From Mobula hypostoma (Eukaryota): DNA of 64,000 nt. Positions 1 to 64,000 of the stretch are shown piece by piece. Below the pieces are notes generated by a model. It was not told the origin of the DNA and did no database searches. It was given only the letters and a program-made list of their open reading frames with translations. The stretch's first letter is position 1. Each line of letters begins with the position of its first letter. The stretch is taken from positions 40,302,001 through 40,366,000 of the forward strand of contig NC_086108.1 in the NCBI RefSeq assembly GCF_963921235.1, given 5' to 3'. Position numbers and translations under genes: made by a program.

Positions 1-789
1 ACAAAATAATTCATCATCAAATTGATCCAAGATTGGAGTTCAAAGTATTGGTTATTGTATTATAGCACAGGTTAGGAAATGAAATAATAATTTGTGGGCA
101 GTCCCTGTGCTCCCTGCCATTTAGTTAGCTAGGAAATTATGCAATATTTAGACATGCCAAAAGTGGATATTAGTCAGCTAGCTCAAAAGTAATGTCACAA
201 TATTCACACTGTAGAATTTAAAGGTAACATCAATCTGTTCAGCACAAAGACTTTGAAATGGTTGAGAACTTGTGAATCCCCTTACGTGAAAATGACTGTG
301 AGGTCCTAATCTTCATTTTTAGACACCCTTGCACCAAAACTAATCTTGATAAGTATTTTCTCTGAAGTCTGTGACATCCAAATACAAGTTTAATCACATA
401 GTGGTTCATTGGATGCAGAAATATTTCTAAAATTTATGTTGCAAAATGCCACATATCCTGTGCTATTTCACAAGTTCTGACACCCGTGCGATGCCATTTT
501 GTTTAGATTTTTACTTCTCTATTTCAAAGCCATTTTTCCACATCCGTTTAAGACCCAATCTCGTGTACCGCTGACCATGAAATTTGACAATACATTTATT
601 CTAAGGCCATTTTCAAATATCCTGTTAATCCCACATTTGGAGATAACATTTCTTGGTGCAGGTACTTGTTCTTCCACCTGCTTCTGCAACAAAGTACCCT
701 AACTGGCTTGGCTTTACTGTTTACTAGAAAAATATCCATTTGCAAGAAATGTATATAATCTAAGTGATGAAATTTTGTTACATTCTGAG

Positions 790-1245
790 ATGTGGAGGAT
801 CTGGGTGTTCTGGCCACTGTTTGCAAAAAAGATTAATTACATACACTACAAGTAAATAGGAAAAATAGCAATGCTTGTCGCAAGGGGGATTGAATCTAAA
901 GGTAGTGAAGTTATTCTTGAGTTCTGTAGAGCAGAAGAAAATCAAAAATGAATTACTGTGTGCAGTGTTGGTCTCCTTATTTCAGCAAGTATGTCAATAT
1001 ATATTGAAGCATGTAACTTCCTAAGGGATCTTGACAGAATATATAAGGAATGGATGTTGCCTCTAGAAAGCAAATCCAGAATTAGTAGACATTGTTTAAA
1101 ATAAGAGGTCACACTTTTAAGACAACTGAGGTGAATTCTTTTCCACCATATGGTCATGAGTCTTTGGAATTCTTATTTACAATGGGAAACAGAGTCTTTG
1201 AATGCTTTTAAGGCAGGGATAGATTGAATGATGGAGCAATCTTAA
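790..1245 (+). mobile_element. Degenerate CR1-type LINE 3' fragment
   Basis: Resembles the better-preserved CR1 copies in the window (gatctgggtgttct..., gagtctttggaattc...). Confidence 0.5.
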
Positions 1246-1337
1246 GGGTTTAAGTGACCTAAACCTGCTTTTAAAGTGTGTTCTTGTTGTTATATTTGGA
1301 CTGAAGGCAGAAGTTTACTTTGGTTAGATTAACATCC

Positions 1338-1868
1338 TACACTTAATGGCCACTCTGTTATGTACACCTGTACACCTGGTTGTTAATGCAAATATCTAAT
1401 TAGCCAATCATGTGGCAACAACTCAATGCATAAAAGCATGCAGACGTGATCGAGAATTTCGGTTGTTGTTCAAACCAAACATCAGAATGGGGAAGAAAAG
1501 TGATCTGAATTACTTGACGGTGGAATGATTATTGGTGCTATATGGGTGGTTTGAGTTCTCAGAAACCGCTGATCTCCTGGGATTTTCAGGCACAGCGGTA
1601 TCTAGGGTTTACAGAGACTGGTGTGGAAAACAAAAAATATCTAGTGAACGGCAGTTCTGTGGGCAAAAATGCCTTGCTAATGAAAGGGAAAATGACCAGA
1701 CTTGTTCAAGCTGACAGGAAGGCAACAGTAACTCAAATAACCATGCATTACAATAGTGATACACAGAAGAGCATCTCTGAATGCACAACATGTCGAACCT
1801 TGAGGTGGATGGGCTACACTAGCAGAACACCATGAATGTACAGTCAGTAGCCACTTTATTAGGTACCC
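1338..1868 (+). mobile_element. Tc1/mariner-derived element with frameshifted transposase N-terminus
   Basis: Starts TA-CACTTAATGGCCACT; translations ETADLLGFSGTAVSRVYRDW and RLVQADRKATVTQIT...CRTLRWMGY are Tc1 HTH-like. Confidence 0.75.
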
Positions 1869-4800
1869 TTCTATTTTAGTAAGTTAATTAATTAAGAGCT
1901 GTCGCACTGAATATTGATTTTTTTCTTTACAATTATTGGATTGGTTAGGAAAATGAATAAAAATGAACATTTCATTATAATTATCAAAGAAACTTCAGAG
2001 CATTATCCCTGCTTTTTCTTTGTTCCCTCACATTTAATTCCTCTGAAGTTATTTAAATCCTTTTAGCTGAAGAGGAAAGATACCACATAGCTAAGAGGAG
2101 AGTCTTGTCATCTTGGCCAATATTCATGTTTGATCTGAAAACTCGAACACAGATGACCTGATCTTTGTTCTCATTGATTCAGTGTACTTGTTATCCCTGT
2201 AATGTGTTGCCTTATTTCCCACATTATCTTTGTGATTATACTCCTAAATGATATCATTGGATCCAAAGCCAATCCTGAGATTGCAAAGAGAATGCACAGA
2301 ATGCACTTGAATCACAGTTTGATGGAGCATGAAAACAGGACCTGCAGTACACTAATCTTCTGTACCAACCATCAAGCATCCAGTTCCACAAAATCCACAT
2401 TTATCCTGTTTTATTTTTCCCACATTCCTGTCAACTTCCCCAGGTCCTCCCTCTCACCTGCACACAGTACTCAGTGGACAAGTCTGGAGAAAAAAAATAT
2501 TTTCATTGGTTCTGTGAATCATAGGCATGTGATAATTTTTATTAGATGTGGTATTTTCCTTCCATGTTGGGACAAATGTTACTGCTATAACACATGGTCA
2601 TCAAATAACAATCTGCAGACCTGGATATGTGTCAGTTCGATTAACGAGAATTAATTGCAAATTACCGAATACATCCATGGACTGAAAACATCCAGTTTAA
2701 TCTTGTTTTTGACATAGTTTATTACTATCACATATACCGAGATGCAATGTAAAGCTTTTGTTCCGTTCAGAGAGATTATGCCATGCATAATTATATTGAG
2801 GCAGTAAAGAAAAAGAGGATGCAAAATATAGTGTAGCAATTGCCGAGAAAATGCAGAACTGGCAGATGAATAAAGTGCAAGGGCCACGGTGATATAGATT
2901 GGGAGTTCAAAAGTTCATCTTTATTTTCATTATGATCAGTAATAATTGTTCAGACATAGAAATCTGTATGTATAGGAATAGTCCAATGTTTGCAGAAAGT
3001 AACATCAAACTTTGGATTAGTCAATACTAGCCACACCCAAACACTAACCGCTTCCTTACAGGCTTGTACAGAAGCTTGCTAAATTTCACATTCATTTTTT
3101 TTGTATTGCTATACTAGAGTATTTTCTGTTTGTTGAATAGGTTGTATCATATGATATGATTCCACAGTTGTTATAGAATGCACTTCATGACAGGCGTTTA
3201 TGTCAGGTGATTTCATTACATAGCTGATAAACATAGGGTACAACTTAAGCTGCTAATTTGTTTATTTTTATCACATGTAACAAAGTACAGTGAAGAACGT
3301 TGTTTTGTATGATATCCATACAGATCACTTCATTCCAGCAATCCATTGAGGTAGTACAAGGGGAATCAGAATGCAGAATAAAATGTTCCAGTTCCAGAGA
3401 AAATCTCATGCCAGCAGATAATAAGCTGCAAGGTCACAATGAGGCAGAAAAACTTTTGAGCACTTAATTCTTTGAGAATAAATACTGCACGAGTTCTGCT
3501 TTTTTTTCTGGGTTCAGCTGTGAATATTGAAATGCCCAACCCCAGTAAAGAATATTTCTAGAACTTGGATCCCACAGTTATGAATGTGATCTCTTGTTGG
3601 TTTTCTGCAAAAGCTACTTCTCCTTCAAGGAGGAGGAATGGAAACAATCGTGATTAAGTGCAATTAGTTGTGTTTTTATATATTTGAGTTCACATCCTGT
3701 GCAAGTTGTGATGGCAAAAGACTAAATGTAAAAAGTGTACAGAACAAGGTATGCATATCTTTACATGCCATTTATAAAGTCCATTATCTTCTGCCATAAT
3801 GTGTTTAAGATTCCACCATACATTCTCACTCATTAGTTTTTTCTTCTTTGTTTCTTCCACTATGAATACATAACCTCACAGTTTGCTTTGACCTCTTTAG
3901 AATCTTAGTTTTAACTTTCCTCTTTCAAAAGCTTAATTTAAAGTAAATATACAGGAACTCTGAAACAATAATTTTGATGATTATCCCATATCTAATGCAT
4001 TCTATTTCTGATGTTTCCACATCCATATTCTCACTTTAAGGACTCTTTATCTTGATATTTCATGCTCTCATTATTTATTGCTATTTTTTACTGTATATTT
4101 GCATTTGCATTTGTTGTTCATTGATCCTGCTTACAGTTACTTTTCTATAGATTTGCTAAGTATGCCTACAGGGAAAATAATCTCAGGGTTGTATGTGGTG
4201 ACATGTACATACTCTGATAATAAATTTTATTTTGGACTTTGACATCTGCATTTTGGCAAGCTCTCTTTAATGATTCAGATGGGTTCCCTGAAAGATGTCC
4301 ATATCCTATCACTTATGCCAGTTCAGCTTGCAATGCTATTGTGTATTTATATATGCATGTTCACAAGTCGCATCACTGTGAAACTAAGTAATGACATAAA
4401 AATTATTTTTGAATTGCTTGATCAGTATGGTACTATAGGATCCAAAATCATTAAGTCAAACCATCATGAAAGTCAGCTATAAACTGCAGCTTCTTTCTGA
4501 ACCCTCTTGATCTCACGTCATAATAATCACTACATTCGTATTTAAAATGGTGTTTGGTAAATTCCTCATCAGTAAGGGTGTCAAGGACTGCAGGGAGAAG
4601 GCAGGAGACTGGGGTTGAAAGGGACAATAAATCAGCCTCGGTGGAATGGTGGAGCACACTCACTGGGGCAAATGGCCCAACTCTGCTCCTTTGTCTTTTG
4701 GTCTTATGACTTATGAATACTTCCCCTCTCTTTGGTCCGCTGAGTTACCATATGTCACCACTATATTAATGAATGATTGAGATTGGATCATACACACTTT

Positions 4801-5292
4801 TCTATTATCTCACAAGCCTCACACAACTGCTTTTATTTCAAACAGGGCCATCACAAAATGCATAGTAGTTCCTTCAGTTTGCCTTGTTGCTTTGCCGATA
4901 CTTAGCCATTTTTCTCAGTACTTAATCTAATTTAAGAAGTTGATATGGTCTCTGGTTTAACCATTAATTTAATGTTGGCATCTGTTGGTTTCATAAGTAC
5001 TCTAATGTTTTGTCCAATCCTTGTCCACTTGAAAATGTAAAAGGGTGCCCAGGGGTCTAATATAATATATACTGCATACTCACTTTATACCACAGCTATA
5101 TTGCTTAAAATCATTGAGCCACAGACATTATAGAGTAAACAGATTGGAAGCAGATCTTTCAGCCCACTGAATCCACACTGCTTATCGAGCTTCTATGTAC
5201 ACTAGTCAGATTTTCATCCCATTTTAATTCCCATGTTCTACTTGATGAACCATCAAGGTTATGCACTTAAAATTGATATTAGTTCTCTTTGC

Positions 5293-5418
5293 GACGACGG
5301 TCTCGGCCTGAAACGTCGACTGCGCCTCTTCCTATAGATGCTGCTTGGCCTGCTGCGTTCACCAGCAACTTTGATGTATGTTGCTTGAATTTCCAGCATC
5401 TGCAGAATTCCTGTTGTT
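5293..5418 (+). mobile_element. 126-bp short retro-insertion flanked by a 14-bp target-site duplication
   Basis: TTAGTTCTCTTTGC at 5279-5292 and 5419-5432; interior belongs to the same family as the repeats at 21087, 25250, 29015, 31016, 35215 and 51558. Confidence 0.75.
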
Positions 5419-5494
5419 TTAGTTCTCTTTGCATGCGTTTAGCAGTCCAACCAGAGATCCTTGACTTTACCACCAGTTGTTGCCACTTGAAAGT

Positions 5495-7215
5495 GGACAA
5501 TAAGACACAGGAGCAGAATTAGGCCATTCGGCCCATTGGTTTTCTCTGCCATCACATGGTGGTTTATTTATTATCCCTCTCAACCCTATTCCCGTCTTCT
5601 TTCCATAACCTCTGACACCCTGACTAATCAAAAATGTATCAACTTCCACTTAAAATATATTCAATGACATGGCTTCTACAGCTGTCTGTGGCAATGAATT
5701 CCACAGATACACTACCCTCTGGCTAAAGAAATTCCTCCTCATCTCTGTTCTAAAGGGACATGCTTCTATTGTGAGGTTGTTTTCTCTGCTCCTATACTCC
5801 CCCACTATAGGATACATCATCTCCATTCTATCTAGGGGTTTCAATATTCAATAGGTTTCAATGAGATTCCGCTCTCATTCTTCTTAACTCCAGTGAATAC
5901 AGGCCCAGAACCATCAAAACTTTGTCATTCCCATTCCCAGAATCATTATTGTGAATCTCCTCTGGATCCTCTCCAATGCCTGCACATATTTTCCTAGATG
6001 AGGGGCCCAAAACTGCTCACAATACTCCAAATATGGTCTGACCAGTACCTTATAAAGCCTGAGCATTACAGCCCTGTTCGTACATTCTAGTCCTCTCGAA
6101 ATGAATGCTAACATTGCATTTGCCTCCAACTCAACCTGCAAGATAAATTTAGGAAATACTGCACAAGGACTCCCAAATTCCCTTGCACCTCTGATTTTTG
6201 AATGTTTCCCCCCATGTAGAACAATCTATGCCTTTATTCCTTCTACCAGAGTGCAAGGCCAGACGCTTCCCTATGCTATACTCCATCTGCCACTTCTTTG
6301 GCCCATTCCTCTGATGGCCCTTCTGCAAACTTCCTGCTTTTTCAACACTACCTGCTCCTCCACCTATCTTTGTATCTGCAAACTTGGCTGAAAAGATATC
6401 AATTCCATCATCCAAATCATTGACATATAACATGAAAATACTGATCCCTATGGAACCAGTAATACCATGGGCTCTTATCTTTTTAAGTAGCCTCATGTAT
6501 GGCAACTTGTCAAAGGTGTTCTGAAAATACATGTAAACAACATCCACTGACTCTTCTTTGTCTATCATACCTGTGAGTTCCTCAAAGAACTCTAATAGAT
6601 TTGTCAGGCCAGATTTCCACTTGAGCAAACTATGCTGACCTTGGCTGTTTTATCATGTTCCTGCAAGTACCCTGAAACCTCATCATTAATTATGGACTCC
6701 AACATCTTCTCAACTACTGAAGTCAGGCAAACTGGCCTATAATGTCCTTTCTTTGGGCTTCCTTCCTTAATAAATGGAATGATATTTGAAATTTTCCAGT
6801 CCTCCAAGACCATACCAGGATCTAGTGATTCTAGAAAGTTCGTCACTAATGCCTCTACAAGTCTCTTCAGCTCTTTAGCTATCTCATTCAGAATGCTGGG
6901 GTGTAGATCATCTACTCCAAGTGACTTCTTTATCTTCAGATCATTCAGATTCCCAAGCGACTTCTCCTTAATAATAGCAACTATACTCACTTCTGCACCC
7001 TGACATTCTTGAATGCCTGGCATACTGCTAATGTTTTCCACAGTGAAGACTGATGCAAAGTACTTAAGTTCATCCAGCAATTTTTTTTGTCCCCCAATCC
7101 TACCTCTCCAGTGTCATTTTCCAGTAGCCTGATATCCACTCTCACCTCTCTTTTACTCTTTATATATCTGAAAAAGTTTTAGGTATCCTCTGTTACATTA
7201 TTGGCTAGCTTACCT
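5495..7215 (-). mobile_element. CR1-type LINE, degenerate ORF2 reverse transcriptase
   Basis: Minus-strand fragments YRPVCLTSVVEKMLESII, LTNLLEFFEE, VDVVYM.FQ..FDK, KFADTK, LYKVLVRPYLEYCEQFWAP, RNFFSQRVV.LWNSLPQ. Confidence 0.9.
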
Positions 7216-8572
7216 TCTGGCAGCAGGTTCAATGCACCGTTCACTCTGTGTTTAAAAAAAAATTACCTGACATCACCTTATACTTGCCTTCAATCACCTT
7301 AAAATTATAACCTCTTGTATTAAATAATACAAACAATTTACTTTGAAAATACATATTTAATGTTGACATTTTTGATATGATAAACATTAGGAATAATGTG
7401 ACTATAGTATTCACAGATGGTAATTTTAATTGAAGATGTGGCATATTACTTTTGGAATAGTTAGTGGCTGATGAATGTACGTTCTTGATAACTGGTACAA
7501 ATGCCAAACTTGAAAGAGAAATCTGACAATTTTGTGATTATCAATTACAATCTCTCTGTTTTCTAAAATTGCTTATTTATTATTCATTCATGAGATATGA
7601 AAAATTACTGGGGGAAACAACATTTATTATCTTTAACTCTAGTGAGCCAGCCAACTTCTCGAATTGTAGCAGGGTGTGAAATGAAAATGAATCACCGTGA
7701 ATTCCAGGCATTTTCACCAGTGATGGTGAAAGAGCAGCATTAGCAAAGTCAGAAGGTACATCACTTAAGGGGGGCCTTGGAAATAGGAAATGGTCATATT
7801 TTTTCCGTGACTGATCTCCCTAATACTTTTTGATGTTAGATATTGCAGATTTAGGATTTGCTGATATGGGGTTGCAACAGGAGCTTCAGAAGATATTAAC
7901 CAACACCTGGATCTCCCATTTTGGCATTAATTTAACCATAATCATGAAATCTTAAATGATTTCAAATTGCAACGTATTAACATTCTAATTCTCTCTGGTT
8001 CCACATAAGCAACTTTCATATCAAATGTAATGTACCCAGAAAGTTTTGCAGGCCAATTGTGTAGTAGGTACCAGCCCAGATGTCTGACATAAAGAGATCT
8101 CGTCCTGTGAGAAACCAGGAGGGTAGTGTGATAGCAGTCTGTTTCACATGTTTCAATATTTTCAATTTTCATTAACTTTAAATGAAATAAAATGTTGTAC
8201 AAATCAGAAACTATTGCATTTTCTGGTTACTGAAGAACAATATTAGGAGAATTCCGCACTTTCTAAATTAGCATGTTAAGAACTATGGTCTAAACAGTCA
8301 TTTTTAAGCAAGGTATACATTTATAGTTAAGCAATTTGATTGGCTTGGTGAACAGATAAGACATTTATTTAAGCTGGTTGAAATCTCAGGGTTATAAGGA
8401 ATATTGTACAGGCTTTTAAACTGGAATGTGAGATTAGAAACTCAGAAATGAGCCCAAATGCTTCATGTGTGTATTGCATTATATGAACGATAACTCTCTC
8501 ACTTATCTCTAAAAAGTATGTTTCCACTTACACGTAGATGATTCTCATCGAATTTTATTAACTTTCTTTCAG

Positions 8573-8602
8573 GTTCAGTCAGTCCAACCCCGAGAAAAGA
8601 GA
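8573..8602 (+). CDS. PTPRC: CD45 exon 3 equivalent, (G)SVSPTPRKE
   Basis: ttctttcag|GTTCAG...AAAGAGA|gtaagt; 30 nt, phase 1-1; resembles human GQSPTPSPT. Confidence 0.8.
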
Positions 8603-11600
8603 GTAAGTACCTTCTTCGATATCGATCGTTCAAATCGAACACAGAGTTAACTTTATCTGCAGTGCATGACTATTGTATGATATTTACAATGGATGGTTGA
8701 ACTCCAATCTTATTTTATGCTCTGTTGTCATGTGTTTCCTAACAGCCTTTCTGATCTGATTTAATAAAAATGGCTTAATTATTTCATATATACAGGCCTG
8801 TTGCTAAATAACAGATGCATTGAAAAACAACTTGTGTCAATAATGAACACTGGGAATTGTATCAAAAGCAAAAAAAAAAGACTATTTTGCCTTCAGCAAA
8901 AGTATTAGTTTTACAATAGGGTGAAGAATTTTAAACAGTTTAAATTTCAAAGTTCAAAGTACATTTATTGTCAAAGTATGTATACATTAAATGACCTTGA
9001 GATTCGTCTTCTAACAGGCAGTCACAAAACAAAGATGTCCCTCCAAAAAACATGTATACATAAAGACAACCACCCAATGTGCAGAAAACAAAATCACATC
9101 ATGCCATAAAAAAGAACCCATAAAAAAAGAATACAATAACCCATAAAACAGAAGACCATTAAACACCCAAAGTGCGCTGAAAAAAAATTATGCAAACAGT
9201 AACCACAAGCAAAATAGGGTTTCTGAACCGAAGTCCACAAGAGAGACCCATAGCTCAGCACAGAGCCAAATAAACTACGATCCAAACTGGCTCTTAACTG
9301 GCCTCAATATCCTGACCTTTTCAATTTGGCTTGGTTCATTACTTGCCGTCCCAACAACAGGTTCTGCCACTTGGATACGGCGGACTTCGCCGCCTCGGTT
9401 CGGCCTGTAAATCTCGCTCCGCACATTGCGTTCAGTTGTGACTGGCGCCTAGGCAACGTTGCTTCGTGTTAAGGTTTTGATGTGTTTTTCCAGTTGCTTG
9501 ATGAACAGTTTACCAAAGCCAGTTGCCAAAGTGAGTAAATAAACTTGGATGAATGAAGATTAAGAAAGTCCCTTTGTTTTTGGTTCATTGTTCACACACC
9601 ACATTCCCTCAGGTTATGCGCATTGTCTAATATGGAGAATTGGTGTTTTTTTAAAAAGATTTTTTTGATGATATCATTAATGTTATCCACTGTTGAAATC
9701 AACATGTGATGATTCACTGCTTCCTGCCCCTAACCACTGTGAATAGGCTGGATATTAACACAGTGATAATAATTGTCAAGGTAAAGTGAGCATTAGTATC
9801 CCTGAAATATTGGAACAGTAAGCTTATATTGATGATGGAATGCAATTTGCATTCCTGACTGATCCTTACTCAGTTAATATATTGTCCAATATTTCAATCT
9901 TTCTACTTTTTTCCCCCAGTGGCACCTCAGATGGAAATTTCATTTGAAATGCCAGTGAAAAAGGAATTGGAAAGATTAGAAAATCTCATAAAATCTGGCC
10001 TGTTACTCAGTTATGTTAACTCGAAATTGATCGTAATTCATTTTGAACATTTTAAGTAAACACCGTAGTGAACCCAACAGCTATTCATGCCTTCTTGCAA
10101 AATCAGGTAACAATTTCATCATCAAATATCATTTCTTTGCTAGACAAAATTCACCAAAATTCCATCAATGAATTTTATCTTGAAGCAATTACATTTGATC
10201 TTTCTTTTCCACTGGGAATAGAAGTTACCTTGGACAACAAAATGTGTGCTCTGTTGAAGTTCAGGTCAATGGGCATTTATGTATAGAAATTTGTCCATAT
10301 TTCATTTCATTTTTCTTCTACAACCAACGCCTAATCTAAATAAAATGAATCCTGACAACGTTGGTATGACTGCGATATTTTATCAAATGTGACATTTCTT
10401 TCTGAACTGTATCACATTGTTCATTAAAATATTATAAATTGGAACGATTTGGTTCTTTTAGAGTTGCACAAGTGATCACATATGGATAGTAACATAACAA
10501 TAACCCCAACTGTCAACAAACTAAAGCTCAATAATTTGTGATGGAATGTAGTCAAGAGGTAATATTCATCCTTTGTAACAAGGCCAAAATGTTGTTGAGT
10601 GTGATAGGCAAGTTATTTTACTCCATGCATGTTTGGTTCCAATTTTGAAGTCCTTCAATTTCACCCACAAGTAGAGTTCACCAGTATGCCTGAAGAAACA
10701 GTGACTACTGGCATGCGCAGTAGTCATGCATCGTAAAATAAGACTCGTACCCCAAAGCAAGTTTAATGGAAGTGAGGGCTGAATAGCTCAACTTTGTCTT
10801 AATCCTGCCTGGAGGACCAAGTGTGATGTTCTAAATTCATACAGGTTTGGCTGGATGAGGCACATATTCATGCAGTATACCTTATGAATGACAATGACCT
10901 CATGTCCTAGATTCTGCTGAACTATACAGCAGAGTCACTACTCCTGGCATCCACAAATACTCCATTAAATGCTGAAATTTATAGGATGTATATCTCGATT
11001 CCAAACAATATTTGAGATTACAGTCTTCACTTGATGAACGTTTTAGGGAATCATCTTCAGACATGAATCAAATTGCCTGTATTGTTAATATACCTATGTA
11101 AAACATAAGACCTGTGCACTCAGAAGTAATTAGAACATTAGTAAGTTGTAACTCAAAAGCAAGATGCTAGAATTCCAAAGTAAAATACAAAATACTATGC
11201 AGCACCTGATTTTCACTGAACAATGGCAGAGTCCCAATAAAAGAGAATTACTTTATCCCATTGCTTATTGGTAACTGTTCCCATGACCTGCTAAGTAATG
11301 CCATTCTCTGCTCTTTCCCCATGCAGCTGCAGGTCTGGCTGAATTTCTCCATTTTCATTGTGTTTCTTTTTCAGAGGTCTAAAGTGAAGGATTCCATGAT
11401 AATGGAACATGAACTGTGTTTGACCCACATTGCCAAACCTCATTCAGGCACCAATAAAAATACCTCACATTCATATACTTCTTTAAATCTTGCTTATTTT
11501 AATATTGCCTTGAGTTCCATCCAAAGAACATGGATGAAAATGATCTCTGGATTCTGTTGAACAGCCTCGCTGAACACTCTCTGGTCTCACTGCTGTATAT

Positions 11601-14600
11601 AAATTGAGATCACTTACTTTTACACATTTACAGATTAAAGCTCAACTTTATTTGTCACTTGTATGTTGAAGCGTCGAAACATACAGTGAAATGCCACATT
11701 GTGGCAAAGACCAACACAGTCTGAGGATGTGTTGGCGGTGGGAGCAGCCTGAAATGGTTGCATTGCTTCCTGTACAAACATAGCATGCCTACAACTTACT
11801 AGCCCTTTCTCATATGTTTGAACTTAATGAAATATTTAGGTGCTTGATGCAAAATTTGATTAACCAAACAATGACCTCAACACAATTTATATTACTTGTA
11901 ATTAATTGTTGTTCAACTGGATGTGATGCCTCTTCTGTTTGATTGATGATCTTCCCTTCATTTTGTCTTGTTTACGCCCACATTCAATCTAACTGCAGAA
12001 GACTTGGACCTGAGTTGACAAGCTCAGTTGATATCTGTGGACAACCATTTCCAAGGAGAATGGCATCATCTATTCCTTCCCAGTTAGTAGTGAAGTCTAG
12101 GCTGTGGTTTCTACCTCTGCAAGTGTGGCATTACTCCTCACACTGCTGTTTTTCAAACAGATGACTTACACCTCACACTCACCAGCATAGCTCCACTATC
12201 AGTGACGACTTCATTCACAACAGGTTCAAGTATATCCATAGTGATGGACAACTTTTTGATTTAAAGTTAAAATGGATATGAATCATAATCAAGTACCCAC
12301 TATTTATTCCCTTTATCTGTTCTTTTTTCAATGATGGCAACATCATAAAGGATGTTAAGACACTGAGAAAATAATTTCATCCCATTATTAATCAGCAGCT
12401 GTTTGTTCAAACTGCATAAATTCTGCTCTTTTCCCCATTTTCACCTTAATTCTAAGCACAGACAGCTGCAATTCAGGTGAACTTTTCCATTTTCATTTTC
12501 CATATTTCTTTGAAAATGCAAGATATAAGTTACAGAAAATTAATGCAAAAAGTAAATATACTTTTTAATGCCAAATAAAGATTGGTTTGTAAGGAAAAGC
12601 TGACTTAACCACATTGAGGTATGAATAGCATCCCAACATGATATTTGCTGGTAGAAACCATCTTAAGTACTTTTCCCTGATTTGTTAAGTTTCTTATTGG
12701 CTCGCTCTTTACAATGTGAATGAAATGTTCTTTAGACCAATAAACAAAGGATTTGCTCAATATTATCTTACTCTTTTATAGAATTTCCTACTGGCTTTCC
12801 TCTATGAAGTACTTTATCATATAAAATACTTTATGAAAGCTATAATTGACTGGATTCTGCAGTGTGGCTAAGCATTTCCTGCTCTTGCAAAACCAGATCA
12901 ACTGTCCTCAATGCAGAAATCCAAAGGATATTGCCAGAGATCATTGTGTGCAGTTCTGGTCACTCTTTTATAGGAAGGACGTGTAAAGGTGCAGAATAAG
13001 TATCCCAGGAGTTTGCCTGGATTAGAGAGTAGGAAAAGTTGGACAAACATGTCGTCTTCTCCCTAGAGCATTGGAGACTGAGGGAGACCTGAAGGATGAT
13101 TTTAAAACTGTGCGAGGTACAGATAAGCTAGACAGTCAGAATCATTTCCCCAAGGTCGAAATGTGAAGCACCAGAGGACATGATATTATGGTTACAGTGT
13201 TAAAGTTTAAAGATGACATGGGGGCCAAGTTCTTTACACAGAGTGGTAGGTGCCTGGAAAGAGCTACCAGATGTAGTAGTGGGAGCAGGCAGTTCCATGT
13301 TGAAGAATAATCAGCTTCAGTTGAAATCTGTGGGCAACTGTATGCAATGAGAATTATATGAGCCGTTCCTCTAGAGCTTGTAGTGAAGTCTCTGCTTTTG
13401 TTTCTATCTATTCTGATATCGTATGTATTATTCCTCTCACTTTTGTTCTTCCAGCAGGTCACTCAGCATTCACATCCACCAGCACAGCTTCTTCATCAGT
13501 GCACACTTCAACTGTAGCAGGTTCAAGTAGGTTCATGGCGATAAAGTTGTTTTTATCAAGATGTTTTATATTTAATTCCAAATCTTTACAAAGTGTATTG
13601 ATTGTTCTTATTTTTCAATAAAATCACCAACTTCAGTCCACCTCCAGGTACCGTCGTCAGTGCTATGAAGCCCAGTTAGAGTGTGTTACCTCTCAGAGGA
13701 GAATGCTGTAGAAACTACGTGCCCTCAATGATTTGGTGGAAAGTTACAGAATGACTGTAGAATAGAAGCGTATAGTAGTACTGAAGAACTCAATTTGATG
13801 AATCCATCAGCAGCTGCTGTTTGTTTAAACTATTTAAATAATCCCATACTTCTGCTCTTTCTCTTTGGTTACCTTGATTTCATAGAGGCAATGGCAATTA
13901 AGGCTGAAACTACCTGTTTTCATGATCTGTGGTAATTAGGCAGAAGTCTAAAATGAAGGATTCCAAAAAGAGCTATGTTAGACAAATTTTAATATCGTGC
14001 TTAATGTCAAAAAATGTACTTAAATTAGTTTAATCCCATCAGGTTGAAAAAGAAGCAGTCATTGGAGCCCTAAACTGTTGGGGAAAAATAATGTATATTA
14101 TGGTTCAGTCTGAAATCCAGCCACCGGTTTCTGTGTGTTAAGGCAGTGCCCCTCACACACTTTAGTTCTTCCACTTTTCACCCATACTCACAGGCATTGG
14201 ACACCAGCAGTTACTACTACATTCACAACAGGCTTCTGCAAGTCCACAGAGATGCAATGGCTTTTCAGTTTCAAATTAAGATGTGTAAGAAGTGCCTACA
14301 ATGTATTATTGTCCAAGTCTAAGTTTCTTTCAAGGATATAAATTGGAGGCATTTCTAGACAGTTTGGTTGTGGCTGAGAAGCACAGTTTAAATGTGTTGA
14401 CAGCCATCTGTGGAGGAGAATGGTGTAAATAACTCCCTCCCGCTCTATAGTAAAGAGAATATTGTAGTTTCCTTCTGTTCAGATGTGGCACGCATTGCTC
14501 ATCACGCTTTTGTTCTTCCAGCAGATCATTCATCACGCACACTCACCAGCACAGCTTCACCATCAGTCACTACTTCATCTGCAAAAAATCCAAGTAGGTC

Positions 14601-17600
14601 CACAGAGGTTCCCCAGTTGTTTTTTAATCAAAATGCTTAAAAAAACAAATAGCCGCAATATATTATCTTTGAGGACAATGCGTCAAGTCATCCAGCTTTT
14701 CTTGTTGGAAGCATGTCTACATTGATGATACATTATGAATGAGAGTGGTCTTGTAACCTGGGTTTTGCTGAGCATCAATGGCTCCCACTCAACAAGACTG
14801 AAATCACCTCTGGTATTAATAAATACCCTGCTAAATGCAGAAACCTTCAGCTTATTAGCAATCTTTCCCTGATCTTCGGCAGTTTGGGATTACTGGCTCT
14901 ACGTGTGGAACCTCTAGAAACCCATTTTCAAATGTGACTTGAAAAAAGTTACCCATCTTGTTATCATACTGAATACCAGTGTAAAGTCATGGTAACTACT
15001 TCTTTGAGAAGTTGCATGTAAGTGCAAAATAGTGTAGAAGGTGTAAATCTGAAATAAGAAGAATTCGCCATTTTCTTAGCTCATTAGGAAACAACCATGG
15101 AGAATTTTGCTGAAATAATGAATTTGATCATTTCTAATCTGCTCTCTGTTTGCTGCATTTTCTGATATTAAACTGAAAGAACTTCTGACCAATAACTCCA
15201 GGTTTCTCAGGAGAAATGATGCTTCAGGTATTTTAAAATGCCAGAATTTACCTTAAGTTAAAATTTAATATTTGTTCAACATGTACTTCATAATAGAGTT
15301 TCTAGGATTCAACCTTCATTATATTCCTTGGAGCAATGATGGAAATATGACTTAGATTGCATTTTAACTTTTATTTTGCTCTTTGTGTAGCCTCTTCACT
15401 GATTGGTTGATGCCCAATTGTGCTTTCTACTTGTCATACTCACATCAAATTTAGTCTTTCATCAGCAGGCTTACTCAAAACTAATCAAGTTCAGTTAAAG
15501 TCTGTGGACAACTGTTAGCAATGAGAATGATGTGAACGATTCCTGAAGAGTTAGACGTTCATTCCTATCTATTCAGGTATCCCATGCATTATTCCTCTCA
15601 CATTTGATCTTCCTACAGGTCACTCCTCACTCACATTCACCAGCACGGCCTCTTCATCAGTGAACATCTTATTTATAGCAGGTTCAAGTAGATCCATAGA
15701 GATGATCTTGCTTTTTATTTTTAAATCCCAATCTTCAGAAACCGTATGTGCAAGATGTATTGACATTCTTCTAAACCCTTAATGATACCTAATTCAATCT
15801 TTCTCCAGATCCCATACAGGGTGCTAACATGCTGAGTTGCCTTGCAGAGGAGAATGCTGTACAAATCACATGTCCTCAACAATTCAGTGGGATTTGATAA
15901 TTACATAATGATTATAGAATCATAAAGAATAATATAGCATTGAAGAGTTGGTGAATTAATCAGCTGTAGCTTTTTGTTTAAGCTGTTTATATAATCCCAG
16001 TCCTCTGTTCTTTCCCTGTGGTAACCTTAATTTCACAGAGAGAGCAGCAATTCAAGTTGAATTTTTCCATATCTGTACTATATTGACGGAAATCTAAAAC
16101 AAAAGGATCTAAAAGGATTTGGGTTTTTAAGTCACATGGATGTTAATATATTGGTTAATGTCAAACAAAGGCTTATGCAAACTTGTGTAATGACATTGAA
16201 AATCAAGTCATCTGAACCTCATTTATTTGGGGTGGGGGAATAATGCATCTGAAGATTTGGTCTGAAACCCAGCCTGTGGGTTGCATGTGTTGAGGTGTAC
16301 CAGGCACTACTCCTCACACTTTAGATTTTCACTCTTCAATCGCACTCACGGCCACTGGCCACCAACACTACTACATTCAAAGCACGTCCCTGATTGTCCA
16401 CAGAGATGCACTGGCTTTTCATTTTCAAAATCAAATGCATAATAAGTGCCCAGAACTTATTGCTGGCATGTAATTTTCCCTTAAGGATGCAAATTAAAAT
16501 CATTCCCAGACTGTTTGTATTGTGCTGAAAAGCACAGTTAAAGTACATTGAGGACCATTTGAGGTGGAGAGCGGTGTAAATAGCTCCTTCCCACTTTATA
16601 GCACAGTGTTGGTTGTAGTTACTTCCTTTCTGGCTGTGGCATGCATTACTCTTCAGTTTTCTGTTCTTCCTGCAGATCTCTCATCACTCACACCCACCAG
16701 CACGGCTCCACCAGCAGTAACTATTTCATTTGCAAAGGTTCCAAGCAGGTCCACAGAGATATCACAGCTTTGTGTTTTAAAATCCTAATGTTTATAAAAC
16801 AAATGGCTGCAAACTATTGTCTGTATCAGGTTTTCGGTGAAAAGCACCAAATTCAAACTACCTTTAGAAAGTTTTGTGACAAGCTGAATAAAACCACTTG
16901 CAAAGGGAAAATCTGAAAATCCATTCCATCCTGCTTTACAGCAAAGACTGGGCTGTGGTTTCCAGCTTTTCAGGTATGGTATTACAGCTCACACTCATTT
17001 CCTTCCAACAGTGACTACTTCAATCACAACAGCCTCAAGTAGGTCCACCGATTACAACAGGTCGTGTCTGTAATGTTTTGATAAGATTTGATTTTCACGA
17101 AATGATGTCAGAATCAAAGTGAATTATTTTTGCTCAATCAAAAGATTGAATGATATTTTAAATGTAATATTTTTTCTCATTCAACATGATTCTGTTTGGA
17201 TTTCGTTAGACATTGTGAAGAAAATATTCTCTACATCGCAATGCACGGAGAATACAAATGATTGAGACAAAATGTTTGGTGTATTTATCTTTACTGTATG
17301 CAACATCGTATGGATTTTCTTGTTTGATGTACTTCTACATTGGTAATACTTTAGAAATGACAGTGTTCTTGTTGCCTGGGTTCTGCTGAACACTTATAGC
17401 TGCAACTAAACAAGACCAATAACATCTCTGGCATCAACAAAAGCTCTATTAAATGCATAAGTCTTTAGGTTATCAGCAACTTTGCACCTTTGGGATTACC
17501 ATCACTGCATGTAGAACCTCTGTAGAAATTCATTTTCAAATGTGACCTGAAGCAAATTGCACTAAATAACAGTTTAGGGTAACAAGATCATCAGGAAGTT

Positions 17601-20600
17601 ACATGTAACTGCAAAATAGTGCAGGTGGTGAAAATCTGAAATAAGAAATATTCTGCTAATCAGGAGGCATCCACAGAGAGTTTTGCTGAGGGATTAATGA
17701 TTTTGATTATTTCTGATCCTGGCTGTGTCTGCAAAATTCCCTTATATTAAATTAAAGGAACTTCTGAAAAATAAGCTGCGGTAAACCTCTGTTAATGTGT
17801 GTTGCCTCGCAGATGAGAATGCTGTACAATCCACATGCACTCATTATTTCAGCAGGATTTAATAATTACAAAATGAGTGTAAATTTTGAAAGGATAATGC
17901 AGGGTGGAACTATTTATTTTATAGAATCCATCAGTAGCTGCTGTTTGTTTCATCTTTTTAAATCATCCCATTCCTCTGCTTGTTCCTAGTGCTCAATAAA
18001 ACATCTACATTTCGGGCTAAATCTTTTTCTGTCCTTTTTTTTTGGGTGGGAATCATTTAAATCTGAGGTGCACGAACAACATTCTCTCAAGGGGGGAGCA
18101 AATCTCTGGAATTCTTTACCCCAGAGGGTTGAGAAGGTTAGATCATTGGAGGTATTTACAGAGGAAGTAGATAAAGTTTGGGAAATGGAGAGCTGTGAAG
18201 ACCTAACACAGAAGGGGACTTGAGACTGAGGGAGACCAGCCAAGATCATATTGATTGGCTGGGGAGATTTAAGAACCCAAGCTACCAAATCCTGATCCTG
18301 CTATATTATGTTGAATGCCAACATTTAGTTTTAAGTAGACCTTATCTTTATTCTTAATATCTTTAATATAATTCTCTAGCTGTATCCCGACCTTTATAAT
18401 GGCCCATATGGAACAATCTCCAGGGGTTCCCAACCTAGGGTCCAGGGACCCTTTGTTTAATGGTATTGGTCCATGGCATAAAAAAAGGTTGGGAACCCCT
18501 GATCAGTATAGTTTTCTATATTGCTCGTTTTTACCTGCTTCTTCTATCTGACTGGTTGATAACCTTTCTTTCCATTTTTTAAATTTCAAAATATACTGTA
18601 TTCAAAAATAAATATATACTATAAACCATTCAATAACTTTCCATCATTTACATACGTTTCCATTATAGTCAGTACATATCCGTATTTATAGCCACCCATG
18701 TGGCACTCCGGTAGTTCAGCTTACCATATCATTGTTGAGGGGTATACTCCCCGCCTCCCGACCCCTCCCACTCCCATGGGTGGAGAAACCTATACTGTGG
18801 TCCTTCCCCACCGGGCCCTTGCGGTGGCTGCACCGAGTTTCAGTGCTTCCCTCAGCACGTACTCCTGCAGCCGAGAATGTGCCAGTCGGCAGCATTCTCC
18901 CACGGACATCTCCATGTGCTGGTAGATCATCAAGTTTCGGGCCGACCAAAGAGCGTCTTTCACCGAGTTGATGATCTGCCAGCAGCACCGGATGTTGGTC
19001 TCCGTGTGCACCGGGAACAGCCCATAGATCAGAGAGTCCTCTGTTACGCAGCTGCTGGGGATGAAACCTGACACTAGCCCGTCCATCCTCCTCCACACCC
19101 TCTTTGCGAACTGGCAGTGTGCAAAGAAGTGGGTCACAGACTCCTCACTGCAGTCCTCCCGTGGGCAGTGGGGTGCGGAGACGACGTTCTGGGCGTACAG
19201 GAGGTCTCTGACTGGGAGGGCCCCTCTCACCGCCAGCCAGGCGAGGTCTTGGTGCCTGTTGGTGAGATCTGGCGATGAGGCATTTTGCCAGATGAACTGG
19301 ACAGTCTGCTCAGAGAACCACCCCACTGTGTCCATCACGTCCTTCTCCTGCAGTGCCTGCAGGACATTACGTGCTGACCACTGCCCGATGGCCCTGTGGT
19401 CAAAGGCGTTCTCCTGGAAGAACTTTGCTACGTAGGACAGGTATGCCGGCAACGACCAGCTGACTTTCTTTCCATTTGATTTGCTAAATGAGGCCGTGGA
19501 TCCTCTCTTTGAAAATGCCCAATGTAACAGCAAAAGATCTGGTTCATGCTGATAATCCTTTTAAAGATGGTGGGCAACCATTTGTAAGAATACTGTTTGC
19601 CATTTCTTTATACTTTATAGCAAAGCCTAAGCTACTGTATAACATTTGTATATTCGGTTGTGAGATGCATTAGAATTCTCGCTTTTGTTCTTTGAGGTAA
19701 TCAGTTAGCACTCATATCCACCAGCATGGCTCCAATAACAGTCACACCAGGTTTAAGTATGCTTTGTCAGCAGATTGTCTCCATCTAATCATCTGATGTT
19801 TGTTATCCAATTATTACTTTATTACTCAGACTTTTTTTCTGCTTAATTTTCCTTCTACTGCACTCTTGATGGGAGAAAATCCATGCGTTTTCAAGGTAGC
19901 TGGTGCTTAGTTTACCATGGAAAACGATGTTTATGTAATTCCTTTCAAAGAGTTTACAAGTATAAAGCAAAAGGTTTTATTAAACTTGAGTTTAAATGAG
20001 ACAGGAAATTGTAATTCCCAGTTTAGAGCTTCCACCAGGTTTCTAATTGATCATAACCATTAGTGAGTGACTGCTTTATTCACTCAATATATATGCATAC
20101 TTTTTTACTGCAACATTTCATCAATATTGATGGCTGATGACCAGTAGCATGAATGTCCTTGTTAAATTGTACCATTTTGAATGACCTTTCACAGCATCTC
20201 TGCTACTTTGAGACCACGAGTTTCTATTTATAACGGAAACATTATATCATCCACACCACTACAATAACCAGAATACTGGAATAAATAGCCAAGTTCTTCA
20301 CAAGGCTAAATCTGTATTAATTTAGCTAAGAAAACAATGTGTTACTACTTTCAGTAATTCTATTTGGATTTCTAAGTGATTGTTGATAAAATGCTTGTAC
20401 ATACAATTGTAATATATATTGCTGCTTAGGGTTCAGTTTCTCCTTTAGATTACAGCCTTTGTCCACAATTCAACCAAAAGAAATTACTTTCAAAAGGCTT
20501 GCTTGCATCAATCTGGCCTTTCTACATGGTACACAGCATGGATTTGATGGATCTGAGCCATCATATTAATATTTCATTTTGGCTTTTATAGCCTTGAGTT

Positions 20601-23600
20601 TTGGTCTTCCAGCAGTTCACTCCGACAACTATTTGTAAGGAGATTGGTGTAAGCAATTCTTTAACAGTTTATAGCAAAGCTGAAGTGTTGGTAAGTGTAT
20701 GGTCATGCACTTTGGCAGCAGAAACAAAAGAATAGACTTCTTTTAAAATCGGCAGAAAGTTCTAAAATGTGAGGTGCAAATGGCCATGGGAATCCTCGTG
20801 CAGGATTCCCTAAAGGCTAACCCATAGTTGACAACTCTTCTTGCACCCGTGGCAGTTCACAATAGAAGAAATACTCTGGTGTCCCAGGTGATATAGGGCA
20901 CGCATTTCATGGGACTGGGAATTTCTACTGATATTTCCATTTGTGGCATGTATTTTCACTCACTGTTTTCTTTATCCCGCAGATCACTCTTCACTCACAT
21001 ACACCAGCACGGCTCCATCAGTAACCACAACTAGTGCAAGTATGTCCATGAATAGTTCTAACTCTGACATCAGTATTTCTGTGCAACACACACAAAATGC
21101 TGGAGGAAATCAGCAGGTCAGGCAGCATCTATGGGAATGAATGGACAGTCGAGGTTTCAGGTGGAAACCCTTCTTCCAGTATTTTATATGTGTTGCTCTG
21201 GACTTCCAGCATCTGCAGAATATCTTGTGTTTATCACTATTGATATCCCCAATGAATTTACATCACCTCTAACATTTTTATACAGCCCCTTTGTTGTTCT
21301 GATAATGTTTGCATCACTATTTACCATATGACTAGAACGTCCTCTACATCCATTGAGAATCACAGCATTGAAGAGGTGATTCAAAAAACTAATTCTTTTA
21401 GGCTAAATTGGCACTTGAGACTTTTAAAAATAAATTTCTAGGTTTGCCCGATTGAATTATCCTTGTATTATATTCATTGTAAATGACTGATTATATAATG
21501 TTTATAAGTATATTTCGGGCACAGACCATTACTCCTGTACAGACCATTGGTCTTTGATTACATCCTGTAAATGGTGCATCAGCAATAACCTTCATTAAGC
21601 TTCATTTATCTTTATGGAAACACATCATCTTCTTATTTTGGTACCACAAGGTATACGTCCTATAGTGTATTGACGAGGAAGTGTTGGGGACTGAGGGGAC
21701 TGAGGGGCCTGTTCCATCTCACTATGTCGTAACCAGTTGTTTGTCACAATGTTCAATTGGTCTTATTCTTATAGACTTTCTCCATTTGTATCTTCTTACT
21801 AATCATGGGCAATTGTAGTTATTACCTCAAAGTAGTCTGCTGGAAAGACACCTTATGTCACATGCCAGTGATAATAAACCTGATTCTGATTCTCTATTGA
21901 GGGCCTGTCCTTTCACCTCCTCCCTTCTTGATATCCTAAGACACTCACAGTGTGCCACAAATATTCTCAAGGTAAAGTACATTGGTTCAGTGATGAAACC
22001 ATTCCTGCTCACATCTATTTCCAGAGCATAAGCCTGAGGAGAAATCAAAGGAGACCTGTTGGGCTGGTCTCCATTCTGTTTGGAATTGTTAGTGATTCTT
22101 GATAAAATGCTTGTACATGCAATTGTAATACATCTTGCTGTTCATGGTTTAGTTCTCCATTAGATCAGAGCCTTTATCCACAATCCAACCAAAAGAAATA
22201 GTTGTTACTAATTTCAAAATGTTTGCTTGAATGAAATGTGGTCTTTCTACATTGTACACAGCATGCACTTGTTGGGTCTGAGTCATCATTTAAATATTTC
22301 ATTGCAGGTTATGTAGCTTTAGTTAGCTTTGGTCTGCCACTCAGATAACTGTTCGTGAAGAGATTGGTGTAAGCCACTCTTTAACAGGTTATAGCAAAAC
22401 TTATGTTGGGACGTGTATGGTCATGCACCTTGGTAGAAGAAATAAAAGCATAGACTATTTTGTAAATGGACAGAAGTTTCAAAGATCCAAGGTGCAAATG
22501 GTCCTGGATGTCCTCGTGCAGGATTCCCTAAAGGTGAACTTGCAGACTGAGTTATTGATGAGGAATGCAAATTTAATGTTAGTATTTGTTTTGAGAGAAT
22601 TAGAATGTAAAAGCAAGAATGTACTGCTGAGGTTTATAAGGCATTGGTCAGACAACACTTGTGGCATTGTGAGCAACCATGGACTTCTCATCTAAGAAAA
22701 GATGTGCTTACATTGGAGAGGGTTTAGAGGAGGTTCACCAGAATGATTTTGAGAATGAAAGGGTTATCCTATCGGCAGAGTTTCATGGCTCTGTGACTGT
22801 ACTCACTGAAATTTAGAATACTGTCTGGGGATCTCATTGAACTATCAAATTTTGAAAAGCCTACATGGAGTAGATGTAGAGAGGATGTTTCCTATCAAAA
22901 CTATCGTAGGGGTAGTCTTGAAACAAAGGGTACAGCATCACAAGAGGAGGACATTGATTGAGAATGGAAATGAGGAGGAATTTCTTGAGCCATATGGTAT
23001 TGAATCTGTGGAATTCATTGCCACAGACAGTTGTGGAGGCTCGGGCACTGGGTACATTTGAGGTGGAGATTGATAGGTTCTTGATTAGTCAAGCCATAAA
23101 GATTGCAGGTAGAAGGCAGGAGATTGGGGCTGAGAGAGAAATGGATCAGCCATGATGAAATGGTGGAGCAGACTCAGTGGGCCAAATGACTTATTTCTGC
23201 TCCTATATATTATGGTCTTACGAAATGTCGGAGCACATTTGATGGGCTGAATAGATTAATTCTGCTCCTCTCTCTTTTTGCCTTATGGTCTTGGGCTGTT
23301 TGGCGTGCACTGCACTTCCCACTATTTTTCTTCTGACAGATCACTCAGCACTTACAGCCACTAGCACGGCTTCTTCATCAGTGAACACTACATTAACAAA
23401 TGGTTCAATATGTCCACAGGGATGATCCTGTCTTACATATTTAAAGCAATATGTTAAAAAAAACTGCATGCTAACAATACATTGACAGCATCTAACATTA
23501 ATTTAAAGGCAGCTAATTTAGTATATTACCGTACGAGTTTTGCCATGCAGACAAGTTCAGTTAAATCCTGTTGATAACCGTTTGGAAGGTGAATGGTATA

Positions 23601-26600
23601 AGCTATTCCATCTCAGTTCATAGTGAAGCTGAGGATGTGGTTTCTATTAGTTTGGATGTTGCATGCGTCTCCTCACATTTCTGATCTTCCAACAGATCAC
23701 TCGTCACTCACACTCACCAGCACGGCTACTTCAGCAGTGAATACTTCATCGGTATCAGTATCAGTCAAAGCTACGAAAGCTCCTAATATTGGCAAGTTCT
23801 CTCAGTGCGATTTAAGAGTTTTCTCTGCCCTGTACTAATTGTAATCAATATATGCCATTAAATTTGGTAATTAAATATTCTGATATTAACGTCACCACTT
23901 CCACTCCTCCCTTATGTTTTTATGTGGATTATAACATTGCCTGTAAACTTGCTGTTCAATTTCCCTCAACATTCTCACTCCCAACATACTTATTTTCCGT
24001 AGTCATCAGTTCAACTTCTTCACCAATCATCTTTCCAACATCCTTTCACACAACTATGGTTGTTTATAGACCCATTATTGCATCTCTCCATTTTTATCAG
24101 AGTTTCGCTTATCTGCCTCATGGTTCTCACACAATTAATTGTTTGCTATCCCATTTTCATTATTTTAAACTCCTTACCAGTCTCTTACTAATTTTTAGGC
24201 TAATATTTTCATGCCTGCTTTCCCCCTTCTGAACATCTGCTCAGTGTCTCCTTCCCTGAGAAACTCATTTAAATAGCTTCCAATGGCACCAGAAAATTTG
24301 TGAAGATTTTGATCCCAGCCTATGGAGATGCATTCTATTTGGTATATATATGTTTGAACTTCCCTAGACTGTTCCCAATATCCCAATAATCTAAGTCTCA
24401 CATTCCTGCATCATTTCTACAACTATTCATTCATCTGTACAATGTTTCTATTTCTGTACTCACTTGTCTACACAATTGTGATGAATCCAATGACATCAAT
24501 GTTTCAGATCCTGCTCATAATCTCTTTCTTATTGTCTATCGACATCACCTTGTCCTATTTTCCACCTATACTGAATGCACAGATATGGGTCTTGACATCT
24601 GGCTATCAGCTGCTCAGTGATACCATCATGTTGGTGCCAAGGAGGAAACGTGCTGTTTTGAAATCATGTCCATCTACCACTACCATCTTGTTGAGCTTTT
24701 GAAGTCTTGTCCATTCCACTCCCTTTATTTGGAGATGAACTACTTTAGGCGCTATTTATATTGCTGTGGTCTCACTTTACAGGAGAAACTATTGTCCCAT
24801 CTGTATTTAGAATGGACTACTGATTAGGACTATAGATGCCCTCGAAGGACCTCCCAGCTGACCTGCCTATTCAACTTTGCTTATCTAGCAATCACCTACA
24901 GCCTCTCTGGTAGCTTTTTCTTGAGCTACATAGTGGCTATATCCTGAAATGTAATGACCAAGATATATTCCAGAGTGATCTTGGAGGTTGAGCTAACCCA
25001 CAGTTGACAACACTTCCTGCACCTGTGGCAGTTCAGAATACAAGATGTACTCTGGTGTCCCAGGTTGTGTAGGGCAAACATTTCATGGGACTGTGCATTT
25101 TTAATGATATTTCCATTAGTGGCATGTATTTTCACTCACTGTTTTCTTTATCCCGCAGATCACTCTTCACTCACATACACCAGCACGGCTTCATCAGCAA
25201 CCACAACCAGTCCAAGTATGTCCTAACTCTGACATCAGTATTTCTGTGCAACACACACAAAATGCTGGAGGAACACAGCAGGTCAGGCAGCATCTATGGG
25301 ACTGAATGGACAGTCAAGGTTTCAGGTGGAAACCCTTCTTCCAGCATTTTATATGTGTTGCTCTGGACTTCCAGCATCTGCAGAACTTCTTGTGTTTATC
25401 AGTACTGGTAGCACATGGTTAGGATCGATATCCTATCAATATTGACTTGGATGTGTTGGGAACCGAGCGGCTTGTCTCATTTCATTAAGTTGTAACCAGT
25501 TGTTTGTCACAATGTTCAATTGGTCTTACTCTTGTGGACTTTCTCCGTTCTTGTATCTTCTTACCAAACATGGGCAATTGAAGTTATTACCTCAAAGTAA
25601 TTCTGCTGGAAAGACACCTTATGTATAGAGGGCCTGACATTTCACGTCCTCCCTTCCTGACTTCCTGAGACACTCATAGTGTGCCACAAATATCCTGAAG
25701 GTATTTTGATGAATAGTGCATTGGTTCAGAAATGAAAGCATTTCTGCTCACATCTATTTCCAGAGCATAAGCCTGAGGAGAAATCAAAGGCGACCTGTTG
25801 TGCTGGTCTCCATTCTGTTTGGATTTGTAAGTGATTGTTGATAAAATGCTTGGACACGCAATTGTAATATATCTTGTTTCTCCATTAGATCACAGCCTCT
25901 GTCCACATTTCAACCAAATAATTACTGTTATTATTTTCAAAAGGCTTGCTTGTATAAGAACTGGCCTTTCTACAATGAACAGAATGCATTTGATGGTTCT
26001 GAGCTGTCATATTACTATTTCGTTTCAGGTTATATAACTTTAGTTAATTTTAGTCTTTTAGCCGATCACTCAGACAACTATTCATAAGGAGATTGGTGTA
26101 AGCCATCCTTTAACAGTTTATAGCAAAACTAATTGTTGGGAAGTGTATGGTCATGCACTTTGGTAGAAGAAATAAAAGCATAGACTATTTTGTAAATGGA
26201 CAGAAGATTCAAAGATCCAAGGTGCAAATGGTCCTGGATGTCCTCATGCAGGATTCCCTAAAGGTAAACTTGCAGATTGAGCTATAGATGAGGAATGCAA
26301 ATTTAATGTTAGCATTTGTTTTGAGAGGATTAGAATATAAAAGCAAGAATGTACTGCTGAGGTTTATAACGCATTGGTCAGATAACACTTGTGGCATTGT
26401 GAGCAACCATGGACTCCTCATCTAAGAAAGAATGTGCTTACATTGGAGAGGGTTCAGAGGAGGTTCACCAGAATGATTTTGAGAATGAAAGGGTTATCCT
26501 ATTGGCAGAGTTTCATGGCTCTGTGACTGTACTCACTGAAATTTAGAAGAATGTCTGGTGATCTCATTGAACTATCAAATTTTGAAAAGCCTACGTAGAG

Positions 26601-29600
26601 TAGATGTAGAGAAGATGTTTCCCATAGTAGGGGTAGTCTTGAAACAAAGGGTACAGCATCACAAGAGGCAGACATTGATTGAGAATGGAAATGAGGAGGA
26701 ATTTCTTGAGCCATATGGTATTGAATCTGTGGAATTCATTGCCACAGACAGTTGTGGAGGCCCGAGCACTGGGTACGTTTAAGGTGGAGACTGATAGGTT
26801 CTTGATTAGTCAAGCCATAAAGATTACAGGTAGAAGGCAGGAGACTGGGGCTGAGAGAGAAATGGATCAGCCATGATGAAATGGTGGAGCAGACTTGATA
26901 GGCCAAATGACTTAATTCTGCTCCTATATATTATGGTCTTAGGAAATATCAGAGCACATTTGATGAGCTGAATAGATTAATTCTGCTCCTCTCTCTTGTT
27001 GCTTTATGGTCTTAGGCTGTATGGCGTGCACGATTCTTCCCACTTTTTTCCTTCTGACAGATCACTCAGCACTTACAGCCACTAGCACGGCTTCTTCATC
27101 AGTGAACACTACATTAACAAATGGATAAGTATGTCCACAGTGTAAATCCTGTCTTGCAGATTTAAAGCAATATTTAAAGGCAGCTAATTTAGTCTATTAC
27201 CAAATGGCTTTCTCTATGCACTCAAGCTTCGTTAAATCCTGTTGCTAACCATTTGGAAGGTGAGTGGTGTAAGGCATTCCTTCTCAGTTCACAGTGAAGC
27301 TGATGATGTGATTTCTATCTGTCTGGATGTTACATGCACCTCTTCTCACATTTCTGATCTCCCAACAGCTCACTCGTCACGCACATCCACCAGCATGGCT
27401 CCTTCAGCAGTGAATACTTCATCGGTATCAGTATCAGTCACATCCACGGAAGCTGCTAACAGTGGCAAGTTCTCTCAAAGCAATTTAGGAATTTTAACTG
27501 CCATGTACTATTTGTGATGAAAATATGCCATTAAATTTGGTAATTATAATATCCCAATATTAACCTCACCATTTCTACTCCTTCCTTAATTTTTTGTTGC
27601 CCGTAACATTGCCCATAAACTTGCTCTTCAACTTCCCTCAACAGTCTCACTCCCAGCATACTTATTTTCCATAGTTATCAGTTCAACTTCCTCACTAATT
27701 GTCTTTCTAACATCCATTCTCACAACTATGGTTGTTTATTGATCCATTATTGTAATCTCTCCTTCTTTATAACCCCCTCCCCCCAGTTCACGCAAAAGTC
27801 TATGACCATCTGTGTAGTTCTCGATCAACATACTTCGACATGTCTATCAGAGCCTTTGCTTATCTGCCTCATGCCTCTCACACCATTAGATATTTGCTAT
27901 TCCATTCTCATCATTTTAAATTCCTTACCTGTTTCTTACTAATTTTCAGGCTAAAATTTTCATGCCTGCTTTCCCCCTTCTGAACATCTGCTCAGTTTCT
28001 CCTTCCCCTGACAAACTCATTTCAATAGTTTCCAGTGGCACCAGAAAATTTGTGAAGATTTTGATGCCAGCCTACTAAGACACAACCCATTTGGCATATA
28101 TATGTTTCAACTTCCCCAGACTGTTCCTAATATCCCGATAGTTTAAGACTCACTTTCCTGCACCATCTCTACAACCATTCATTCATCTGAACAATGTTTC
28201 TATTTCTGTACTCACTTGGCTACACTGTGGTGATGAATTGAATGATTACAATGTTTAAGGTCCTGCTCATAATCTCTTTCTTATTGTCTCTCTACATCAC
28301 CTTGTCCTGTTTCCCTACTGTACTGAATGCACTGATATGAGTATTGACAGCTGGCTATCAGCTGCTCAGTGATACCACGAAGTTGGTTGCAAGGAGGCAA
28401 CATGCTGTTTTCTGAACAGGTCCATCTGCCACAACTATCTTATCAAGGTATTGAAGTCTTGTCCATACCACTCCCTTTATTTGGAGACGACCTTCTCAAG
28501 TTACCTATCTTCATGGCTCTGGCCTCACTCGACAGGAGAATTTATTCTATCATCTGTATTCAGAATGAACTACTGATTAGGGCTATGGATGCCCTTAAAG
28601 GACCTCCTAACTTAACTGCCTATTCAACTTTGCTTATCTAGCAATCACCAACTGCCTCTCTGGCTGCATTACCTTGAGCTTACAGGGTAGCTATATCCTG
28701 AAATGTGGTCACCAAGATGTATTCTAGAGTGAACTCAGATCTTGAGCTAACCCGCAATTGACCACACTTCCTGCACCGGTGGCCGTTCAGAATACAAGAT
28801 ATTCTTTGGTATCCCAGGTGGTGTACGGCACACATTTCATAGGACTGGGCATTTTTAATGATACTTCTGTTAGTGGCATGTATTTTCACTCACTGTTTTC
28901 TTTATCCCGCAGATCACTCTTCACTCACATACGCCAGCACGGCTCCATCAGCAACCACAACCAGTCCAAGTATGTCCATGAATAGTCCTAACTCTGACAT
29001 CAGTATTTCTGTGCAACACACACAAAATGCTGGAGGAACACAGCAGGTCAGGCAGCATCTATGGGACTGAATGGACAGTCAAGGTTTCAGGTGGAAACCC
29101 TTCTTCCAGCATTTTATATGTGTTGCTCTGGACTTCCAGCATCTGCAGAACTTCTTGTGTTTATCAGTACTGGTAGCACACGGATAGGATTGATATCCTA
29201 TCGATATTGACTTGGATGTGTTGGGAACTGAGCGGTTTGTTTCATTTCATTGAATTGTAACCAGTTGTTTGTCACAATGTTCAATTGGTCTTACTCTTGT
29301 GGACTTTCTCCGTTCTTGTATCTTCTTACCAAACATGAGCAATTAAAGTTATTACCTCAAAGTAATTCTGCTGGAAAGACAACTTATGTATAGAGGGCCT
29401 GACATTTCACGTCCTCCCTTCCTGAGTTCCTGAGACACTCATAGTGTGCCACAAATATCCTGAAGGTATTTTGATGAATAGTGCATTGGTTCAGCAATGA
29501 AAGCATTTCTGCTCACATCTATTTCCAGAGCATAAGCCTGAGGAGAAATCAAAGGCGACCTGTTGTGCTGGTCTCCATTCTGTTTGGATTTGTAAGTGAT

Positions 29601-32600
29601 TGTCGATAAAATGCTTGGACGTGCAATTGTATTATATCTTGTTTCTCCATTAGATCATAGCCTCTGTCCACATTTCAACCAAATAATTACTGTTATTATT
29701 TTCAATAGGCTTGCTTGTATAAAAACTGGCCTTTCTACATGGAACAGAATGCATTTGATGGTTCTGAGCTGTCATATTACTATTTCATTTCAGGTTATAT
29801 AGCTTTAGTTAGTTTTGGTCTTCCAGCCAATCACTTCATAAGGCGATTGGTGTAAGCCATTCTTTAACAGTTTATAGCAAAACTAATTGTTGGGAAGTGT
29901 ATGGTCATGCACTTTGGTAGAAGAAATAAAAGCATAGACTATTTTGTAAATGGACAGAAGATTCAAAGATCCAAGGTGCAAATGGTCCTGGATATCCTCA
30001 TGCAGGATTCCCTAAAGGTAAACTTGCAGATTGAGCTATAGATGAGGAATGCAAATTTAATGTTAGCATTTGTTTTGAGAGGATTAGAATATAAAAGCAA
30101 GAATGTACTGCTGAGGTTTATAACACATTGGTCAGACGACACTTGTGGTATTGTGAGCAACATTGGACCCCTTATCTAAGAAAGGATGTGCTTACATTGG
30201 AGAGGGTTCAGAGGAGGTTCACCAGAATGATTTTGAGAATGAAAGGGTTATCATATAAGCAGTGTTTCATGGCTCTGTGACTGTACTCACTGAAATTTAG
30301 AAGAATGACGGGGGGTCTCATTGAACTCTCTCAAGATTCTAAGGCCTACATAGAGCAGATGTAGAGAGGGTGTTTCCTGTAGTAGGTGTAGTCTTGAAGC
30401 AAATGGTACAGCCTCAGAAGAGAGTGACATTCATTTAGAATGGAGATGAGGAAGAATTTCTTCATCCATATGGTAATGAATCTGTAGAACTCGTTGCCAC
30501 TAGCAGATGTGGAGACCCAGGCATTGGGTGCATTTAAGGTCGAGATTGATAGGTTCTTGATTGGTCAAGCCATAAAGATTGCAGATAGAAGGCGAGAGAT
30601 TGGGGCCAAGAGAGAAATGGATCAGCCATGATGAAATGGCGGAGCAGACTCGATAGGCCAAATGATTTAATTCTGCTCCTATATCTTATGGTCTTATGAA
30701 ATGTCAGAGCAGGTTTCATGGGCTGAATAGCCTAATTCCGCTCCTATCCCTTATTGCAAGTTGACAACACTTCCTGCACCCATGGCAGTTCAGAATCGAA
30801 GATGTACTCTGGTGTCCCAGGTTGTGTAGAGTACGCATTTCATGGGACTGTGTATTTTTAATGATATTTCCATTTGTGGCATGTATTTTCACTCACTGTT
30901 TTCTTTATCCCGCAGATCACTCTTCACTCACATACACCAGCACGGCTTCATCAGTAACCACAACTAGTGCAAGTATGTCCATGAATAGTTCTAACTCTGA
31001 CATCAGTATTTCTGTGCAACACAAAATTCTGGAGGAAATCAGCAGGTCAGGCAGCATCTATGGGATTGAATGGACAGTCGAGGTTTCGGGTGGAAACCCT
31101 TCTTCCAGCATTTTATATGTGTCGCTCTGGACTTCCAGCATCTGCAGAATCTCTTGTGTTTATCAGTACTGACGTCCGGTTTCTGCTAACAAATTTGCAT
31201 GCACTCTTCAATGAATTTACTTCACCTCTAACCTTTTTATACAGCCTCTTTGTTGTTTTGATAATGTTTGCATCTCTATTTACCACATGACTGGAACGTC
31301 CTCTACATCCATTAAGAATTACGGCATTGGATTCAAAAAAACTAATTCTTGGAAATTATTTTAAATGCATTTCAAGGTTTGCTGGATTGAATTATCCTGA
31401 TGCTATATTCATTGTAAATGATTGATTATATAATGTTTATAAGTATACTTCTGGTACGCATCATTACTCCTGGGTTAGATTACTCTTCATTTACATCCTG
31501 CTCAATGGCTCCATCAGCAATGACCTTCATTAAGCTTCATTTCTATTTACGGAAACACATCATCTTCTTGTTTTGGTACCACAAGGTATACATCCTGTAG
31601 TGTACTGAGGCGGATGTGTTAGGGTCTGAGGGGCCTGTTTCATCTCACTAAGTTGTAACCAGTTGATTCTCACAATGTTCTATTGGTCTTACTCTTGCAG
31701 ACTTTCTCCATTTGTATCTTCTTACCTCAAGGTAGTCTGGTGGAAAGACACCTTATGTATTCAGGGCTTGTCCTTTCACCTCTGCCCTTCCTGACATCCT
31801 GAGACACCCATAGTGTGCCATAGATATCCTAAAAGTATTTTGATGAATAGTGCATTGGTTCGGCAATGAAAGCATTTCTGCTCACATCTATTTCCAGAGC
31901 ATAAGCCTGAGGAAAAATAAATGGAAATCCGTTGTGCTGGTCTCCATTCTGTTTGGATTTGTCAGTGATTGTTGATAAAATGCTTGTACATGCAATTGTA
32001 ATATATCTTGCTGCTCATGGTTTAGTTTCTCCATTAAATCACAGCCTTTATCCCCAATCCAACCAGAATAAGTTACAGTCATTATTTTCAAATGCTTGCT
32101 TGCATGAAATTTCACCTTTCTGCATGGTACACAGCATGCATTTGATGGGTCTGAGTCATCATTTAAATATTTCATTACAGGTTATGTAGCTTAGTTTTGG
32201 TCTTCCAGCCGGTCACTCAGACAACTGTTCGTAAAGAGATTGGTGTAAGCCATTCTTTAACAGTTTATAGCAAAGTTCATTGTTGGGAAGTGTATGGTCA
32301 TGCACTTCGGTAGAAGAAATAAAGGCATAGGCTATTTTGTAGATGGACAGAAGATTCAAAGATCCAAGACGCAAATGGTCGTGGGTGTCCTCGTGTAGGA
32401 TTCTCTCTTGCAGATTGAGTCAGTGGTGAGGAATGCAAATGCAATGTTGGCATTTATTTTGAGAGGATTAGAATATAAAAGCAATGTAAGAATGCTGCGG
32501 CTTTGTAAGGTATTGGTCAGACAACAACTGGAGTATTGTGAGCAACTTTGGAACCCTTATCTAAGAAAGGATGTGCTGGCACTGGAGAGGGTGCAGAGGA

Positions 32601-35600
32601 GATTCATGAGAATGACTTTGAAAATGAAAGGGTTATTATATGAGGAGTGTTTCATGGCTCTGTGATGATACTCACTGAAATTCAGAAGAATTGGGAGGGT
32701 GGTATCATTGAATCTGATCAAATTTTGAATGGCCACATAAAGTACATGTAGAGAGGATGTTTCCCATAGCGGTGGAGTCTAGAAGCAAGGGGTACAGCCT
32801 CAGAAGAGAGAAACATTCATTTAGGATAGAGACGGGGAGGAATTTCTTCAGCCAGTTGATGGTGAATCTGTGGAATTCATTGCCACAGCTGTGGAGGCCA
32901 TGTCACTGGGTGTATTTAAGGCTGAGTTTGATAGGTTCCTCATTAGTCAAGCCATAAAGATTACATGTAGAAAGCATGAGATTGGGGCTGAAACAGAAAA
33001 AGATCAGCCATGATGTAATGGGAGCGCAGACTTGAATCGCCAAATGACTTAATTTTGCTCCTATATCTTATCGTCTTATGAAGTGTTGGAGCAGACTTGA
33101 TGGGCAGAATAGCCTTATTCTGGTCCTATTTCTTGTTGCCTTATAGTCTTAGGCTGTATGGCATGCACTATTCTTCCCACATTTTTTCTTCAGACAGATC
33201 ACTCAGCACTCATAGCCACTTGCTCGGCTTCTTCATCAGTGAACACTGCATTATCAAATGGTTCAGTATGTCAACAGTGATAACCCAGTCTTATATATTT
33301 AAAGCAATATGTTAACAAATCGCATGCCTAAAATCCATTGACAGCATCTGACATTAATTTAAAGGTAGCTAATTTAGTCTATTTCCATACGACTCTCTCT
33401 ATGCAGACAAGTTTAGTTAAATCCTGTTGATAACCATTTGGATGGCGAATAGTGTATGGCATTCCATCTCAGTTCAGAGTGAAGCTGAGGATGTGGTTTC
33501 TATCAGTTTGGATGTTGCATGCGTCTCCTCACATTTCTGATCTTCCAACAGCTCACTCATCACTCACACTCACCAGCACGGCTTCTTCAGCAGTGAATAC
33601 TTCATCAGTATCAGTATCAGTATCAATATCAGTAAAAGCCACGGAAGCTACTAATATTGGCAAGTTCTCTCCATGCAATTTAGGAATTTTGACTGCCCTG
33701 TACTAATTGTAATGAAAATATGCCATTAATATTACGTAATTAAAATGTTCCTATATTAACCTCACCATTTCCACTCCTCCCTTATGTTTTTATGTTGCTC
33801 ATAACTTTGCCGATAAATGTGCACTTCAATTTCCCTTGACAGTCTCACTCCCAGCATTCTTTTTTTCCTTCTCATCAGGTCACCTTCCTCACTGATTGCC
33901 TTTCTAACATCTCTTCTTACATCTATGGTTGTTATTAACCCATTATTGTCATCTCTCCATTTTTTTTACCCTCCCCCCAGTTCCGTCATAAAGTCTATAA
34001 CCATCTGTGTTGTTCTTGATTGCCATACTTCCACAGGTATATCAGAGCCTTCACTTATCTGCCTCATGCTTCTTACAACATTAAATATTTGCTATCCCAT
34101 TTTGGTCATTTTAAATTCCTTACCAGGCTCTTACTAATTTTCATGATAACATTTTCATGCCTGCTTTCTCCCTTCTCAGCATCTGTTCAGTATCTCCTTC
34201 TCTTACAAACTTATGTAAATAGTTTCCAATAACATCAGAAAATTTGTGAAGATTTTGATCCCAACCTACCGAGATGCAACCCATTTGGCATATATCTGTT
34301 TCAACTTCCCTAGACTGTTCCCAATATCTCAATATCCGAATAGTGTAATGCTCACTTTCCTGCAGCATCTCTCCCACCATTCATTCATCTGTACAATGTT
34401 TCTATTTCTGTACTCACTTGTCTACACTATTGTGATGAATCCAATGATATCAATGTTTGAGGTCCTGCTCATAATCTCTTTTTTATTGTATATCTGCATG
34501 ACTTTGTCCTATTTTCTATCTATACTGAATGCACTGATATGGGTCTTGACTCCTGGCTGTCAGCTGCTCTGTAATACCATCACGTTGGTGCCAAGGAGGA
34601 AACATGCTGTTTGGAATCATGTCCATCTACCACAACTATCTTGTCGAGCTATTGAAGCCTTGTCCATTCCCCTCCTTTTATTTGGAGTCAAGCTGCTCAA
34701 GGCACTATTTTCATGGCTCTGGCCTCACTTTGCAGGAAAATCTATTGTCCCATTAGTATTCAGAATGGAGTATGATTCGGGCTATGGGTGCCCTTAAAGG
34801 ACCCCCTAACCTACCTGCCTATTCAACTTTGCTTATCTAGCGATCACCCACTCCATTTCTTGCTGCTTTTTCTTGAACTACAGGGTAGCCACATCCTGAA
34901 ATGTGGCCACCAAGGAATGTTCCATGCTAATCTCAGAGCCTGAGCTAACCCAGGGTTGACAACACTTCCTGCACCTGTGGCAGTTCAGAATCCAAGAAGT
35001 ACTCTGGTGTCCCAGGTGGTGTACGGCACACATTTCATGGGACTGGGCATTTTTAATGATATTTCCTTTAGTGGCATGTATTTTCACTCACTGTTTTCTT
35101 TATCTCGCAGATCACTCTTCACCCACGTACTCCAGCATGGCTTCAACAGTAATTACAGCTAGTCCAAGTATGTTCATGAATAGTTCTAACTCTACCATCA
35201 GTATTTCTGCGCAACACACACAAAATGCTGGAGGAACTCAGCAGGTCAGGCAGCATCTATGGGAGTTAATGGACAGTCAACGTTTTGGTTGGAAATCCTT
35301 CTTCCAGCATTTTATATGTGTCGCTCTGGACTTACAGCATCTGCAGAATATCTTGTGTTTATCAGTACTGATGTCCGGTTTTTGCTACCAATTTTGCATG
35401 CACTCCTCAATGAATTTACATCACCTTTAACATTGTTATACAGCCCCTTCATTGTTTTGATAATGTTTGCAACTCTATTTACCACATGACTAGAATGTCC
35501 TCTACATCCTTTGAGAATCACAGCATTGAAGAGGTGATTCAAAAAACTAATTCTTTTTAGGCTAAATTGGCACTTGAGAATTGTTTTTAATAAATTTCAA

Positions 35601-38600
35601 GGTTTGCCAGATTGAATTATACTCTTCATTTATATCCTGCTCAATGGCTCCATCAGCAATTACTTTCATTAACCTTCATTTATATTTACAGAAACACATC
35701 GTCTTGTTTTGTTACCACAAGTATTAACTCAGATGCGTTGGGGACTGAGGGGCTTGTTTCATCTCATTAAGTTGTAATCAGTTTTTGGTCACAGTGTTCA
35801 ATTGGTCTTACGCTTGTAGACTTTATTTGTATCTTCTTACCAAACATGGGCAATTGAAGTTATTACCTCGAAGTACCGAGGTGGAAAGATACCTTGTGCC
35901 AAGTAGCAGTCACTGATTACAGTGTAGGAGAAAAGGATAAGTAAATTATTATGGCCAGCACCACCAGAAAATAGATTACTGGTTCTTCCCCTTGCCTGCC
36001 AGGATAGATAATTATTGCCACGTAACAACTTTTGATAGCAATTACTAACAAATATCCTTAACATGCCATAATGCTGTGAACCGGAGAAGAACAAAATTGT
36101 TTGAAAGACAACTAACATATCCAATTTCAAAACCAGAAAGTTAATCTTTGAGAAGCATGTTTAGCCAGCTAATTAAGAACATCCAATTGTGGCTTATATG
36201 TCGGAAAAAGACACTTTACCATTCAATTACCCAAAAAAATTGAAAAATCATGAAATTCAAAAATTGTGAAGGAGTAAAGAGCCTTGGGTTCAATGAACAC
36301 CTTGTCTTGTTATTCTTTGTTTTAAATTAAGATATGTCAAGACTTTAGTAATTTCGTTTTTGAAGCAAACTTTATCTAAGTTGGAAAAATGTTCATTAGA
36401 AACAGAAAATCTGATGTTCAACTCATTAGAAGCAAACACTGAAGAGGGCAATCCCTGACAAATCAAATTTGGGTAGGAAATGGACAAAATCCAACTCTTA
36501 CCTTAGCAGGCCTCTCCTTCACATCACAATAAATATCCAGGTTTCTAATGGAGAAATGTATGGCATATCATCCTATCAGAAAATTGTTAGGTTTTGAGAA
36601 TGCCTGTCTATTTTTATGTCATTGATGCATTTATTAACACCAACCATTATTATCTGGCTCTTCCAACAGATTTCACATCACTCAGCAGTTCTGGCACCAG
36701 CGCAAAAGCAGCAACTACTCAGTTCTCAGAAAACTCAACAGGCACGCTCTACTTTCATATTTGGTTACTGAACTGGGTACTTCTCCCACAGAACCAATAA
36801 CGCAGCACCTGACTGGCACCAAATGAGCAATCACATCAAGGACCTGCACTTTTCTATAGCAATGTCATCGCAGTTAAACATCTCATGGCATTTGACAGGA
36901 GACAAAAAATGTTGAAGATATTAAGGGCATTTTCAGTGAAGTGATCACTATTTTGCTCACGAGAGTAGTATGGAACTAAGAAAGGACAAATGCAGAGAGC
37001 TTAAGGGAAAGGATTCCAGACTTTTGGCAGCTGAACTTGTAGCAACAGAAATGGAGAATGAATGAACTGAAGATGAAGAGCAGAGTATTCAAGAATAGGG
37101 TGGGGTGGACAGTTGAAGAGAAAATGAATCGGGAACAAATTTTAACCTAAGAGCTTATGTAAGTCTTGGAGGAGCTATGAGATGTGTGAATGAGGCTAAA
37201 TCCCTGTTAAAATGTGACTATCAGAATAAAGAATCCTTAGAGTTGTGGAGATCAGAAGACAGGTTGCTTATCAGCAACAAATCAAAATGGTCAATTATAG
37301 GGTGGCATAGCTATGAAAGATGGCTTCAGCAAAAAATGAGATGAGGCAGGGAAGAAAATGTTAAGATGTAGGCTATTTTAGTAATAAGTTAAATATGGAC
37401 TTCTAAAGACTTCCTAGATTTAAATTGAACATCAAGGTTGTGAATGGTTTGGAAGCGGAATGGACTGCATGACTAGGAAATGAAATTTCAAATTCATTGA
37501 CCAATTTCAATGGTTTTGGACTTCCCAATACTTGGAAGAAAGTTCTGCCCACCAGCTCTGGATGATGGACAGGCAGCCATTTTATTTCCATACTGCACTT
37601 ATCAATGATTTTTCATGTTTATAAATGTTCTCTTCTTTTCACTACAGGAAATTAGGGCTAGCTTGATTCATTGTTATAAAAATAGAATATTGGTATTACT
37701 TTGCCTATATCTCAATGTTTCTGGTATAATGTGACATAGATATTTTATGGTGAAAGTTATACTGATTCTATTGCTTGAAAAGAAAGGTTCTTGGTACAAA
37801 ATGGACGTCTTTAATCTATTACTGTAAAAGAACTGCTGACTTCTAATGACTTGAAACTAGATTAACAAAACACCACTCCATTCAATCCATTCATAGCATC
37901 AACAGCAATTTTCCTGCAATACCACAACATACCTAACTGGGGTTACAGGAACTCCTGGTATCTTTGTTAATAGATTTATCAAAGTTGAAGTTTAGTTTTG
38001 GTCACCTACCTACAGGAAAGATGTGAACAAGTTTGAAAGAGAACAGAGAAAATTTACAAGGATATTGCCAGGTCTGGAGGACCTGAGTTATAAGGAAAGA
38101 TTGAAAAAATCTGGACTGTATTTCTTAGTATGTAGAAGATTGAGGGGAGATTTGATAGAGGTATACAAAATTATGAGGGGTACAGATAGAATAAATGCAA
38201 GCAGACATTTTCCACTGAGGTAGGATGAGACTACAACCAGAGGTCATGGGTTAAGGGAGAAAGATTTAAGGGGAACATGAAGGGAAAATTCAATCAGAGG
38301 GTGATCAGAGTGTAGAATGAGCTGCCAGCACAAGTGGTGCATGTAAACTCGATTTCAGTTTCAATGGTTTTGGCATGGACTAGATGGGATGAAGGGCCTG
38401 TTTCTGTACTGTGCTTCTCTAAGACTCCTTTACTTATAATCAGATTATATTTCAAAATACAATGTTCTTCAAATTTAAGGCTTATGGTAGGTAGCTTAAA
38501 TTTTGATCTGATGCCTAGATGCAGGAATTTTTAGTGGCTTATCTGACAATTTGAGTTACCAAGGGAACCTGCGATAAAATGCGAGTGGTCTGTAGAGGTA

Positions 38601-41600
38601 CGAATCCTGATTTTAAATTAGTTTATGTCCTAATGGGTGGAGATTTCCAGCAAAATATGTTGAGATGCATTCAAGTATTCCAAACCTGCTGGAGGCAATA
38701 TTTGCCTTTAAGCTTCATTCACAATCCTGTGGATGTTTAGATGTCTACAAACCTTGATGATGCCAGCCTATGATGAAGCTGAATCAGGTTATGTAAGCAT
38801 GGGAAGCAAATCAAGTGGAGCTTATTGTCATGTGAACAAATATGGTGAGGTACAGGTTCAATGACAGAAGTGTGTGGACCACTGGAAAATGACACTGGAA
38901 TGGTAGTGATGGGGGGTGGAGGTCAAAGAAACAGAGAATGAAACTTTTAAGTATTTTGCTGTCAGCCTTCACTGTGGAATACCCTAGCAGAATGCAGATT
39001 TGCAAAGGTGTCGGGGGTAGAAGTGAATCCCATTACTATTAACAAGGAGAAGGTGCTGGGAAACTGAAAGGTCTGAAGGTAGACAAATCACCTGAATGAG
39101 ATGGACTACATCCTAGGGTTCTGAAAGAGGAAGCTGAAGTGCTTGTGGGGACATTAGTAATGATCTTTCAGGAATCAGCAGATTCTGGAATGGTTCCAAG
39201 GACTGGAAAATTGCAAATGTCACTCCACTCGTTAAGAAGGGAGGGAGCCAGAAAAAAGGAAATTATAGGCTAGTTATTAAGGATGAGGTTTCAGGATACA
39301 TGGAGAAAATCTTGTCTGATTAATTTGTTGGAATTCTTTGAGGAAATAACAGGCAGGATAGACAAAGTAAAGTGAGTGAATGTTGTTTATTTGGACTTGG
39401 GAGTTCTTGTGCAGGATCCCTAAAAGTTAATTTGCAGGGTGAGTCAGTCGTAAGGAAAGCAAATGCAATATTAACATTCATTTTGAGAGGACTAAGATAC
39501 AAAAACAAGGATGTAATGCTGAAACTTTATAAGGTATTGGTCAGACCACATTTGGAGTATTGTGAGCAGTTTTGGGCCCCATATCTAACAAAAGATGTGC
39601 TGGCCTTGGAGAGGGTCCAGAGAAGGTTCATGAGAATGATCCCAGAAATGAAAAGGTTAACACATGAGCAATTGGTTTCTCTGGGACTGTACTCACTGGA
39701 GTTTAGAAGAATGAGAGGGATTTAATTGAAACCTACTGAATATTCAATATCGTGGACGTGGAGTGGATGTTTCCTATAGTTGGAAACTCTAGGACCAGAG
39801 AGCACAGCCTCAGAACTGAGGGATGTCCATTTAAAACAGAGATAAGTAAAAATTTATTTCGGCTGACGGTGGTGAGTCTGTGGGATTCATTGCCGCAGAC
39901 AGCTGTGCAGGCCAGTTCACTGAGCGTGTTTAAGGCCGAGGTTCATTGGTTCTTGATTAATCAGTGCATCAAAGTCTACAGGGAAAACGCAGGGAGAAAA
40001 GAGTTGAGAGGGATAATAAATCAGCTATGATGGAATAGCAGAGCAGACTCAATAGGCTGAGTGGCTTAATTCTGCTGCTATGTTTTATGGTCTTATGACT
40101 GCAGTTTGTCAAATCCACAAAACTCACCATTGCCATGTGACTCCCCCAAAACCAACTCCACCAGGACGTCAGGCACATGAAAAGAACATCACCTGTAAAT
40201 TCTCTTCTGAATCACATATCTGACTTGGAAGTATCTTCACTTCTTTTGACATTGCTGGTTCTACATCATGCAATTTCCAATACACAGTTCTGTGGGTATT
40301 GTCCTCGAGGACAGCATGAATTCAAGATTGTGCTTCTGAAGCACCTTCACAAGTGCAAGTACAGATTAGCACAAAACCCTGGCCTTGCCAATGATAACCA
40401 CATTCTAAGAAATTAAATCACATCAAGATGCCCTGGGATTTCAATAAATGAATCACTGGCTGTAGGATATCCATCTAAATACAGTATTAATGGAGTTAGC
40501 CCAGTTAAGTTTAGTCAATAGCCACCACTAAGATCTTGTCGATAGAGGATTCAACAATAGCAATACCTGTGAACATCAACTATTTGTATAGCCACCTATA
40601 GGTGTTTGTTTAAACCTGGGAGTATTGAATTTTGAGGATGATGTGAATTGTTACTTTATTGATGGTGAAGGATAAAAATTGTTTTGATAGATATGGAGCC
40701 ATAACTTACATAAATATTTAAAGTATAATATCATCCAGAGATTTTACCAAGATCCAGATAAGAGGAAGCTATAAGACAAAGTACACGTTTTCTATTGCTG
40801 TATAGTAATGCTGTTGTCATTGGAGATAGTCAGAATCTAAGAGGCTAAACCGATACTTGTTACTTATTTAGTTATAAATTACCCTTTTTTCCTTATAATG
40901 TGATTGTTTTTGAGCAAACTGGTTCTAATCTAATTTTAGGTTTGAAAGTAAAGTTTTCCCTTTCTCTGGTACCGAGCTAAACTTTTTCAGTCAGGCAATC
41001 ATGTTTGAAGGCTCCACTTTATTACATGATCGCCATCCAAGCACGTTGCTAAATGATAGCTGGTATGAAATATATTTTCTTCAGATATGTGCATATTCAC
41101 TTAACTGCTTTGATCTTTCTGCAGGCACAAGTAACACCACAACCACAGACTCCAACATAACAGAGCCTACTGCATCCACTCTCAGCACAGCAGTCCAAAG
41201 TACGTTATAGAAGAGCCATTTTGCATTTGACACGGCACTTAATGAACAAACAGACTTTGCATTTGCACTCCTAGTGCCATTGTTGAATGCAGAGTGTTTC
41301 ATTTGTTAACTGTGTTTGTGCCCGCAAACAACACAAACGTTATGATTCCTGAAGTCCTGACAAAAAAGGTCAGACATAAGACTCAGGCTTGAATTGTTAG
41401 AAAAAAGCATTCACCGAAAAAGTCATGAGCATTTTCCCTCTGTTCTGTTGCCACCTTTGATGGTTTCTTTAAATGAGAGGGTGATTGGATTTTGAGGAGG
41501 AAGTGTGTCACCGGAAATGATCCAAATTTGCATTGATTTGGACAAATCCAGCAAAATTTTGGTCTGTAATATAGTAAAAATTCCAGTAGCTCAAGAATAT

Positions 41601-42303
41601 TCTACCTTCAAACTTACTGCAGTTACTATTCTGTAAACTTGGCCCATATGAAAGAAATGCAATGTGTTTGTATTTAAACTGCCAAATGTAGATGATGTAC
41701 TTAAATTTGAAAGCTAATTCAATTTTGTAACATATTGTAATCCATTTTAAATTTCAGCTTCTGGTGCTAATACTACGAATTGCAGTAAGAAAAATTTTTA
41801 TTATTTCTGAACAAAGAAAATGTGGATTAGTTTAAGTGGAATCTATTAAGTATGATTATAAAACTTAATTTATTTGCAGTGGTTACACTATATTTTGGCA
41901 CATCATATTTTGTCCTTTCCTCGCTATAAACTGACAACCTCATTTTTATTACCTAAACAAATTTGTGAAAACTATAATTAATGTACAAACGTCTAAGATA
42001 TAATTTCAGATGTACTGCTCCCAGATTTGGAAAAGAGAGGTCATTAACAACAGCCTCATCCAAAGTTTTCATATTGGAAATGGTGGCCTCTTATGCTCCA
42101 TAAATCAGTAGGGATATTGTTGAGTTACCGGTCTATCGGTTAGACTTCTTGAAAATATCTCTGAAATCTCACTATAGAAAATCTGGGTGTTTTTAACTTG
42201 ACTAATTAAATGTAAAATCTGAGAGGGATGGGCTCCGCCAGGTTTCAGATGCCCAAGTCACACCGTATGATGAGCAACACACACACACACACACACGCAC
42301 ACA

Positions 42304-42335
<32 letters not shown>

Positions 42336-45300
42336 CACACACACACGCGCGTGTAGAGTAAGATTATATATATATAATTCTCTACAAATAAAAAAAATAC
42401 ACATTTTGTTGTACATGACAGACAGGAGAAAGCCTCTCATCTCTTTGAGCCTGCTGTGATCAGTAAGATCATGGTTGATGTGACTGCAACTGCACAATCC
42501 TGCCCCACCACCTTCTAACCAGCCCCCATAACCTTTCCGTAGTAAATGGCAACTGTAGTTAATCCAAGCACAGCAACACACCTGACTTAAGGCAAAGTTT
42601 CCATGATTACGAAGTAGAGGGAGGGCACAGAAGGCCAGAAATGCCCCTGTCTGTACAATCATCTGCCCTGATGGGTAATTGGGGGAGGACATCAGCGTAC
42701 AACATCAGCTGAATTACTCCAGTCCCTGTTGTCAGAAACTAAATAATTCATAGTCCATCCTTTTTAAAGAATGTATTTGTTAATAGGATATGGACATCAC
42801 TGGCAGTTACGTCCTCTTCTATCCAAACAGGAAGGTTACAGTATTGTGCCATAAACTGATAGGGTTTTCAGGAATTCTCAGTAATCTCATTGAATTAAAA
42901 ACTTCTTTCTGTGACTTAGTGTGTAAAGAAAAAGTAATTGCCCTTTCAGATCTATTTCATAAAACGTAATATTTTATTGGCCAGCATGTGATGAATTATG
43001 ACTGTATGTTCCAAAATAAAATGTATGATTTTTTTTCAGATTATAAAATTAACTGTGCTGTAAGTAGAGTGACGGATAGAACCATCACAATGGACATCAC
43101 CTACATCATCAATGAAAATGTAACAATAACTATTCTGACTGAAGTCTACAATCTTAGTGCAGATAAAAACATGACGAATATAACGATAGAAGGTCTCAGT
43201 GTATGTACTTCTTATAACCTCTCAGTAAGCGTGAATAAGTGCCCTACATTTTGTGAAAATGCAAATGCCACAACAAAACCGCCGCCTAGTAAGTATTGAG
43301 TAATATGTTTCAATTTAATGCAAATTAACAATTTCAAAGTTCAAACTTCAGAGACAGCGTGGAGTGCTGATTGGGATGTTATTCTGATTCTTGGTCTACG
43401 ATAGTGGTGTAGGCAGATATTAGTGCTGAGACCTCTTGTGTTTTTATGACATAAATTATTTGGACAAAAACATAGATGAGTTGTTTTGCAAGTTTGTGGA
43501 AGACACGGAAATTGGAGGAGTTGTGGATAGCATGGAAGGCTGTCAAGCAATCTAGCAAAACAGGTTGTCAAAGGGCAGTGGATTTCAATCTGAAAATATC
43601 TGAGATGTTGCATGTTGAGAGATCAAGTACAAGATTTCCTATAGTAAATGGCAGGACCCTTGGGGACATTGATGTACAGAGGGATCATAGCTCCTTTGAA
43701 GTGGCAACAGAAGTACATAGGATAGTAAAGAAGGTGAATGGCATACTTGCCTTAATCAGTCAGGCAATTGAATATTAAAGTTGGGAAGACACGTTGCAGC
43801 TGTTTAAAACCTTGTTTTGGCCACATTTGGAGTATTGTGCGCCATTTGGTTGCTGCGTTACAGAAAGGGATTGAAGGCTTTGGAGAGGTTGCAGAAGATA
43901 TTCACTGAGGATTTGTCTGTATTAGAGAGTATTAGCAGTAAGGAAAGGTTGGACAGACCTGGGTTGTTTCCCCTAGAGCACTGGAGGCAGAGGGAAAGCC
44001 AGGAGAAACTATATAAAATAATGAGAGACAAAGATCAAGGTGTAGAAACAGAATCTTTTTTCCATGATAGAAACGTCATATATTAGCAGATGCAGCTTTA
44101 AGATGAAAGAAGGAAAGTTTAAAGGAGATTGGCAAGGCAGTTTTTTTTACACAAGAGAATGGTATATTCCTGCAGCACACTGACGGGAGAGCTGATGGAA
44201 ACAGATGCCATAGCAACATGGAAGAGGCACATGTACAGGGACAGAATGGAAGGATATAAACCATGTGCAGGCAAATGTGATTGGTTCAGATTGGGATCAT
44301 GGTTGTTACTGACATAGGGAGCTGAAGAGCCTGTTCTTGTGTCCTCTATTCGAAGTATTGCGTATTGTTTTTAGGGATTATAATTCACAATGGACATGCT
44401 AGTCTTCAAAAACTGTGTTGCTAACTTAGTAAAATATGAAGTAAACATATGTTGCAAATGTGAAAGAGCAATTTTAAACATTTTAAACATTTATATTAAA
44501 ATGTTTATGGTTTTAAATGCTTTTGTAGAGTGTGATTACTTTATTAGTAACCATTATTTTCTATATCTTTTCAAGGTTTTGACTTTAATATTATCCAAAA
44601 CCCGCCTTACTTCTCAATCAATAAAACTTCAGATATGAAACGATGCAATCTTACTTATGATTGGAACTGTAAAAGTGGTAATTATAATAATGAATTTACT
44701 ATGATTTTTTTTGTTGTTCTAGTCCAAACAGAAACACCTATAGACCATATTTTTACAATGAAGCAAGATTAGAATCCATTTGAGTGGATTTCTTGTAAAT
44801 GGTTCTATAATAGAAAATAGAGGTTTTATATGTATATGACATTTTACATGATCTCAAGCCTCAGTCAGTTAAGCACCACTGAAGTGTGTTATTGGAGATG
44901 TGCAAACTAATTTATACACTACAACATAGAAATGACATGCGGGCTCAGAAAAGATTTCCAAGAATGGTTCCTGGGATGAAAGATGTCTGTTATGAGGTTA
45001 GATTGGAGAAAGTGGGACTTTTTTTTAAATAAGAAGGCTGACGGGAGGTTAGATTGATGTTTGTATACTAATGAGGGGTTTGGAAGACTGGATTATGAGA
45101 GACCATTCCTGTTGGTAGACAAATGGAAGAATAAAAGACATAATAGAAAATAAAGGGAAAGGGAGCTATGAGTGGCATGAGGGAAGTCTTTTTACGCAGC
45201 AAGTTGCTGGAATCTGAATGACACTGCCTGTCGATGTGGAGACAGGTTCCATTGTGGCCTTCAAGAATGAATTGGATAAATATATGATGGAAAAAAATAT

Positions 45301-48300
45301 TGCCAGATTGTGGAGAAAAGGCTGGGGCAGAGGCGGAATTTGGAACCGGTGAGTTGCTGTGGTCGAAAGAACTCATTGGGTCAAAAGGCCTGCTTCTATG
45401 TAACGATTCAATGATTCATAAGATCACATGGACAGCAATGAACTTGTTTTTATTTGTTTGTTGAAATGTAAATTTTAGCTGGGACATCTTCACTGGTATT
45501 CTGAGGAACTTTGTTAACCCATTGCTAAGAGTTGTGGTCTTTCAGGTGAGATACGCTATAATGTCTCACCACTGACAATGTAGCCCTGAGCACGTCTTCA
45601 TAATTTTGAAGTTAGGGTATGCTATGGAGACAAATGAGACTGCAACATTGAAAACTTTTGAATAGTGGTGCATGTCATGTGGCTGGGGTGGTTCCAGCCT
45701 CCTCCCAATCATTGTTTGCTAGTCCACAGTGGACTTTCACAAATGCTGTGCAAGCTTCCATTAGGTCAGCAGCTTCTTTTATACAAAGAGAGAAGAGAAA
45801 GAGAAAAATCACTGAAAGATAGATTTTCTTATTTTCCACCCCAAGAATAATATTTTAAAAAAGTAAATAGAAGCTGTGACTCTGACTATTAGGTCTCTGA
45901 CCTGAGCTATGCCCTGTGATATCACGGGTTTTACTTCAACTGGTCCTGTATCTTGTGTATGGATATGCATTTGGTCCATTATAAGGCTGCAAGTGAAAGA
46001 AGAGTAAGCATTCTTTAGCCAATGGACTCATTTTTATTGTTCTTCTTTATTCTTTTTATGTTTATTTTTTTTTGCATCTCTAGTCCAGATGCAGGTACTT
46101 TTCAGATTGCTGATGTGAGGTACAGTTGGCAGGATGCCCTGCTCTGAGTTGAAAGTCCCCCTCCATTTGGTTCTAGGTACAAGCATTTTAGTGGGGGCTC
46201 CAGTGTAGTACTGAGGGAGGACAGCTTTGTGTGAGATAGTGCTGTTTAGGTCAGGTGATAAACCAAGGCTCCTCCCAGCTGAGCTTATATTGGTTTTTTA
46301 ATGACGAAATGTTATGAAACTGCCCTCGGTGTCATTCAACCATTGAAAAAACAAGTAGGTCATTTCCACATTGTTCTTTGCATGAGCTTCATGGGTGTAA
46401 ATTGGATGGTGAGTTTCCTACATTATAGTTGTGACCAAAAGTTAGTACTACATATTTTATTTAGCAGATTCTGAAATGAATACACAAGGTACTTTGTTAA
46501 TGGTTGTACACTCAGATTCCACTCCAGGTTCTTCAATAGCAAGCATGTAAGGGAAGCGTCCAGTGGAGTACTGAGGAAGTGCTGCTTTGTAGGAGATGCT
46601 TTGTCAGAGAATGGAGAAGGCTCCACTAAACAGAAGATCAGTGTTAAACCTTGTAGTGATATTTTCTACATACGTCTGTCTCACTGATACAAGTGCAGGT
46701 CTCTTTGCTCACCCCTCTCACCTTAACCAGACACAAGGTTCATTCGGGGAATGAAGGGGTTAACATATGAGGAGCATTTGGGAGCTTTGGGCCTGTTCTC
46801 ACTGGAACTTAGAAGAATGCAGGGGGATCTCATTGAAACCTACTTAATGTTGAAAAAATAAGATGGGGTAGATGTGGACAAAATGTTTCCCATAGTGGGT
46901 GGGGGGGGGGTATCCAGAACTAAAGGGCACAGCTTCAAAATTGAGGGGCGACCCTTTAGAACGGAGGTAAGGAGGAATTTTTTTTTTTAGCCAGAGAGTA
47001 GAGAGTCTGTGGAATGCTCTGCCACAGACTGTGTTGGAGGCCAAGTCAGTGGGTATATTTAAGTTGATGGTTTCCTGATCGGTCAAGGCATCAAAGGATA
47101 TGGTGACAAGGCAAGTGTATAGGGTTGAGTGGGATCTGTGATCAGTCATGATGGAATAGCGGAGCAGACTCGATGGGCTGAATGGCCTCATTCAGCTCCT
47201 ATGTCTTACGGTTTATTGGAATTTCTTCTTTAGCTACGTTAAAACCAAAGTGATAAAAACAAACCTCTGGTGAGGTAGGACCTAAGGATGCACTTTTACC
47301 ATTCATTAATCACTCCCCTCATGAAATGCTGGACTGTCAGAATCAGATCTATTATCACTGACATATGTCATGGAGTAAGTTGTTTTGTGGCCGCAGTGCA
47401 TTGTAATACTTAAAAATTACTATAAATTACAATAAAAATTTAATAAGTGTGAAAGAGAGGGCAAAGTGGTGAGATAGTGTTCATGGGTTCTGAAATCTAA
47501 TGGCAGAGGGGAAGATGTTCCTAAAATGTTGAGTGAGTGTCTTCAGGCATCACCTTTTGAAGATGTCCTGTACGGTGAAGAGGCTAGTACACATGATGGA
47601 GCTAACTGAATCCACAACCATCTGCAACCGCTTGTACTCCTGTGTATTGAAGGCCAATCAGAGTGCTCTCCACTGTGCCCCTGTAGAAATTTGCAAGGAT
47701 CGTTGGTGAAGTATCAAACCTCTCAAATTCCCAATTAAATACAGCAGCTGGGGCACCTTCTTCATGTTTCCATCAATGTGTTTGCCCAGGATAGATCCTC
47801 TAAGATGCTGATGCCCAGGAACTTGAAATTGTTCATCCTTTCCATTGCTAATCCCTTAATGAGGATTAGTATATGCTCTCCAGAATTCCCCTTCCTGAAG
47901 TCCATAATGAATTTCCTAGTCTGACCGATGTTGAGTGTAAGGTTATTGTCGCAATACCACTCAACCGGTTGATCTACCAAACTCCTATGTGGCTCCTTGT
48001 CGCCACCTGAGATTCTGCCAACAACAGTGCTGCTATTGGCAATTCTGTAGATGCTATTTGAGCTGTGCCTAGCCACACTGTCATGAGTGCAGAGAGTAAA
48101 GCAGAGAGCTGAGCATATATCCTTGAGGTGCAACTGTGTTGATTGTCACTGAGGAGGAGACGTTATTTCTGGGTTACGAACTGAAGTTTAGGAGACATCC
48201 AGGGTTTTGCAGCCACCAGGGGGTGAATGCAGATGAGTGTTCGTATCTTGTTGAACCAGGAATGATCTGGTTTAATAATAGTATAAATGGGTGACAGGAG

Positions 48301-50330
48301 CAAAGGGGACCAAAGGTACTTGCTTTGAAATCATTTAAATTTGATTAATTTTGACATTGATAAGCAGACAAAATTATTGAGTTGGTTTCTGGAAAGGTGG
48401 GAGTGAGTAAAGCTGTGTTAAACTTGTATTGTGCCTTAGTTGAACCACATCTGAAATATATGGTATGGCTTTTCACTTGATATAATTAGAAAGAAATGAG
48501 AGACACTGAGGAAGATGCACAGTACCTTTTCAGAATAATATTAGAATTGAGAGAGGGAGAAAGACAAGGGACAAGAGGGAGGGAGATTAAACTGAATTCA
48601 GAAAGAGAATGCTGGGTAGAGGTTCTATGGTAAAAGACATTTGATAGGGAAGACCTTTTTCACTTGGCAAAACATAAATGATGCATAATTAATATAAAAA
48701 GGTCACTAATAAATCTAGTGAAGAATTCAAGATGTATTTCTTAATTCAAATACTGGGGAGCTCAGATGCATTATGAAGAGTTAAGGTAGAGATTGCGATA
48801 ACAGGAATCTAGATAAAAAGAATGAGGGAGAAAAGAATAGTAGGTGTGTTAACAGGATCAGCTGTGTTGAATGGGAGTAATCTATATGGACCATAGTCTC
48901 TGGAATCATCGGTTGTGCTGAATGGCATTTTGTGCTTTACTCTCAATATAATTTCAAAGATCCAATTTAATGTCAGAGAAATGTATACAATATGCATCCT
49001 GAAATGCTTTTTCTTCGTGAACATCCACGAAAACAGAGAAGTGCCCCAAAGAATTAACAACAGATAAACGTAAGAACACCAAAGTTGCCCCCCCCCAGCT
49101 CCCCTCTCTTCCTCCCGTATGTAAGCGGCAACGAGCAACAATCCGCCCTACCCCCACCGACAAAAAAAAGCGAGCATCGGTACTGTCACTGAGCACTCAG
49201 CATGAGCAAAGCAATAGCCAAGACGCAGAGTTGCAGTTACCCCAAAGACTTTGCGTTACACCCGGCATTCGACATACTGCAGATTCTCTCTCTCTCCCTA
49301 ATAAGGGAGAAAAAGGTGTCTCCATTTTCCCAGCGAGCAGGGAGACATAACAAACAACTTGCTGGTTTATGATGTTAAAAGTCCATTGTGTCGCTTTTTC
49401 GAGCGCTGTGCCCAAAGATCGCAAAGATCCTGGATCTTCGGGCCCACAGCAGATATCCCAACTCCCCCGACGACACAAGGGTCTCCTGCCGTGACATCAA
49501 CCCTTGATCCGCCCGTCTCCAGAGCCCTAAGATCTTAGGCTTCTGAATTCGAGCCAGACTCTCAGTCCTAACCCTTGTTGTGCCGAACAACAGCCGGTCC
49601 TGAAACCCCGAGAACGGGTCCCATTCCCGCAATGAACCGAAGTCAGCATGTAACTGCAGGTCAGGGTCTTCAAAAGAACCCTGAAAGGGAAAAATAAAGA
49701 TATTAAAGATGGAAATAGAGCTGTTTCCAAAGATGCAAACAAAGGAGTCGCCGTTTAGCGCATCTTAACTTCGCTCCGCCTCCCTGATTATATCAAATAT
49801 GATATAATTTGCAATAAATATCAATGATTTAGATGAAAATGTAGCGAGATAGATTAGCGAATTTGTCAATGGCGCCAGACTTGTGGAGTTGTGGGCAGTG
49901 TAAAGGACTATCAAAGAATACCATGGGATATAGATCATTTACAGTTATGAGCACAGAAGTGGCAGATGGGGTTTAATCTGGGCAAGCGGGAGGTGTTGCA
50001 TTTTGGAAGGTCAAATAAAAGGCGAAAGTATACATTTAATGGTAGTCCCTTAATAGATATGGAGGGAGCGGAGTCAGGTCCATAGTTCACTGAAAGTGGG
50101 TCATTTGCTGTACTGATCTATGTTTTATAATCACAGTATTGTAGGTTTAGCAAAGTCTTAATTGTATTACCATTTTTGCCATTTTGTTTTTTTTTCAGAA
50201 AATGTAACTAAAGTAGATGAAATAACAGTGAACATTTCAACTCCTTGTGAAGAATACAATTGCTTTATCACATTCAGCACTGGAAATTGGAAAGGGGTTA
50301 AAAACGTAAGCCTGAAAGCAGAAAAGGAAA
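8573..50330 (+). CDS. PTPRC: Receptor-type tyrosine-protein phosphatase C (CD45), partial multi-exon gene: N-terminal mucin-like region and first FN3/Cys-rich domains. The signal-peptide exon and the TM/phosphatase exons are not identified in the window.
   Basis: Ordered series of phase-1 exons: short SPTP exon, many Ser/Thr cassette exons, 75-nt and 27-nt (Cys-ending) exons, then Cys-containing FN3-like exons. Motifs GLSVCTSYNLSVSVNKC..KPPP, CNLTYDWNCKSG and PCEEYNC parallel human CD45 NLTECKNASVSISHNSC..VPP, CDTQNITYRFQCG and PEHEYKC (human motifs recalled, not aligned by tool). Confidence 0.88.
8945..9480 (-). mobile_element. Non-autonomous non-LTR-type repeat
   Basis: Minus strand ends ...AATAAATGTACTTTGAACTTTGAA, a short tandem tail like those near 4230 and 48953. 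Confidence 0.4.
12161..12229 (+). CDS. PTPRC: Mucin-like cassette exon, xDLHLTLTSIAPLSVTTSFTTGS
   Basis: tttttcaaacag|ATGAC...TTCAA|gtatat; 69 nt, open frame, weak donor. Confidence 0.6.
12945..13295 (+). mobile_element. CR1-type LINE 3' fragment
   Basis: cagttctggtcact...aggaaggacgtg...ttacacagagtggtaggtgcctgga, typical ORF2 3' end. Confidence 0.65.
13458..13526 (+). CDS. PTPRC: Mucin-like cassette exon, xHSAFTSTSTASSSVHTSTVAGS
   Basis: ttcttccagcag|GTCAC...TTCAA|gtaggt; 69 nt, phase 1-1. Confidence 0.72.
14170..14240 (+). pseudogene. Decayed copy of the mucin cassette exon
   Basis: Similar to the 69-nt exons and their flanks (cagcagttactactacattcacaacagg...gtccacagagatg). The homologous acceptor AG and exon start are deleted. 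Confidence 0.5.
14525..14593 (+). CDS. PTPRC: Mucin-like cassette exon, xHSSRTLTSTASPSVTTSSAKNP
   Basis: ttcttccagcag|ATCAT...TCCAA|gtaggt; 69 nt, phase 1-1. Confidence 0.75.
15619..15687 (+). CDS. PTPRC: Mucin-like cassette exon, xHSSLTFTSTASSSVNILFIAGS
   Basis: tcttcctacag|GTCAC...TTCAA|gtagat; 69 nt; paralog of the 13458 exon. Confidence 0.62.
16325..16395 (+). pseudogene. Decayed copy of the mucin cassette exon (paralog of 14170)
   Basis: Same position in the duplicated ~2.2-kb block as the 14170 copy; no homologous donor. Confidence 0.45.
16676..16744 (+). CDS. PTPRC: Mucin-like cassette exon with GC donor, xLSSLTPTSTAPPAVTISFAKVP
   Basis: ttcttcctgcag|ATCTC...TCCAA|gcaggt; 69 nt; donor is GC where the paralog at 14525 has gtaggt. 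Confidence 0.5.
17012..17038 (+). CDS. PTPRC: 27-nt internally deleted cassette micro-exon, xTTSITTAS
   Basis: ttccttccaacag|TGACTACTTCAATCACAACAGCCTCAA|gtaggt; equals the 3' 27 nt of a 69-nt exon, frame preserved. Confidence 0.5.
18421..18501. mobile_element. 81-bp MITE with 16-bp perfect TIRs, hAT-like termini
   Basis: CAGGGGTTCCCAACCT ... AGGTTGGGAACCCCTG; no clear 8-bp TSD. Confidence 0.8.
18578..19463 (-). mobile_element. 5'-truncated Tx1/L1-clade LINE with open ORF2 C-terminus (zinc-binding region) and 3' UTR
   Basis: GC-rich; LAWLAVRGALPVR...CPREDCSEESVTHFFAHCQFAKRVW...LWSARN; 14-bp TSD CTTTCTTTCCATTT at 18564-18577 and 19464-19477. Confidence 0.88.
19697..19756 (+). CDS. PTPRC: Possible cassette exon with weak GAG acceptor, xNQLALISTSMAPITVTPGL
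   Basis: Clear homology (TCCACCAGCATGGCTCCA) and donor TAA|gtatgc. The homologous acceptor is mutated; only tttgag| gives an in-frame 60-nt exon. Confidence 0.35.
20983..21039 (+). CDS. PTPRC: 57-nt cassette exon (type A, copy 1), xHSSLTYTSTAPSVTTTSA
   Basis: ttttctttatcccgcag|ATCAC...TGCAA|gtatgt; phase 1-1. Confidence 0.75.
21543..21600 (+). pseudogene. Decayed cassette exon (type D, copy 1)
   Basis: Paralogous to 31479 and 35620; indels, no homologous donor. Confidence 0.35.
22410..23290 (+). mobile_element. CR1-type LINE 3' fragment (array copy)
   Basis: MVMHLGRRNK..., MRRNFLSHMVLNLWNSLPQ, 3' UTR ctgctcct...ttatggtctta. Confidence 0.85.
23340..23407 (+). pseudogene. Type C cassette exon, donor destroyed
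   Basis: ttcttctgacag|ATCACTCAGCACTT...GGTTCA then atatgt instead of gtatgt. Confidence 0.6.
23696..23791 (+). CDS. PTPRC: 96-nt cassette exon (type B, copy 1), GC donor, xHSSLTLTSTATSAVNTSSVSVSVKATKAPNI
   Basis: tcttccaacag|ATCAC...ATTG|gcaagt; open frame, phase 1-1; GC donor conserved in all three copies. Confidence 0.65.
25159..25215 (+). CDS. PTPRC: 57-nt cassette exon (type A, copy 2), xHSSLTYTSTASSATTTSP
   Basis: tcccgcag|ATCAC...TCCAA|gtatgt. Confidence 0.75.
26140..27010 (+). mobile_element. CR1-type LINE 3' fragment (array copy)
   Basis: Near-identical to 22410-23290. Confidence 0.85.
27061..27128 (+). pseudogene. Type C cassette exon, 68 nt, ending in in-frame TAA
   Basis: cttctgacag|ATCAC...AAT GGA TAA|gtatgt; both splice sites intact but stop codon and non-triplet length. 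Confidence 0.6.
27369..27464 (+). CDS. PTPRC: 96-nt cassette exon (type B, copy 2), GC donor, xHSSRTSTSMAPSAVNTSSVSVSVTSTEAANS
   Basis: tctcccaacag|CTCAC...AGTG|gcaagt. Confidence 0.65.
28913..28969 (+). CDS. PTPRC: 57-nt cassette exon (type A, copy 3), xHSSLTYASTAPSATTTSP
   Basis: tcccgcag|ATCAC...TCCAA|gtatgt. Confidence 0.75.
29892..30750 (+). mobile_element. CR1-type LINE 3' fragment (array copy)
   Basis: Same insertion point (ttgttgggaagtgtatggtcatgcac) as sister units. Confidence 0.85.
30916..30972 (+). CDS. PTPRC: 57-nt cassette exon (type A, copy 4), xHSSLTYTSTASSVTTTSA
   Basis: tcccgcag|ATCAC...TGCAA|gtatgt. Confidence 0.75.
31479..31535 (+). pseudogene. Decayed cassette exon (type D, copy 2), xYSSFTSCSMAPSAMTF
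   Basis: ttag|ATTACTCTTCATTTACATCCTGCTCAATGGCTCCATCAGCAA aligns by eye with type A; poor pyrimidine tract, no homologous donor. Confidence 0.45.
32283..33150 (+). mobile_element. CR1-type LINE 3' fragment (array copy)
   Basis: ANAMLAFILRGLEYKS...[26 protein letters not shown]. Confidence 0.85.
33198..33265 (+). pseudogene. Type C cassette exon, 68 nt (frameshifting)
   Basis: ttcagacag|ATCAC...GGTTCA|gtatgt; one nt short of the 69-nt family. Confidence 0.55.
33552..33659 (+). CDS. PTPRC: 108-nt cassette exon (type B, copy 3), GC donor, xHSSLTLTSTASSAVNTSSVSVSVSISVKATEATNI
   Basis: tcttccaacag|CTCAC...ATTG|gcaagt; 12 nt longer than sisters by two extra TCAGTA-type hexamers. Confidence 0.65.
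35111..35167 (+). CDS. PTPRC: 57-nt cassette exon (type A, copy 5), xHSSPTYSSMASTVITASP
   Basis: tatctcgcag|ATCAC...TCCAA|gtatgt. Confidence 0.72.
35620..35672 (+). pseudogene. Decayed cassette exon (type D, copy 3), acceptor deleted
   Basis: tactcttcatttatatcctgctcaatggctccatcagcaa matches 31481 onward; the upstream ~80 nt are missing. Confidence 0.4.
36670..36741 (+). CDS. PTPRC: 72-nt Ser/Thr exon, probable GC donor, xFTSLSSSGTSAKAATTQFSENST
   Basis: ctcttccaacag|ATTTC...AACAG|gcacgc; open frame; 3' boundary uncertain. Confidence 0.55.
37985..38420 (+). mobile_element. CR1-type LINE 3' fragment
   Basis: EREQRKFTRILPGLEDLSYKERL...RRLRGDLIEVYKIMRG. Confidence 0.85.
38950..40097 (+). mobile_element. 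CR1-type LINE with internal deletions
   Basis: [40 protein letters not shown] and CR1 3' UTR. Confidence 0.9.
41125..41199 (+). CDS. PTPRC: CD45 exon 7 equivalent, xTSNTTTTDSNITEPTASTLSTAVQ
   Basis: tctttctgcag|GCACA...CCAAA|gtacgt; 75 nt, phase 1-1. Confidence 0.8.
41758..41784 (+). CDS. PTPRC: CD45 exon 8 equivalent, xSGANTTNC
   Basis: atttcag|CTTCTGGTGCTAATACTACGAATTGCA|gtaaga; 27 nt ending in Cys, like human ATTPSKPTC. Confidence 0.8.
42277..42350. repeat. Compound (CA)n/(CGCA)n microsatellite
   Basis: Read directly. Confidence 0.95.
43040..43288 (+). CDS. PTPRC: CD45 exon 9 equivalent, Cys-rich first FN3-like domain
   Basis: ttttttttcag|ATTAT...CCTA|gtaagt; 249 nt; YKINCAVSRVTDRTITMDITY...IEGLSVCTSYNLSVSVNKCPTFCENANATTKPPP; many N-X-S/T sequons. 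Confidence 0.88.
43480..44345 (+). mobile_element. Degenerate CR1-type LINE 3' part
   Basis: ggccacatttggagtattgtg, ALERLQKIFT...KERLDRPGLFPLE. Confidence 0.8.
44576..44677 (+). CDS. PTPRC: CD45 exon 10 equivalent, xFDFNIIQNPPYFSINKTSDMKRCNLTYDWNCKS
   Basis: tcttttcaag|GTTTT...AAGTG|gtaatt; 102 nt, phase 1-1. Confidence 0.8.
44930..45410 (+). mobile_element. Degenerate CR1-type LINE 3' fragment
   Basis: aagaatggttcctgggatgaaag...ttatgaggttagattggagaa...aggctgacgggagg. Confidence 0.6.
46140..46620 (+). mobile_element. Two degenerate DeuSINE/SacSINE-like cores
   Basis: tccagtgtagtactgagggagg (~46200) and tccagtggagtactgaggaagtgctgc (~46560) match the recalled Deu-domain CCAGTGCAGTACTGAGGGAGTGCTGC; a similar 3' half lies at ~2080-2270. 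Confidence 0.5.
46730..47215 (+). mobile_element. CR1-type LINE 3' end
   Basis: gaatgaaggggttaacatatgaggagc...ctgtggaatgctctgccacag...3' UTR. Confidence 0.85.
47335..48165 (-). mobile_element. Rex1/Babar-like LINE RT fragment with 3' tail
   Basis: THDSVARHSSNSIY..A..STVVGRIS...WYCDNNLTLNIGQTRKFIMDFRK...FKFLGISILEDLSW. Confidence 0.75.
48953..49780 (-). mobile_element. GC-richer non-autonomous retroelement-like insertion
   Basis: Sharp composition change; minus strand ends ...TGTATACATTTCTCTGACATTAAATTGGATCTTTGAA; flanked by old CR1 debris. Confidence 0.5.
50199..50330 (+). CDS. PTPRC: CD45 exon 11 equivalent, xNVTKVDEITVNISTPCEEYNCFITFSTGNWKGVKNVSLKAEKE
   Basis: tttttttttcag|AAAAT...GGAAA|gtaagt; 132 nt, phase 1-1. 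Confidence 0.85.
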
Positions 50331-51557
50331 GTAAGTATTTAAGTTTACAGTGCTTTATGAAAATCAAATGCCTGAAAAACCAGTCTATTCCAATGATGAG
50401 AAGATGGTTTTTCATTTTGAATTGTGTGCATTGATAACAAATTTGGACTTTGTGTTAGATGACCATGACTGCTGTGTTCGGTTTGGCATTTTCTGTTGAG
50501 AAAGCCAAAGTTGCCTGTTTTTCTCTTAGTGGTACATGTAAAAGGTACAAAGTCTGAATTTAAAATGTTTATTTAATACAAAGGCTACCTGCTCATAATG
50601 TGCATGGATTTGGAAGTTTACCACTGAATGAGTCTGCTCAGCTTCCTTTGTACTCAACTCTTCACCACATTGATGGGGCAAAACTATAGACTGATGTCTA
50701 ACCTATAAAACAGACAGCAACACTCAGACTGCTCACAGAAATCAATGAATCCATTATATCTGATCATTCCTTAATACACAATAAGAAACTACAGTGCAGT
50801 CCATCTTCACTAAAACACCTCATCAGGCAAAATATTGTTTATTATACCCTTAAGTCTCTGAAACTGCAGTTTGATGGCACTCACATAACCGTCATATTTC
50901 TGTGGATGATTGGCAAACAATAAACATCATCACAAAAGTAATACTAATAAATGTTTATCTTCAAGCCCGAATGCATCATTCATTCTACTTATGGTAGCAC
51001 TGTGAGTGAAACGTTTGCTTCACATGGGACCAAAGTTATCCTTTTCAACTTTAGCTTAAACCTAGAGCACCAGATTTCCCCTTAATAGCCATCATGAATA
51101 TCGTGTTGATGTGTGTAGAATTGAGTTCACATGCTTACCAGAACAATGGGCAAACATAGGCAGAGGGCAGACAGAGCTTCACAATAACATCACGCTGTGA
51201 TTGCCCTTGTGTGCTGTATGTGGTGTTGTTTTGCAATCTAGAAGGGCTGTCCTTTTCAGTAGATAGAAGAGGATGTGGCCCAAATGGTCTTACTATCTCG
51301 GATGAAATAAAGCAATCAGTAAATTGTTGGATCCATCTAATACAATGTCAAACTTTATTATATCTACAGTATGCAACATCTTGATTGTATATACTGCCCC
51401 TGTTCTCCTTTGACATGGCTTTCCAAATCAATTTGCTCCAGTTGACCAGGGATTGGTGACTCATCTGCAGTACACTGATGCATCAGGCATCCCTTCCAAT
51501 TTTGAACCATCCCATCAAAAGTAAATTGCCACTGAACAGCTGAATTAATCTGTAACC

Positions 51558-51645
51558 AACACACACAAAATGCTGGAGGAACTCAGCAGGCCAGACAGCA
51601 TCTATGGAAAAGAGCACAGTCGGCAACTTGGGCCAAGACTCTTTC
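51558..51645 (+). mobile_element. 5' half of the short palindromic repeat family, interrupted at ~51648
   Basis: acacacaaaatgctggaggaactcagcagg...agcatctatgg as in the copies at 21087, 25250 and 29015; the 3' half is absent. Confidence 0.7.
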
Positions 51646-51647
51646 CC

Positions 51648-51886
51648 TGTCATAAGGCGGTGGCTGGGAATGGACCCAAGTGCAAGACACAGACACTGAA
51701 GTACTGGAATAGGACAAGAGAGCTAGGAGCCCGGGCTTGGACTCCGAGCCAGAGACTGGACAAGGACCCAGTACCTGGGTCTTGCCTCTGGCTTGGACCC
51801 CGGAACTAGGCAAGGACGAGGCTTAGCAGGCAGGCAGGATGAGGCTGGAGTCTTCAAGCTTGAGGCTAGAGGCAAGACTTGGCAGG
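51648..51886. mobile_element. Putative LTR terminus grading into the satellite
   Basis: Abrupt start TGTCATAAGG...ggacccaagtgcaagac, then increasingly repetitive ggacaag/ggctag motifs. The other end is not in the window. Confidence 0.4.
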
Positions 51887-52270
51887 AGGCTAGAGGCTAG
51901 AGGCTAGAGGCTGGAGGCTGGAGGCTAGAGGCTAGAGGCTAGAGGCTAGAGGCTAGAGGCTAGAGGCTAGAGGCTAGAGGCTGGAGGCTGGAGGCTGGAG
52001 GCTGGAGGCTGGAGGCTGGAGGCTAGAGGCTAGAGGCTAGAGGCTGGAGGCTGGAGGCTGGAGGCTGGAGGCTGGAGGCTGGAGGCTGGAGGCTAGAGGC
52101 TGGAGGCTAGAGGCTAGAGGCTAGAGGCTAGAGGCTGGAGGCTGGAGGCTGGAGGCTGGAGGCTGGAGGCTGGAGGCTGGAGGCTGGAGGCTAGAGGCTA
52201 GAGGCTAGAGGCTAGAGGCTAGAGGCTAGAGGCTAGAGGCTAGAGGCTGGAGGCTGGAGGCTGGAGGCTT
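51887..52270 (+). repeat. Pure heptamer array (GAGGCTR)n, ~55 units in alternating blocks of GAGGCTA and GAGGCTG
   Basis: Read directly. Confidence 0.95.
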
Positions 52271-55200
52271 GGCATGGCTAGAGGCTAGAGGCCAGAGTCT
52301 TCAGGCGAGGCAAGGCTGCAGGCCGGAGTGTTGAGGTGAGGCGAGGCTGGAGGAAGGAGACTTGAGGCAAGGCTGGAGACGGGAGACTAGAGGCGAGGCT
52401 GGAGGCAGGAGACCTGGGGTGAGGCTGGAGGCTGAAGGCAGGAGACTTGAGGCGAGGCTGGAGGCAGGAGACTAGAGACGAGGCTGGAGGCGGGAGACTA
52501 GAGGCGAGGCTGGAGGCGGGAGACTAGAGGCGAGGCTGGAGGCGGGAGACTAGAGGCGAGACTGGAGGCAGGAGACTTGGGGCGAGGCTGGAGGCAGGAG
52601 ACTTGGGGCGACGCTGGAAGCAGGAGACTTGGGGCGAGGCTGGAGGCAGGAGACTTGGGGCGAGGCTGGAGGCAGGAGACTTGGGACGAGGCTGGAGGCA
52701 GGAGACTTGAGGCGAGGCTGGAGACAGGAGACTTGAGGCGAGGCTGGAGGCTGGAGGTAGGAGACGAGGGGAGTCTGGAGGCAGGAGACTTGGGGTGAGG
52801 CGAGACTGGAGGCTGGAGGTAGGAGATTTGGGGCGAGGCGAGGCTGGATGCTGGAGACAGCAAACTTGGAGTGAGGCGAGGCTGGAGGCAGGACATTTGG
52901 GGAGAAGCGAGACTGGAGGCAAGAGACTTGGGGCGAGGGGAGGCTGGAGGCAGGAGACTTGACATGAGGCTGGAGGCTGGAGGCAGGAGACTTGGGATGA
53001 GGTGAGGCTGGAGGCAGCAGACTTGGGGCGAGGCGTGGCTGGAGGCAGCAGATTTGGGGCAAGGCAAGGCTGGAGGCAGCAGACTTGGGGCAAGGCGAGG
53101 CTGGAGGCAGCAGTCTTGGGGTGAGGCAAGGCTGGAGGCAGGAGACTTGAGGCGAGGCTGGAGGCAGGAGACTTGGGGCAAGGTGAGACTGGAGTCTGGA
53201 GGCAGGAGACTTGAGGTGAGACTGGAGGCAGGAGACTTGAGGCGAGGCTGGAGGCAGGATTCTTGAGGTAATGCTGGAGGCAGGAGACTTGCGGCGAGGC
53301 TGGATGCAGGAGACTTGGGGCGACACTGGAGGCAGGAGACAAGACGAGGCTGGAGGCAGGAAACTTGAGGCAAGGCTGGAGTATGGAGGTAGGAGACGAG
53401 GCGAGGCTGGAGGCAGGAGACTTGGGGCGAGGCTGGAGGCAGGATACTTGGGGTGAGGCGAGACTGGAGGCTGGAGGTAGGAGATTTGGGGCGAGGCGAG
53501 GCTGGATGCTGGAGACATGAGACAGAGTGAGGCGAGGCTGGAGGCAGGACACTTGGGGAGAAGCGAGGCTGGAGGCAAGAGACTTGGGGCGAGGGGAGGC
53601 TGGAGGCAGGAGACTTGACGTGAGGCTGGAGGCAGGAGACTTGGGACGAGGTGAGGCTGGAGGCAGCAGACTTGGGGCGAGGCGAGGCTGGAGGCAGCGG
53701 ACGGGGCAAGGCGAGGCTGGAGGCAGCAGTCTTGGGGCGAGGCGAGGCTGGAGGCAGGAGACTTGAGGCGAGGCTGGAGGCTGGAGGCAGGAGACTTGGG
53801 GCGAGACTGGAGGCTGGAGGCAGAAGGCAGGAGACGGGGCGAGGCTGGAGGCAGGAGACTTGAGGCGGGACTGGAATCTGGAGGCAGGAGATTTGTAATG
53901 AGGCGAGGCTGGAGGCAGGAGACTTGGGGTGAGGCGAGGCTGGAGGCTGGAGACTTGGGGCAAGGCTGGAGGCAGGGGATTTGGGCTGAGGTGCGACTGG
54001 AGGCTGGAGGCAGGAGACTTGGGGCGAGGCAAGTTTGGAGGCTGGAGGCAGACTTGAGGCGAGGCTGGAGGCAGGAGACTTGGGGCAAGGCTGGAGGCAG
54101 GAGACTTGAGGCGAGGCAGGAGACTTGGGATGAGGTGAGGCTGGAGGCTGGAGGCAGGAGACGGGGTGAGGCGAGGCTGCAGGCAGGAGACTTGGGGCAA
54201 GGCGAGACTGGAGTCTGGAGGCAGGGGACGGGACGAGGCAAGGCTGGAGGCTGGAGGTAGGAGACGGGGCGAGGCGACGCTGGAGGCTGAAGGCACGAGA
54301 TTTGGGGCGAGGCTGGAGGCAGGAGGCAGCAGACTTTGGACGAGGCGAGGCTGGAGGCAGCAGTATTGAGGCGAGGCTGGAGGTAGGAGGCTTGGGGCGA
54401 GACAAGGCTGGAGGCTGGAGGCAGGAGACTTGGGGCGAGGCGAGCTGGAGGCAGGAGACTTGTGGCGAGACAAGGCTGGAGGCAGGAGGCTTGGGGTGAG
54501 ATGAGGCTGAAAGCAGGAGGCTTGGGGCAAGACGAGGCTGGAGGCAGGAGACAGCGAGGCCAGACTTGGGCAGGAAAGTTGGGATGAGGCGAGGCTGGAG
54601 GCAGGAGACTTGAGGCGAGACTGGAGTCTGGAGGCAGGAGACTTGGGACGAGAGGAGGCTGGAGGCTGGAGGCAGGAGACTTTGGGCGAGGCGAGCTGGA
54701 GGCAGGAGACTTTGGGCGAGGCGAGCTGGAGGCAGGAGACTTGTGGCGAGACGAGGCTGGAGGCAGGAGGCTTGGGGCGAGACGAGGCTGGAGGCTGGAG
54801 GCAGGAGGCTTGGGGCGAGACGAGGCTGGAGGCTGGAGGCAGGAGGCTTAGGGCGAGACGAGGCTGGAGGCTGGTGGCAAGAGACAGGGCGAGGCTAGAG
54901 GCAGCAGACTTGGGGCGAGGCGAGGCTGGAGGCAGGAGACGGGGCGAGGCAAGGCTGGAGGCTGGAGACTTGAGGCAAGATTCTAGTCTGGAGGCAGGAG
55001 ACTTGGGACGAGACGAGGCTGGAGGCAGGAGACTTGGGGCGAGGCGAGACTGGATTCTGAAGGCAGAAGACTTGGGACGAGGCGAGGCTGGAGGCAGGAG
55101 ACTTGGGGCGAGGCGAGACTGGAGGCAGGAGACTTGGGGCGAGGCGAGACTGGATTCTGAAGGCAGGAGACTTGGGACGAGGCGAGACTGGAGGCAGGAG

Positions 55201-58200
55201 ACTTGGGGCGAGACTGGAGGCAGGAGACAGGGCGAGGCGAGGCTGGAGGCAGGAGACTTGGGGCGAGGCGAGGCTGGAGGCAGGAGAATTGGGCTGAGGC
55301 AAGGCAAGAAGCAGGAGACTTGAGGCGAGGCTGGAGGCTGGAGCCAGGAGACTTGAGGCGAGGCTGGAGGCAGGAGATGAGGCGAAGCTGGAGGCTGGAT
55401 GCAGGAGACGGGGCGAGGCGAGGCTGGAGGCAGGAGACTTGGGGCAAGGCTGGAGGCAGGGAACTTGGGGCGAGGCTGGAGGCTGGAGGCAGGAGACTTG
55501 GGGCAAGGCTGGAGGCTGGAGGCAGGAGACGGGGCGAGGCTGGAGGCAGCAGGCAGGAGACTTGATGGGAGGCTGGAGGCAGGAGACTTGATGGGAGGCT
55601 GGAGGAAGGAGACTTGAGGTGAGGCTGGAGGCTGGAGGAAGGAGACTTGAGGCGAGGCTGGAGGCTGAAGGCAGGAGACTTGGGACGAGACGAGGCTGGA
55701 GGCTGGAGGCAGGAAATGTGGGACGAGGCGAGGCTGGAGGCAGCAGACTTGGGATGAGGTGAGGCAAGGCTGGAGGCAGGAGACTTGGGGCGAGGCCGGA
55801 GGCTGGAGGCAGGAGACTTGGGGCGAGACTCTAGTCTGGAGGCAGGAGACTTGGGACGAGACGAGGCTGGAGGCAGGAGACTTGGGGCGAGGCGAGACTG
55901 GATTCTGAAGGCAGAAGACTTGGGACGAGGCGAGGCTGGAGGCAGGAGACTTGGGGCGAGGCGAGACTGGAGGCAGGAGACTTGGGGCGAGGCGAGACTG
56001 GATTCTGAAGGCAGGAGACTTGGGACGAGGCGAGACTGGAGGCAGGAGACTTGGGGCGAGACTGGAGGCAGGAGACAGGGCGAGGCGAGGCTGGAGGCAG
56101 GAGACTTGGGGCGAGGCGAGGCTGGAGGCAGGAGAATTGGGCTGAGGCAAGGCAAGAAGCAGGAGACTTGAGGCGAGGCTGGAGGCTGGAGCCAGGAGAC
56201 TTGAGGCGAGGCTGGAGGCAGGAGATGAGGCGAAGCTTGAGGCTGGATGCAGGAGACGGGGCGAGGCGAGGCTGGAGGCAGGAGACTTGGGGCAAGGCTG
56301 GAGGCAGGGAACTTGGGGCGAGGCTGGAGGCTGGAGGCAGGAGACTTGGGGCAAGGCTGGAGGCTGGAGGCAGGAGACGGGGCGAGGCTGGAGGCAGCAG
56401 GCAGGAGACTTGATGGGAGGCTGGAGGCAGGAGACTTGATGGGAGGCTGGAGGAAGGAGACTTGAGGTGAGGCTGGAGGCTGGAGGAAGGAGACTTGAGG
56501 CGAGGCTGGAGGCTGAAGGCAGGAGACTTGGGACGAGACGAGGCTGGAGGCTGGAGGCAGGAAATGTGGGACGAGGCGAGGCTGGAGGCAGCAGACTTGG
56601 GATGAGGTGAGGCAAGGCTGGAGGCAGGAGACTTGGGGCGAGGCCGGAGGCTGGAGGCAGGAGACTTGGGGCGAGACTCTAGTCTGGAGGCAGGAGACTT
56701 GGGATGAGATGAGGCTGGAGGCAGGAGACTTGAGGCGAGACTCTAGTCTGGAGGCAGGAGACGGGACGAGGCGAGGCTGGAGGCTGGAGTCTTGGGGCGA
56801 GGCGAGGCTGGAGGCAGCAGTCTTGGGGCAAGGTGAGGCTGGAGGCAGGAGACTTGGGGCGAGACGAGGCTGGAGGCAGGAAATGTGGGACGAGGCGAGG
56901 CTGGAGGCAGCAGACTTGGGGTGAGGTGAGGCAAAGCTGCAGGAAGCAGACTTGGGGCGAGGCGAGGCTGGAGGCAGGAGACGGGGCGAGGCTTGAGGCT
57001 GGAGGCAGGAGACTTGGGGCGAGGCTGGAGGCAGCAGGCAGGAGACTTGGGACGAGGCGAGGCTGGAGACAGCAGACTTGGCGTGAGGTGAGGCAAGGCT
57101 GGAGGCAGCAGACTTGGCGTGAGGTGAGGCAAGGCTGGAGGCAGGAGATTTGGGGCGAGGCTGGAGACAGAAGACTTGGGGCGAGGCTGGAGGCAGAAGA
57201 CTTGGGACGAGAAGAGGCTGGAGGCTGGAGGCAGGAGACTTGGGGCGAGGCGTGACTGGAGTCTGGAGGCAGGAGACTTGGGACGAGGCAAGGCTGGAGG
57301 CAGGAGACTTGGGGCAAGGAGACACTGGAGGCAGGAGGCAGGGCGAGGCGAGGCTGGAGGCAGCAGACTTGGGGCGAGGCGAGGCTGGAGGCAGGAGACT
57401 TGGGGCGAGGCTTGAGGCTGGAGGCAGGAGTCTTGGGGCGAGGCTGGAGGCAGGAGGCAGGAGACGAGCTGAGGCTGGAGGCAGGAGACTTGATGGGAGG
57501 CTGGAGGCTGGAGGAAGGAGACTTGAGGCGAGGCTAGAGGCTGAAGGCAGGAGACTTGAGGCAAAACGAGGCTGGAGGCTGGAGGCAGGAGGCAGGGTGA
57601 GGCGAGGCTGGAGGCAGCAGACTTGGGGCGAGGCGAGGCTGGAGGCAGGAAACTTGGGGCGAGGCTGGAGGCAGGAGACTTGGGGCGAGGCTGGAGGCAG
57701 GAGGCAGGAGACGAGCTGAGGCTGGAGGCAGGAGACTTGATTGGAGGCTGGAGGAAGGAGACTTGAGGCGAGGCTGGAGGCTGAAGGCAGGAGACTTGAG
57801 ACAAAACGAGGCTGGAGGCAGGAGGCAGGGCGAGGCGAGGCTGGAGGCAGGAAATTTGGGATGAGGCGAGGCTGGAGGCAGCAGACTTGGGTGAGGTGAG
57901 GCAAGGCTGGAGGCAGGAGACTTGGGGCAAGGCGAGGCTGGAGGCAAGAGTCTTGGGGCAAGGCTGGAGGCAGGAGGCAGGAGACTTGAGGCGAGGCTGG
58001 AGGCAGGAGACTTGATGGGAGGCTGGAGACTGGAGGAAGGTGATTTGAGGCGAGGCAGGAGGCTGGAGGCAGGAGACTTGGGGCGAGGCAAGGCTGGAGG
58101 CAGGGAACTTGGGGCGAGGCTGGAGGCAGGAGACTTGGGGCAAGGCTGGAGGCAGGGAACTTGGGGCAAGGCTGGAGGCAGGAGACGGGGCGAGGCTGGA

Positions 58201-61200
58201 GGCAGCAGGCAGGAGACTTGATGGGAGGCTGGAGGCAGGAGACTTGATGGGAGGCTGGAGGAAGGAGACTTGAGGCGAGACTGGAGGCTGCAGGCAGGAG
58301 ACTTGGGACGAGACGAGGCTGGAGGCTGGAGGCAGGAAATGTGGGACGAGGCGAGGCTGGAGGCAGCAGATTTGGGGTGAGATGAGGCAAGGCTGGAGGC
58401 AGGAGACTTGATGGGAGGTTGGAGGAAGGAGACTTGAGGCGAGACTGGAGGCTGCAGGCAGGAGACTTGGGACGAGACGAGGCTGGAGGCTGGAGGCAGG
58501 AAATGTGGGACGAGGCGAGGCTGGAGGCAGCAGATTTGGGGTGAGGTGAGGCAAGCCTGGAGGCAGAAGACTTGGGGCGAGGCCGGAGGCTGGAGGCAGG
58601 AGACTTGGGACGAGAAGAGGCTGGAGGCTGGAGGAAGGAGACTTGAAGCGAGGCTGGAGGCTGAAGGCAGGAGACTTGGGGCGAGATGAGGCTGGAGGCT
58701 GGAGGCAGGAAATGTGGGACGAGGCGAGACTGGAGGCAGCAGACTTGGGGTGAGGTGAGGCAAGGCTGCAGGCAGCAGACTTGGGGCAAGGCGAGGCTGG
58801 AGGCAGGAGACGGGGCGAGGCTTGAGGCTGGAGACAGGAGACTTGGGGCGAGGCTGGAGGCAGCAGGCAGGAGACTTGGAACGAGGCGAGGCTGGAGACA
58901 GCAGACTTGGGGTGAGGTGAGGCAAGGCTGGAGGCAGCAGACTTGGCGTGAGGTGAGGCAAGGCTGGAGGCAGGAGTCTTGGGGCAAGGCGACGCTGGAG
59001 GCAGGAGGCAGGGCGGGGTGAGGCTGGAGGCAGCAGACATGGGGCAAGGCTGGAGGCAGGAGACGGGGCGAGGCTGGAGGCAGCAGGCAGGAGACTTGGG
59101 ACAAGGCGAGGCTGGAGGCAGGAGTCTTGGGGCGAGGCTGGAGGCAGGAGGCAGGAGACGAGCTGAGGCTGGAGGCAGGAGACTTGATGGGAGGCTGGAG
59201 GCTGGAGGAAGGAGACTTGAGGCGAGGCTGGAGGCTGAAGGCAGGAGACGAGGCAAAACGAGGCTGGTGGCAGGAGACTTGATGGGAGGCTGGAGGCTGG
59301 AGGAAGGAGACTTGAGGCGAGGCTGGAGGCTGAAGGCAGGAGACAAGGCAAAACGAGGCTGGTGGCAGGAGACAGGGCGAGGCTGGAGGCAGGAAATTTG
59401 GGACGAGGCGAGGCTGGAGGCAGCAGACTTGGGGTGAGGTGAGGCAAGGCTGGAGGCAGGAGACTTGGGGCAAGGCGAGGCTGGAGGCAGGAGTCTTGGG
59501 GCAAGGCTGGAGGCAGGAGGCAGGAGACTTGAGGCAAGGCTGGAGGCTGAAGGCAGGAGACTTGGGGCGAGACGAGGCTGGAGGCTTGAGGCAGGAAATG
59601 TGGGACGTGGCGAGGCTGGAGGCAGCAGACTTGGGGTGAGGTGAGGCAAGGCTGGAGGCAGGAGACATGGGGCGAGGCTGGAGGCAGAAGACTTGGGACA
59701 GGAAGAGGCTGGAGGCTGGAGGCAGGAGACTTGGGGCGAGGCGTGACTGGAGTCTGGAGGCAGGAGACTTGGGACGAGGCAAGGCTGGAGGCTGGAGGCA
59801 GGAGACTTGGGGCAAGGCGACGCTGGAGGCAGGAGACAGGGCGAGGCGAGGCTGGAGGCAGCAGACTTGGGGCGAGGCGAGGCTGGAGGCAGGAGACTTG
59901 AGGCGAGACTGGAGGCTGGAGGCAGGAGATGGAGTGAGTCAAGGCTGGAGGCAGGAGACTTGGGGCAAGGCGAGGCTGGAGGCAAGAGACTTGGGGCTAG
60001 CGGAGCCTGGAGGCAAGACACGATGCGAGGCTGGAGGCAGGAGACCTGGGATGAGGTGAGGCTGGAGGCAGCAGACTTGGGGTGAGGGCGAGGCTGGAGG
60101 CAGAAGACTTGAGGCGAGGCTGGAGGCAGCAGACTTGGGGCGAGGCGGGACTGGAGGCAGGAGGCTGGAGACTTGGGACGAGGCAAGTTTGGAGGCTGGA
60201 GGCAGGAGAATTGAGGCGAGGCTGGAGGCTGGAGGCAGGAGACTTGAGGCGAGGCAAGAGGCAGGAGACTTGGGGTGAGGTGAGGTTGGAGGCAGGAGAC
60301 TTGAGGTGAGGCTGCAGGCAGGAGAATTGGGGCAAGGCTAGAGGCAGGGGATTTGGGCCGAGGTGCGACTGGAGGCTGGAGGCAGGAGACTTGAGGCGAG
60401 GCTGGAGGCAGGAGACTTGGGGCGAGGCTGGAGGCAGGGGACTTGGGGCGAGGCTGGAGGCAGGAGACTTGGGGCGAGGCTGGAGTCTGGAGGCAGGAGA
60501 CTTGGGGCGAGGCTGGAGGCAGGAGACTTGGGGCGAGGCTGGAGTCTGGAGGCAGGAGACTTGGGGCGAGTCAAGACTGGAGGCAGGAGGCAGGAGACTT
60601 GAGGCGAGGCTGGAGGCAGGAGACTTGGGGTGAGGCAAGACTGGAGGCAGGAGGCAGGAGACTTGGGCCGAGGTGCGACTGGAGGCTGGAGACAGGAGAC
60701 TTGGGGCGAGGCAAGTTTGGAGGCTGGAGGCAGGAGACTTGAGGCGAGGCTGGAGGCAGGAGACTTGGGGCAAGGCTGGAGGCAGGAGATTTGACGTGAG
60801 GCTGGAGGCAGGAGACTTGAGGCGTGGCTGGAGGCAGGAGACGAGGCGAGGCTGGGGGCTGGAGGCAGTAGGCTTGGGGGGAGGTGAGGCTGGAGGCAGG
60901 AGGCTTGGGCGAGGCAAGGCTGGAGGCTGGATGCAGGAGACGGGGCGAGCCGAGGCTGGAGGCTGGAGACAGGAGACTGGGGGCGAGGCTGGAGGCAGCA
61001 GGCAGGAGACTTGGGGTGAGGCGAGACTGGAGGCTGGAGGCAGGAGACAGGGCGAGGCTGGAGGCAGCAGACTTGGGGTGAGGTGAGGCAAGGCTGGAGG
61101 CAGGAGACTTGGTGCGAGGCCGGAGGCTGGAGGCAGGAGACTTGGGATGAGAAGAGGCTGGAAGCTGGAGGAAGGAGACTTGAGGCGAGGCTGGAGGCAG

Positions 61201-64000
61201 GAGACTTGAGGCAAGGCTGGAGGCAGGGGACGGGGCGAGGCTGGAGGCAGGAGACTTGAGGCGAGGCAGGAGACTTGGGATGAGGCGAGGCTGGAGGCTT
61301 GAGGCAGGAAATGTGGGACGTGGCGAGGCTGGAGGCAGCAGACTTGGGGTGAGGTGAGGCAAGGCTGGAGGCAGGAGACATGGGGCGAGGCTGGAGGCAG
61401 AAGACTTGGGACAAGAAGAGGCTGGAGGCTGGAGGCAGGAGACTTGGGGCGAGGCGTGACTGGAGTCTGGAGGCAGGAGACTTGGGACGAGGCAAGGCTG
61501 GAGGCTGGAGGCAGGAGACTTGGGGCAAGGCGACGCTGGAGGCAGGAGACAGGGCGAGGCGAGGCTGGAGGCAGCAGACTTGGGGCGAGGCGAGGCTGGA
61601 GGCAGGAGACTTGAGGCGAGACTGGAGGCTGGAGGCAGGAGATGGAGTGAGTCAAGGCTGGAGGCAGGAGACTTGGGGCAAGGCGAGGCTGGAGGCAAGA
61701 GACTTGGGGCTAGCGGAGCCTGGAGGCAAGACACGATGCGAGGCTGGAGGCAGGAGACCTGGGCCGAGGTGCGACTGGAGGCTGGAGACAGGAGACTTGG
61801 GGCGAGGCAAGTTTGGAGGCTGGAGGCAGGAGACTTGAGGCGAGGCTGGAGGCAGGAGACTTGGGGCAAGGCTGGAGGCAGGAGATTTGACGTGAGGCTG
61901 GAGGCAGGAGACTTGAGGCGTGGCTGGAGGCAGGAGACGAGGCGAGGCTGGGGGCTGGAGGCAGTAGGCTTGGGGGGAGGTGAGGCTGGAGGCAGGAGGC
62001 TTGGGCGAGGCAAGGCTGGAGGCTGGATGCAGGAGACGGGGCGAGCCGAGGCTGGAGGCTGGAGACAGGAGACTGGGGGCGAGGCTGGAGGCAGCAGGCA
62101 GGAGACTTGGGGTGAGGCGAGACTGGAGGCTGGAGGCAGGAGACAGGGCGAGGCTGGAGGCAGCAGACTTGGGGTGAGGTGAGGCAAGGCTGGAGGCAGG
62201 AGACTTAGTGCGAGGCCGGAGGCTGGAGGCAGGAGACTTGGGATGAGAAGAGGCTGGAAGCTGGAGGAAGGAGACTTGAGGCGAGGCTGGAGGCAGGAGA
62301 CTTGAGGCAAGGCTGGAGGCAGGGGACGGGGCGAGGCTGGAGGCAGGAGACTTGAGGCGAGGCAGGAGACTTGGGATGAGGCGAGGCTGGAGGCAGGAGA
62401 CTTGAGGCGAGGCAGGAGACTTGGGATGAGGCGAGGCTGGAGGCTGGAGACTTGGGGCGAGGCGAGACTGGAGTCTGGAGGCAGGAGACTTGGGATGAGG
62501 CCAGGCTGGAGGCTGGAGGAAGGAGACTTGGAGCAAGGCTCGAGGCAGGAGACTTGAGGGAAGGCTGGAGGCAGGAGACGGGGCGAGGTGAGGCTGGAAG
62601 CAGGTGGCTTTGGGTGAGGCAAGGCTGGAGGCAGGAGACGAGGCGAGGCTGGAGGCAGGAGACTTGGGACGATGCAAGGCTGGAGTCTGGAGGCAGGAGA
62701 CTTGGGACGAGGCGAGGCTGGAGTGTGGAGGCAGGAGACTTGGGATGAGGCAAGGCTGCAGGCAGGAGACTTGGGGCGAGGCTGGAGACAGGAGACTTGA
62801 GGCGAGGCTGGAGGCAGGAGACTTGGGGCAAGGCGAGGCTGGAGGCAGGGAACTTGGGGTGAGACTGGAGGCAGGGAACTTGGGGTGAGACTGGAGGCAG
62901 GAGACGGGACGATGCGAGGCTAGAGTCTGGAGGCAGGAGACGGGGCGAGGCAAGGCTGCAGGCAGGAGACGGTGCAGGGCGAGACTGGTCTGGAGGCAGA
63001 AGGCTTGGGACGAGGCGAAGCTGGAGGCTGGAAGCAGGAGACTTGGGGCAACGCTGGAGGCTGGAGGTAGGAGACTTGAGGCGAGGCGATGCTGGAAGCT
63101 GGTGACTTGAGGCAAGGCGAGGCTGGAGGATGGCGACTTGAGGCGAGGCTGGAGACTTGGGGCGAGGCGAGGCTGGAGGCTGGATGCAGGAGACGAGACG
63201 AGGCGAGGCTGGAGGCCTGAGGCAGGAGACTTGGGGAATGGCTGAAGGCAGGGAACTTGGGGCGAGGCTGGAGGCTGGAGGCAGGAGTCAGGAGACTTGG
63301 GACGAGGCAAGGCTGGAGGTAGGGGTCTTAGGGCGAGGCTGGAGGCAGGAGGCAGGAACCTTGAGCTGAGGCTGGAGGCAGGAGACGATGGGAGGCTGGA
63401 GGAAGGAGACTTGAGGTGAGGCTGGAGGCTGAAGGCAGGAGACTTGGGGCAAAACGAGGCTGGAGACTGGAGGCAGGAGACAGGGCGAGGCGAGGCTGGA
63501 GGCAGGAAATTTGGGACGAGGCGAGGCTGGAGACAGCAGACTTGGGGTGAGGTGAGGCAAGGCTGGAGGCAGGAGACTTGGGGCGAGGCCAGAGGCTGGA
63601 GGCAGGAGACGTGGGGCGAGGCTGGAGTCTGGAGACTTGAGGCATGACTGGAGGCTGGAGGCAGGAGACGGGGTGAGGCGAGGCTGGAGGCAGGAGACTT
63701 GGGGCGAGGCGACGCTGGAGGCTGGAGGAAGGAGACTTGGGGCGAGACTGGAGGCAGGAGACAGCGCGATGCGAGGCTGGAGGCAGCAGACTTGGGGTGA
63801 GGCTGGAGGCAGCAGTCTTGGGGCGAGGTGAGGCTGGAGGCAGGAGAAGAGACGAGGCTGGAGGCTGGAGGCAGGAGACTTGAGGCAAGGCGAGGCTGGA
63901 GGCAGGAGACTTGGGATGAGGGGAGGCTGGAGGCAGGAGACTTGGGGTGAGGGGAGGCTGGAGGCAGGAGACTTGCGGCGAGGCGAGGCAAGAAGCAGGA
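52271..64000 (+). repeat. G-rich compound minisatellite of GAGGCTG, GAGGCAG, GAGACTT and GGGGC/GAGGC modules (typical monomer 26 or 31 bp); runs off the window
   Basis: Read directly; higher-order duplications at offsets 848, 1096, 1713 and ~164 bp. Confidence 0.97.

Follow-up and report, generated by a model that had tools for sequence, protein, structure and literature searches.

The window analysed here (64,000 nt of the Mobula hypostoma genome) contains the 5′ part of the PTPRC (CD45) gene, and we consider it highly probable that this single-copy gene contains an array of duplicated, frame-neutral cassette exons, with 13 of 20 copies being real, through which the length of the N-terminal stalk is varied. 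The preliminary description had assigned the gene to CD45 and had named a comparison with CD45 as the way to check this. That comparison bore the assignment out, as the M. hypostoma RefSeq PTPRC protein XP_062919950.1 was 100% identical over 82 residues to the 249-nt exon encoding the first ectodomain domain, and residues 25–296 of isoform X1 could be placed exactly on exons of the window (Table 1). Nearly all of the best 120 matches listed carried the PTPRC/CD45 name (the exceptions being two other names and a few entries that were unnamed or labelled 'hypothetical'), with elasmobranchs ranking first. Moreover, the 249-nt exon had one match in the whole genome, indicating that PTPRC is single-copy. 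The isoform X1 protein, from which the phosphatase evidence derives since the PTP-domain exons lie outside the window, revealed two cytoplasmic Y_phosphatase stretches (PF00102, E 1.7e-148) and an fn3 domain (PF00041, residues 403–476, 29.5 bits at a cut-off of 25). A Pfam search with single window exons alone yielded no match, and the Pfam CD45 family PF12567 was listed for the mammalian matches and absent for the elasmobranch ones. The gene thus displays the features that mark PTPRC membership, namely two PTP domains, a Cys-rich and fn3 ectodomain, orthology, and Ser/Thr-rich, alternatively spliced symmetric exons, with Ser and Thr together making up about 50% of the N-terminal variable region.

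The upstream anchor of this variable region is the exon-3 equivalent (donor AGA/GTAAGT), which 6 of the 8 isoforms of M. hypostoma contain; the remaining two begin in an intron. Downstream of this exon and upstream of the first folded ectodomain exon lay 20 short exons or copies resembling exons, all in phase 1-1, which agrees with the earlier placement of the cassettes between the equivalent of exon 3 and the constitutive exons of the ectodomain. All 16 candidates of the preliminary description were recovered at their places, as open phase 1-1 multiples of 3 following an AG and a pyrimidine tract and summing to 1089 nt; its list had missed three paralogs (B1, B2 and B3) and a real cassette (41125). 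One family accounted for 18 of the 20 copies and for 11 of the 13 real cassettes. A profile built from 16 copies matched 17 places, all on the + strand (E 2e-17 to 8e-23, with one at 3e-11), and weakly matched the 27-nt exon and the 72-nt exon (E 0.05 for the latter). Scanning for S/T-rich AG..GT exons of phase 1-1 returned 18 acceptors on the + strand versus 3 on the – strand, while the same criteria gave a mean of 1.0 acceptors in 20 Markov resamples, and a genome-wide search with one cassette produced 8 matches, all 8 of them inside the PTPRC locus. The paralogy of the cassettes is therefore far beyond chance.

Table 1. Exons and exon-like copies of the PTPRC window (a slash marks the splice boundary)
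Feature	Position	Strand	Length (nt)	Remarks
Exon-3 equivalent, constitutive	8573..8602	+	30	phase 1-1; residues 25-34 of X1
a1, possible pseudoexon	12161..12229	+	69	profile match E 2e-17; in none of 8 M. hypostoma and 15 M. birostris isoforms; best placement on M. birostris X1, 10/22 residues
a2, cassette	13455..13526	+	69 or 72	tandem CAG/CAG acceptors at 13455 and 13458; 72-nt form in M. hypostoma X1 and X5, both forms in M. birostris models
a3, cassette	14522..14593	+	69 or 72	tandem acceptors 14522 and 14525; 22/22 residues identical to M. birostris X1 block; in 10/15 isoforms seen
a4, paralog	15619..15687	+	69	hydrophobic 3′ half; profile match E 8e-21; in 0/23 isoforms seen (M. hypostoma and M. 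birostris)
a5, cassette	16676..16744	+	69	GC donor CAA/GCAGGT; 22/22 residues identical to M. birostris X1 block; in 7/15 isoforms seen
Candidate micro-exon	17012..17038	+	27	weak profile match E 0.02; in none of the M. hypostoma and M. birostris isoforms seen
Paralog	19697..19756	+	60	profile match E 3e-11; without support in Mobula; S/T 5/19 residues; donor 5/9 consensus positions
A1, cassette	20983..21039	+	57	17/18 residues match M. birostris X1; in 9/15 isoforms
B1, paralog	23340..23402	+	63	length if weak ATG/GTTCAA donor used; absent from isoforms seen
C1, cassette	23696..23791	+	96	GC donor G/GCAAGT; 27/31 residues match M. birostris X1 block; in 9/15 isoforms seen
A2, cassette	25159..25215	+	57	donor of spliced joint; in 8/15 M. 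birostris isoforms seen
B2, paralog, dead pseudoexon	27061..27123	+		donor reads GA; extension to next GT leads to in-frame stop
C2, cassette	27369..27464	+	96	GC donor; acceptor of spliced joint; in 9/15 M. birostris isoforms
A3, cassette	28913..28969	+	57	M. hypostoma X2, X3; 9/15 M. birostris isoforms
A4, cassette	30916..30972	+	57	M. hypostoma X2; 9/15 M. birostris isoforms
B3, paralog	33198..33260	+		weak donor ATG/GTTCAG; absent from isoforms seen
C3, cassette	33552..33659	+	108	GC donor; 33/35 residues match M. birostris X1; 10/15 isoforms
A5, cassette	35111..35167	+	57	M. hypostoma X1-X6; 14/15 M. birostris isoforms
Cassette of different, single-copy type	36670..36741	+	72	GC donor CAG/GCACGC; M. 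hypostoma X1-X4, skipped in X5-X8; end fixed by junction codon in protein
Cassette	41125..41199	+	75	just beyond range of preliminary description; M. hypostoma X1-X7, skipped in X8
Constitutive exon	41758..41784	+	27	first Cys before domain 1; in 8/8 M. hypostoma isoforms
Cys-rich first ectodomain domain exon	43040..43288	+	249	100% identity to RefSeq PTPRC
Ectodomain exon	44576..44677	+	102	placed by isoform X1 protein
Ectodomain exon	50199..50330	+	132	placed by isoform X1 protein

Start-to-start spacings were regular (1297, 1067, 1094 and 1057 for the 69-nt exons; 4176, 3754, 2003 and 4195 for the 57-nt exons), supporting the earlier proposal of a tandem duplication origin. Specifically, the array was built by nested tandem duplications, with a first block at 12.1–16.8 kb comprising five copies of a ca. 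1.1–1.3 kb unit, and a second block at 20.7–35.5 kb comprising ca. 4.5 copies of a ca. 3.75 kb three-exon unit.

About 13 of the 20 copies are real cassettes (a2, a3, a5, A1–A5, C1–C3 and the exons at 36670 and 41125), each of which adds 19–36 Ser/Thr-rich residues to an N-terminal stalk that is predicted to be O-glycosylated. Support for 14525, 16676, 20983, 23696 and 33552 comes from protein models of the sister species M. birostris. A5 was the cassette most often included in the models, and its 18 residues were all identical between M. hypostoma and M. birostris. In addition, one contig of public run X1 contained a spliced joint with GT..AG ends running from 25215 to 27369, thereby joining A2 to C2 and skipping B2 (a single contig at a depth of 12.3, the shorter flank of the joint measuring 30 letters; that this run is RNA is only a guess), and the exact fit of a contig of this run began at 14522, the a3 acceptor, after 30 other letters. 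Conversely, seven copies, namely B1, B2 and B3 together with those at 12161, 15619, 17012 and 19697, are probably either not used or dead. The copy at 17012 is a truncated a-type copy, the former 5′ half of which now reads as a pyrimidine tract, and the one at 19697 resembles a cassette type ending in V-T-P-G-L that is included in stingray and electric-ray (Narcine) models.

It could be argued that most M. hypostoma copies are pseudoexons, with only six being functional, and that short reads misplaced among near-identical exons account in part for the longer models of M. birostris. Indeed, only six cassettes figure in M. hypostoma RefSeq, A-type exons can be as little as 1–5 of 57 nt apart, which invites multi-mapping, and seven paralogs clearly lack support, one of them being dead. 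However, the 25215–27369 joint splices two non-modelled cassettes together, and the contig fit starts exactly at an acceptor. Moreover, the unmodelled cassettes have intact AG acceptors, open frames and conserved donors, are identical to the sister species in 17/18 to 33/35 residues, and have counterparts in similar long forms of stingray, shark and electric-ray models, which makes such a pseudoexon array very improbable.

The gene models of both Mobula species corroborated that the cassettes are frame-neutral and alternatively included. The 8 RefSeq isoforms of M. hypostoma displayed six cassettes in 8 combinations, with X8 skipping all of them, while the 15 of 20 M. birostris RefSeq isoforms seen displayed 13 orthologous cassettes in 13 distinct inclusion patterns, it being understood that these isoforms are automated models whose full-length combinations were chained from short junction evidence and are not sequenced cDNAs. 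Because all cassettes are symmetric, any subset of them keeps the reading frame, so that stalk lengths from ca. 19 to ca. 330 residues are possible. At each junction, the residue followed the identity of the preceding exon in exactly the manner expected for phase 1: an upstream exon ending in A turned the split codon into Asn (creating an N-x-S/T sequon) and one ending in G into Asp, so that how many N-glycan sites are present is predicted to depend on exon choice as well.

Model or transcript support extended to 12 of the 16 cassettes; because the remaining four (12161, 15619, 17012 and 19697) lack such support, the 2^16 variants put forward for independent skipping are an upper bound and not an observation. 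The novelty of the array had likewise been overrated, given that RefSeq already holds 8 isoforms in M. hypostoma and 20 in its congener. Another behaviour is conceivable, in which the array acts as a two- or few-state switch that includes or excludes contiguous blocks to yield long, medium and short forms, with the models overstating diversity. Many modelled M. birostris variants skip contiguous cassette blocks, 8 of the 13 patterns corresponding to the full form minus one contiguous run (X10, X14, X15, X16, X17, X18, X19 and X20), most of the M. hypostoma models represent short forms, and gene-model pipelines chain junctions that were never observed together. Nevertheless, lone internal cassettes are skipped in M. 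birostris X4, X5, X7 and X8, and inclusion of 36670 in M. hypostoma is independent of that of 13458 (compare X1 with X5 and X4 with X6), leaving the switch a possible but doubtful reading. Variable inclusion of individual cassettes might in turn provide the graded length-ruler function suggested in the preliminary description, by analogy with work on mammals.

Cassette copies were counted in other sharks and rays, as had been advised. Cassettes of this family, marked by an H-S-S-L-T core, filled the PTPRC N-termini in all 11 species segmented, at 2 to 12 or more copies per species (the longest models of Heterodontus and Mustelus having ca. 12), and short and long cassette types alternated in Hemitrygon as they do in Mobula. 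In the models listed, PTPRC isoform labels reached X35 for Heterodontus francisci and Mustelus asterias, X34 for Hemitrygon akajei, X29 for Narcine bancroftii and X22 for Chiloscyllium plagiosum, with isoform length spans of 100–270 residues. Lineages differed from Mobula in how many copies they carry, in exon length and in unit structure, and copies were homogenised within species, the nearest relatives of 50 of the 66 cassettes being copies from the same species. Judging from these sequences, the cassette family is common to sharks and rays, so that the earlier idea of a lineage-specific expansion stands for copy number and homogenisation only. Public gene models thus already show many such exons in many sharks and rays and the devil-ray array is not unprecedented, while a literature search that included non-mammalian CD45 retrieved no paper describing the elasmobranch PTPRC cassette models.

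Within the window, exon bodies were mostly more alike than their flanks (e.g. 1/57 versus 0.11–0.21), with the exception of A5, which has diverged from its paralogs as much as the introns have. Diversity amounted to 0.26 over exon nucleotides 1–38, 0.42 over nucleotides 39–48, 0.39 in the pyrimidine tract and 0.51 in the upstream intron. Core diversity was 0.30, 0.22 and 0.265 at first, second and third codon positions, respectively, the third being not more variable, and the B1 and B2 exon bodies showed 0 differences in 63. Given this even conservation over codon positions, and the identity of B1 and B2 even though B2 is dead, gene conversion fits these data as well as selection does. The expansion might even be entirely neutral, an intron rich in repeats having undergone tandem duplications and gene conversion that left interchangeable filler devoid of graded function, with a core kept by conversion and not by selection. 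This would agree with the prevalence of own-species nearest relatives, with the identity of B1 to an unspliceable B2 and with the wide range in copy number among species. Yet the H-S-S-L-T..S-T-A core is kept at 68–94% per position among the 66 shark and ray cassettes, which is hard to attain by within-genome conversion alone, and the core of unsupported copies is far more diverged than that of supported ones (0.40 versus 0.167), as expected if use preserves cores. We therefore regard a purely neutral origin as unlikely.

With regard to how skipping of the real cassettes could be controlled, GC donors were found in five of them (a5, C1, C2, C3 and the cassette at 36670). Cassette donors read GTAGGT, GTATGT, GCAAGT, GCAGGT or GCACGC, whereas 4 of 5 constitutive exons carried GTAAGT or GTAAGA (the exception being GTAATT at 44576–44677). 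Skipping may thus be made possible by uniformly sub-optimal donors, having either an A at –1 or a GC donor. The first 38 nt, retained in every family member, are rich in CA dinucleotides (9–17 per exon versus a background of 4.8 per 60 nt) and could constitute an exonic splicing element that probably controls skipping. Codon choice for Ser, Thr, His and Pro is an alternative source of this CA richness. As hnRNP L targets CA-rich RNA, the element might act like the hnRNP L-type-bound silencers of mammalian CD45 exons 4–6. The mammalian ARS silencer has the consensus MCYYGCA, which matched the window 50 times, against a shuffle mean of 64, and 0 times on the + strand in cassettes, suggesting that the proposed control element is not the mammalian one.

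The array belongs to the same gene as exons 4, 5 and 6 (RA/RB/RC) of mammalian CD45 and occupies the equivalent place between exon 3 and the folded ectodomain; both also have symmetric exons and an O-glycosylated, mucin-like stalk whose length is set by alternative inclusion. According to PMC6170634, the stalk of human CD45 measures 41 to 202 residues and its ectodomain 22–40 nm, and exon skipping in mammals is controlled by hnRNP L, hnRNP LL and PSF on exonic silencers, as outlined in PMC4730250. In contrast, the devil ray has 13 cassettes instead of 3, of which 11 stem from one repeated family and five carry GC donors, its stalk could range from ca. 19 to 330 residues, and the ARS consensus is absent from the + strand of its cassettes. 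Around ten consecutive cassettes also lengthen the glycosylated stalk of another leukocyte surface protein, CD44, with signal-dependent inclusion (PMC4730250). CD44 is nevertheless a different gene whose exons are not known to have arisen by recent duplication. The closest likeness outside mammals is the expanded, alternatively spliced exon set of channel catfish CD45, a precedent mentioned in the preliminary description that does exist. Thirteen alternatively spliced exons are named in the title of Kountikov et al. 2004 (Dev Comp Immunol 28:1023), the exons are said to be duplicated (Kountikov et al. 2005, Immunogenetics 57:374), and isoform use is reportedly activation-dependent (Kountikov et al. 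2010, Dev Comp Immunol 34:1109). The devil ray likewise has more than three alternatively spliced exons that arose by duplication (13, of which 11 are paralogous), and the expansion in cartilaginous fish presumably occurred independently of that in catfish.

The product of the 249-nt exon that follows the cassette region is 71% identical to a Mobula birostris protein, and residues 25-296 of the M. hypostoma isoform X1 fit exons of the window exactly (see table). The full-length protein carries a pair of phosphatase domains together with a fibronectin type III match. Nearly all of its vertebrate relatives bear the name PTPRC, and a genome search with the domain-1 exon gave one match. The exact mapping of X1, these domains and these relatives confirm the assignment to CD45 (PTPRC) made in the preliminary description. 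Pfam searches with single ectodomain or exon ORFs yielded nothing useful, and gene identity came from the protein search. A signal-peptide exon was looked for in the window and not found; it must lie upstream.

The base composition of the window is that of AT-rich vertebrate DNA, in which a repeat finder delimited two tandem blocks at 12.1-36.8 kb. Every unit of these blocks contains short exon-like pieces whose length is a multiple of 3 and which combine a pyrimidine tract and AG acceptor with a Ser/Thr-rich frame open in phase 1. All 16 mucin cassettes previously proposed between the exon-3 equivalent and the folded ectodomain exons (named here by start position) were recovered, with the claimed summed length of 1089 nt and the claimed frame neutrality. 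A profile built from the copies revealed 17 strong paralogs (E 8e-23 to 3e-11), exclusively on the + strand, comprising family members from the earlier set and three unlisted copies (referred to as B1-B3); the 27-nt candidate at 17012 and the 72-nt exon matched this profile weakly. Scanned mechanically for exons of this design, the window returned 18 acceptors on the + strand versus 3 on the - strand; 20 Markov resamples averaged 1.0. Moreover, when one cassette was searched against the whole 3.5-Gb assembly, 8/8 matches fell within the PTPRC locus.

Two faint family relics sit ~680 nt past the second and fourth of the five 69-nt exons, and the closest pairings among these exons are second with fourth and third with fifth. 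Relic positions and pairings together suggest that the first block may have grown by duplication of a ~2.16-kb three-exon unit.

Features of the PTPRC window (positions in the window)
Feature	Position	Remarks
Exon-3 equivalent	8573-8602	in isoform X1
Tandem block 1		unit ~1.1-1.3 kb, x5; start-to-start spacings 1297, 1067, 1094, 1057
69-nt exons (starts)	12161, 13458, 14525, 15619, 16676
Second 69-nt exon, X1 form	13455-13526	in isoform X1
Faint relic	14142-14212	E 0.004
Faint relic	16301-16359	E 0.002
GC-richer island	18100-19560, - strand	256-residue open frame, Cys/His-rich motifs
Tandem block 2		unit ~3.75 kb; start-to-start spacings 4176, 3754, 2003, 4195
57-nt exons A1-A5 (starts)	20983, 25159, 28913, 30916, 35111
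Fifth 57-nt exon	35111-35167	in isoform X1
96/96/108-nt exons C1-C3 (starts)	23696, 27369, 33552
B1	23340-23402
B2	27061-27123	donor GA
B3	33198-33260
Intronic start of X2 and X3	~28843-28969	hydrophobic pseudo-leader
72-nt exon	36670-36741	in isoform X1
75-nt exon	41125-41199	in isoform X1
27-nt exon	41758-41784	in isoform X1
249-nt exon	43040-43288	in isoform X1
Exon	44576-44677	in isoform X1
Exon	50199-50330	in isoform X1
G-rich minisatellite	51881-64000	>12 kb, 31-nt unit, ~373 copies; GC 65%, GC skew +0.54; runs off window end

Use of the cassettes was followed in the 8 RefSeq isoforms of M. hypostoma and in 15 of the 20 of M. birostris, with M. birostris and other elasmobranchs compared at the protein level. 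The eight M. hypostoma isoforms employ six cassettes (13455/13458, 28913, 30916, 35111, 36670 and 41125), each isoform having its own combination of them; in X8 the exon-3 equivalent is joined directly to the 27-nt constitutive exon. In the longest M. birostris isoform (X1, 1444 residues), blocks match 13 window cassettes one-to-one and in the same order, with identities of 16/18 to 22/22 residues. The 15 M. birostris isoforms display 13 distinct inclusion patterns, in which all cassettes but the 75-nt one are left out at least once and four are skipped singly. Cassettes 12161, 15619, 17012 and 19697 and the three B copies appeared in none of the 23 isoforms examined.

Four public runs of one study, which we guess to be RNA, cover part of the locus. 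Contig placement covered 12100-32099; the exon-3 equivalent and 32100-41200 (B3, C3, A5 and the 72-nt and 75-nt exons) fall outside this range. The run labelled X1 revealed one canonical GT..AG joint among the 15 of 36 joints listed, from 25215 to 27369, which, if the run is indeed RNA, corresponds to splicing of the second 57-nt cassette to the second 96-nt cassette past the dead B copy between them. Most of the 15 listed joints were repeat-to-repeat, without GT..AG ends, and none of them within 12100-32099 involved other cassettes, the uncovered stretches being uninformative either way. Among the contig pieces listed, a small part of the total, one from the same run has a fit that starts exactly at the 14522 acceptor, preceded by 30 other letters.

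Isoform models and contigs of this run support 12 of the 16 proposed cassettes, leaving four without any support, and one further cassette (41125-41199) lies just beyond the range originally considered. The array is real and large, comprising ~13 alternatively spliced CD45 mucin cassettes, and seven further copies are probably unused or dead. The preliminary description was right in part: gene and alternatively spliced array stand, its lineage-specific expansion holds in part (see below), and its figure of 2^16 variants is unsupported, a quarter of the cassettes (4/16) being without support.

Two M. hypostoma isoforms, X2 and X3, begin at an intronic Met, from which the frame runs across the pyrimidine tract and on into the third 57-nt cassette. 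A similar start upstream of a cassette is seen in models of Leucoraja, Cetorhinus and Carcharodon. Rather than marking a second promoter, the intronic start of X2 and X3 probably arose as an artefact of annotation from incomplete 5′ evidence.

The B copies were considered as a fourth used cassette type and rejected: their donors fit 4/9 consensus positions, one donor is lost with an in-frame stop beyond, and they are absent from the 8 M. hypostoma and 15/20 M. birostris isoforms on which this assessment rests, those of other species having been examined in part. The exon bodies of B1 and B2 are identical (0/63 differences), while their flanks differ by 8-17%, with three differences in the six bases directly after the shared 63; it is B2 that has lost its donor and runs into the stop. 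A conversion tract of recent date, or an exon-like decoy with a role at the RNA level, possibly accounts for this identity.

All donors of the cassette family are sub-optimal. Specifically, A at -1 precedes GTAGGT or GTATGT in the 69-nt and 57-nt types, and GC donors occur in five cassettes (16676, the three 96/108-nt exons, and 36670, whose exon end, and with it the GC donor, is fixed by the junction codon of the M. hypostoma protein). Donors of constitutive exons read GTAAGT or GTAAGA in four of five cases and GTAATT in the fifth (44576-44677). Two cassettes carry tandem CAG|CAG acceptors, both forms of which are present in the models. Where an upstream exon with a final A meets an exon starting with AT, the junction codon is Asn, giving N-H-S, N-L-S or N-F-T; where the final base of the upstream exon is G, the codon is Asp. 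This rule was read from the DNA and confirmed in proteins. Because this codon depends on the last base of the upstream exon, exon choice also alters N-glycan sequons.

Exon nucleotides 1-38 form the most conserved part of every unit (pairwise diversity 0.26, versus 0.42 for the 10 exon bases that follow, 0.39 for the pyrimidine tract and 0.51 farther upstream). Within this core, third codon positions show no extra freedom (0.265, against 0.30 at first and 0.22 at second positions), and diversity is lower among supported copies (0.167) than among unsupported ones (0.40). Between copies, exon bodies usually resemble each other more closely than flanks do, and CA dinucleotides number 9-17 per exon versus 4.8 per 60 nt locally. 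Judged from these sequences, core conservation and CA richness would be compatible with an RNA-level element, and gene conversion could also yield the pattern. The consensus of the ARS, the silencer of mammalian CD45 variable exons, taken as MCYYGCA, was absent from the cassettes on the + strand, so that a silencer, if any, is not the mammalian one. In the introns, a conserved GCATG-containing block lies at constant distance, ~25-38 nt upstream of eight supported acceptors (16676, 20983, 25159, 28913, 30916, 35111, 23696 and 33552), and is altered in most unsupported copies.

The same cassette family is found in tandem at the N-termini of other elasmobranch PTPRC models. From the longest isoforms examined in 11 species, 66 cassettes were segmented; among these, conservation of the core x-H-S-S-L-T-P-T-S-T-A is 48-94% per position (68-94% at 8/11 positions). 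The longest horn-shark and smooth-hound models hold ~12 copies each, the stingray Hemitrygon alternates short and long types as Mobula does, and the isoform labels listed reach X35 (Heterodontus, Hemitrygon), X34 (Narcine), X29 (Chiloscyllium) and X22 (Mustelus). The H-S-S or H-L-S motif was absent from the representative proteins of chimaera, bowfin and gar (one isoform of each). For 50/66 cassettes the nearest relative is from the same species, indicating that copy number and sequence were amplified or homogenised lineage by lineage. The lineage-specific expansion proposed earlier hence applies to copy number and homogenisation, the family itself being common to sharks and rays and not a Mobula invention.

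A possible, though rather unlikely, reading is that the CA-rich 38-nt core is an exonic splicing-control element kept since the shark/ray divergence, through which each cassette would be repressed or released separately. Elasmobranch lymphocytes would thereby set CD45 stalk length and the number of junction-coded N-glycans in many graded steps, compared with a handful in mammals, and lineages would have re-amplified the same regulated module independently.

Isoforms with matching exons were compared between M. hypostoma and M. birostris: identity is 97/100 over the N-terminal 100 residues (signal peptide, exon 3 and cassettes) and 99.4% over the transmembrane and cytoplasmic part. The folded ectodomain (43040-50330 and the ectodomain outside the window) shows 63.6% identity, the level between two stingray genera whose cytoplasmic parts are 97.7% identical (four times more different). 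By this cytoplasmic clock the Mobula ectodomain is ~4-7 times too diverged, suggesting strong positive selection or old allelic lineages; PTPRC is single-copy here. Elsewhere in the window, the minisatellite fills the intron following the last exon in the table, and the GC-richer island, which lies in the intron separating the 27-nt (17012) and 60-nt (19697) copies and has very high depth in all four runs (guessed to be RNA), resembles a fragment of a transposable element that is transcribed.

No phosphatase is more abundant on leukocytes than CD45, and in mammals the length of its stalk is thought to influence how far it is excluded where cells are in close contact, and thereby the triggering of antigen receptors. 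Thirteen near-identical add-on modules would allow a much finer and wider range of stalk lengths than the mammalian three, and the array may serve as the length ruler suggested earlier. A module common to sharks and rays offers a natural test bed for tuning of CD45 by stalk length and glycan load, and for the regulation of large cassette arrays. Literature searches, covered for the broader queries by their leading results, turned up no publication on CD45 splicing in sharks or rays; the array is already in automated public annotation and, to our knowledge, has no description in print. Channel catfish CD45 is reportedly a precedent for an expanded set of alternatively spliced exons, and activation of lymphocytes is reported to lower the cassette load in catfish and in mammals. 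Practical value is limited by this precedent and by the isoforms already being in public annotation.

The ray array also shows 'three variable exons' to be a mammalian state, not a vertebrate rule. In mammals these exons (4-6) are repressed via exonic silencers bound by hnRNP L, hnRNP LL and PSF (PMC4730250), and they vary the mucin-like stalk over 41-202 residues and the ectodomain over 22-40 nm (PMC6170634). Against the three variable exons and 41-202 stalk residues of human CD45, the 13 modules of the ray would give a stalk of ~19-330 residues.
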